Source of the DNA: Auanema rhodensis
Taxonomy: Eukaryota; Animalia; Nematoda
DNA length: 64,000 bases
Direction of reading: 5' to 3'
Assembly (NCBI GenBank): GCA_964057225.1
Contig: OZ059900.1
Coordinates: forward strand, 15,128,001-15,192,000
Below are positions 1-64,000 of the stretch, piece after piece. The notes beneath the pieces were generated by a model. It did not search any database and had not been told where the DNA came from. It was given only the letters and a program-made list of their open reading frames with translations. How positions within the stretch are numbered: position 1 is the stretch's first letter; every line of letters begins with the position of its first letter. The position numbers and the translations under genes are program-made.

Positions 1-3000
1 TATTAGCCATAAGGGGCGTGCCCTCAGAATATGCTAATTTCCTTAATTTTCTAACCCCTGTTTTTTTGTCGTGAAAGTGGAACTAGACGTTGTACGAACA
101 ATTTTGAGCTAGGTTTCATTGACATTGCATGAGGTTGAACACATGAAATCGTAAGTCAAAACCTTGTTTACAGCGAAATTTCCAAAAACTTCTTTTCCAG
201 TATAATAAAATATTTCTCATGGGAAATACTGTGTTTTTGTATTCTTCTAGTGTTCAGCATGTAAAATGCTTCATTTTAGTATGTAACACGCTGAAATTCG
301 TTGCATTTGACGACTCATATGAACAAAAATCGATTTAATCAATATTAGCCATAAGGGGCGTGCCCTCAGAATATGCTAATTTCCTTAATTTTCTAACCCC
401 TGTTTTTTTTGTCGTGAAAGTGGAACTAGACGTTGTACAAACAATTTTGAGCTAGGTTTCATTGACATTGCATGAGTTTGAACACATGAAATCGTAAGTC
501 AAAACCTTGTTTACAGCGAAATTTCCAAAAACTGGTTTTCCAGCATAATAAAATATTTCTCATGAGAAATACTGTGTTTTTGTATTTTTCTAGTGTTCAG
601 CATGTAAAATGCTTCATTTAAGTATGTAACACGCTGAAATTCGTTGCATTTGACGACTCATATGAACAAAAATCGATTTAATCAATATTAGCCATAAGGG
701 GCGTGCCCTCAGAATATGCTAATTTCCTTAATTTTCTAACCCCTGTTTTTTTGTCGTGAAAGTGGAACTAGACGTTGTACGAACAATTTTGAGCTAGGTT
801 TCATTGACATTGCATGAGTTTGAACACATGAAATCGTAAGTCAAAACCTTGTTTACAGCGAAATTTCCAAAAACTGGTTTTCCAGCATAATAAAATATTT
901 CTCATGGGAAATACTGTGTTTTTGTATTTTTCTAGTGTCCAGCATGTAAAATGCTTCATTTTAGTATGTAACACGCTGAAATTCGTTGCATTTGACGACT
1001 CATATGAACAAAAATCGATTTAATCAATATTAGCCATAAGGGGCGTGCCCTCAGAATATGCTAATTTCCTTAATTTTCTAACCCCTGTTTTTTTGTCGTG
1101 AAAGTGGAACTAGACGTTGTACGAACAATTTTGAGCTAGGTTTCCATGACATTGCATGAGTTTGAACACATGAAATCGTAAGTCAAAACCTTGTTTACAG
1201 CGAAATTTCCAAAAACTGGTTTTCCAGCATAATAAAATATTTCTCATGAGAAATACTGTGTTTTTGTATTTTTCTAGTGTTCAGCATGTAAAATGCTTCA
1301 CTTAAGTATGTAACACGCTGAAATTCGTTGCATTTGACGACTGATATGAACAAAAATCGATTTAATCAATTTTAGACATAAGGGGCGTGCCCTCAGAATA
1401 TGCTAATTTCCTTAATTTTCTAACCCCTGTTTTTTTGTCGTGAAAGTGGAACTAGACGTTGTACGAACAATTTTGAGCTAGGTTTCATTGACATTGCATG
1501 AGTTTGAACACATGAAATCGTAAGTCAAAACCTTGTTTACAGCGAAATTTCCAAAAACTGGTTTTCCAGCATAATAAAATATTTCTCATGAGAAATACTG
1601 TGTTTTTGTAACTTTCTAGTGTTCAGCATGTAAAATGCTTCATTTAAGTATGTAACACGCTGAAATTCGTTGCATTTGACGACTCATATGAACAAAAATC
1701 GATTTAATCAATATTAGCCATAAGGGGCGTGCCCTCAGAATATGCTAATTTCCTTAATTTTCTAACCCCTGTTTTTTTGTCGTGAAAGTGGAACTAGACG
1801 TTGTACGAACAATTTTGAGCTAGGTTTCATTGACATTGCATGAGTCTGAACACATGAAATCGTAAGTCAAAACCTTGTTTACAGCGAAATTTCCAAAAAC
1901 TGGTTTTCCAACATAATAAAATATTTCTCATGGGAAATACTGTGTTTTTGTTTTTTTCTAGTGTTCAGCATGTAAAATGCTTCATTTTAGTATGTAACAC
2001 GCTGAAATTCGTTGCATTTGACGACTCATATGAACAAAAATCGATTTAATCAATATTAGCCATAAGGGGCGTGCCCTCAGAATATGCTAATTTCCTTAAT
2101 TTTCTAACCCCTGTTTTTTTGTCGTGAAAGTGGAACTAGACGTTGTACGAACCATTTTGAGCTAGGTTTCATTGACATTGCATGAGTTTGAACACGTGAA
2201 ATCGTAAGTCAAAACCTTGTTTACAGCGAAATTTCCAAAAACTGGTTTTCCAGCATAATAAAATATTTCTCATGGGAAATACTGTGTTTTTGTATTTTTT
2301 TAGTGTTCAGCATGTAAAATGCTTCATTTTAGTATGTAACACGCTGAAATTCGTTGCATTTGACGACTCATATGAACAAAAATCGATTTAATCAATATTA
2401 GCCATAAGGGGCGTGCCCTCAGAATATGCTAATTTCCTTAATTTTCTAACCCCTGTTTTTTTGTCGTGAAAGTGGAACTAGACGTTGTACGAACAATTTT
2501 GAGCTAGGTTTCATTGACATTGCATGAGTTTGAACACATGAAATCGTAAGTCAAAACCTTGTTTACAGCGAAATTTCCAAAAACTGGTTTTCCAGCATAA
2601 TAAAATATTTTTCATGGGAAATACTGTGTTTTTGTATTTTTCTAGTGTTCAGCATGTAAAATGCTTCATTTTAGTATGTAACACGCTGAAATTCGTTGCA
2701 TTTGACGACTCATATGAACAAAAATCGATTTAATCAATATTAGCCATAAGGGGCGTGCCCTCAGAATATGCTAATTTCCTTAATTTTCTAACCCCTGTTT
2801 TTTTGTCGTGAAAGTGGAACTAGACGTTGTACGAACAATTTTGAGCTAGGTTTCATTGACATTGCATGAGTTTGAACACATGAAATCGTAAGTCAAAACC
2901 TTGTTTACAGCGAAATTTCCAAAAACTGGTTTTCCAGCATAATAAAATATTTCTCATGAGAAATACTGTGTTTTTGTATTTTTCTAGTGTTCAGCATGTA

Positions 3001-4341
3001 AAATGCTTCATTTAAGTATGTAACACGCTGAAATTCGTTGCATTTGACGACTCATATGAACAAAAATCGATTTAATCAATATTAGCCATAAGGGGCGTGC
3101 CCTCAGAATATGCTAATTTCCTTAATTTTCTAACCCCTGTTTTTTTGTCGTGAAAGTGGAACTAGACGTTGTACGAACAATTTTGAGCTAGGTTTCATTG
3201 ACATTGCATGAGTTTGAACACATGAAATCGTAAGTCAAAACCTTGTTTACAGCGAAATTTCCAAAAACTGGTTTTCCAGCATAATAAAATATTTTTCATG
3301 GGAAATACTGTGTTTTTGTATTTTTCTAGTGTTCAGCATGTAAAATGCTTCTTTTTAGTATGTAACACGCTGAAATTCGTTGCATTTGACGACTCATATG
3401 AACAAAAATCGATTTAATCAATATTAGCCATAAGGGGCGTGCCCTCAGAATATGCTAATTTCCTTAATTTTCTAACCCCTGTTTTTTTGTCGTGAAAGTG
3501 GAACTAGACGTTGTACGAACAATTTTGAGCTAGGTTTCATTGACATTGCATGAGTTTGAACACATGAAATCGTAAGTTAAAACCTTGTTTACAGCGAAAT
3601 TTCCAAAAACTGGTTTTCCAGCATAATAAAATATTTCTCATGAGAAATACTGTGTTTTTGTATTTTTCTAGTGTTCAGCATGTAAAATGCTTCATTTTAG
3701 TATGTAACACGCTGAAATTCGTTGCATTTGACGACTCATATGAACAAAAATCGATTTAATCAATATTAGCCATAAGGGGCGTGCCCTCAGAATATGCTAA
3801 TTTCCTTAATTTTCTAACCCCTGTTTTTTGTCGTGAAAGTGGAACTAGACGTTGTAGGAATAATTTTGAGCTAGGTTTCATTGACATTGCATGAGTTTGA
3901 ACACATGAAATCGTAAGTCAAAACCTTGTTTACAGCTAAATTTCCAAAAACTGGTTTTCCAGCATAATAAAATATTTCTCATGGGAAATACTGTGTTTTT
4001 GTATTTTTCTAGTGTTCAGCATGTAAAATGCTTCATTTTAGTATGTAACACGCTGAAATTCGTTGCATTTGACGACTCATATGAACAAAAATCGATTTAA
4101 TCAATATTAGCCATAAGGGGCGTGCCCTCAGAATATGCTAATTTCCTTAATTTTCTAACCCCTGTTTTTTGTCGTGAAAGTGGAACTAGACGTTGTACGA
4201 ACAATTTTGAGCTAGGTTTCATTGACATTGCATGAGTTTGAACACATGAAATCGTAAGTCAAAACCTTGTTTACAGCGAAATTTCCAAAAACTGGTTTTC
4301 CAGCATAATAAAATATTTCTCATGGGAAATACTGTGTTTTT
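1..4341 (+). repeat. 342-bp satellite DNA, block 1 (~12.7 monomers, continues left of window)
   Basis: TATTAGCCATAAGGGGCGTGCCCTCAG recurs at 1, 343, 686, 1028 and onward; period 341-343 bp, with only scattered SNPs between monomers. Confidence 0.99.
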
Positions 4342-7300
4342 ATTAGCATATTCTGAGGGCACGCCCCTTATGACTAATATTGATTAAATCGATTTTTGTT
4401 CATATGAGTCGTCAAATGCAACGAATTTCAGCGTGTTACATACTAAAATGAAGCTTTTTACATGCTGAACACTAGAAAAATACAAAAACACAGTATTTCC
4501 CATGAGAAATATTTTATTATGCTGGAAAACCAGTTTTTGGAAATTTCGCTGTAAACAAGGTTTTGACTTACGATTTCATGTGTTCAAACTCATGCAATGT
4601 CAATGAAACCTAGCTCAAAATTGTTCGTACAACGTCTAGTTCCACTTTCACGACAAAAAAACAGGGGTTAGAAAATTAAGGAAATTAGCATATTCTGAGG
4701 GCACGCCCCTTATGGCTAATATTGATTAAATCGATTTTTGTTCATATGAGTCGTCAAATGCAACGAATTTCAGCGTGTTACATACTAAAATGAAGCATTC
4801 TACATGCTGAACACTAGAAAAATACAAAAACACAGTATTTCCCATGAGAAATATTTTATTATGCTGGAAAACCAGTTTTTGGAAATTTCGCTCTAAACAA
4901 AGTTTTGACTTACGATTTCATGTGTTCAAACTCATGCAATGTCAATAAAACCTAGCTCAAAATTGTCTGTACAACGTCTAGTTCCACTTTCACGACAAAA
5001 AACAGGGGTTAGAAAATTAAGGAAATTAGCATATTCTGAGGGCACGCCCCTTATGGCTAATATTGATTAAATCGATTTTTGTTCATATGAGTCGTCAAAT
5101 GCAACGAATTTCAGCGTGTTACATACTAAAATGAAGCATTTTACATGCTGAACACTAGAAAAATACAAAAACACAGTATTTCCCATGAGAAATATTTTAT
5201 TATGCTGGAAAACCAGTTTTTGGAAATTTCGCTCTAAACAAGGTTTTGACTTACGATTTCATGTGTTCAAACTCATGCAATGTCAATAAAACCTAGCTCA
5301 AAATTGTTTGTACAACGTCTAGTTCCACTTTCACGACAAAAAACACGGATTAAAAAATTAAGGAAATTAGCATATTCTGAGGGCACGCCCCTTATAGCTA
5401 ATATTGATTAAATCGATTTTTGCTCATATGAGTCGTCAAATGCAACGAATTTCAGCGTGTTACATACTAAAATGAAGCATTTTACATGCTGAACACTAGA
5501 AAAATACAAAAACACAGTATTTCCCATGAGAAATATTTTATTATGCTGGAAAACCAGTTTTTGGAAATTTCGCTGTAAACAAGGTTTTGACTTACGATTT
5601 CATGTGTTCAAACTCATGCAATGTCAATGAAACCTAGCTCAAAATTGTTCGTACAACGTCTAGTTCCACTTTCACGACAAAAAAACAGGGGTTAGAAAAT
5701 TAAGGAAATTAGCATATTCTGAGGGCACGCCCCTTATGGCTAATATTGATTAAATCGATTTTTGTTCATATGAGTCGTCAAATGCAACGAATTTCAGCGT
5801 GTTACATACTAAAATGAAGCATTTTACATGCTGAACACTAGAAAAATACAAAAACACAGTATTTCCCATGAGAAATATTTTATTATGCTGGAAAACCAGT
5901 TTTTGGAAATTTCGCTGTAAACAAGGTTTTGACTTACGATTTCATGTGTTCAAACTCATGCAATGTCAATGAAACCTAGCTCAAAATTGTTCGTACAACG
6001 TCTAGTTCCACTTTCACGACAAAAAAACAGGGGTTAAAAAATTAAGGAAATTAGCATATTCTGAGGGCACGCCCCTTATGGCTAATATTGATTAAATCGA
6101 TTTTTGTTCATATGAGTCGTCAAATGCAACGAATTTCAGCGTGTTACATACACTAAAATGAACCATTTTACATGCTGAACACTAGAAAAATACAAAAACA
6201 CAGTATTTCCCATGAGAAATATTTTATTATGCTGGAAAACCAGTTTTTGGAAATTTCGCTGTAAACAAGGTTTTGACTTACGATTTCATGTGTTCAAACT
6301 CATGCAATGTCAATGAAACCTAGCTCAAAATTGTTCGTACAACGTCTAGTTCCACTTTCACGACAAAAAACAGGGGTTAGAAAATTAAGGAAATTAGCAT
6401 ATTCTGAGGGCACGCCCCTTATGGCTAATATTGATTAAATCGATTTTTGTTCATATGAGTCGTCAAATGCAACGAATTTCAGCGTGTTACATACTAAAAT
6501 GAAGCATTTCACATGCTGAACACTAGAAAAATACAAAAACACAGTATTTCCCATGAGAAATATTTTATTATGCTGGAAAACCAGTTTTTGGAAATTTCGC
6601 TGTAAACAAGGTTTTGACTTACGATTTCATGTGTTCAAACTCATGCAATGTCAATGAAACCTAGCTCAAAATTGTTCGTACAACGTCTAGTTCCACTTTC
6701 ACGACAAAAAAACAGGGGTTAGAAAATTAAGGAAATTAGCATATTCTGAGGGCACGCCCCTTATGGCTAATATTGATTAAATCGATTTTTGTTCATATGA
6801 GTCGTCAAATGCAACGAATTTCAGCGTGTTACATACTAAAATGAAGCATTTTACATGCTGAACACTAGAAAAATACAAAAACACAGTATTTCCCATGAGA
6901 AATATTTTATTATGCTGGAAAACCAGTTTTTGGAAATTTCGCTCTAAACAAGGTTTTGACTTACGATTTCATGTGTTCAAACTCATGCAATGTCAATAAA
7001 ACCTAGCTCAAAATTGTTTGTACAACGTCTAGTTCCACTTTCACGACAAAAAACAGGGGTTAGAAAATTAAGGAAACTAGCATATTCTGAGGGCACGCCC
7101 CTTATGGCTAATATTGATTAAATCGATTTTTGTTCATATGAGTCGTCAAATGCAACGAATTTCAGCGTGTTACATACTAAAATGAAGCATTTTACATGCT
7201 GAACACTAGAAAAATACAAAAACACAGTATTTCCCATGAGAAATATTTTATTATGCTGGAAAACCAGTTTTTGGAAATTTCGCTGTAAACAAGGTTTTGG

Positions 7301-10300
7301 CTTACGATTTCATGTGTTCAAACTCATGCAATGTCAATGAAACCTAGCTCAAAATTGTTCGTACAACGTCTAGTTCCACTTTCACGACAAAAAAACAGGG
7401 GTTAAAAAATTAAGGAAATTAGCATATTCTGAGGGCACGCCCCTTATGGCTAATATTGATTAAATCGATTTTTGTTCATATGAGTTGTCAAATGCAACGA
7501 ATTTCAGCGTGTTACATACACTAAAATGAACCATTTTACATGCTGAACACTAGAAAAATACAAAAACACAGTATTTCCCATGAGAAATATTTTATTATAC
7601 TGGAAAAGAAGTTTTTGGAAATTTCGCTGTAAACAAGGTTTTGACTTACGATTTCATGTGTTCAAACTCATGCAATGTCAATGAAACCTAGCTCAAAATT
7701 GTTCGTACAACGTCTAGTTCCACTTTCACGACAAAAAAACAGGGGTTAGAAAATTAAGGAAATTAGCATATTCTGAGGGCACGCCCCTTATGGCTAATAT
7801 TGATTAAATCGATTTTTGTTCATATGAGTCGTCAAATGCAACGAATTTCAGCGTGTTACATACTAAAATGAAGCATTTTACATGCTGAACACTAGAAAAA
7901 TACAAAAACACAGTATTTCCCATGAGAAATATTTTATTATGCTGGAAAACCAGTTTTTGGAAATTTCGCTGTAAGCAAGGTTTTGACTTACGATTTCATG
8001 TGTTCAAACTCATGCGATGTCAATGAAACCTAGCTCAAAATTGTTCGTACAACGTCTAGTTCCACTTTCACGACAAAAAAACAGGGGTTAGAAAATTAAG
8101 GAAATTAGCATATTCTGAGGGCACGCCCCTTATGGCTAATATTGATTAAATCGATTTTTGTTCATATGAGTCGTCAAATGCAACGAATTTCAGCGTGTTA
8201 CATACTAAAATGAAGCATTTTACATGCTGAACACTAGAAAAATACAAAAACACAGTATTTCCCATGAGAAATATTTTATTATGCTGGAAAACCAGTTTTT
8301 GGAAATTTCGCTGTAAACAAGGTTTTGACTTACGATTTCATGTGTTCAAACTCATGCAATGTCAATGAAACCTAGCTCAAAATTGTTCGTACAACGTCTA
8401 GTTCCACTTTCACGACAAAAAAACAGGGGTTAGAAAATTAAGGGAATTAGCATATTCTGAGGGCACGCCCCTTATGGCTAATATTGATTAAATCGATTTT
8501 TGTTCATATGAGTCGTCAAATGCAACGAATTTCAGCGTGTTACATACTAAAATGAAGCATTTTACATGCTGAACACTAGAAAAATACAAAAACACAGTAT
8601 TTCCCATGAGAAATATTTTATTATGCTGGAAAACCAGTTTTTGGAAATTTCGCTGTAAACAATGTTTTGACTTACGATTTCATGTGTTCAAACTCATGCA
8701 ATGTCAATGAAACCTAGCTCAAAATTGTTCGTACAACGTTTAGTTCCACTTTCACGACAAAAAAACAGGGGTTAGAAAATTAAGGAAATTAGCATATTCT
8801 GAGGGCACGCCCCTTATGGCTAATATTGATTAAATCGATTTTTGTTCATATGAGTCGTCAAATGCAACGAATTTCAGCGTGTTACATACTAAAATGAAGC
8901 ATTTTACATGCTGAACACTAGAAAAATACAAAAACACAGTATTTCCCATGAGAAATATTTTATTATGCTGGAAAACCAGTTTTTGGAAATTTCGCTGTAA
9001 ACAAGGTTTTGACTTACGATTTCATGTGTTCAAACTCATGCAATGTCAATGAAACCTAGCTCAAAATTGTTCGTACAACGTTTAGTTCCACTTTCACGAC
9101 AAAAAAACAGGGGTTAGAAAATTAAGGAAATTAGCATATTCTGAGGGCACGCCCCTTATGGCTAATATTGATTAAATCGATTTTTGTTCATATGAGTCGT
9201 CAAATGCAACGAATTTCAGCGTGTTACATACTAAAATGAAGCATTTTACATGCTGAACACTAGAAAAATACAAAAACACAGTATTTCCCATGAGAAATAT
9301 TTTATTATGCTGGAAAACCAGTTTTTGGAAATTTCGCTGTAAACAAGGTTTTGACTTACGATTTCATGTGTTCAAACTCATGCAATGTCAATGAAACCTA
9401 GCTCAAAATTGTTCGTACAACGTCTAGTTCCACTTTCACGACAAAAAAACAGGGGTTAGAAAATTAAGGAAATTAGCATATTCTGAGGGCACGCCCCTTA
9501 TGGCTAATATTGATTAAATCGATTTTTGTTCATATGAGTCGTCAAATGCAACGAATTTCAGCGTGTTACATACTAAAATGAATCATTTTACATGCTGAAC
9601 ACTAGAAAAATACAAAAACACAGTATTTCCCATGAGAAATATTTTATTATGCTGGAAAACCAGTTTTTGGAAATTTCGCTGTAAACAAGGTTTTGACTTA
9701 CGATTTCATGTGTTCAAACTCATGCAATGTCAATGAAACCTAGCTCAAAATTGTTCGTACAACGTCTAGTTCCACTTTCACGACAAAAAAACAGGGGTTA
9801 GAAAATTAAGGAAATTAGCATATTCTGAGGGCACGCCCCTTATGGCTAATATTGATTAAATCGATTTTTGTTCATATGAGTCGTCAAATGCAACGAATTT
9901 CAGCGTGTTACATACACTAAAATGAACCATTTTACATGCTGAACACTAGAAAAATACAAAAACACAGTATTTCCCATGAGAAATATTTTATTATGCTGGA
10001 AAACCAGTTTTTGGAAATTTCGCTCTAAACAAGGTTTTGACTTACGATTTCATGTGTTCAAACTCATGCAATGTCAATAAAACCTAGCTCAAAATTGTTT
10101 GTACAACGTCTAGTTCCACTTTCACGACAAAAAACAGGGGTTAGAAAATTAAGGAAATTAGTATATTCTGAGGGCACGCCCCTTATAGCTAATATTGATT
10201 AAATCGATTTTTGTTCATATGAGTCGTCAAATGCAACGAATTTCAGCGTGTTACATACTAAAATGAAGCATTTTACATGCTGAACACTAGAAAAATACAA

Positions 10301-12710
10301 AAACACAGTATTTCCCATGAGAAATATTTTATTATGCTGGAAAACCAGTTTTTGGAAATTTCGCTGTAAACAAGGTTTTGACTTACGATTTCATGTGTTC
10401 AAACTCATGCAATGTCAATGAAACCTAGCTCAAAATTGTTCGTACAACGTCTAGTTCCACTTTCACGACAAAAAAACAGGGGTTAGAAAATTAAGGAAAT
10501 TAGCATATTCTGAGGGCACGCCCCTTATGGCTAATATTGATTAAATCGATTTTTGTTCATATGAGTCGTCAAATGCAACGAATTTCAGCGTGTTACATAC
10601 TAAAATGAAGCATTTTACATGCTGAACACTAGAAAAATACAAAAACACAGTATTTCCCATGAGAAATATTTTATTATGCTGGAAAACCAGTTTTTGGAAA
10701 TTTCGCTGTAAACAAGGTTTTGACTTACGATTTCATGTGTTCAAACTCATGCAATGTCAATGAAACCTAGCTCAAAATTGTTCGTACAACGTCTAGTTCC
10801 ACTTTCACGACAAAAAAAACAGGGGTTAGAAAATTAAGGAAATTAGCATATTCTGAGGGCACGCCCCTTATGGCTAATATTGATTAAATCGATTTTTGTT
10901 CATATGAGTCGTCAAATGCAACGAGTTTCAGCGTGTTACATACACTAAAATGAACCATTTTACATGCTGAACACTAGAAAAATACAAAAACACAGTATTT
11001 CCCATGAGAAATATTTTATTATGCTGGAAAACCAGTTTTTGGAAATTTCGCTCTAAACAAGGTTTTGACTTACGATTTCATGTGTTCAAACTCATGCAAT
11101 GTCAATAAAACCTAGCTCAAAATTGTTTGTACAACGTCTAGTTCCACTTTCACGACAAAAAACAGGGGTTAGAAAATTAAGGAAATTAGCATATTCTGAG
11201 GGCACGCCCCTTATAGCTAATATTGATTAAATCGATTTTTGTTCATATGAGTCGTCAAATGCAACGAATTTCAGCGTGTTACATACTAAAATGAAGCATT
11301 TTACATGCTGAACACTAGAAAAATACAAAAACACAGTATTTCCCATGAGAAATATTTTATTATGCTGGAAAACCAGTTTTTGGAAATTTCGCTGTAAACA
11401 AGGTTTTGACTTACGATTTCATGTGTTCAAACTCATGCAATGTCAATGAAACCTAGCTCAAAATTGTTCGTACAACGTCTAGTTCCACTTTCACGACAAA
11501 AAAACAGGGGTTAGAAAATTAAGGAAATTAGCATATTCTGAGGGCACGCCCCTTATGGCTAATATTGATTAAATCGATTTTTGTTCATATGAGTCGTCAA
11601 ATGCAACGAATTTCAGCGTGTTACATACTAAAATGAAGCATTTTACATGCTGAACACTAGAAAAATACAAAAACACAGTATTTCCCATGAGAAATATTTT
11701 ATTATGCTGGAAAACCAGTTTTTGGAAATTTCGCTGTAAACAAGGTTTTGACTTACGATTTCATGTGTTCAAACTCATGCAATGTCAATGAAACCTAGCT
11801 CAAAATTGTTCGTACAACGTCTAGTTCCACTTTCACGACAAAAAAACAGGGGTTAAAAAATTAAGGAAATTAGCATATTCTGAGGGCACGCCCCTTATGG
11901 CTAATATTGATTAAATCGATTTTTGTTCATATGAGTCGTCAAATGCAACGAATTTCAGCGTGTTACATACACTAAAATGAACCATTTTACATGCTGAACA
12001 CTAGAAAAATACAAAAACACAGTATTTCCCATGAGAAATATTTTATTATGCTGGAAAACCAGTTTTTGGAAATTTCGCTGTAAACAAGGTTTTGACTTAC
12101 GATTTCATGTGTTAAAACTCATGCAATGTCAATGAAACCTAGCTCAAAATTGTTCGTACAACGTCTAGTTCCACTTTCACGACAAAAAAACAGGGGTTAG
12201 AAAATTAAGGAAATTAGCATATTCTGAGGGCACGCCCCTTATGACTAATATTGATTAAATCGATTTTTGTTCATATGAGTCGTCAAATGCAACGAATTTC
12301 AGCGTGTTACATACACTAAAATGAACCATTTTACATGCTGAACACTAGAAAAATACAAAAACACAGTATTTCCCATGAGAAATATTTTATTATGCTGGAA
12401 AACCAGTTTTTGGAAATTTCGCTCTAAACAAGGTTTTGACTTACGATTTCATGTGTTCAAACTCATGCAATGTCAATAAAACCTAGCTCAAAATTGTTTG
12501 TACAACGTCTAGTTCCACTTTCACGACAAAAAACAGGGGTTAGAAAATTAAGGAAATTAGTATATTCTGAGGGCACGCCCCTTATAGCTAATATTGATTA
12601 AATCGATTTTTGTTCATATGAGTCGTCAAATGCAACGAATTTCAGCGTGTTACATACTAAAATGAAGCATTTTACATGCTGAACACTAGAAAAATACAAA
12701 AACACAGTAT
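4342..12710 (-). repeat. 342-bp satellite, block 2, inverted (~24.5 monomers)
   Basis: Reverse complement of the block 1 monomer (ATTAGCATATTCTGAGGGCACGCCCCTTATGGCTAAT...) starts at 4342. Confidence 0.99.
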
Positions 12711-12782
12711 CTCCCCGGCCGGGAATTGAACCCGGGTCTCGCATGTGACAGACGCGGATACTCACCACTATACTACCGAGGA
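12711..12782 (-). tRNA. tRNA-Asp(GTC)
   Basis: TCCTCGGTAGTATAGTGGTGAGTATCCGCGTCTGTCACATGCGAGACCCGGGTTCAATTCCCGGCCGGGGAG, 72 nt. Acceptor stem TCCTCGG/CCGGGGA, anticodon arm CGCGT-CT GTC AC-ATGCG, T arm CCGGG-TTCAATT-CCCGG, discriminator G, A and B boxes present, no encoded CCA. Confidence 0.95.
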
Positions 12783-13139
12783 TTGAATTTGCACTTAGAA
12801 ACTTTCATTAAGAGTGTGAGTTTGAATTATAGTAGAAAAATGAAACACTGTCTCTAACATATCTTGATTTATGGCCTACTTTACTCAAAGAGCTAATTGA
12901 AGTTTGGTGTTAAAATGAACAATTGATTAACGCTGACGTTTCAATTTTTTTCATCGTAATTGAGATAGAACATTTAAATTAAATGGAAGTGTTTAAAAAT
13001 TTAGAAAAAATCACAAGCTCAAATCACTTTTGAAAAAACAGAAAGTTTAAAACAACCTTTTTTCTAATAATTATCTTTTTAATTCGACTTTTGGAAGAAA
13101 ACAAAAATAGCATAACATTCAATAACGATGAATCAGAAC

Positions 13140-13144
13140 AAAAA
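13140..13144 (-). terminator. Pol III oligo-T terminator (representative; present in each full unit)
   Basis: Minus strand reads ...GGGGAG-AATG-TTTTT. Confidence 0.8.
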
Positions 13145-13148
13145 CATT

Positions 13149-13220
13149 CTCCCCGGCCGGGAATTGAACCCGGGTCTCGCATGTGACAGACGCGGATACT
13201 CACCACTATACTACCGAGGA
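13149..13220 (-). tRNA. tRNA-Asp(GTC)
   Basis: Identical to the consensus copy; T5 run 4 nt downstream. Confidence 0.96.
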
Positions 13221-13587
13221 TTGAATTTGCACTTAGAAACTTTCACTAAGAGTGTGAGTTTGAATTATAGTAGAAAAATGAAACACTGTCTCTAACATAT
13301 CTTGATTTATGGCCTACTTTACTCAAAGAGCTAATTGAAGTTTGGTGTTAGAATGAACAATTGATTAACGCTGACGTTTCAATTTTTTTCATCGTAATTG
13401 AGATAGAACATTTAAATTAAATGGAAATGTTTAACGACTTAGAAAAAAAACACAAGCTCAAATCACTTTTGAAAAAACAGAAAGTTTAAAACAACCTTTT
13501 TTCTAATAATTATCTTTTTTATCCGACTTTTGGAAGAAAACAAAAATAGCATAACATTCAATAACGATGAATCAGAACAAAAACATT

Positions 13588-13659
13588 CTCCCCGGCCGGG
13601 AATTGAACCCGGGTCTCGCATGTGACAGACGCGGATACTCACCACTATACTACCGAGGA
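13588..13659 (-). tRNA. tRNA-Asp(GTC)
   Basis: Identical copy. Confidence 0.96.
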
Positions 13660-14025
13660 TTGAATTTGCACTTAGAAACTTTCATTAAGAGTGTGAGTTT
13701 GAATTATAGTAGAAAAATGAAACACTGTCTCTAACATATCTTGATTTATGGCCTACTTTACTCAAAGAGCTAATGGAAGTTTGGTGTTAGAATGAACAAT
13801 TGATTAACGCTGACGTTTCAATTTTTTTCATCGTACTTGAGATAGAACATTTAAATTAAATGAAAATGTTTAAAAATTTAGAAAAAATCACAAGCTCAAA
13901 TCACTTTTGAAAAAACAGAAAGTTTAAAACAACTTTTTTTCTAATAATTATCTTTTTTATCCGACTTTTGTAAAAAAACAAAAATAGCATAACATTCAAT
14001 AACGATGAATCAGAACAAAAACATT

Positions 14026-14097
14026 CTCCCCGGCCGGGAATTGAACCCGGGTCTCGCATGTGACAGACGCGGATACTCACCACTATACTACCGAGGA
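14026..14097 (-). tRNA. tRNA-Asp(GTC)
   Basis: Identical copy. Confidence 0.96.
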
Positions 14098-14463
14098 TTG
14101 AATTTGCACTTAGAAACTTTCTTTAAGAGTGTGAGTTTGAATTATAGTAGAAAAATGAAACACTGTCTCTAACATATCTTGATTTATGGCCTACTTTACT
14201 CAAAGAGCTAATTGAAGTTTGGTGTTAAAATGAACAATTGATTAACGCTGACGTTTCAATTTTTTTCATCGTAATTGAGATAGAACATTTAAATTAAATG
14301 GAAATGTTTAAAAATTTAGAAAAAATCACAAGCTCAAATCACTTTTGAAAAAACAGAAAGTTGAAAACAACCTTTTTTCTAATAATTATCTTTTTAATTC
14401 GACTTTTGGAAGAAAACAAAAATAGCATAACATTCAATAACGATGAATCAGAACAAAAACATT

Positions 14464-14535
14464 CTCCCCGGCCGGGAATTGAACCCGGGTCTCGCATGTG
14501 ACAGACGCGGATACTCACCACTATACTACCGAGGA
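14464..14535 (-). tRNA. tRNA-Asp(GTC)
   Basis: Identical copy. Confidence 0.96.
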
Positions 14536-14901
14536 TTGAATTTGCACTTAGAAACTTTCATTAAGAGTGTGAGTTTGAATTATAGTAGAAAAATGAAACA
14601 CTGTCTCTAACATATCTTGATTTATGGCCTACTTTACTCAAAGAGCTAATGGAAGTTTGGTGTTAGAATGAACAATTGATTAACGCTGACGTTTCAATTT
14701 TTTTCATCGTACTTGAGATAGAACATTTAAATTAAATGGAAATGTTTAAAAATTTAGAAAAAATCACAAGCTCAAATCACTTTTGAAAAAACAGAAAGTT
14801 TAAAACAACTTTTTTTCTAATAATTATCTTTTTTATCCGACTTTTGTAAAAAAACAAAAATAGCATAACATTCAATAACGATGAATCAGAACAAAAACAT
14901 T

Positions 14902-14973
14902 CTCCCCGGCCGGGAATTGAACCCGGGTCTCGCATGTGACAGACGCGGATACTCACCACTATACTACCGAGGA
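14902..14973 (-). tRNA. tRNA-Asp(GTC)
   Basis: Identical copy. Confidence 0.96.
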
Positions 14974-15339
14974 TTGAATTTGCACTTAGAAACTTTCATT
15001 AAGAGTGTGAGTTTGAATTATAGTAGAAAAATGAAACACTGTGTCTAACATATCTTGATTTATGGCCTACTTTACTCAAAGAGCTAATTGAAGTTTGGTG
15101 TTAGAATGAACAATTGATTAACGCTGACGTTTCAATTTTTTTCATCGTAATTGAGATAGAACATTTAAATTAAATGGAAATGTTTAAAAATTTAGAAAAA
15201 ATCACAAGCTCAAATCACTTTTGAAAAAACAGAAAGTTTAAAACAACCTTTTTTCTAATACTTATCTTTTTTATCCGACTTTTGTAAAAAAACAAAAATA
15301 GCATAACATTCAATAACGATGAATCAGAACAAAAACATT

Positions 15340-15411
15340 CTCCCCGGCCGGGAATTGAACCCGGGTCTCGCATGTGACAGACGCGGATACTCACCACTAT
15401 ACTACCGAGGA
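15340..15411 (-). tRNA. tRNA-Asp(GTC)
   Basis: Identical copy. Confidence 0.96.
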
Positions 15412-15777
15412 TTGAATTTGCACTTAGAAACTTTCATTAAGAGTGTGAGTTTGAATTATAGTAGAAAAATGAAACACTGTCTCTAACATATCTTGATTTA
15501 TGGCCTACTTTACTCAAAGAGCTAATTGAAGTTTGGTGTTAAAATGAACAATTGATTAACGCTGACGTTTCAATTTTTTTCATCGTAATTGAGATAGAAC
15601 ATTTAAATTAAATGGAAGTGTTTAAAAATTTAGAAAAAATCACAAGCTCAAATCACTTTTGAAAAAACAGAAAGTTTAAAACAACCTTTTTTCTAATAAT
15701 TATCTTTTTAATTCGACTTTTGGAAGAAAACAAAAATAGCATAACATTCAATAACGATGAATCAGAACAAAAACATT

Positions 15778-15849
15778 CTCCCCGGCCGGGAATTGAACCC
15801 GGGTCTCGCATGTGACAGACGCGGATACTCACCACTATACTACCGAGGA
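15778..15849 (-). tRNA. tRNA-Asp(GTC)
   Basis: Identical copy. Confidence 0.96.
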
Positions 15850-16215
15850 TTGAATTTGCACTTAGAAACTTTCACTAAGAGTGTGAGTTTGAATTATAGT
15901 AGAAAAATGAAACACTGTCTCTAACATATCTTGATTTATGGCCTACTTTACTCAAAGAGCTAATTGAAGTTTGGTGTTAGAATGAACAATTGATTAACGC
16001 TGACGTTTCAATTTTTTTCATCGTAATTGAGATAGAACATTTAAATTAAATGGAAATGTTTAAAAATTTAGAAAAAATCACAAGCTCAAATCACTTTTGA
16101 AAAAACAGAAAGTTTAAAACAACCTTTTTTCTAATACTTATCTTTTTTATCCGACTTTTGTAAAAAAACAAAAATAGCATAACATTCAATAACGATGAAT
16201 CAGAACAAAAACATT

Positions 16216-16287
16216 CTCCCCGGCCGGGAATTGAACCCGGGTCTCGCATGTGACAGACGCGGATACTCACCACTATACTACCGAGGA
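16216..16287 (-). tRNA. tRNA-Asp(GTC)
   Basis: Identical copy. Confidence 0.96.
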
Positions 16288-16653
16288 TTGAATTTGCACT
16301 TAGAAACTTTCATTAAGAGTGTGAGTTTGAATTATAGTAGAAAAATGAAACACTGTCTCTAACATATCTTGATTTATGGCCTACTTTACTCAAAGAGCTA
16401 ATTGAAGTTTGGTGTTAAAATGAACAATTGATTAACGCTGACGTTTCAATTTTTTTCATCGTAATTGAGATAGAACATTTAAATTAAATGGAAGTGTTTA
16501 AAAATTTAGAAAAAATCACAAGCTCAAATCACTTTTGAAAAAACAGAAAGTTTAAAACAACCTTTTTTCTAATAATTATCTTTTTAATTCGACTTTTGGA
16601 AGAAAACAAAAATAGCATAACATTCAATAACGATGAATCAGAACAAAAACATT

Positions 16654-16725
16654 CTCCCCGGCCGGGAATTGAACCCGGGTCTCGCATGTGACAGACGCGG
16701 ATACTCACCACTATACTACCGAGGA
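16654..16725 (-). tRNA. tRNA-Asp(GTC)
   Basis: Identical copy. Confidence 0.96.
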
Positions 16726-17092
16726 TTGAATTTGCACTTAGAAACTTTCACTAAGAGTGTGAGTTTGAATTATAGTAGAAAAATGAAACACTGTCTCTAA
16801 CATATCTTGATTTATGGCCTACTTTACTCAAAGAGCTAATTGAAGTTTGGTGTTAGAATGAACAATTGATTAACGCTGACGTTTCAATTTTTTTCATCGT
16901 AATTGAGATAGAACATTTAAATTAAATGGAAATGTTTAACGACTTAGAAAAAAAACACAAGCTCAAATCACTTTTGAAAAAACAGAAAGTTTAAAACAAC
17001 CTTTTTTCTAATAATTATCTTTTTTATCCGACTTTTGGAAGAAAACAAAAATAGCATAACATTCAATAACGATGAATCAGAACAAAAACATT

Positions 17093-17164
17093 CTCCCCGG
17101 CCGGGAATTGAACCCGGGTCTCGCATGTGACAGACGCGGATACTCACCACTATACTACCGAGGA
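17093..17164 (-). tRNA. tRNA-Asp(GTC)
   Basis: Identical copy. Confidence 0.96.
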
Positions 17165-17530
17165 TTGAATTTGCACTTAGAAACTTTCATTAAGAGTGTG
17201 AGTTTGAATTATAGTAGAAAAATGAAACACTGTCTCTAACATATCTTGATTTATGGCCTACTTTACTCAAAGAGCTAATTGAAGTTTGGTGTTAGAATGA
17301 ACAATTGATTAACGCTGACGTTTCAATTTTTTTCATCGTAATTGAGATAGAACATTCAAATTAAATAGAAATGTTTAAAAATTTAGAAAAAATCACAAGC
17401 TCAAATCACTTTTGAAAAAACAGAAAGTTTAAAACAACCTTTTTTCTAATAATTATCTTTTTTATCCGACTTTTGTAAAAAAACAAAAATAGCATAACAT
17501 TCAATAACGATGAATCAGAACAAAAACATT

Positions 17531-17602
17531 CTCCCCGGCCGGGTATTGAACCCGGGTCTCGCATGTGACAGACGCGGATACTCACCACTATACTACCGAG
17601 GA
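17531..17602 (-). tRNA. tRNA-Asp(GTC), T-loop variant
   Basis: A>T at 17544 makes the T loop TTCAATA. Confidence 0.92.
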
Positions 17603-17968
17603 TTGAATTTGCACTTAGAAACTTTCATTAAGAGTGTGAGTTTGAATTATAGTAGAAAAATGAAACACTGTCTCTAACATATCTTGATTTATGGCCTACT
17701 TTACTCAAAGAGCTAATTGAAGTTTGGTGTTAGAATGAACAATTGATTAACGCTGACGTTTCAATTTTTTTCATCGTAATTGAGATAGAACATTCAAATT
17801 AAATAGAAATGTTTAAAAATTTAGAAAAAATCACAAGCTCAAATCACTTTTGAAAAAACAGAAAGTTTAAAACAACCTTTTTTCTAATAATTATCTTTTT
17901 TATCCGACTTTTGTAAAAAAACAAAAATAGCATAACATTCAATAACGATGAATCAGAACAAAAACATT

Positions 17969-18040
17969 CTCCCCGGCCGGGAATTGAACCCGGGTCTCGC
18001 ATGTGACAGACGCGGATACTCACCACTATACTACCGAGGA
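17969..18040 (-). tRNA. tRNA-Asp(GTC)
   Basis: Identical copy; only ~100 bp of native upstream flank retained. Confidence 0.95.
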
Positions 18041-18147
18041 TTGAATTTGCACTTAGAAACTTTCATTAAGAGTGTGAGTTTGAATTATAGTAGAAAAATG
18101 AAACACTGTCTCTAACATATCTTGATTTATGGCCTACTTTACTACTA

Positions 18148-21100
18148 AAATACTGTGTTTTTGTATTTTTCTAGTGTTCAGCATGTAAAATGCTTCATTT
18201 TAGTATGTAACACGCTGAAATTCGTTGCATTTGACGACTCATATGAACAAAAATCGATTTAATCAATATTAGCCATAAGGGGCGTGCCCTCAGAATATGC
18301 TAATTTCCTTAATTTTCTAACCCCTGTTTTTTGTCGTGAAAGTGGAACTAGACGTTGTACGAACAATTTTGAGCTAGGTTTCATTGACATTGCATGAGTT
18401 TGAACACATGAAATCGTAAGTCAAAACCTTGTTTACAGCGAAATTTCTAAAAACTGGTTTTCCAGCATAATAAAATATTTCTCATGGGAAATACTGTGTT
18501 TTTGTATTTTTCTAGTGTTCAGCATGTAAAATGCTTCATTTTAGTATGTAACACGCTGAAATTCGTTGCATTTGACGACTCATATGAACAAAAATCGATT
18601 TAATCAATATTAGCCATAAGGGGCGTGCCCTCAGAATATGCTAATTTCCTTAATTTTCTAACCCCTGTTTTTTTGTCGTGAAAGTGGGACTAGACGTTGT
18701 ACAAACAATTTTGAGCTAGGTTTCATTGACATTGCATGAGTTTGAACACATGAAATCGTAAGTCAAAACCTTGTTTACAGCGAAATTTCCAAAAACTGGT
18801 TTTCCAGCATAATAAAATATTTCTCATGGGAAATACTGTGTTTTTGTATTTTTCTAGTGTTCAGCATGTAAAATGCTTCATTTTAGTATGTAACACGCTG
18901 AAATTCGTTGCATTTGACGACTCATATGAACAAAAATCGATTTAATCAATATTAGCCATAAGGGGCGTGCCCTCAGAATATGCTAATTCCCTTAATTTTC
19001 TAACCCCTGTTTTTTTGTCGTGAAAGTGGAACTAGACGTTGTACGAACAATTTTGAGCTAGGTTTCATTGACATTGCATGAGTTTGAACACATGAAATCG
19101 TAAGTCAAAACCTTGTTTACAGCGAAATTTCCAAAAACTGGTTTTCCAGCATAATAAAATATTTCTCATGGGAAATACTGTGTTTTTGTATTTTTCTAGT
19201 GTTCAGCATGTAAAATGCTTCATTTTAGTATGTAACACGCTGAAATTCGTTGCATTTGACGACTCATATGAACAAAAATCGATTTAATCAATATTAGCCA
19301 TAAGGGGCGTGCCCTCAGAATATGCTAATTCCCTTAATTTTCTAACCCCTGTTTTTTCGTCGTGAAAGTGGAACTAGACGTTGTACAATCAATTTTGAGC
19401 TAGGTTTCATTGACATTGCATGAGTTTGAACACATGAAATCGTAAGTCAAAACCTTGTTTACAGCGAAATTTCCAAAAACTGGTTTTCCAACATATTAAA
19501 ATATTTCTCATGGGAAATACTGTGTTTTTGTATTTTTCTAGTGTTCAGCATGTAAAATGCTTCATTTTAGTATGTAACACGCTGAAATTCGTTGCATTTG
19601 ACGACTCATATGAACAAAAATCGATTTAATCAATATTAGCCATAAGGGGCGTGCCCTCAGAATATGCTAATTCCCTTAATTTTCTAACCCCTGTTTTTTT
19701 GTCGTGAAAGTGGGACTAGACGTTGTACGAACAATTTTGAGCTAGGTTTCATTGACATTGCATGAGTTTGAACACATGAAATCGTAAGTCAAAACCTTGT
19801 TTACAGCGAAATTTCCAAAAACTGGTTTTCCAGCATAATAAAATATTTCTCATGGGAAATACTGTGTTTTTGTATTTTTCTAGTGTTTAGCATGTAAAAT
19901 GCTTCATTTTAGTATGTAACACGCTGAAATTCGTTGCATTTGACGACTCATATGAACAAAAATCGATTTAATCAATATTAGCCATAAGGGGCGTGCCCTC
20001 AGAATATGCTAATTTCCTTAATTTTCTAACCCCTGTTTTTTTGTCGTGAAAGTGGAACTAGACGTTGTACGAACAATTTTGAGCTAGGTTTCATTGACAT
20101 TGCATGAGTTTGAACACATGAAATCGTAAGTCAAAACCTTGTTTACAGCGAAATTTCCAAAAACTGGTTTTCCAACATATTAAAATATTTCTCATGGGAA
20201 ATACTGTGTTTTTGTATTTTTCTAGTGTTCAGCATGTAAAATGCTTCATTTTAGTATGTAACACGCTGAAATTCGTTGCATTTGACGACTCATATGAACA
20301 AAAATCGATTTAATCAATATTAGCCATAAGGGGCGTGCCCTCAGAATATGCTAATTCCCTTAATTTTCTAACCCCTGTTTTTTTGTCGTGAAAGTGGGAC
20401 TAGACGTTGTACGAACAATTTTGAGCTAGGTTTCATTGACATTGCATGAGTTTGAACACATGAAATCGTAAGTCAAAACCTTGTTTACAGCGAAATTTCC
20501 AAAAACTGGTTTTCCAGCATAATAAAATATTTCTCATGGGAAATACTGTGTTTTTGTATTTTTCTAGTGTTTAGCATGTAAAATGCTTCATTTTAGTATG
20601 TAACACGCTGAAATTCGTTGCATTTGACGACTCATATGAACAAAAATCGATTTAATCAATATTAGCCATAAGGGGCGTGCCCTCAGAATATGCTAATTTC
20701 CTTAATTTTCTAACCCCTGTTTTTTTGTCGTGAAAGTGGAACTAGACGTTGTACGAACAAGTTTGAGCTAGGTTTCATTGACATTGCATGAGTTTGAACA
20801 CATGAAATCGTAAGTCAAAACCTTGTTTACAGCGAAATTTCCAAAAACTGGTTTTCCAGCATAATAAAATATTTCTCATGGGAAATACTGTGTTTTTGTA
20901 TTTTTCTAGTGTTCAGCATGTAAAATGCTTCATTTTAGTATGTAACACGCTGAAATTCGTTGCATTTGACGACTCATATGAACAAAAATCGATTTAATCA
21001 ATATTAGCCATAAGGGGCGTGCCCTCAGAATATGCTAATTCCCTTAATTTTCTAACCCCTGTTTTTTTGTCGTGAAAGTGGAACTAGACGTTGTACGAAC

Positions 21101-24100
21101 AATTTTGAGCTAGGTTTCATTGACATTGCATGAGTTTGAACACATGAAATCGTAAGTCAAAACCTTGTTTACAGCGAAATTTCCAAAAACTGGTTTTCCA
21201 GCATAATAAAATATTTCTCATGGGAAATACTGTGTTTTTGTATTTTTCTAGTGTTCAGCATGTAAAATACTTCATTTTAGTATGTAACACGCTGAAATTC
21301 GTTGCATTTGACGACTCATATGAACAAAAATCGATTTAATCAATATTAGCCATAAGGGGCGTGCCCTCAGAATATGCTAATTTCCTTAATTTTCTAACCC
21401 CTGTTTTTTTGTCGTGAAAGTGGAACTAGACGTTGTACGAACAATTTTGAGCTAGGTTTCATTGACATTGCATGAGTTTGAACACATGAAATCGTAAGTC
21501 AAAACCTTGTTTACAGCGAAATTTCCAAAAACTGGTTTTCCAGCATAATAAAATATTTCTCATGGGAAATACTGTGTTTTTGTATTTTTCTAGTGTTCAG
21601 CATGTAAAATGCTTCATTTTAGTATGTAACACGCTGAAATTCGTTGCATTTGACGACTCATATGAACAAAAATCGATTTAATCAATATTAGCCATAAGGG
21701 GCGTGCCCTCAGAATATGCTAATTCCCTTAATTTTCTAACCCCTGTTTTTTTGTCGTGAAAGTGGAACTAGACGTTGTACGAACAATTTTGAGCTAGGTT
21801 TCATTGACATTGCATGAGTTTGAACACATGAAATCGTAAGTCAAAACCTTGTTTACAGCGAAATTTCCAAAAACTGGTTTTCCAGCATAATAAAATATTT
21901 CTCATGGGAAATACTGTGTTTTTGTATTTTTCTAGTGTTCAGCATGTGAAATGCTTCATTTTAGTATGTAACACGCTGAAATTCGTTGCATTTGACGACT
22001 CATATGAACAAAAATCGATTTAATCAATATTAGCCATAAGGGGCGTGCCCTCAGAATATGCTAATTCCCTTAATTTTCTAACCCCTGTTTTTTTGTCGTG
22101 AAAGTGGAACTAGACGTTGTACGAACAATTTTGAGCTAGGTTTCATTGACATTGCATGAGTTTGAACACATGAAATCGTAAGTCAAAACCTTGTTTACAG
22201 CGAAATTTCCAAAAACTGGTTTTCCAGCATAATAAAATATTTCTCATGGGAAATACTGTGTTTTTGTATTTTTCTAGTGTTCAGCATGTAAAATGCTTCA
22301 TTTTAGTATGTAACACGCTGAAATTCGTTGCATTTGACGACTCATATGAACAAAAATCGATTTAATCAATATTAGCCATAAGGGGCGTGCCCTCAGAATA
22401 TGCTAATTTCCTTAATTTTCTAACCCCTGTTTTTTTGTCGTGAAAGTGGGACTAGACGTTGTACGAACAATTTTGAGCTAGGTTTCATTGACATTGCATG
22501 AGTTTGAACACATGAAATCGTAAGTCAAAACCTTGTTTACAGCGAAATTTCCAAAAACTGGTTTTCCAGCATAATAAAATATTTCTCATGGGAAATACTG
22601 TGTTTTTGTATTTTTCTAGTGTTCAGCATGTAAAATGCTTCATTTTAGTATGTAACACGCTGAAATTCGTTGCATTTGACGACTCATATGAACAAAAATC
22701 GATTTAATCAATATTAGCCATAAGGGGCGTGCCCTCAGAATATGCTAATTTCCTTAATTTTCTAACCCCTGTTTTTTTGTCGTGAAAGTGGAACTAGACG
22801 TTGTACGAACAATTTTGAGCTAGGTTTCATTGACATTGCATGAGTTTGAACACATGAAATCGTAAGTCAAAACCTTGTTTACAGCGAAATTTCCAAAAAC
22901 TGGTTTTCCAGCATAATAAAATATTTCTCATGGGAAATACTGTGTTTTTGTATTTTTCTAGTGTTCAGCATGTAAAATGCTTCATTTTAGTATGTAACAC
23001 GCTGAAATTCGTTGCATTTGACGACTCATATGAACAAAAATCGATTTAATCAATATTAGCCATAAGGGGCGTGCCCTCAGAATATGCTAATTTCCTTAAT
23101 TTTCTAACCCCTGTTTTTTGGCCGTGAAAGTGGGACTAGACGTTGTAAAAACAATTTTGAGCTAGGTTTTATTGACATTGCATGAGTTTGAACACATGAA
23201 ATCGTAAGTCAAAACCTTGTTTACAGCGAAATTTCCAAAAACTGGTTTTCCAGCATAATAAAATATTTCTCATGGGAAATACTGTGTTTTTGTATTTTTC
23301 TAGTGTTCAGCATGTAAAATGCTTCATTTTAGTATGTAACACGCTGAAATTCGTTGCATTTGACGACTCATATGAACAAAAATCGATTTAATCAATATTA
23401 GCCATAAGGGGCGTGCCCTCAGAATATGCTAATTTCCTTAATTTTCTAACCCCTGTTTTTTTGTCGTGAAAGTGGGACTAGACGTTGTACGAACAATTTT
23501 GAGCTAGGTTTCATTGACATTGCATGAGTTTGAACACATGAAATCGTAAGTCAAAACCTTGTTTACAGCGAAATTTCCAAAAACTGGTTTTCCAGCATAA
23601 TAAAATATTTCTCATGGGAAATACTGTGTTTTTGTATTTTTCTAGTGTTCAGCATGTAAAATGCTTCATTTTAGTATGTAACACGCTGAAATTCGTTGCA
23701 TTTGACGACTCATATGAACAAAAATCGATTTAATCAATATTAGCCATAAGGGGCGTGCCCTCAGAATATGCTAATTTCCTTAATTTTCTAACCCCTGTTT
23801 TTTTGTCGTGAAAGTGGGACTAGACGTTGTACGAACAATTTTGAGCTAGGTTTCATTGACATTGCATGAGTTTGAACACATGAAATCGTAAGTCAAAACC
23901 TTGTTTACAGCGAAATTTCCAAAAACTGGTTTTCCAGCATAATAAAATATTTCTCATGGGAAATACTGTGTTTTTGTATTTTTCTAGTGTTCAGCATGTA
24001 AAATGCTTCATTTTAGTATGTAACACGCTGAAATTCGTTGCATTTGACGACTCATATGAACAAAAATCGATTTAATCAATATTAGCCATAAGGGGCGTGC

Positions 24101-27100
24101 CCTCAGAATATGCTAATTCCCTTAATTTTCTAACCCCTGTTTTTTTGTCGTGAAAGTGGAACTAGACGTTGTACAAACAATTTTGAGCTAGGTTTCATTG
24201 ACATTGCATGAGTTTGAACACATGAAATCGTAAGTCAAAACCTTGTTTACAGCGAAATTTCCAAAAACTGGTTTTCCAGCATAATAAAATATTTCTCATG
24301 GGAAATACTGTGTTTTTGTATTTTTCTAGTGTTCAGCATGTAAAATGCTTCATTTTAGTATGTAACACGCTGAAATTCGTTGCATTTGACGACTCATATG
24401 AACAAAAATCGATTTAATCAATATTAGCCATAAGGGGCGTGCCCTCAGAATATGCTAATTTCCTTAATTTTCTAACCCCTGTTTTTTTGTCGTGAAAGTG
24501 GAACTAGACGTTGTACGAACAATTTTGAGCTAGGTTTCATTGACATTGCATGAGTTTGAACACATGAAATCGTAAGTCAAAACCTTATTTACAGCGAAAT
24601 TTCCAAAAACTGGTTTTCCAGCATAATAAAATATTTCTCATGGGAAATACTTTGTTTTTGTATTTTTCTAGTGTTCAGCATGTAAAATGGTTCATTTTAG
24701 TGTATGTTACACGCTGAAATTCGTTGCATTTGACGACTCATATGAACAAAAATCGATTTAATCAATATTAGCCATAAGGGGCGTGCCCTCAGAATATGCT
24801 AATTTCCTTAATTTTTTAACCCCTGTTTTTTTGTCGTGAAAGTGGAACTAGACGTTGTACGAACAATTTTGAGCTAGGTTTCATTGACATTGCATGAGTT
24901 TGAACACATGAAATCGTAAGTCCAAACCTTGTTTACAGCGAAATTTCCAAAAACTGGTTTTCCAGCATAATAAAATATTTCTCATGGGAAATACTGTGTT
25001 TTTGTATTTTTCTAGTGTTCAGCATGTAAAATGCTTCATTTTAGTATGTAACACGCTGAAATTCGTTGCATTTGACGACTCATATGAACAAAAATCGATT
25101 TAATCAATATTAGCCATAAGGGGCGTGCCCTCAGAATATGCTAATTTCCTTAATTTTCTAACCCCTGTTTTTTGTCGTGAAAGTGGAACTAGACGTTGTA
25201 CGAACAATTTTGAGCTAGGTTTCATTGACATTGCATGAGTTTGAACACATGAAATCGTAAGTCAAAACCTAGTTTACAGCGAAATTTCCAAAAACTGGTT
25301 TTCCAGCATAATAAAATATTTCTCATGGGAAATACTGTGTTTTTGTATTTTTCTAGTGTTCAGCATGTGAAATGCTTCATTTTAGTATGTAACACGCTGA
25401 AATTCGTTGCATTTGACGACTCATATGAACAAAAATCGATTTAATCAATATTAGCCATAAGGGGCGTGCCCTCAGAATATGCTAATTTCCTTAATTTTCT
25501 AACCCCTGTTTTTTGTCGTGAAAGTGGAACTAGACGTTGTACAAACAATTTTGAGCTAGGTTTTATTGACATTGCATGAGTTTGAACACATGAAATCGTA
25601 AGTCAAAACCTTGTTTAGAGCGAAATTTCCAAAAACTGGTTTTCCAGCATAATAAAATATTTCTCATGGGAAATACTGTGTTTTTGTATTTTTCTAGTGT
25701 TCAGCATGTAAAATGCTTCATTTTAGTATGTAACACGCTGAAATTCGTTGCATTTGACGACTCATATGAACAAAAATCGATTTAATCAATATTAGCCATA
25801 AGGGGCGTGCCCTCAGAATATGCTAATTTCCTTAATTTTCTAACCCCTGTTTTTTTGTCGTGAAAGTGGAACTAGACGTTGTACGAACAATTTTGAGCTA
25901 GGTTTCATTGACATTGCATGAGTTTGAACACATGAAATCGTAAGTCAAAACCTTGTTTACAGCGAAATTTCCAAAAACTGGTTTTCCAGCATAATAAAAT
26001 ATTTCTCATGGGAAATACTGTGTTTTTGTATTTTTCTAGTGTTCAGCATGTAAAATGCTTCATTTTAGTATGTAACACGCTGAAATTCGTTGCATTTGAC
26101 GACTCATATGAACAAAAATCGATTTAATCAATATTAGCCATAAGGGGCGTGCCCTCAGAATATGCTAATTCCCTTAATTTTCTAACCCCTGTTTTTTTGT
26201 CGTGAAAGTGGAACTAGACGTTGTACAATCAATTTTGAGCTAGGTTTCATTGACATTGCATGAGTTTGAACACATGAAATCGTAAGTCAAAACCTTGTTT
26301 ACAGCGAAATTTCCAAAAACTGGTTTTCCAGCATAATAAAATATTTCTCATGGGAAATACTGTGTTTTTGTATTTTTCTAGTGTTCAGCATGTAAAATGC
26401 TTCATTTTAGTATGTAACACGCTGAAATTCGTTGCATTTGACGACTCATATGAACAAAAATCGATTTAATCAATATTAGCCATAAGGGGCGTGCCCTCAG
26501 AATATGCTAATTCCCTTAATTTTCTAACCCCTGTTTTTTTGTCGTGAAAGTGGAACTAGACGTTGTACAATCAATTTTGAGCTAGGTTTCATTGACATTG
26601 CATGAGTTTGAACACATGAAATCGTAAGTCAAAACCTTGTTTACAGCGAAATTTCCAAAAACTGGTTTTCCAGCATATTAAAATATTTCTCATGGGAAAT
26701 ACTGTGTTTTTGTATTTTTCTAGTGTTCAGCATGTAAAATGCTTCATTTTAGTATGTAACACGCTGAAATTCGTTGCATTTGACGACTCATATGAACAAA
26801 AATCGATTTAATCAATATTAGCCATAAGGGGCGTGCCCTCAGAATATGCTAATTTCCTTAATTTTCTAACCCCTGTTTTTTGTCGTGAAAGTGGAACTAG
26901 ACGTTGTACGAACAATTTTGAGCTAGGTTTCATTGACATTGCATGAGTTTGAACACATGAAATCGTAAGTCAAAACCTAGTTTACAGCGAAATTTCCAAA
27001 AACTGGTTTTCCAGCATAATAAAATATTTCTCATGGGAAATACTGTGTTTTTGTATTTTTCTAGTGTTCAGCATGTGAAATGCTTCATTTTAGTATGTAA

Positions 27101-30100
27101 CACGCTGAAATTCGTTGCATTTGACGACTCATATGAACAAAAATCGATTTAATCAATATTAGCCATAAGGGGCGTGCCCTCAGAATATGCTAATTTTCTT
27201 AATTTTCTAACCCCTGTTTTTTGTCGTGAAAGTGGAACTAGACGTTGTACAAACAATTTTGAGCTAGGTTTTATTGACATTGCATGAGTTTGAACACATG
27301 AAATCGTAAGTCAAAACCTTGTTTAGAGCGAAATTTCCAAAAACTGGTTTTCCAGCATAATAAAATATTTCTCATGGGAAATACTGTGTTTTTGTATTTT
27401 TCTAGTGTTCAGCATGTAAAATGCTTCATTTTAGTATGTAACACGCTGAAATTCGTTGCATTTGACGACTCATATGAACAAAAATCGATTTAATCAATAT
27501 TAGCCATAAGGGGCGTGCCCTCAGAATATGCTAATTTCCTTAATTTTCTAACCCCTGTTTTTTTGTCGTGAAAGTGGAACTAGACGTTGTACGAACAATT
27601 TTGAGCTAGGTTTCATTGACATTGCATGAGTTTGAACACATGAAATCGTAAGTCAAAACCTTGTTTACAGCGAAATTTCCAAAAACTGGTTTTCCAGCAT
27701 AATAAAATATTTCTCATGGGAAATACTGTGTTTTTGTATTTTTCTAGTGTTCAGCATGTAAAATGCTTCATTTTAGTATGTAACACGCTGAAATTCGTTG
27801 CATTTGACGACTCATATGAACAAAAATCGATTTAATCAATATTAGCCATAAGGGGCGTGCCCTCAGAATATGCTAATTCCCTTAATTTTCTAACCCCTGT
27901 TTTTTTGTCGTGAAAGTGGAACTAGACGTTGTACAATCAATTTTGAGCTAGGTTTCATTGACATTGCATGAGTTTGAACACATGAAATCGTAAGTCAAAA
28001 CCTTGTTTACAGCGAAATTTCCAAAAACTGGTTTTCCAGCATATTAAAATATTTCTCATGGGAAATACTGTGTTTTTGTATTTTTCTAGTGTTCAGCATG
28101 TAAAATGCTTCATTTTAGTATGTAACACGCTGAAATTCGTTGCATTTGACGACTCATATGAACAAAAATCGATTTAATCAATATTAGCCATAAGGGGCGT
28201 GCCCTCAGAATATGCTAATTCCCTTAATTTTCTAACCCCTGTTTTTTTGTCGTGAAAGTGGGACTAGACGTTGTACGAACAATTTTGAGCTAGGTTTCAT
28301 TGACATTGCATGAGTTTGAACACATGAAATCGTAAGTCAAAACCTTGTTTACAGCGAAATTTCCAAAAACTGGTTTTCCAGCATAATAAAATATTTTTCA
28401 TGGGAAATACTGTGTTTTTGTATTTTTCTAGTGTTCAGCATGTAAAATACTTCATTTTAGTATGTAACACGCTGAAATTCGTTGCATTTGACGACTCATA
28501 TGAACAAAAATCGATTTAATTAATATTAGCCATAAGGGGCGTGCCCTCAGAATATGCTAATTTCCTTAATTTTCTAACCTCTGTTTTTTTGTCGTGAAAG
28601 TGGGACTAGACGTTGTACGAACAATTTTGAGCTAGGTTTCATTGACATTGCATGAGTTTGAACACATGAAATCGTAAGTCAAAACCTTGTTTACAGCGAA
28701 ATTTCCAAAAACTGGTTTTCCAGCATAATAAAATATTTCTCATGGGAAATACTGTGTTTTTGTATTTTTCTAGTGTTCAGCATGTGAAATGCTTCATTTT
28801 AGTATGTAACACGCTGAAATTCGTTGCATTTGACGACTCATATGAACAAAAATCGATTTAATCAATATTAGCCATAAGGGGCGTGCCCTCAGAATATGCT
28901 AATTCCCTTAATTTTCTAACCCCTGTTTTTTTGTCGTGAAAGTGGAACTAGACGTTGTACGAACAATTTTGAGCTAGGTTTCATTGACATTGCATGAGTT
29001 TGAACACATTAAATCGTAAGTCAAAACCTTGTTTACAGCGAAATTTCCAAAAACTGGTTTTCCAGCATAATAAAATATTTCTCATGGGAAATACTGTGTT
29101 TTTGTATTTTTCTAGTGTTCAGCATGTAAAATGCTTCATTTTAGTATGTAACACGCTGAAATTCGTTGCATTTGACGACTCATATGAACAAAAATCGATT
29201 TAATCAATATTAGCCATAAGGGGCGTGCCCTCAGAATATGCTAATTTCCTTAATTTTCTAACCCCTGTTTTTTTGTCGTGAAAGTGGGACTAGACGTTGT
29301 ACGAACAATTTTGAGCTAGGTTTCATTGACATTGCATGAGTTTGAACACATGAAATCGTAAGTCAAAACCTTGTTTACAGCGAAATTTCCAAAAACTGGT
29401 TTTCCAGCATAATAAAATATTTCTCATGGGAAATACTGTGTTTTTGTATTTTTCTAGTGTTCAGCATGTAAAATGCTTCATTTTAGTATGTAACACGCTG
29501 AAATTCGTTGCATTTGACGACTCATATGAACAAAAATCGATTTAATCAATATTAGCCATAAGGGGCGTGCCCTCAGAATATGCTAATTTCCTTAATTTTC
29601 TAACCCCTGTTTTTTTGTCGTGAAAGTGGAACTAGACGTTGTACGAACAATTTTGAGCTAGGTTTCATTGACATTGCATGAGTTTGAACACATGAAATCG
29701 TAAGTCAAAACCTTGTTTACAGCGAAATTTCCAAAAACTGGTTTTCCAGCATAATAAAATATTTCTCATGGGAAATACTGTGTTTTTGTATTTTTCTAGT
29801 GTTCAGCATGTAAAATGCTTCATTTTAGTATGTAACACGCTGAAATTCGTTGCATTTGACGACTCATATGAACAAAAATCGATTTAATCAATATTAGCCA
29901 TAAGGGGCGTGCCCTCAGAATATGCTAATTTCCTTAATTTTCTAACCGCTGTTTTTTGGCCGTGAAAGTGGGACTAGACGTTGTACAAACAATTTTGAGC
30001 TAGGTTTTATTGACATTGCATGAGTTTGAACACATGAAATCGTAAGTCAAAACCTTGTTTACAGCGAAATTTCCAAAAACTGGTTTTCCAGCATAATAAA

Positions 30101-33100
30101 ATATTTCTCATGGGAAATACTGTGTTTTTGTATTTTTCTAGTGTTCAGCATGTAAAATGCTTCATTTTAGTATGTAACACGCTGAAATTCGTTGCATTTG
30201 ACGACTCATATGAACAAAAATCGATTTAATCAATATTAGCCATAAGGGGCGTGCCCTCAGAATATGCTAATTTCCTTAATTTTCTAACCCCTGTTTTTTT
30301 GTCGTGAAAGTGGGACTAGACGTTGTACGAACAATTTTGAGCTAGGTTTCATTGACATTGCATGAGTTTGAACACATGAAATCGTAAGTCAAAACCTTGT
30401 TTACAGCGAAATTTCCAAAAACTGGTTTTCCAGCATAATAAAATATTTCTCATGGGAAATACTGTGTTTTTGTATTTTTCTAGTGTTCAGCATGTAAAAT
30501 GCTTCATTTTAGTATGTAACACGCTGAAATTCGTTGCATTTGACGACTCATATGAACAAAAATCGATTTAATCAATATTAGCCATAAGGGGCGTGCCCTC
30601 AGAATATGCTAATTCCCTTAATTTTCTAACCCCTGTTTTTTTGTCGTGAAAGTGGGACTAGACGTTGTACGAACAATTTTGAGCTAGGTTTCATTGACAT
30701 TGCATGAGTTTGAACACATGAAATCGTAAGTCAAAACCTTGTTTACAGCGAAATTTCCAAAAACTGGTTTTCCAGCATAATAAAATATTTCTCATGGGAA
30801 ATACTGTGTTTTTGTATTTTTCTAGTGTTCAGCATGTAAAATGCTTCATTTTAGTATGTAACACGCTGAAATTCGTTGCATTTGACGACTCATATGAACA
30901 AAAATCGATTTAATCAATATTAGCCATAAGGGGCGTGCCCTCAGAATATGCTAATTTCCTTAATTTTCTAACCCCTGTTTTTTTGTCGGGAAAGTGGGAC
31001 TAGACGTTGTACGAACAATTTTGAGCTAGGTTTCATTGACATTGCATGAGTTTGAACACATGAAATCGTAAGTCAAAACCTTGTTTACAGCGAAATTTCC
31101 AAAAACTGGTTTTCCAGCATAATAAAATATTTCTCATGGGAAATACTGTGTTTTTGTATTTTTCTAGTGTTCAGCATGTAAAATGCTTCATTTTAGTATG
31201 TAACACGCTGAAATTCGTTGCATTTGACGACTCATATGAACAAAAATCGATTTAATCAATATTAGCCATAAGGGGCGTGCCCTCAGAATATGCTAATTTC
31301 CTTAATTTTCTAACCCCTGTTTTTTGGCCGTGAAAGTGGGACTAGACGTTGTACAAACAATTTTGAGCTAGGTTTTATTGACATTGCATGAGTTTGAACA
31401 CATGAAATCGTAAGTCAAAACCTTGTTTACAGCGAAATTTCCAAAAACTGGTTTTCCAGCATAATAAAATATTTCTCATGGGAAATACTGTGTTTTTGTA
31501 TTTTTCAAGTGTTCAGCATGTAAAATGCTTCATTTTAGTATGTAACACGCTGAAATTCGTTGCATTTGACGACTCATATGAACAAAAATCGATTTAATCA
31601 ATATTAGCCATAAGGGGCGTGCCCTCAGAATATGCTAATTTCCTTAATTTTCTAACCCCTGTTTTTTTGTCGTGAAAGTGGGACTAGACGTTGTACGAAC
31701 AATTTTGAGCTAGGTTTCATTGACATTGCATGAGTTTGAACACATGAAATCGTAAGTCAAAACCTTGTTTACAGCGAAATTTCCAAAAACTGGTTTTCCA
31801 GCATAATAAAATATTTCTCATGGGAAATACTGTGTTTTTGTATTTTTCTAGTGTTCAGCATGTAAAATGCTTCATTTTAGTATGTAACACGCTGAAATTC
31901 GTTGCATTTGACGACTCATATGAACAAAAATCGATTTAATCAATATTAGCCATAAGGGGCGTGCCCTCAGAATATGCTAATTCCCTTAATTTTCTAACCC
32001 CTGTTTTTTTGTCGTGAAAGTGGAACTAGACGTTGTACAAACAATTTTGAGCTAGGTTTCATTGACATTGCATGAGTTTGAACACATGAAATCGTAAGTC
32101 AAAACCTTGTTTACAGCGAAATTTCCAAAAACTGGTTTTCCAGCATAATAAAATATTTCTCATGGGAAATACTGTGTTTTTGTATTTTTCTAGTGTTCAG
32201 CATGTAAAATGCTTCATTTTAGTATGTAACACGCTGAAATTCGTTGCATTTGACGACTCATATGAACAAAAATCGATTTAATCAATATTAGCCATAAGGG
32301 GCGTGCCCTCAGAATATGCTAATTTCCTTAATTTTCTAACCCCTGTTTTTTTGTCGTGAAAGTGGAACTAGACGTTGTACGAACAATTTTGAGCTAGGTT
32401 TCATTGACATTGCATGAGTTTGAACACATGAAATCGTAAGTCAAAACCTTATTTACAGCGAAATTTCCAAAAACTGGTTTTCCAGCATAATAAAATATTT
32501 CTCATGGGAAATACTTTGTTTTTGTATTTTTCTAGTGTTCAGCATGTAAAATGGTTCATTTTAGTGTATGTTACACGCTGAAATTCGTTGCATTTGACGA
32601 CTCATATGAACAAAAATCGATTTAATCAATATTAGCCATAAGGGGCGTGCCCTCAGAATATGCTAATTTCCTTAATTTTTTAACCCCTGTTTTTTTGTCG
32701 TGAAAGTGGAACTAGACGTTGTACGAACAATTTTGAGCTAGGTTTCATTGACATTGCATGAGTTTGAACACATGAAATCGTAAGTCAAAACCTTGTTTAC
32801 AGCGAAATTTCCAAAAACTGGTTTTCCAGCATAATAAAATATTTCTCATGGGAAATACTGTGTTTTTGTATTTTTCTAGTGTTCAGCATGTAAAATGGTT
32901 CATTTTAGTGTATGTTACACGCTGAAATTCGTTGCATTTGACGACTCATATGAACAAAAATCGATTTAATCAATATTAGCCATAAGGGGCGTGCCCTCAG
33001 AATATGCTAATTTCCTTAATTTTTTAACCCCTGTTTTTTTGTCGTGAAAGTGGAACTAGACGTTGTACGAACAATTTTGAGCTAGGTTTCATTGACATTG

Positions 33101-36100
33101 CATGAGTTTGAACACATGAAATCGTAAGTCAAAACCTTGTTTACAGCGAAATTTCCAAAAACTGGTTTTCCAGCATAATAAAATATTTCTCATGGGAAAT
33201 ACTGTGTTTTTGTATTTTTCTAGTGTGCAGCATGTAAAATGCTTCATTTTAGTATGTAACACGCTGAAATTCGTTGCATTTGACGACTCATATGAACAAA
33301 AATCGATTTAATCAATATTAGCCATAAGGGGCGTGCCCTCAGAATATGCTAATTTCCTTAATTTTCTAACCCCTGTTTTTTGTCGTGAAAGTGGAACTAG
33401 ACGTTGTACGAACAATTTTGAGCTAGGTTTCATTGACATTGCATGAGTTTGAACACATGAAATCGTAAGTCAAAACCTAGTTTACAGCGAAATTTCCAAA
33501 AACTGGTTTTCCAGCATAATAAAATATTTCTCATGGGAAATACTGTGTTTTTGTATTTTTCTAGTGTTCAGCATGTGAAATGCTTCATTTTAGTATGTAA
33601 CACGCTGAAATTCGTTGCATTTGACGACTCATATGAACAAAAATCGATTTAATCAATATTAGCCATAAGGGGCGTGCCCTCAGAATATGCTAATTTCCTT
33701 AATTTTCTAACCCCTGTTTTTTGTCGTGAAAGTGGAACTAGACGTTGTACAAACAATTTTGAGCTAGGTTTTATTGACATTGCATGAGTTTGAACACATG
33801 AAATCGTAAGTCAAAACCTTGTTTAGAGCGAAATTTCCAAAAACTGGTTTTCCAGCATAATAAAATATTTCTCATGGGAAATACTGTGTTTTTGTATTTT
33901 TCTAGTGTTCAGCATGTAAAATGCTTCATTTTAGTATGTAACACGCTGAAATTCGTTGCATTTGACGACTCATATGAACAAAAATCGATTTAATCAATAT
34001 TAGCCATAAGGGGCGTGCCCTCAGAATATGCTAATTTTCTTAATTTTCTAACCCCTGTTTTTTTGTCGTGAAAGTGGAACTAGACGTTGTACGAACAATT
34101 TTGAGCTAGGTTTCATTGACATTGCATGAGTTTGAACACATGAAATCGTAAGTCAAAACCTTGTTTACAGCGAAATTTCCAAAAACTGGTTTTCCAGCAT
34201 AATAAAATATTTCTCATGGGAAATACTGTGTTTTTGTATTTTTCTAGTGTTCAGCATGTAAAATGCTTCATTTTAGTATGTAACACGCTGAAATTCGTTG
34301 CATTTGACTACTCATATGAACAAAAATCGATTTAATCAATATTAGCCATAAGGGGCGTGCCCTCAGAATATGCTAATTTCCTTAATTTTCTAACCCCTGT
34401 TTTTTTGTCGTGAAAGTGGAACTAGACGTTGTACGAACAATTTTGAGCTAGGTTTCATTGACATTGCATGAGTTTGAACACATGAAATCGTAAGTCAAAA
34501 CCTAGTTTACAGCGAAATTTCCAAAAACTGGTTTTCCAGCATAATAAAATATTTCTCATGGGAAATACTGTGTTTTTGTATTTTTCTAGTGTTCAGCATG
34601 TAAAATGCTTCATTTTAGTATGTAACACGCTGAAATTCGTTGCATTTGACGACTCATATGAACAAAAATCGATTTAATCAATATTAGCCATAAGGGGCGT
34701 GCCCTCAGAATATGCTAATTTCCTTAATTTTCTAACCCCTGTTTTTTGTCGTGAAAGTGGAACTAGACGTTGTACGAACAATTTTGAGCTAGGTTTCATT
34801 GACATTGCATGAGTTTGAACACATGAAATCGTAAGTCAAAACCTAGTTTACAGCGAAATTTCCAAAAACTGGTTTTCCAGCATAATAAAATATTTCTCAT
34901 GGGAAATACTGTGTTTTTGTATTTTTCTAGTGTTCAGCATGTGAAATGCTTCATTTTAGTATGTAACACGCTGAAATTCGTTGCATTTGACGACTCATAT
35001 GAACAAAAATCGATTTAATCAATATTAGCCATAAGGGGCGTGCCCTCAGAATATGCTAATTTCCTTAATTTTCTAACCCCTGTTTTTTGTCGTGAAAGTG
35101 GAACTAGACGTTGTACAAACAATTTTGAGCTAGGTTTTATTGACATTGCATGAGTTTGAACACATGAAATCGTAAGTCAAAACCTTGTTTAGAGCGAAAT
35201 TTCCAAAAACTGGTTTTCCAGCATAATAAAATATTTCTCATGGGAAATACTGTGTTTTTGTATTTTTCTAGTGTTCAGCATGTAAAATGCTTCATTTTAG
35301 TATGTAACACGCTGAAATTCGTTGCATTTGACGACTCATATGAACAAAAATCGATTTAATCAATATTAGCCATAAGGGGCGTGCCCTCAGAATATGCTAA
35401 TTTCCTTAATTTTCTAACCCCTGTTTTTTTGTCGTGAAAGTGGAACTAGACGTTGTACGAACAATTTTGAGCTAGGTTTCATTGACATTGCATGAGTTTG
35501 AACACATGAAATCGTAAGTCAAAACCTTGTTTACAGCGAAATTTCCAAAAACTGGTTTTCCAGCATAATAAAATATTTCTCATGGGAAATACTGTGTTTT
35601 TGTATTTTTCTAGTGTTCAGCATGTAAAATGCTTCATTTTAGTATGTAACACGCTGAAATTCGTTGCATTTGACGACTCATATGAACAAAAATCGATTTA
35701 ATCAATATTAGCCATAAGGGGCGTGCCCTCAGAATATGCTAATTTCCTTAATTTTCTAACCCCTGTTTTTTTGTCGTGAAAGTGGAACTAGACGTTGTAC
35801 GAACAATTTTGAGCTAGGTTTCATTGACATTGCATGAGTTTGAACACATGAAATCGTAAGTCAAAACCTTGTTTACAGCGAAATTTCCAAAAACTGGTTT
35901 TCCAGCATAATAAAATATTTCTCATGGGAAATACTGTGTTTTTGTATTTTTCTAGTGTTCAGCATGTAAAATGCTTCATTTTAGTATGTAACACGCTGAA
36001 ATTCGTTGCATTTGACTACTCATATGAACAAAAATCGATTTAATCAATATTAGCCATAAGGGGCGTGCCCTCAGAATATGCTAATTTCCTTAATTTTCTA

Positions 36101-39100
36101 ACCCCTGTTTTTTTGTCGTGAAAGTGGAACTAGACGTTGTACGAACAATTTTGAGCTAGGTTTCATTGACATTGCATGAGTTTGAACACATGAAATCGTA
36201 AGTCAAAACCTTGCTTACAGCGAAATTTCCAAAAACTGGTTTTCCAGCATAATAAAATATTTCTCATGGGAAATACTGTGTTTTTGTATTTTTCTAGTGT
36301 TCAGCATGTAAAATGCTTCATTTTAGTATGTAACACGCTGAAATTCGTTGCATTTGACGACTCATATGAACAAAAATCGATTTAATCAATATTAGCCATA
36401 AGGGGCGTGCCCTCAGAATATGCTAATTTCCTTAATTTTCTAACCCCTGTTTTTTTGTCGTGAAAGTGGAACTAGACGTTGTACGAACAATTTTGAGCTA
36501 GGTTTCATTGACATTGCATGAGTTTGAACACATGAAATCGTAAGTCAAAACCTTGTTTACAGCGAAATTTCCAAAAACTTCTTTTCCAGTATAATAAAAT
36601 ATTTCTCATGGGAAATACTGTGTTTTTGTATTTTTCTAGTGTTCAGCATGTAAAATGCTTCATTTTAGTATGTAACACGCTGAAATTCGTTGCATTTGAC
36701 GACTCATATGAACAAAAATCGATTTAATCAATATTAGCCATAAGGGGCGTGCCCTCAGAATATGCTAATTTCCTTAATTTTCTAACCCCTGTTTTTTTGT
36801 CGTGAAAGTGGAACTAGACGTTGTACGAACAATTTTGAGCTAGGTTTCATTGACATTGCATGAGTTTGAACACATGAAATCGTAAGTCAAAACCTTGTTT
36901 ACAGCGAAATTTCCAAAAACTGGTTCTCCAGCATAATAAAATATTTCTCATGGGAAATACTGTGTTTTTGTATTTTTCTAGTGTTCAGCATGTAAAATGG
37001 TTCATTTTAGTGTATGTAACACGCTGAAATTCGTTGCATTTGACGACTCATATGAACAAAAATCGATTTAATCAATATTAGCCATAAGGGGCGTGCCCTC
37101 AGAATATGCTAATTTCCTTAATTTTCTAACCCCTGTTTTTTTGTCGTGAAAGTGGAACTAGACGTTGTACGAACAATTTTGAGCTAGGTTTCATTGACAT
37201 TGCATGAGTTTGAACACATGAAATCGTAAGTCAAAACCTTGTTTACAGCGAAATTTCCAAAAACTGGTTTTCCAGCATAATAAAATATTTCTCATGGGAA
37301 ATACTGTGTTTTTGTATTTTTCTAGTGTTCAGCATGTAAAATGCTTCATTTTAGTTTGTAACACGCTGAAATTCGTTGCATTTGACGACTCATATGAACA
37401 AAAATCGATTTAATCAATATTAGCCATAAGGGGCGTGCCCTCAGAATATGCTAATTTCCTTAATTTTTTAACCCCTGTTTTTTTGTCGTGAAAGTGGAAC
37501 TAGACGTTGTACGAACAATTTTGAGCTAGGTTTCATTGACATTGCATGAGTTTGAACACATGAAATCGTAAGTCAAAACCTTGTTTACAGCGAAATTTCC
37601 AAAAACTGGTTTTCCAGCATAATAAAATATTTCTCATGGGAAATACTGTGTTTTTGTATTTTTCTAGTGTTCAGCATGTAAAATGCTTCATTTTAGTATG
37701 TAACACGCTGAAATTCGTTGCATTTGACGACTCATATGAACAAAAATCGATTTAATCAATATTAGCCATAAGGGGCGTGCCCTCAGAATATGCTAATTTC
37801 CTTAATTTTCTAACCCCTGTTTTTTGTCGTGAAAGTGGAACTAGACGTTGTACGAACAATTTTGAGCTAGGTTTCATTGACATTGCATGAGTTTGAACAC
37901 ATGAAATCGTAAGTCAAAACCTTGTTTACAGCGAAATTTCCAAAAACTGGTTTTCCAGCATAATAAAATATTTCTCATGGGAAATACTGTGTTTTTGTAT
38001 TTTTCTAGTGTTCAGCATGTGAAATGCTTCATTTTAGTATGTAACACGCTGAAATTCGTTGCATTTGACGACTCATATGAACAAAAATCGATTTAATCAA
38101 TATTAGCCATAAGGGGCGTGCCCTCAGAATATGCTAATTTCCTTAATTTTCTAACCCCTGTTTTTTTGTCGTGAAAGTGGAACTAGACGTTGTACGAACA
38201 ATTTTGAGCTAGGTTTCATTGACATTGCATGAGTTTGAACACATGAAATCGTAAGTCAAAACCTTGTTTACAGCGAAATTTCCAAAAACTGGTTTTCCAG
38301 CATAATAAAATATTTCTCATGGGAAATACTGTGTTTTTGTATTTTTCTAGTGTTCAGCATGTAAAATGCTTCATTTTAGTTTGTAACACGCTGAAATTCG
38401 TTGCATTTGACGACTCATATGAACAAAAATCGATTTAATCAATATTAGCCATAAGGGGCGTGCCCTCAGAATATGCTAATTTCCTTAATTTTTTAACCCC
38501 TGTTTTTTTGTCGTGAAAGTGGAACTAGACGTTGTACGAACAATTTTGAGCTAGGTTTCATTGACATTGCATGAGTTTGAACACATGAAATCGTAAGTCA
38601 AAACCTTGTTTACAGCGAAATTTCCAAAAACTGGTTTTCCAGCATAATAAAATATTTCTCATGGGAAATACTGTGTTTTTGTATTTTTCTAGTGTTCAGC
38701 ATGTAAAATGCTTCATTTTAGTATGTAACACGCTGAAATTCGTTGCATTTGACGACTCATATGAACAAAAATCGATTTAATCAATATTAGCCATAAGGGG
38801 CGTGCCCTCAGAATATGCTAATTTCCTTAATTTTCTAACCCCTGTTTTTTGTCGTGAAAGTGGAACTAGACGTTGTACGAACAATTTTGAGCTAGGTTTC
38901 ATTGACATTGCATGAGTTTGAACACATGAAATCGTAAGTCAAAACCTTGTTTACAGCGAAATTTCCAAAAACTGGTTTTCCAGCATAATAAAATATTTCT
39001 CATGGGAAATACTGTGTTTTTGTATTTTTCTAGTGTTCAGCATGTGAAATGCTTCATTTTAGTATGTAACACGCTGAAATTCGTTGCATTTGACGACTCA

Positions 39101-42100
39101 TATGAACAAAAATCGATTTAATCAATATTAGCCATAAGGGGCGTGCCCTCAGAATATGCTAATTTCCTTAATTTTCTAACCCCTGTTTTTTGTCGTGAAA
39201 GTGGAACTAGACGTTGTACAAACAATTTTGAGCTAGGTTTTATTGACATTGCATGAGTTTGAACACATGAAATCGTAAGTCAAAACCTTGTTTAGAGCGA
39301 AATTTCCAAAAACTGGTTTTCCAGCATAATAAAATATTTCTCATGGGAAATACTGTGTTTTTGTATTTTTCTAGTGTTCAGCATGTAAAATGCTTCATTT
39401 TAGTATGTAACACGCTGAAATTCGTTGCATTTGACGACTCATATGAACAAAAATCGATTTAATCAATATTAGCTATAAGGGGCGTGCCCTCAGAATATGC
39501 TAATTTCCTTAATTTTCGAACCCCTGTTTTTTTTGTCGTGAAAGTGGAACTAGACGTTGTACGAACAATTTTGAGCTAGGTGTCATTGACATTGCATGAG
39601 TTTGAACACATGAAATCGTAAGTCAAAACCTTGTTTACAGCGAAATTTCCAAAAACTGGTTTTCCAGCATAATAAAATATTTCTCATGGGAAATACTGTG
39701 TTTTTGTATTTTTCTAGTGTTCAGCATGTAAAATGCTTCATTTTAGTATGTAACACGCTGAAATTCGTTGCATTTGACGACTCATATGAACAAAAATCGA
39801 TTTAATCAATATTAGCCATAAGGGGCGTGCCCTCAGAATATGCTAATTTCCTTAATTTTCTAACCCCTGTTTTTTTGTCGTGAAAGTGGAACTAGACGTT
39901 GTACGAACAATTTTGAGCTAGGTTTCATTGACATTGCATGAGTTTGAACACATGAAATCGTAAGTCAAAACCTTGCTTACAGCGAAATTTCCAAAAACTG
40001 GTTTTCCAGCATAATTAAATATTTCTCATGGGAAATACTGTGTTTTTGTATTTTTCTAGTGTTCAGCATGTAAAATGTTTCATTTTAGTATGTAACACGC
40101 TGAAATTCGTTGCATTTGACGACTCATATGAACAAAAATCGATTTAATCAATATTAGCCATAAGGGGCGTGCCCTCAGAATATGCTAATTTCCTTAATTT
40201 TCTAACCCCTGTTTTTTTGTCGTGAAAGTGGAACTAGACGTTGTACGAACAATTTTGAGCTAGGTTTCATTGACATTGCATGAGGTTGAACACATGAAAT
40301 CGTAAGTCAAAACCTTGTTTACAGCGAAATTTCCAAAAACTGGTTTTCCAGCATAATAAAATATTTCTCATGGGAAATACTGTGTTTTTGTATTTTTCTA
40401 GTGTTCAGCATGTAAAATGCTTCATTTTAGTATGTAACACGCTGAAATTCGTTGCATTTGACGACTCATATGAACAAAAATCGATTTAATCAATATTAGC
40501 CATAAGGGGCGTGCCCTCAGAATATGCTAATTTCCTTAATTTTCTAACCCCTGTTTTTTTTGTCGTGAAAGTGGAACTAGACGTTGTACGAACAATTTTG
40601 AGCTAGGTTTCATTGACATTGCATGAGGTTGAACACATGAAATCGTAAGTCAAAACCTTGTTTACAGCGAAATTTCCAAAAACTGGTTTTCCAGTATAAT
40701 AAAATATTTCTCATGGGAAATACTGTGTTTTTGTATTCTTCTAGTGTTCAGCATGTAAAATGCTTCATTTTAGTATGTAACACGCTGAAATTCGTTGCAT
40801 TTGACGACTCATATGAACAAAAATCGATTTAATCAATATTAGCCATAAGGGGCGTGCCCTCAGAATATGCTAATTTCCTTAATTTTCTAACCCCTGTTTT
40901 TTTTGTCGTGAAAGTGGAACTAGACGTTGTACAAACAATTTTGAGCTAGGTTTCATTGACATTGCATGAGTTTGAACACATGAAATCGTAAGTCAAAACC
41001 TTGTTTACAGCGAAATTTCCAAAAACTGGTTTTCCAGCATAATAAAATATTTCTCATGAGAAATACTGTGTTTTTGTATTTTTCTAGTGTTCAGCATGTA
41101 AAATGCTTCATTTAAGTATGTAACACGCTGAAATTCGTTGCATTTGACGACTCATATGAACAAAAATCGATTTAATCAATATTAGCCATAAGGGGCGTGC
41201 CCTCAGAATATGCTAATTTCCTTAATTTTCTAACCCCTGTTTTTTTGTCGTGAAAGTGGAACTAGACGTTGTACGAACAATTTTGAGCTAGGTTTCATTG
41301 ACATTGCATGAGTTTGAACACATGAAATCGTAAGTCAAAACCTTGTTTACAGCGAAATTTCCAAAAACTGGTTTTCCAGCATAATAAAATATTTCTCATG
41401 GGAAATACTGTGTTTTTGTATTTTTCTAGTGTTCAGCATGTAAAATGCTTCATTTTAGTATGTAACACGCTGAAATTCGTTGCATTTGACGACTCATATG
41501 AACAAAAATCGATTTAATCAATATTAGCCATAAGGGGCGTGCCCTCAGAATATGCTAATTTCCTTAATTTTCTAACCCCTGTTTTTTTGTCGTGAAAGTG
41601 GAACTAGACGTTGTACGAACAATTTTGAGCTAGGTTTCCATGACATTGCATGAGTTTGAACACATGAAATCGTAAGTCAAAACCTTGTTTACAGCGAAAT
41701 TTCCAAAAACTGGTTTTCCAGCATAATAAAATATTTCTCATGAGAAATACTGTGTTTTTGTATTTTTCTAGTGTTCAGCATGTAAAATGCTTCACTTAAG
41801 TATGTAACACGCTGAAATTCGTTGCATTTGACGACTGATATGAACAAAAATCGATTTAATCAATATTAGACATAAGGGGCGTGCCCTCAGAATATGCTAA
41901 TTTCCTTAATTTTCTAACCCCTGTTTTTTGTCGTGAAAGTGGAACTAGACGTTGTACGAACAATTTTGAGCTAGGTTTCATTGACATTGCATGAGTTTGA
42001 ACACATGAAATCGTAAGTCAAAACCTTGTTTACAGCGAAATTTCCAAAAACTGGTTTTCCAGCATAATAAAATATTTCTCATGGGAAATACTGTGTTTTT

Positions 42101-45100
42101 GTATTTTTCTAGTGTTCAGCATGTGAAATGCTTCATTTTAGTATGTAACACGCTGAAATTCGTTGCATTTGACGACTCATATGAACAAAAATCGATTTAA
42201 TCAATATTAGCCATAAGGGGCGTGCCCTCAGAATATGCTAATTTCCTTAATTTTCTAACCCCTGTTTTTTGTCGTGAAAGTGGAACTAGACGTTGTACAA
42301 ACAATTTTGAGCTAGGTTTTATTGACATTGCATGAGTTTGAACACATGAAATCGTAAGTCAAAACCTTGTTTAGAGCGAAATTTCCAAAAACTGGTTTTC
42401 CAGCATAATAAAATATTTCTCATGGGAAATACTGTGTTTTTGTATTTTTCTAGTGTTCAGCATGTAAAATGCTTCATTTTAGTATGTAACACGCTGAAAT
42501 TCGTTGCATTTGACGACTCATATGAACAAAAATCGATTTAATCAATATTAGCCATAAGGGGCGTGCCCTCAGAATATGCTAATTTCCTTAATTTTCTAAC
42601 CCCTGTTTTTTTGTCGTGAAAGTGGAACTAGACGTTGTACGAACAATTTTGAGCTAGGTTTTATTGACATTGCATGAGTTTGAACACATGAAATCGTAAG
42701 TCAAAACCTTGTTTACAGCGAAATTTCCAAAAACTGGTTTTCCAGCATAATAAAATATTTCTCATGGGAAATACTGTGTTTTTGTATTTTTCTAGTGTTC
42801 AGCATGTAAAATGCTTCATTTTAGTATGTAACACGCTGAAATTCGTTGCATTTGACGACTCATATGAACAAAAATCGATTTAATCAATATTAGCCATAAG
42901 GGGCGTGCCCTCAGAATATGCTAATTTCCTTAATTTTCTAACCCCTGTTTTTTTGTCGTGAAAGTGGAACTAGACGTTGTACGAACAATTTTGAGCTAGG
43001 TTTCATTGACATTGCATGAGTTTGAACACATGAAATCGTAAGTCAAAACCTTGCTTACAGCGAAATTTCCAAAAACTGGTTTTCCAGCATAATTAAATAT
43101 TTCTCATGGGAAATACTGTGTTTTTGTATTTTTCTAGTGTTCAGCATGTAAAATGCTTCATTTTAGTATGTAACACGCTGAAATTCGTTGCATTTGACGA
43201 CTCATATGAACAAAAATCGATTTAATCAATATTAGCCATAAGGGGCGTGCCCTCAGAATATGCTAATTTCCTTAATTTTCTAACCCCTGTTTTTTTGTCG
43301 TGAAAGTGGAACTAGACGTTGTACGAACAATTTTGAGCTAGGTTTCATTGACATTGCATGAGGTTGAACACATGAAATCGTAAGTCAAAACCTTGTTTAC
43401 AGCGAAATTTCCAAAAACTTCTTTTCCAGTATAATAAAATATTTCTCATGGGAAATACTGTGTTTTTGTATTCTTCTAGTGTTCAGCATGTAAAATGCTT
43501 CATTTTAGTATGTAACACGCTGAAATTCGTTGCATTTGACGACTCATATGAACAAAAATCGATTTAATCAATATTAGCCATAAGGGGCGTGCCCTCAGAA
43601 TATGCTAATTTCCTTAATTTTCTAACCCCTGTTTTTTTTGTCGTGAAAGTGGAACTAGACGTTGTACAAACAATTTTGAGCTAGGTTTCATTGACATTGC
43701 ATGAGTTTGAACACATGAAATCGTAAGTCAAAACCTTGTTTACAGCGAAATTTCCAAAAACTGGTTTTCCAGCATAATTAAATATTTCTCATGGGAAATA
43801 CTGTGTTTTTGTATTTTTCTAGTGTTCAGCATGTAAAATGCTTCATTTTAGTATGTAACACGCTGAAATTCGTTGCATTTGACGACTCATATGAACAAAA
43901 ATCGATTTAATCAATATTAGCCATAAGGGGCGTGCCCTCAGAATATGCTAATTTCCTTAATTTTCTAACCCCTGTTTTTTTGTCGTGAAAGTGGAACTAG
44001 ACGTTGTACGAACAATTTTGAGCTAGGTTTCATTGACATTGCATGAGGTTGAACACATGAAATCGTAAGTCAAAACCTTGTTTACAGCGAAATTTCCAAA
44101 AACTTCTTTTCCAGTATAATAAAATATTTCTCATGGGAAATACTGTGTTTTTGTATTCTTCTAGTGTTCAGCATGTAAAATGCTTCATTTTAGTATGTAA
44201 CACGCTGAAATTCGTTGCATTTGACGACTCATATGAACAAAAATCGATTTAATCAATATTAGCCATAAGGGGCGTGCCCTCAGAATATGCTAATTTCCTT
44301 AATTTTCTAACCCCTGTTTTTTTTGTCGTGAAAGTGGAACTAGACGTTGTACAAACAATTTTGAGCTAGGTTTCATTGACATTGCATGTGTTTGAACACA
44401 TGAAATCGTAAGTCAAAACCTTGTTTACAGCGAAATTTCCAAAAACTGGTTTTCCAGCATAATAAAATATTTCTCATGAGAAATACTGTGTTTTTGTATT
44501 TTTCTAGTGTTCAGCATGTAAAATGCTTCATTTAAGTATGTAACACGCTGAAATTCGTTGCATTTGACGACTCATATGAACAAAAATCGATTTAATCAAT
44601 ATTAGCCATAAGGGGCGTGCCCTCAGAATATGCTAATTTCCTTAATTTTCTAACCCCTGTTTTTTTGTCGTGAAAGTGGAACTAGACGTTGTACGAACAA
44701 TTTTGAGCTAGGTTTCATTGACATTGCATGAGTTTGAACACATGAAATCGTAAGTCAAAACCTTGTTTACAGCGAAATTTCCAAAAACTGGTTTTCCAGC
44801 ATAATAAAATATTTCTCATGGGAAATACTGTGTTTTTGTATTTTTCTAGTGTCCAGCATGTAAAATGCTTCATTTTAGTATGTAACACGCTGAAATTCGT
44901 TGCATTTGACGACTCATATGAACAAAAATCGATTTAATCAATATTAGCCATAAGGGGCGTGCCCTCAGAATATGCTAATTTCCTTAATTTTCTAACCCCT
45001 GTTTTTTTGTCGTGAAAGTGGAACTAGACGTTGTACGAACAATTTTGAGCTAGGTTTCCATGACATTGCATGAGTTTGAACACATGAAATCGTAAGTCAA

Positions 45101-48100
45101 AACCTTGTTTACAGCGAAATTTCCAAAAACTGGTTTTCCAGCATAATAAAATATTTCTCATGAGAAATACTGTGTTTTTGTATTTTTCTAGTGTTCAGCA
45201 TGTAAAATGCTTCACTTAAGTATGTAACACGCTGAAATTCGTTGCATTTGACGACTGATATGAACAAAAATCGATTTAATCAATTTTAGACATAAGGGGC
45301 GTGCCCTCAGAATATGCTAATTTCCTTAATTTTCTAACCCCTGTTTTTTTGTCGTGAAAGTGGAACTAGACGTTGTACGAACAATTTTGAGCTAGGTTTC
45401 ATTGACATTGCATGAGTTTGAACACATGAAATCGTAAGTCAAAACCTTGTTTACAGCGAAATTTCCAAAAACTGGTTTTCCAGCATAATAAAATATTTCT
45501 CATGAGAAATACTGTGTTTTTGTAACTTTCTAGTGTTCAGCATGTAAAATGCTTCATTTAAGTATGTAACACGCTGAAATTCGTTGCATTTGACGACTCA
45601 TATGAACAAAAATCGATTTAATCAATATTAGCCATAAGGGGCGTGCCCTCAGAATATGCTAATTTCCTTAATTTTCTAACCCCTGTTTTTTTGTCGTGAA
45701 AGTGGAACTAGACGTTGTACGAACAATTTTGAGCTAGGTTTCATTGACATTGCATGAGTCTGAACACATGAAATCGTAAGTCAAAACCTTGTTTACAGCG
45801 AAATTTCCAAAAACTGGTTTTCCAACATAATAAAATATTTCTCATGGGAAATACTGTGTTTTTGTTTTTTTCTAGTGTTCAGCATGTAAAATGCTTCATT
45901 TTAGTATGTAACACGCTGAAATTCGTTGCATTTGACGACTCATATGAACAAAAATCGATTTAATCAATATTAGCCATAAGGGGCGTGCCCTCAGAATATG
46001 CTAATTTCCTTAATTTTCTAACCCCTGTTTTTTTGTCGTGAAAGTGGAACTAGACGTTGTACGAACCATTTTGAGCTAGGTTTCATTGACATTGCATGAG
46101 TTTGAACACGTGAAATCGTAAGTCAAAACCTTGTTTACAGCGAAATTTCCAAAAACTGGTTTTCCAGCATAATAAAATATTTCTCATGGGAAATACTGTG
46201 TTTTTGTATTTTTTTAGTGTTCAGCATGTAAAATGCTTCATTTTAGTATGTAACACGCTGAAATTCGTTGCATTTGACGACTCATATGAACAAAAATCGA
46301 TTTAATCAATATTAGCCATAAGGGGCGTGCCCTCAGAATATGCTAATTTCCTTAATTTTCTAACCCCTGTTTTTTTGTCGTGAAAGTGGAACTAGACGTT
46401 GTACGAACAATTTTGAGCTAGGTTTCATTGACATTGCATGAGTTTGAACACATGAAATCGTAAGTCAAAACCTTGTTTACAGCGAAATTTCCAAAAACTG
46501 GTTTTCCAGCATAATAAAATATTTTTCATGGGAAATACTGTGTTTTTGTATTTTTCTAGTGTTCAGCATGTAAAATGCTTCATTTTAGTATGTAACACGC
46601 TGAAATTCGTTGCATTTGACGACTCATATGAACAAAAATCGATTTAATCAATATTAGCCATAAGGGGCGTGCCCTCAGAATATGCTAATTTCCTTAATTT
46701 TCTAACCCCTGTTTTTTTGTCGTGAAAGTGGAACTAGACGTTGTACGAACAATTTTGAGCTAGGTTTCATTGACATTGCATGAGTTTGAACACATGAAAT
46801 CGTAAGTCAAAACCTTGTTTACAGCGAAATTTCCAAAAACTGGTTTTCCAGCATAATAAAATATTTCTCATGAGAAATACTGTGTTTTTGTATTTTTCTA
46901 GTGTTCAGCATGTAAAATGCTTCATTTAAGTATGTAACACGCTGAAATTCGTTGCATTTGACGACTCATATGAACAAAAATCGATTTAATCAATATTAGC
47001 CATAAGGGGCGTGCCCTCAGAATATGCTAATTTCCTTAATTTTCTAACCCCTGTTTTTTTGTCGTGAAAGTGGAACTAGACGTTGTACGAACAATTTTGA
47101 GCTAGGTTTCATTGACATTGCATGAGTTTGAACACATGAAATCGTAAGTCAAAACCTTGTTTACAGCGAAATTTCCAAAAACTGGTTTTCCAGCATAATA
47201 AAATATTTTTCATGGGAAATACTGTGTTTTTGTATTTTTCTAGTGTTCAGCATGTAAAATGCTTCTTTTTAGTATGTAACACGCTGAAATTCGTTGCATT
47301 TGACGACTCATATGAACAAAAATCGATTTAATCAATATTAGCCATAAGGGGCGTGCCCTCAGAATATGCTAATTTCCTTAATTTTCTAACCCCTGTTTTT
47401 TTGTCGTGAAAGTGGAACTAGACGTTGTACGAACAATTTTGAGCTAGGTTTCATTGACATTGCATGAGTTTGAACACATGAAATCGTAAGTTAAAACCTT
47501 GTTTACAGCGAAATTTCCAAAAACTGGTTTTCCAGCATAATAAAATATTTCTCATGAGAAATACTGTGTTTTTGTATTTTTCTAGTGTTCAGCATGTAAA
47601 ATGCTTCATTTTAGTATGTAACACGCTGAAATTCGTTGCATTTGACGACTCATATGAACAAAAATCGATTTAATCAATATTAGCCATAAGGGGCGTGCCC
47701 TCAGAATATGCTAATTTCCTTAATTTTCTAACCCCTGTTTTTTGTCGTGAAAGTGGAACTAGACGTTGTAGGAATAATTTTGAGCTAGGTTTCATTGACA
47801 TTGCATGAGTTTGAACACATGAAATCGTAAGTCAAAACCTTGTTTACAGCTAAATTTCCAAAAACTGGTTTTCCAGCATAATAAAATATTTCTCATGGGA
47901 AATACTGTGTTTTTGTATTTTTCTAGTGTTCAGCATGTGAAATGCTTCATTTTAGTATGTAACACGCTGAAATTCGTTGCATTTGACGACTCATATGAAC
48001 AAAAATCGATTTAATCAATATTAGCCATAAGGGGCGTGCCCTCAGAATATGCTAATTTCCTTAATTTTCTAACCCCTGTTTTTTGTCGTGAAAGTGGAAC

Positions 48101-48255
48101 TAGACGTTGTACGAACAATTTTGAGCTAGGTTTCATTGACATTGCATGAGTTTGAACACATGAAATCGTAAGTCAAAACCTTGTTTACAGCGAAATTTCC
48201 AAAAACTGGTTTTCCAGCATAATAAAATATTTCTCATGGGAAATACTGTGTTTTT
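18148..48255 (+). repeat. 342-bp satellite, block 3 (~88 monomers)
   Basis: Same monomer and orientation as block 1, uninterrupted for ~30 kb. Confidence 0.99.
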
Positions 48256-48623
48256 ATTAGCATATTCTGAGGGCACGCCCCTTATGACTAATATTGATTA
48301 AATCGATTTTTGTTCATATGAGTCGTCAAATGCAACGAATTTCAGCGTGTTACATACTAAAATGAAGCTTTTTACATGCTGAACACTAGAAAAATACAAA
48401 AACACAGTATTTCCCATGAGAAATATTTTATTATGCTGGAAAACCAGTTTTTGGAAATTTCGCTGTAAACAAGGTTTTGACTTACGATTTCATGTGTTCA
48501 AACTCATGCAATGTCAATGAAACCTAGCTCAAAATTGTTCGTACAACGTCTAGTTCCACTTTCACGACAAAAAAACAGGGGTTAGAAAATTAAGGAAATT
48601 AGCATATTCTGAGGGCACGCCCC
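43915..48623 (+). repeat. Segmental duplicate of 1-4709 (offset 43,914 bp)
   Basis: Same ordered series of rare monomer variants and the same inversion junction. Confidence 0.95.
48256..48623 (-). repeat. 342-bp satellite, short inverted remnant (~1.1 monomer)
   Basis: Matches 4342-4709, including the private variants TTATGACTAAT and GAAGCTTTTT. Confidence 0.97.
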
Positions 48624-48917
48624 CAACATATCTTGATTTATGGCCTACTTTACTCAAAGAGCTAATTGAAGTTTGGTGTTAAAATGAACAATTGATTAAC
48701 GCTGACGTTTCAATTTTTTTCATCGTACTTGAGATAGAACATTTAAATTAAATGGAAGTGTTTAAAAATTTAGAAAAAATCACAAGCTCAAATCACTTTT
48801 GAAAAAACAGAAAGTTTAAAACAACCTTTTTTCTAATAATTATCTTTTTAATTCGACTTTTGGAAGAAAACAAAAATAGCATAACATTCAATAACGATGA
48901 ATCAGAACAAAAACATT

Positions 48918-48989
48918 CTCCCCGGCCGGGAATTGAACCCGGGTCTCGCATGTGACAGACGCGGATACTCACCACTATACTACCGAGGA
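48918..48989 (-). tRNA. tRNA-Asp(GTC)
   Basis: Identical copy. Confidence 0.96.
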
Positions 48990-49355
48990 TTGAATTTGCA
49001 CTTAGAAACTTTCACTAAGAGTGTGAGTTTGAATTATAGTAGAAAAATGAAACACTGTCTCTAACATATCTTGATTTATGGCCTACTTTACTCAAAGAGC
49101 TAATTGAAGTTTGGTGTTAAAATGAACAATTGATTAACGCTGACGTTTCAATTTTTTTCATCGTAATTGAGATAGAACATTTAAATTAAATGGAAATGTT
49201 TAAAAATTTAGAAAAAATCACAAGCTCAAATCACTTTTGAAAAAACAGAAAGTTTAAAACAACCTTTTTTCTAATAATTATCTTTTTAATTCGACTTTTG
49301 GAAGAAAACAAAAATAGCATAACATTCAATAACGATGAATCAGAACAAAAACATT

Positions 49356-49427
49356 CTCCCCGGCCGGGAATTGAACCCGGGTCTCGCATGTGACAGACGC
49401 GGATACTCACCACTATACTACCGAGGA
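49356..49427 (-). tRNA. tRNA-Asp(GTC)
   Basis: Identical copy. Confidence 0.96.
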
Positions 49428-49793
49428 TTGAATTTGCACTTAGAAACTTTCACTAAGAGTGTGAGTTTGAATTATAGTAGAAAAATGAAACACTGTCTCT
49501 AACATATCTTGATTTATGGCCTACTTTACTCAAAGAGCTAATTGAAGTTTGGTGTTAAAATGAACAATTGATTAACGCTGACGTTTCAATTTTTTTCATC
49601 GTAATTGAGATAGAACATTTAAATTAAATGGAAATGTTTAAAAATTTAGAAAAAATCACAAGCTCAAATCACTTTTGAAAAAACAGAAAGTTTAAAACAA
49701 CCTTTTTTCTAATAATTATCTTTTTAATTCGACTTTTGGAAGAAAACAAAAATAGCATAACATTCAATAACGATGAATCAGAACAAAAACATT

Positions 49794-49865
49794 CTCCCCG
49801 GCCGGGAATTGAACCCGGGTCTCGCATGTGACAGACGCGGATACTCACCACTATACTACCGAGGA
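49794..49865 (-). tRNA. tRNA-Asp(GTC)
   Basis: Identical copy. Confidence 0.96.
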
Positions 49866-50231
49866 TTGAATTTGCACTTAGAAACTTTCATTAAGAGTGT
49901 GAGTTTGAATTATAGTAGAAAAATGAAACACTGTCTCTAACATATCTTGATTTATGGCCTACTTTACTCAAAGAGCTAATTGAAGTTTGGTGTTAGAATG
50001 AACAATTGATTAACGCTGACGTTTCAATTTTTTTCATCGTAATTGAGATAGAACATTCAAATTAAATAGAAATGTTTAAAAATTTAGAAAAAATCACAAG
50101 CTCAAATCACTTTTGAAAAAACAGAAAGTTTAAAACAACCTTTTTTCTAATAATTATCTTTTTTATCCGACTTTTGTAAAAAAACAAAAATAGCATAACA
50201 TTCAATAACGATGAATCAGAACAAAAACATT

Positions 50232-50303
50232 CTCCACGGCCGGGAATTGAACCCGGGTCTCGCATGTGACAGACGCGGATACTCACCACTATACTACCGA
50301 GGA
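50232..50303 (-). tRNA. tRNA-Asp(GTC), acceptor-stem variant
   Basis: C>A at 50236 turns the U4-G wobble pair into a U-U mismatch. Confidence 0.9.
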
Positions 50304-50670
50304 TTGAATTTGCACTTAGAAACTTTCACTAAGAGTGTGAGTTTGAATTATAGTAGAAAAATGAAACACTGTCTCTAACATATCTTGATTTATGGCCTAC
50401 TTTACTCAAAGAGCTAATTGAAGTTTGGTGTTAGAATGAACAATTGATTAACGCTGACGTTTCAATTTTTTTCATCGTAATTGAGATAGAACATTTAAAT
50501 TAAATGGAAATGTTTAACGACTTAGAAAAAAAACACAAGCTCAAATCACTTTTGAAAAAACAGAAAGTTTAAAACAACCTTTTTTCTAATAATTATCTTT
50601 TTTATCCGACTTTTGGAAGTAAACAAAAATAGCATAACATTCAATAACGATGAATCAGAACAAAAACATT

Positions 50671-50742
50671 CTCCCCGGCCGGGAATTGAACCCGGGTCTC
50701 GCATGTGACAGACGCGGATACTCACCACTATACTACCGAGGA
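50671..50742 (-). tRNA. tRNA-Asp(GTC)
   Basis: Identical copy. Confidence 0.96.
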
Positions 50743-51108
50743 TTGAATTTGCACTTAGAAACTTTCATTAAGAGTGTGAGTTTGAATTATAGTAGAAAAA
50801 TGAAACACTGTCTCTAACATATCTTGATTTATGGCCTACTTTACTCAAAGAGCTAATGGAAGTTTGGTGTTAGAATGAACAATTGATTAACGCTGACGTT
50901 TCAATTTTTTTCATCGTACTTGAGATAGAACATTTAAATTAAATGGAAATGTTTAAAAATTTAGAAAAAATCACAAGCTCAAATCACTTTTGAAAAAACA
51001 GAAAGTTTAAAACAACTTTTTTTCTAATAATTATCTTTTTTATCCAACTTTTGTAAAAAAACAAAAATAGCATAACATTCAATAACGATGAATCAGAACA
51101 AAAACATT

Positions 51109-51180
51109 CTCCCCGGCCGGGAATTGAACCCGGGTCTCGCATGTGACAGACGCGGATACTCACCACTATACTACCGAGGA
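51109..51180 (-). tRNA. tRNA-Asp(GTC)
   Basis: Identical copy. Confidence 0.96.
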
Positions 51181-51547
51181 TTGAATTTGCACTTAGAAAC
51201 TTTCACTAAGAGTGTGAGTTTGAATTATAGTAGAAAAATGAAACACTGTCTCTAACATATCTTGATTTATGGCCTACTTTACTCAAAGAGCTAATTGAAG
51301 TTTGGTGTTAGAATGAACAATTGATTAACGCTGACGTTTCAATTTTTTTCATCGTAATTGAGATAGAACATTTAAATTAAATGGAAATGTTTAACGACTT
51401 AGAAAAAAAACACAAGCTCAAATCACTTTTGAAAAAACAGAAAGTTTAAAACAACCTTTTTTCTAATAATTATCTTTTTTATCCGACTTTTGGAAGAAAA
51501 CAAAAATAGCATAACATTCAATAACGATGAATCAGAACAAAAACATT

Positions 51548-51619
51548 CTCCCCGGCCGGGAATTGAACCCGGGTCTCGCATGTGACAGACGCGGATACTC
51601 ACCACTATACTACCGAGGA
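51548..51619 (-). tRNA. tRNA-Asp(GTC)
   Basis: Identical copy. Confidence 0.96.
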
Positions 51620-51985
51620 TTGAATTTGCACTTAGAAACTTTCATTAAGAGTGTGAGTTTGAATTATAGTAGAAAAATGAAACACTGTCTCTAACATATC
51701 TTGATTTATGGCCTACTTTACTCAAAGAGCTAATGGAAGTTTGGTGTTAGAATGAACAATTGATTAACGCTGACGTTTCAATTTTTTTCATCGTACTTGA
51801 GATAGAACATTTAAATTAAATGGAAATGTTTAAAAATTTAGAAAAAATCACAAGCTCAAATCACTTTTGAAAAAACAGAAAGTTTAAAACAACTTTTTTT
51901 CTAATAATTATCTTTTTTATCCAACTTTTGTAAAAAAACAAAAATAGCATAACATTCAATAACGATGAATCAGAACAAAAACATT

Positions 51986-52057
51986 CTCCCCGGCCGGGAA
52001 TTGAACCCGGGTCTCGCATGTGACAGACGCGGATACTCACCACTATACTACCGAGGA
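51986..52057 (-). tRNA. tRNA-Asp(GTC)
   Basis: Identical copy. Confidence 0.96.
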
Positions 52058-52424
52058 TTGAATTTGCACTTAGAAACTTTCACTAAGAGTGTGAGTTTGA
52101 ATTATAGTAGAAAAATGAAACACTGTCTCTAACATATCTTGATTTATGGCCTACTTTACTCAAAGAGCTAATTGAAGTTTGGTGTTAGAATGAACAATTG
52201 ATTAACGCTGACGTTTCAATTTTTTTCATCGTAATTGAGATAGAACATTTAAATTAAATGGAAATGTTTAACGACTTAGAAAAAAAACACAAGCTCAAAT
52301 CACTTTTGAAAAAACAGAAAGTTTAAAACAACCTTTTTTCTAATAATTATCTTTTTTATCCGACTTTTGGAAGAAAACAAAAATAGCATAACATTCAATA
52401 ACGATGAATCAGAACAAAAACATT

Positions 52425-52496
52425 CTCCCCGGCCGGGAATTGAACCCGGGTCTCGCATGTGACAGACGCGGATACTCACCACTATACTACCGAGGA
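52425..52496 (-). tRNA. tRNA-Asp(GTC)
   Basis: Identical copy. Confidence 0.96.
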
Positions 52497-52862
52497 TTGA
52501 ATTTGCACTTAGAAACTTTCATTAAGAGTGTGAGTTTGAATTATAGTAGAAAAATGAAACACTGTCTCTAACATATCTTGATTTATGGCCTACTTTACTC
52601 AAAGAGCTAATGGAAGTTTGGTGTTGGAATGAACAATTGATTAACGCTGACGTTTCAATTTTTTTCATCGTACTTGAGATAGAACATTTAAATTAAATGG
52701 AAATGTTTAAAAATTTAGAAAAAATCACAAGCTCAAATCACTTTTGAAAAAACAGAAAGTTTAAAACAACTTTTTTTCTAATAATTATCTTTTTTATCCA
52801 ACTTTTGTAAAAAAACAAAAATAGCATAACATTCAATAACGATGAATCAGAACAAAAACATT

Positions 52863-52934
52863 CTCCCCGGCCGGGAATTGAACCCGGGTCTCGCATGTGA
52901 CAGACGCGGATACTCACCACTATACTACCGAGGA
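52863..52934 (-). tRNA. tRNA-Asp(GTC)
   Basis: Identical copy. Confidence 0.96.
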
Positions 52935-53300
52935 TTGAATTTGCACTTAGAAACTTTCATTAAGAGTGTGAGTTTGAATTATAGTAGAAAAATGAAACAC
53001 TGTCTCTAACATATCTTGATTTATGGCCTACTTTACTCAAAGAGCTAATTGAAGTTTGGTGTTAAAATGAACAATTGATTAACGCTGACGTTTCAATTTT
53101 TTTCATCGTAATTGAGATAGAACATTTAAATTAAATGGAAGTGTTTAAAAATTTAGAAAAAATCACAAGCTCAAATCACTTTTGAAAAAACAGAAAGTTT
53201 AAAACAACCTTTTTTCTAATAATTATCTTTTTAATTCGACTTTTGGAAGAAAACAAAAATAGCATAACATTCAATAACGATGAATCAGAACAAAAACATT

Positions 53301-53372
53301 CTCCCCGGCCGGGAATTGAACCCGGGTCTCGCATGTGACAGACGCGGATACTCACCACTATACTACCGAGGA
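53301..53372 (-). tRNA. tRNA-Asp(GTC)
   Basis: Identical copy. Confidence 0.96.
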
Positions 53373-53739
53373 TTGAATTTGCACTTAGAAACTTTCACTA
53401 AGAGTGTGAGTTTGAATTATAGTAGAAAAATGAAACACTGTCTCTAACATATCTTGATTTATGGCCTACTTTACTCAAAGAGCTAATTGAAGTTTGGTGT
53501 TAGAATGAACAATTGATTAACGCTGACGTTTCAATTTTTTTCATCGTAATTGAGATAGAACATTTAAATTAAATGGAAATGTTTAACGACTTAGAAAAAA
53601 AACACAAGCTCAAATCACTTTTGAAAAAACAGAAAGTTTAAAACAACCTTTTTTCTAATAATTATCTTTTTTATCCGACTTTTGGAAGAAAACAAAAATA
53701 GCATAACATTCAATAACGATGAATCAGAACAAAAACATT

Positions 53740-53811
53740 CTCCCCGGCCGGGAATTGAACCCGGGTCTCGCATGTGACAGACGCGGATACTCACCACTAT
53801 ACTACCGAGGA
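53740..53811 (-). tRNA. tRNA-Asp(GTC)
   Basis: Identical copy. Confidence 0.96.
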
Positions 53812-54177
53812 TTGAATTTGCACTTAGAAACTTTCATTAAGAGTGTGAGTTTGAATTATAGTAGAAAAATGAAACACTGTCTCTAACATAGCTTGATTTA
53901 TGGCCTACTTTACTCAAAGAGCTAATGGAAGTTTGGTGTTAGAATGAACAATTGATTAACGCTGACGTTTCAATTTTTTTCATCGTACTTGAGATAGAAC
54001 ATTTAAATTAAATGGAAATGTTTAAAAATTTAGAAAAAATCACAAGCTCAAATCACTTTTGAAAAAACAGAAAGTTTAAAACAACTTTTTTTCTAATAAT
54101 TATCTTTTTTATCCGACTTTTGTAAAAAAACAAAAATAGCATAACATTCAATAACGATGAATCAGAACAAAAACATT

Positions 54178-54249
54178 CTCCCCGGCCGGGAATTGAACCC
54201 GGGTCTCGCATGTGACAGACGCGGATACTCACCACTATACTACCGAGGA
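54178..54249 (-). tRNA. tRNA-Asp(GTC)
   Basis: Identical copy. Confidence 0.96.
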
Positions 54250-54615
54250 TTGAATTTGCACTTAGAAACTTTCTTTAAGAGTGTGAGTTTGAATTATAGT
54301 AGAAAAATGAAACACTGTCTCTAACATATCTTGATTTATGGCCTACTTTACTCAAAGAGCTAATTGAAGTTTGGTGTTAAAATGAACAATTGATTAACGC
54401 TGACGTTTCAATTTTTTTCATCGTACTTGAGATAGAACATTTAAATTAAATGGAAGTGTTTAAAAATTTAGAAAAAATCACAAGCTCAAATCACTTTTGA
54501 AAAAACAGAAAGTTTAAAACAACTTTTTTTCTAATAATTATCTTTTTTATCCAACTTTTGTAAAAAAACAAAAATAGCATAACACTCAATAACGATGAAT
54601 CAGAACAAAAACATT

Positions 54616-54687
54616 CTCCCCGGCCGGGAATTGAACCCGGGTCTCGCATGTGACAGACGCGGATACTCACCACTATACTACCGAGGA
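54616..54687 (-). tRNA. tRNA-Asp(GTC)
   Basis: Identical copy. Confidence 0.96.
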
Positions 54688-55053
54688 TTGAATTTGCACT
54701 TAGAAACTTTCATTAAGAGTGTGAGTTTGAATTATAGTAGAAAAATGAAACACTGTCTCTAACATATCTTGATTTATGGCCTACTTTACTCAAAGAGCTA
54801 ATTGAAGTTTGGTGTTAGAATGAACAATTGATTAACGCTGACGTTTCAATTTTTTTCATCGTAATTGAGATAGAACATTTAAATTAAATGGAAATGTTTA
54901 AAAATTTAGAAAAAATCACAAGCTCAAATCACTTTTGAAAAAACAGAAAGTTTAAAACAACCTTTTTTCTAATAATTATCTTTTTTATCCGACTTTTGTA
55001 AAAAAACAAAAATAGCATAACATTCAATAACGATGAATCAGAACAAAAACATT

Positions 55054-55125
55054 CTCCCCGGCCGGGAATTGAACCCGGGTCTCGCATGTGACAGACGCGG
55101 ATACTCACCACTATACTACCGAGGA
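55054..55125 (-). tRNA. tRNA-Asp(GTC)
   Basis: Identical copy. Confidence 0.96.
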
Positions 55126-55491
55126 TTGAATTTGCACTTAGAAACTTTCACTAAGAGTGTGAGTTTGAATTATAGTAGAAAAATGAAACACTGTCTCTAA
55201 CATATCTTGATTTATGGCCTACTTTACTCAAAGAGCTAATTGAAGTTTGGTGTTAGAATGAACAATTGATTAACGCTGACGTTTCAATTTTTTTCATCGT
55301 AATTGAGATAGAACATTTAAATTAAATGGAAATGTTTAACGACTTAGAAAAAAAACACAAGCTCAAATCACTTTTGAAAAAACAGAAAGTTTAAAACAAC
55401 CTTTTTTCTAATAATTATCTTTTTTATCCGACTTTTGGAAGAAAAAAAAATAGCATAACATTCAATAACGATGAATCAGAACAAAAACATT

Positions 55492-55563
55492 CTCCCCGGC
55501 CGGGAATTGAACCCGGGTCTCGCATGTGACAGACGCGGATACTCACCACTATACTACCGAGGA
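55492..55563 (-). tRNA. tRNA-Asp(GTC)
   Basis: Identical copy (not flagged by the ORF track because of a 1-nt spacer deletion near 55446). Confidence 0.96.
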
Positions 55564-55871
55564 TTGAATTTGCACTTAGAAACTTTCATTAAGAGTGTGA
55601 GTTTGAATTATAGTAGAAAAATGAAACACTGTCTCTAACATATCTTGATTTATGGCCTACTTTACTCAAAGAGCTAATGGAAGTTTGGTGTTAGAATGAA
55701 CAATTGATTAACGCTGACGTTTCAATTTTTTTCATCGTACTTGAGATAGAACATTTAAATTAAATGGAAATGTTTAAAAATTTAGAAAAAATCACAAGCT
55801 CAAATCACTTTTGAAAAAACAGAAAGTTTAAAACAACTTTTTTTCTAATAATTATCTTTTTTATCCGACTT

Positions 55872-58800
55872 CGATTTCATGTGTTCAAACTCATGCAATG
55901 TCAATGAAACCTAGCTCAAAATTGTTCCTACAACGTCTAATTCCACTTTCACGACAAAAAAACAGGGGTTAGAAAATTAAGGAAATTAGCATATTCTGAG
56001 GGCACGCCCCTTATGGCTAATATTGATTAAATCGATTTTTGTTCATATGAGTCGTCAAATGCAACGAATTTCAGCGTGTTACATACTAAAATGAAGCATT
56101 TTACATGCTGAACACTATAAAAATACAAAAACACAGTATTTCCCATGAGAAATATTTTATTATGCTGGAAAACCAGTTTTTGGAAATTTCGCTGTAAACA
56201 AGGTTTTGACTTACGATTTCATGTGTTCAAACTCATGCAATGTCAATGAAACCTAGCTCAAAATTGTTCGTACAACGTCTAGTTCCACTTTCACGACAAA
56301 AAAACAGGGGTTAGAAAATTAAGGAAATTAGCATATTCTGAGGGCACGCCCCTTATGGCTAATATTGATTAAATCGATTTTTGTTCATATGAGTCGTCAA
56401 ATGCAACGAATTTTAGCGTGTTACATACTAAAATGAAGCATTTTACATGCTGAACACTAGAAAAATACAAAAACACAGTATTTCCCATGAGAAATATTTT
56501 ATTATGCTGGAAAACCAGTTTTTGGAAATTTCGCTGTAAACGAGGTTTTGACTTACGATTTCATGTGTTCAAACTCATGCAATGTCAATGAAACCTTGCT
56601 CAAAATTGTTCCTACAACGTCTAGTTCCACTTTCACGACAAAAAAACAGGGGTTAGAAAATTAAGGAAATTAGCATATTCTGAGGGCACGCCCCTTATGG
56701 CTAATATTGATTAAATCGATTTTTGTTCATATGAGTCGTCAAATGCAACAAATTTCAGCGTGTTACATACTAAAATGAAGCATTTTACATGCTGAACACT
56801 AGAAAAATACAAAAACACAGTTTTTCCCATGAGAAATATTTTATTATGCTGGAAAACCAGTTTTTGGAAATTTCGCTGTAAACAAGGTTTTGACTTACGA
56901 TTTCATGAGTTCAAACTCATGCAATGTCAATGAAACCTAGCTCAAAATTGTTCGTACAACGTCTAGTTCCACTTTCACGACAAAAAACAGGGGTTAGAAA
57001 ATTAAGGAAATTAGCACATTCTGAGGGCACGCCCCTTATGGCTAATATTGATTAAATCGATTTTTGTTCATATGAGTCGTCAAATGCAACGAATTTCAGC
57101 GTGTTACATACTAAAATGAAGCATTTTACATGCTGAACACTAGAAAAATACAAAAACACAGTTTTTCCCATGAGAAATATTTTATTATGCTGGAAAACCA
57201 GTTTTTGGAAATTTCGCTGTAAACAAGGTTTTGACTTACGATTTCATGTGTTCAAACTCATGCAATGTCAATGAAACCTAGCTCAAAACTGTTCGTACAA
57301 CGTCTAGTTCCACTTTCACGACAAAAAAACAGGGGTTAGAAAATTAAGGAAATTAGCATATTCTGAGGGCACGCCCCTTATGGCTAATATTGATTAAATC
57401 GATTTTTGTTCATATGAGTCGTCAAATGCAACGAATTTCAGCGTGTTACATACTAAAATGAAGTATTTTACATGCTGAACACTAGAGAAATACAAAAACA
57501 CAGTATTTCCCATAAGAAGTATTTTATTATGCTGGAAAACCAGTTTTTGGAAATTTCGCTGTAAACAAGATTTTGACTTACGATTTCATGTGTTCAAACT
57601 CATGCAATGTCAATGAAACCTAGCTCAAAATTGTTCGTACAACGTCTAGTTCCACTTTCACGACAAAAAAACAGGGGTTAGAAAATTAAGGAAATTAGCA
57701 TATTCTGAGGGCACGCCCCTTATGGCTAATATTGATTAAATCGATTTTTGTTCATATGAGTAGTCAAATGCAACGAATTTCAGCGTGTTACATACTTAAA
57801 TGAAGCATTTTACATGCTGAACACTAGAAAAATACAAAAACACAGTATTTCCCATGAGAAATATTTTATTATGCTGGAAACCAGTTTTTGGAATTTTCGC
57901 TGTAAACAAGGTTTGACTTACGATTTCATGTGTTCAAACTCATGCAATGTCAATAAAACCTAGCTCAAAATTGTTCGTACAACGTCTAGTTCCACTTTCA
58001 CGACAAAAAAACAGGGGTTAGAAAATTTAGGAAATTAGCATATTCTGAGGGCACGCCCCTTATGGCTAATATTGATTAAATCGATTTTTGTTCATATAAG
58101 TCGTCAAATGCAACGAATTTCAGCGTGTTACAAACTAAAATGAAGTATTTCACATGCTGAACACTAGAAAAATACAAAAACACAGTATTTCCCATGAGAA
58201 ATATTTTATTATGCTGGAAAACCAGTTTTTGGAAATTTCGCTGTAAACAAGGTTATGACTTACGATTTCATGTGTTCAAACTCATGCAATGTCAATGAAA
58301 CCTAGCTCAAAATTGTTCGTACAACGTCTAGTTCCACTTTCACGACAAAAAAACAGGGGTTAGAAAATTTAGGAAATTAGCATATTCTGAGGGCACGCCC
58401 CTTATGGCTAATATTGATTAAATCGATTTTTGTTCATATGAGTCGTCAAATGCAACGAATTTCAGCGTGTTACATACTAAAATGAAGTATTTTACATGCT
58501 GAACACTAGAAAAGTACAAAAACACAGTATTTCCCATGAGAAATATTTTATTATGCTGGAAAACCAGTTTTTGGAAATTTCGCTGTAAACAAGGTTTTGA
58601 CTTACGATTTCATGAGTTCAAACTCATGCAATGTCAATGAAACCTAGCTCAAAATTGTTCGTACAACGTCTAGTTCCACTTTCACGACAAAAAACAGGGG
58701 TTAGAAAATTAAGGAAATTAGCATATTCTGAGGGCACGCCCCTTATGGCTAATATTGATTAAATCGATTTTTGTTCATATAAGTCGTCAAATGCAACGAA

Positions 58801-61800
58801 TTTCAGCGTGTTACAAACTAAAATGAAGTATTTTACATGCTGAACACTAGAAAAATACAAAAACACAGTATTTCCCATGAGAAATATTTTATTATGCTGG
58901 AAAACCAGTTTTTGGAAATTTCGCTGTAAACAAGGTTATGACTTACGATTTCATGTGTTCAAACTCATGCAATGTCAATGAAACCTAGCTCAAAATTGTT
59001 CGTACAACGTCTAGTTCCACTTTCACGACAAAAAAACAGGGGTTAGAAAATTTAGGAAATTAGCATATTCTGAGGGCACGCCCCTTATGGCTAATATTGA
59101 TTAAATCGATTTTTGTTCATATGAGTCGTCAAATGCAACGAATTTCAGCGTGTTACATACTAAAATGAAGTATTTTACATGCTGAACACTAGAAAAGTAC
59201 AAAAACACAGTATTTCCCATGAGAAATATTTTATTATGCTGGAAAACCAGTTTTTGGAAATTTCGCTGTAAACAAGGTTTTGACTTACGATTTCATGAGT
59301 TCAAACTCATGCAATGTCAATGAAACCTAGCTCAAAATTGTTCGTACAACGTCTAGTTCCACTTTCACGACAAAAAACAGGGGTTAGAAAATTAAGGAAA
59401 TTAGCATATTCTGAGGGCACGCCCCTTATGGCTAATATTGATTAAATCGATTTTTGTTCATATGAGTCGTCAAATGCAACGAATTTCAGCGTGTTACATA
59501 CTAAAATGAAGCATTTTACATGCTGAACACTAGAAAAATACAAAAACACAGTTTTTCCCATGAGAAATATTTTATTATGCTGGAAAACCAGTTTTTGGAA
59601 ATTTCGCTGTAAACAAGGTTTTGACTTACGATTTCATGTGTTCAAACTCATGCAATGTCAATGAAACCTAGCTCAAAACTGTTCGTACAACGTCTAGTTC
59701 CACTTTCACGACAAAAAAACAGGGGTTAGAAAATTAAGGAAATTAGCATATTCTGAGGGCACGCCCCTTATGGCTAATATTGATTAAATCGATTTTTGTT
59801 CATATGAGTCGTCAAATGCAACGAATTTCAGCGTGTTACATACTAAAATGAAGTATTTTACATGCTGAACACTAGAGAAATACAAAAACACAGTATTTCC
59901 CATAAGAAATATTTTATTATGCTGGAAAACCAGTTTTTGGAAATTTCGCTGTAAACAAGATTTTGACTTACGATTTCATGTGTTCAAACTCATGCAATGT
60001 CAATGAAACCTAGCTCAAAATTGTTCGTACAACGTCTAGTTCCACTTTCACGACAAAAAAACAGGGGTTAGAAAATTAAGGAAATTAGCATATTCTGAGG
60101 GCACGCCCCTTATGGCTAATATTGATTAAATCGATTTTTGTTCATATGAGTAGTCAAATGCAACGAATTTCAGCGTGTTACAAACTAAAATGAAGTATTT
60201 TACATGCTGAACACTAGAAAAATACAAAAACACAGTATTTCCCATGAGAAATATTTTATTATGCTGGAAAACCAGTTTTTGGAAATTTCGCTGTAAACAA
60301 GGTTATGACTTACGATTTCATGTGTTCAAACTCATGCAATGTCAATGAAACCTAGCTCAAAATTGTTCGTACAACGTCTAGTTCCACTTTCACGACAAAA
60401 AAACAGGGGTTAGAAAATTTAGGAAATTAGCATATTCTGAGGGCACGCCCCTTATGGCTAATATTGATTAAATCGATTTTTGTTCATATGAGTCGTCAAA
60501 TGCAACGAATTTCAGCGTGTTACATACTAAAATGAAGTATTTTACATGCTGAACACTAGAAAAGTACAAAAACACAGTATTTCCCATGAGAAATATTTTA
60601 TTATGCTGGAAAACCAGTTTTTGGAAATTTCGCTGTAAACAAGGTTTTGACTTACGATTTCATGTGTTCAAACTCATGCAATGTCAATGAAACCTAGCTC
60701 AAAATTGTTCCTACAACGTCTAGTTCCACTTTCACGACAAAAAACAGGGGTTAGAAAATTAAGGAAATTAGCATATTCTGAGGGCACGCCCCTTATGGCT
60801 AATATTGATTAAATCGATTTTTGTTCATATGAGTCGTCAAATGCAACGAATTTCAGCGTGTTACATACTAAAATGAAGCATTTTACATGCTGAACACTAG
60901 AAAAATACAAAAACACAGTATTTCCCATGAGAAATATTTTATTATGCTGGAAAACCACTTTTTGGAAATTTCGCTGTAAACAAGGTTTTGACTTACGATT
61001 TCATGTGTTCAAACTCATGCAATGTCAATGAAACCTAGCTCAAAACTGTTCCTACAACGTCTAGTTCCACTTTCACGACAAAAAAACAGGGGTTAGAAAA
61101 TTAAGGAAATTAGCATATTCTGAGGGCACGACCCTTATGGCTAATATTGATTAAATCGATTTTTGTTCATATGAGTAGTCAAATGCAACGAATTTCAGCG
61201 TGTTACATACTTAAATGAAGCATTTTACATGCTGAACACTATAAAAATACAAAAACACAGTATTTCCCATGAGAAATATTTTATTATGCTGGAAAACCAG
61301 TTTTTGGAAATTTCGCTGTAAACAAGGTTTTGACTTACGATTTCATGTGTTCAAACTCATGCAATGTCAATGAAACCTAGCTCAAAACTGTTCGTACAAC
61401 GTCTAGTTCCACTTTCACGACAAAAAAACAGGGGTTAGAAAATTTAGGAAATTAGCATATTCTGAGGGCACGCCCCTTATGGCTAATATTGATTAAATCG
61501 ATTTTTGTTCATATGAGTCGTCAAATGCAACGAATTTCAGCGTGTTACATACTAAAATGAAGTATTTTACATGCTGAACACTAGAAAAATACAAAAACAC
61601 AGTATTTCCCATAAGAAATTGTTTATTATGCTGGAAAACCAGTTTTTGGAAATTTCGCTGTAAACAAGGTTTTGACTTACGATTTCATGTGTTCAAACTC
61701 ATGCAATGAATTTCAGCGTGTTACATACTAAAATGAAGCATTTCACATGCTGAACACTAGAAAAATACAAAAACACAGTATTTCCCATGAGAAATATTTT

Positions 61801-64000
61801 ATTATGCTGGAAAACCAGTTTTTGGAAATTTCGCTGTAAACAAGGTTTTGACTTACGATTTCATGTGTTCAAACTCATGCAATGTCAATGAAACCTAGCT
61901 CAAAATTGTTCCTACAACGTCTAGTTCCACTTTCACGACAAAAAAACAGGGGTTAGAAAATTAAGGAAATTAGCATATTCTGAGGGCACGCCCCTTATGG
62001 CTAATATTGATTAAATCGATTTTTGTTCATATGAGTCGTCAAATGCAACGAATTTCATCGTGTTACATACTAAAATGAAGCATTTTACATGCTGAACACT
62101 AGAAAAATACAAAAACACAGTATTTCTCATGAGAAATATTTTATTATGCTGGAAAACCAGTTTTTGGAAATTTCGCTGTAAACAAGGTTTTGACTTACGA
62201 TTTCATGTGTTCAAACTCATGCAATGTCAATGAAACCTAGCTCAAAATTGTTTGTACAACGTCTAGTTCCACTTTCACGACAAAAAAACAGGGGTTAGAA
62301 AATTAAGGAAATTAGCATATTCTGAGGGCACGCCCCTTATGGCTAATATTGATTAAATCGATTTTTGTTCATATGAGTAGTCAAATGCAACGAATTTCAG
62401 CGTGTTACATACTAAAATGAAGCATTTTACATGCTGAACACTAGAAAAATACAAAAACACAGTATTTCCCATGAGAAATATTTTATTATGCTGGAAAACC
62501 AGTTTTTGGAAATTTCGCTGTAAACAAGGTTTTGACTTACGATTTCATGTGTTCAAACTCATGCAATGTCAATGAAACCTAGCTCAAAATTGTTCCTACA
62601 ACGTCTAAATCCACTTTCACGACAAAAAAACCGGGGTTAGAAAATTAAGTAAATTAGCATATTCTGAGGGCACGCCCCTTATGGCTAATATTGATTAAAT
62701 CGATTTTTGTTCATATGAGTCGTCAAATGCAACGAATTTCAGCGTGTTACATACTAAAATGAAGCATTTCACATGCTGAACACTAGAAAAATACAAAAAC
62801 ACAGTATTTCCCATGAGAAATATTTTATTATGCTGGAAAACCAGTTTTTGGAAATTTCGCTGTAAACAAGGTTTTGACTTACGATTTCATGTGTTCAAAC
62901 TCATGCAATGTCAATGAAACCTAGCTCAAAATTGTTCCTACAACGTCTAGTTCCACTTTCACGACAAAAAAACAGGGGTTAGAAAATTAAGGAAATTAGC
63001 ATATTCTGAGGGCACGCCCCTTATGGCTAATATTGATTAAATCGATTTTTGTTCATATGAGTCGTCAAATGCAACGAATTTCAGCGTGTTACATACTAAA
63101 ATGAAGCATTTTACATGCTGAACACTAGAAAAATACAAAAACACAGTATTTCTCATGAGAAATATTTTATTATGCTGGAAAACCAGTTTTTGGAAATTTC
63201 GCTGTAAACAAGGTTTTGACTTACGATTTCATGTGTTCAAACTCATGCAATGTCAATGAAACCTAGCTCAAAATTGTTTGTACAACGTCTAGTTCCACTT
63301 TCACGACAAAAAAACAGGGGTTAGAAAATTAAGGAAATTAGCATATTCTGAGGGCACGCCCCTTATGGCTAATATTGATTAAATCGTATTTTGTTCATAT
63401 GAGTCGTCAAATGCAACGAATTTCAGCGTGTTACATACTAAAATGAAGCATTTTACATGCTGAACACTAGAAAAATACAAAAACACAGTATTTCCCATGA
63501 GAAATATTTTATTATGCTGGAAAACCAGTTTTTGGAAATTTCGCTGTAAACAAGGTTTTGACTTACGATTTCATGTGTTCAAACTCATGCAATGTCAATG
63601 AAACCTAGCTCAAAATTGTTCCTACAACGTCTAATTCCACTTTCACGACAAAAAAACCGGGGTTAGAAAATTAAGGAAATTAGCATATTCTGAGGGCACG
63701 CCCCTTATGGCTAATATTGATTAAATCGATTTTTGTTCATATGAGTCGTCAAATGCAACGAATTTCAGCGTGTTACATACTAAAATGAAGCATTTTACAT
63801 GCTGAACACTAGAAAAATACAAAAACACAGTATTTCCCATGAGAAATATTTTATTATGCTGGAAAACCAGTTTTTGGAAATTTCGCTGTAAACAAGGTTT
63901 TGACTTACGATTTCATGCGTTCAAACTCATGCAATGTCAATGAAACCTAGCTCAAAATTGTTCCTACAACGTCTAATTCCACTTTCACGACAAAAAAACA
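55872..64000 (-). repeat. 342-bp satellite, block 5, inverted (~24 monomers, continues right of window)
   Basis: Reverse-orientation monomers with their own variants (GTTCCTACAA, AATTTAGG, GGTTATGAC, AAAGTACA). Confidence 0.99.

Follow-up and report, generated by a model that had tools for sequence, protein, structure and literature searches.

Two tRNA-Asp gene islands within a satellite field

The window analyzed here, a stretch of 64 kb, contains 29 tRNA-Asp(GTC) genes as detected by ARAGORN, all of them on the minus strand and grouped in two islands, with 13 genes at 12711–18040 and 16 at 48918–55563. TRF resolved the islands into head-to-tail units of 438 bp (12.4 and 16.5 copies, 97–98% matches) and the rest of the window into 342-bp arrays. 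In a k-mer map, every position was assigned to one of the two repeats, and non-repeat DNA at any junction of tDNA and satellite amounted to at most 4 bp. An earlier note on this DNA had claimed that 29 intact genes in two islands are fused to a 342-bp satellite, on which ARAGORN, TRF and the k-mer map agree, and that the 64 kb hold essentially no unique DNA, which the map bears out. Its count of 27 identical genes among the 29 likewise stands, the exceptions being the variants T59A and G68T. Open reading frames of ≥90 aa were not found in the window, and searches of the spacers and the satellite against Rfam returned no further RNA families at E≤0.1. Between the tDNA spacer and the satellite, only 10-nt chance matches were observed.

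The “X-elim” FISH probe of the repeat XT-2 has 149 matches in the window (≤1 mismatch) at a spacing of 342 bp, while the XT-1 and XR-1 probes have none there. Because the published probe matches once per unit, the 342-bp satellite is, by this probe match, XT-2, the X-terminal eliminated repeat of Auanema rhodense. The XR-1 probe also matches C8, on which the window lies, from 7.21 Mb; C8 is therefore the X chromosome. The features of the window are listed below, with S and s denoting XT-2 in forward and inverted orientation, respectively, and T a tDNA block.

1–4341, plus strand: XT-2 342-bp satellite, tail of the 31.1-kb block S2, orientation S, 12.7 units
4341–4342: inversion junction S/s, joining monomer position 13 (last of the S side) to 155 (first of the s side)
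4342–12710, minus strand: XT-2 satellite, inverted, 24.5 units
12711–18143, minus strand: tDNA island 1, 13 tRNA-Asp(GTC) genes in 438-bp units
17531–17602, minus strand: variant gene T59A (T-loop, 51.9 bits) in island 1
18144–18147: T/S junction with 3–4 nt of filler
18148–48255, plus strand: XT-2 block S3, 88 units
48256–48623, minus strand: inverted XT-2 piece of 368 bp, flanked by the inversion junction (its second copy) and by island 2
48625–55871, minus strand: tDNA island 2, 16 genes
50232–50303, minus strand: variant gene G68T in island 2
55872–64000, minus strand: XT-2, inverted, open-ended rightward, with a phase jump (partial unit) at 61701–61708

Both islands are enclosed by XT-2 blocks of at least 30 kb. 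A 176-bp TRF row had suggested an internal subrepeat of XT-2; no such subrepeat was found, as the row stems from the phase jump at 61701–61708. The two XT-2 arms that flank island 1 begin at nearly the same monomer position, no more than 3 nt apart.

The canonical gene of the window scores 55.4 bits with the Rfam model RF00005 (T59A variant, 51.9 bits; gathering score, 29). ARAGORN places the anticodon gtc at position 34; an A box, TAGTATAGTGG, occupies gene positions 8–18 and a B box, GGTTCAATTCC, positions 50–60. The gene ends in ...GGGGAG, lacks an encoded CCA and is followed by AATGTTTTTG, where a T5 run 5 nt downstream of the gene can be read as an oligo-T terminator. The left junction of island 1 coincides with the exact 3′ end of a tRNA gene, and here XT-2 supplies a T5 run 9 nt downstream. 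Judged by these sequence features, the window genes qualify as eukaryotic cytosolic tRNA-Asp(GTC) genes. The 72-nt gene is matched with 100% identity at five dispersed sites on C3, which presumably represent working tRNA-Asp genes, and in an array on C3 with a period of 727 bp.

The adjoining tRNA-Asp array and the copies of the islands

The islands are not independent elements but form the distal fringe of a tRNA-Asp array with 438-bp units that comprises at least 1,230 genes at about 14.4–15.18 Mb of C8 and adjoins the inner edge of a multi-megabase XT-2 block (an 11-Mb field); the context to the right of the window is known from exact pattern counts only. The array shows the tested properties of a satellite or tandem gene array. 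Its units fall into 61 spacer haplotypes, which form local higher-order runs such as HKO-HKO-HKT and CDCDC. An LTR retrotransposon has inserted in the array, and the same 299-bp solo LTR, which is without similarity to a nearby 7.8-kb retrotransposon, is located 10,562 bp from each of two T/S junctions. The idea, put forward in the earlier note, of a tDNA becoming a satellite is supported by an array of at least 1,230 copies with higher-order patterns, segmental duplication and transposon insertions.

A map of 264 kb that includes the window reads T; S, 28 kb; s, 170 bp; T, 56 kb; S, 31 kb; s, 8.4 kb; T, 5.4 kb; S, 30 kb; s, 368 bp; T, 7.2 kb; s. Exact repeats of up to 11 kb occur in this region at shifts of approximately 43–45, 77–86 and 130 kb. 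Island 1 is identical at 5435 of 5435 positions to C8:15095768–15101202, where the T block before it ends, and the match continues for another 844 bp into S. The right 5.6 kb of island 2 differ by one base from C8:15084.6–15089.7 kb and C8:14999.3–15004.9 kb, and its left three units are of different origin. Between block S3 and the blocks S2 and S1, located 43–130 kb upstream, exact matches extend over up to 7.4 kb. The variant T59A is present at all three homologous positions, one in island 1 and two in source blocks; because the same variant sits at both homologous source-block positions, T59A is a single mutation copied by duplication. G68T, which turns the U4-G pair of the acceptor stem into U-U, is private to island 2.

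Exact patterns of the tDNA and satellite junctions occur 3, 2, 4, 1 and 1 times in the genome. The three identical copies of the T/S junction at 18144–18147 are all located within the 264-kb region, and each of the two junctions of island 2 occurs once. The inversion junction S/s, which does not form a perfect palindrome, recurs at 48255/48256, C8:19737297 and C8:21072278. The inverted XT-2 at 4342–12710 represents a separate unit lineage that diverges by about 1.3% from the S blocks and is not their mirror copy. A palindrome or fold-back as the origin of island 1 was considered and rejected, since the inverted arm matches the S blocks at background level, 98.6–98.7% in every register.

The interleaving and the duplicates could instead be an assembly artefact, since satellites of this kind are difficult to assemble and false joins or duplications may result. 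HiFi coverage of germline-restricted regions is only about 29-fold according to the preprint (bioRxiv 10.64898/2026.08.27.747507), island 1 and its source are 100% identical, and exact repeats on the kilobase scale are numerous. However, block lengths and junctions vary from copy to copy, there are private variants such as G68T, and a missed-adapter read as the source of the inversion junction was rejected, because monomer positions 13 and 155 are joined there and no perfect palindrome is formed. The longest exact repeat measures 11 kb, and typical HiFi reads are longer than that. According to the preprint, unique mapping is also achieved for most reads in these repeats, and we regard an assembly artefact as very unlikely.

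The arrangement of the blocks also bears on the proposal of the earlier note that the islands partition the satellite via TFIIIC, as chromatin boundary or condensin-loading elements. Each island offers many intact B boxes, tDNA barriers are established in yeasts, and a boundary function has been proposed for a tandem repeat of human tRNA genes (PMC4041453). A barrier should mark a transition between two different chromatin or sequence domains, but XT-2 flanks both sides of each island. Moreover, the islands are recent copies of parts of the adjacent 56–80 kb block without special placement, the tDNA blocks vary 15-fold in size, from 5 to 80 kb, and the known types of junction between tDNA and satellite all fall within about 170 kb, where the array borders the 11-Mb field. 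A boundary role finds no support in the sequence and is extremely unlikely.

Sequence variation in genes and spacers

Among the 27 complete units of the window, 26 of 366 spacer sites and two of 72 gene sites are variable, and π is 0.0199 in the spacer and 0.0021 in the gene. The density of variable sites within the window alone does not differ significantly between gene and spacer (Fisher p = 0.29), and the contrast is one of variant frequency, not of the number of variable sites. In a set of 329 units, gene diversity is 8-fold below spacer diversity, but only because the genes are without old, common variants, which affect none of the 72 gene sites and 36 of the 366 spacer sites (p = 0.0018). 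Rare variants occur at 14 of 72 gene sites and 30 of 366 spacer sites (p = 0.008); after stratification by base composition, the excess in the genes has an odds ratio of 2.1 (p = 0.07). When 30-nt flanks are added to the genes, rare variants are about 2-fold enriched (22 of 132 versus 22 of 306 sites; Fisher p = 0.005, CMH p = 0.024, with windows chosen post hoc). In the surrounding 264 kb, 39 of 340 genes (12%) are mutated as judged by blastn, eight of them by 1-nt deletions.

The comparison of per-site diversity, suggested in the earlier note as a check, thus has two sides, as gene diversity is indeed far below that of the spacer and rare variants reach at least the same density in genes as in spacers. 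“Homogenised”, as the gene arrays were called, is apt for the lack of old variants and overstated otherwise, since new mutations accrue at least as fast as in the spacers. The spectrum fits a constrained founder cluster whose copies are now without detectable selection. The complete lack of common gene variants could also reflect continuing selection or gene-directed conversion.

It has to be considered in this context whether the arrays serve as Pol III templates in germ cells, oocytes or very early embryos, raising the supply of tRNA-Asp, with elimination acting as a permanent somatic off-switch. The array gene is identical to the dispersed genomic copies and retains a full cloverleaf (55.4 bits), both boxes and the T5 run 5 nt downstream, a T5 run being kept even by the junction gene, and common variants are absent from all genes. 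The enrichment of rare variants in genes and 30-nt flanks is what transcription-associated mutagenesis, described for tRNA genes (PMC6130373), would give, and the preprint reports 5S and U2 arrays in eliminated DNA too. Its authors, however, favor accumulation under weak selection. Amplification of a single isoacceptor would unbalance decoding capacity rather than raise it, 12% of the copies in the 264 kb are mutated, the genes are not depleted of rare variants, and correction for base composition leaves the mutational signal marginal. We consider such a dosage function unlikely. The oocyte-type 5S RNA genes of Xenopus, to which it may be likened, comprise thousands of tandem Pol III genes that are used in the germline only and are silent in somatic cells. 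Chromatin, rather than DNA loss, brings about their silencing, and they have a demonstrated function, whereas expression of the tRNA-Asp arrays of A. rhodense is hypothetical. It is rather improbable that the tRNA-Asp, 5S, U2 and other tRNA arrays are all Pol III genes whose activity is limited to the germline and the pre-elimination embryo, with elimination as their permanent somatic off-switch. If this were true, germline transcription would have left its footprint in genes and 30-nt flanks as the roughly 2-fold excess of young mutations.

Origin of the islands and relation to known arrays

We consider it likely that the islands are fragments of the large tRNA-Asp array at the inner edge of XT-2, shuffled by recent rearrangement within germline-restricted DNA. 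This explanation builds on the anatomy, copy relations, satellite identity and variant spectrum observed. X-elim repeats vanish from somatic nuclei, as seen by FISH in the preprint (bioRxiv 10.64898/2026.08.27.747507), and from this loss and the enclosure of the islands by XT-2 we infer that they, too, are germline-restricted and eliminated from the soma. The germline-restricted option raised in the earlier note is thereby supported, elimination of these particular islands being the conditional part of it. Array and XT-2 would be present in the germline and cut out of every somatic cell around the 12-cell stage, and selection on DNA eliminated in this way is probably very weak. Very recent large segmental duplications, with macro-units of about 45–85 kb, would have interleaved the edges of tDNA and XT-2, with further shuffling by inversions and by unequal exchange between tDNA units. 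Island 1 would correspond to the 56-kb tDNA block with the same two junctions, shortened to its last 12.4 units, and island 2 to a 7.2-kb mosaic copy placed in inverted XT-2. The founding units may have been drawn from a cluster whose genes were then constrained, whereas individual copies would no longer be kept intact at present and are probably without function; the genes would look intact because the founder cluster was constrained and the copies are very young.

That tRNA arrays occur in eliminated DNA of A. rhodense, the assembly of which spans 180.9 Mb, has already been reported in outline in the preprint of August 2026 (bioRxiv 10.64898/2026.08.27.747507), where some germline-restricted tandem repeats are stated to be 5S rRNA, several tRNA loci and U2 arrays, with an RNA-gene density of <20% per 10 kb. 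Those arrays belong to the same genome, the present locus is tied to them by the probe match to XT-2, and the tRNA-Asp density here is 72/438, or 16%. The one sentence concerned names neither the isoacceptor nor the 438-bp unit, and it does not describe how the array is interleaved with XT-2, the macro-duplications, the junctions or the variant spectrum.

Arrays of Entamoeba likewise consist of head-to-tail tRNA-gene units, take up a large share of the genome and evolve in a satellite-like manner, but they contain almost all tRNA genes and constitute the working set (PMC2652664). In contrast, the A. rhodense array contains one isoacceptor, is extra to the dispersed copies and lies in DNA that the soma would discard. 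The human repeat at 1q23.3 is also a tandem repeat built around tRNA genes, variable in copy number and proposed as a boundary; it differs in its 7.3-kb unit with several tRNA genes and a CTCF site, in its 9–43 copies and in being somatically retained (PMC4041453). At fission-yeast centromere 1, where a Pol III-dependent barrier has been described, tRNA genes adjoin repeat heterochromatin as they do here, although such barriers are single genes or small clusters between two chromatin domains (PMC2040200). The islands of A. rhodense, in contrast, are kilobase-scale arrays between blocks of the same satellite, copied from a neighboring array. We know of no CTCF-type logic in nematodes of this group.

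The exact junction sequences and a spacer-specific target make both the elimination and germline Pol III activity directly testable. From the variant spectrum, an older phase under constraint can be told apart from a present one without constraint, a point that the published outline does not address. The locus illustrates how satellite DNA arises from a working gene that has come to lie in DNA never used by the body.

tRNA-Asp genes of the window and the array they belong to

All 29 tRNA-Asp(GTC) genes identified by ARAGORN in the window are located on the minus strand, in two islands fused to the 342-bp satellite XT-2; ARAGORN, TRF and a k-mer map agree on this arrangement, which the earlier note had described. 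TRF reported two 438-bp arrays (12.4 and 16.5 copies), the rest of the window consisting of 342-bp arrays. The k-mer map assigned the whole window to one or other repeat and left at most 4 bp per junction, confirming the near-absence of unique DNA; it indicated no sequence relation between the 438-bp tDNA repeat and the satellite. ORFs of at least 90 aa do not occur within the 64-kb window. The claim that 27 of the 29 genes are identical also held, T59A and G68T being the exceptions.

Genes in the window (window coordinates; ARAGORN)
12711–18040, minus strand: 13 tRNA-Asp(GTC) genes, island 1
48918–55563, minus strand: 16 tRNA-Asp(GTC) genes, island 2
17531–17602: variant gene T59A
50232–50303: variant gene G68T

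Against Rfam tRNA (threshold 29), the canonical gene reaches 55.4 bits; its A and B boxes can be recognised, a T5 run lies 5 nt past the gene, and no CCA is encoded. The map was extended to 264 kb of C8, the contig carrying the window, by adding the 200 kb to its left.

Blocks of the 264-kb stretch, left to right
1: LTR retrotransposon, ending at C8:14935807
2: tDNA, 80 kb, carrying a 299-bp insertion
3: XT-2, plus orientation, 28.1 kb
4: XT-2, inverted, 170 bp
5: tDNA, 56 kb, 299-bp insertion as in the 80-kb block
6: XT-2, plus orientation, 31.1 kb
7: XT-2, inverted, 8.4 kb
8: tDNA, island 1, 5.4 kb
9: XT-2, plus orientation, 30.1 kb
10: XT-2, inverted, 368 bp
11: tDNA, island 2, 7.2 kb
12: XT-2, inverted, reaching the window end

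This stretch contains 340 tRNA-Asp genes, all on the minus strand, and a 25-mer specific to the array, covering the gene end and the trailer, has 1,230 exact matches genome-wide, the first among the matches listed being at C8:14405044 (14.405 Mb). The window therefore holds the distal edge of a tRNA-Asp array of very large size rather than a pair of isolated islands. Since the matches occur in both orientations (343 plus, 887 minus), the array itself carries at least one large inversion. The same 72-nt gene also forms an array of 727-bp period at C3:16027172–16072524, and is found as identical single copies at five C3 sites (6.36, 6.67, 8.36, 8.89 and 9.11 Mb).

A Ty3/gypsy-type LTR retrotransposon (C8:14928001–14935807, 7807 bp within the mapped stretch) interrupts the tDNA array about 40 nt downstream from a tRNA gene. 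On the minus strand it has an unbroken frame of 2,076 aa, which continues past the edge of the mapped stretch and contains protease, RT, RNase H and integrase domains; a herpesvirus glycoprotein B domain match is weak (23.8 versus a Pfam cut-off of 43 bits). The 299-bp solo-LTR-like insertion (C8:15005550–15005848 and C8:15090342–15090640), unrelated to this nearby 7.8-kb element, is bounded by TG...CA ends, shows a 5-bp duplication of its target (TGAAA), and sits upstream of a tRNA-Asp gene at a distance of 63 bp. Its two copies are identical because of macro-duplication; it represents one event, from which tRNA-gene targeting cannot be shown.

Location in the X-terminal eliminated repeat XT-2

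The FISH probe "XT-2 (X-elim)" of a preprint presenting a 180.9-Mb assembly of Auanema rhodense (10.64898/2026.08.27.747507) has 149 matches in the window, one per 342-bp unit, while the XT-1 and XR-1 probes have none there. On C8, matches of XR-1 start at 7.21 Mb and have a 348-bp period, hence C8 is the X chromosome; on this 26.9-Mb contig the 342-bp satellite starts near 15.0 Mb and reaches at least 26 Mb. From the 12-cell stage on, X-terminal repeats are lost from somatic nuclei, as judged from read depth, telomere-addition reads and FISH (10.64898/2026.08.27.747507). Embedded in XT-2, the islands themselves would be germline-restricted, as the earlier note had guessed. One sentence of the preprint counts arrays of 5S rRNA, several tRNA loci and U2 among the germline-restricted tandem repeats, with an RNA-gene density of <20% per 10 kb (10.64898/2026.08.27.747507); the tRNA-Asp array, with a 72-bp gene per 438-bp unit, has 16%.

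Duplications and junctions

The 264-kb region is, in the assembled sequence, a mosaic of very recent duplications, with exact repeats of up to 11 kb at shifts of about 43–45, 77–86 and 130 kb; that this pattern is an assembly artefact is very unlikely. Island 1 matches the terminal 5.4 kb of the 56-kb tDNA block before it at 5435 of 5435 bases, and the identity runs on for 844 bp into the satellite. Both share the left junction, at which the tRNA 3' end is fused to XT-2, as well as the right one. Most simply read, a macro-unit was duplicated and its tDNA block then lost length when tDNA units exchanged unequally, leaving island 1. T59A is found at three homologous positions and thus reflects one mutation that was copied. 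In island 2, a one-base difference separates the right 5.6 kb from two source positions. The left three units of this island are of different origin; both of its junctions are unique genome-wide, and G68T is private to it. The junction of tDNA with plus-oriented XT-2 occurs three times and that of inverted XT-2 with tDNA twice, all inside the 264-kb region.

A role of the islands as a chromatin barrier, the boundary element of the earlier note, is extremely unlikely. The sole feature of a barrier that sequence can test failed, identical XT-2 flanking the islands on both sides; moreover, the islands are copies of parts of the neighbouring block, and block sizes lie between 5 and 80 kb.

The inversion junction at 4341/4342 is also present at 48255/48256. 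Its exact 27-nt sequence recurs at C8:19737297–19737323 (+) and C8:21072278–21072304 (–), which implies probable megabase-range duplication within the XT-2 field; these sites are 4.6 and 5.9 Mb from the window, one in reverse orientation. Of the eight XT-2 breakpoints found where rearranged segments join, four lie in 19 bp of the monomer (positions 340 to 16) around ATACTGTGTTTTTGTA, and three more at positions 130–168, around a 37-bp imperfect palindrome (rough scan statistic, p ~0.05 if the events are independent, which some may not be).

Sites listed for XT-2 breakpoints
Window: 4341/4342, 12710, 18148, 48255/48256
C8:15044475

A phase jump at 61701–61708 in inverted XT-2, a partial unit with a probe spacing of 518 instead of 342 bp, accounts for a weak 176-bp TRF row.

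Gene and spacer variation and the origin of the islands

Variation was analyzed in 329 aligned complete units (C8:14935808–15183871).

Variation in genes and spacers
Nucleotide diversity (pi): gene 0.0024; spacer 0.0196 (8-fold lower in genes)
Variable sites: gene 14/72; spacer 66/366; p=0.74
Common variants (>=7 copies): gene 0/72; spacer 36/366; p=0.0018
Rare variants (1–6 copies): gene 14/72; spacer 30/366; p=0.008

Measured by the earlier note's own refuting condition, gene diversity no lower than spacer diversity, the outcome is mixed: the lower gene diversity was found; detectable selection on the present copies as its cause was not. In our reading, the spacer differences between unit types arose under gene constraint, or some process kept the genes alike, and after the amplification genes have taken up mutations no more slowly than spacers. 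Non-canonical genes make up 39 of the 340 (12%) in the 264 kb, and 1-nt deletions, additional to the substitutions, affect 8 genes. Rare-variant density is 19% in genes, 13% in the 30 nt on each side and 2–9% farther out, young substitutions being about 2-fold denser in genes plus 30-nt flanks than elsewhere in the unit (windows chosen after seeing the data; corrected p = 0.024). As a lead only, this peak is consistent with the transcription-associated mutagenesis described for tRNA genes (PMC6130373). Pol III transcription in the germline could have left the rare-variant excess as its footprint. The excess is marginal after correction for base composition (odds ratio 2.1, p=0.07 when stratified by G/C versus A/T). 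A germline-only Pol III dosage locus, which is compatible with the same origin as passive amplification, is rather unlikely.

The islands probably result from passive amplification: a tDNA-derived satellite next to XT-2 would have been amplified and then shuffled, in DNA under weak selection because it is absent from the soma. For repeat blocks generally, passive accumulation under weak selection has been proposed (10.64898/2026.08.27.747507). The earlier suggestion of a tDNA becoming a satellite fits an array with 1,230 25-mer matches and recent multi-kb exact duplications. In outline, tRNA arrays in eliminated DNA of Auanema rhodense are already known (10.64898/2026.08.27.747507). New here are the architecture of the macro-duplications, the exact junctions and a variant spectrum with two phases.
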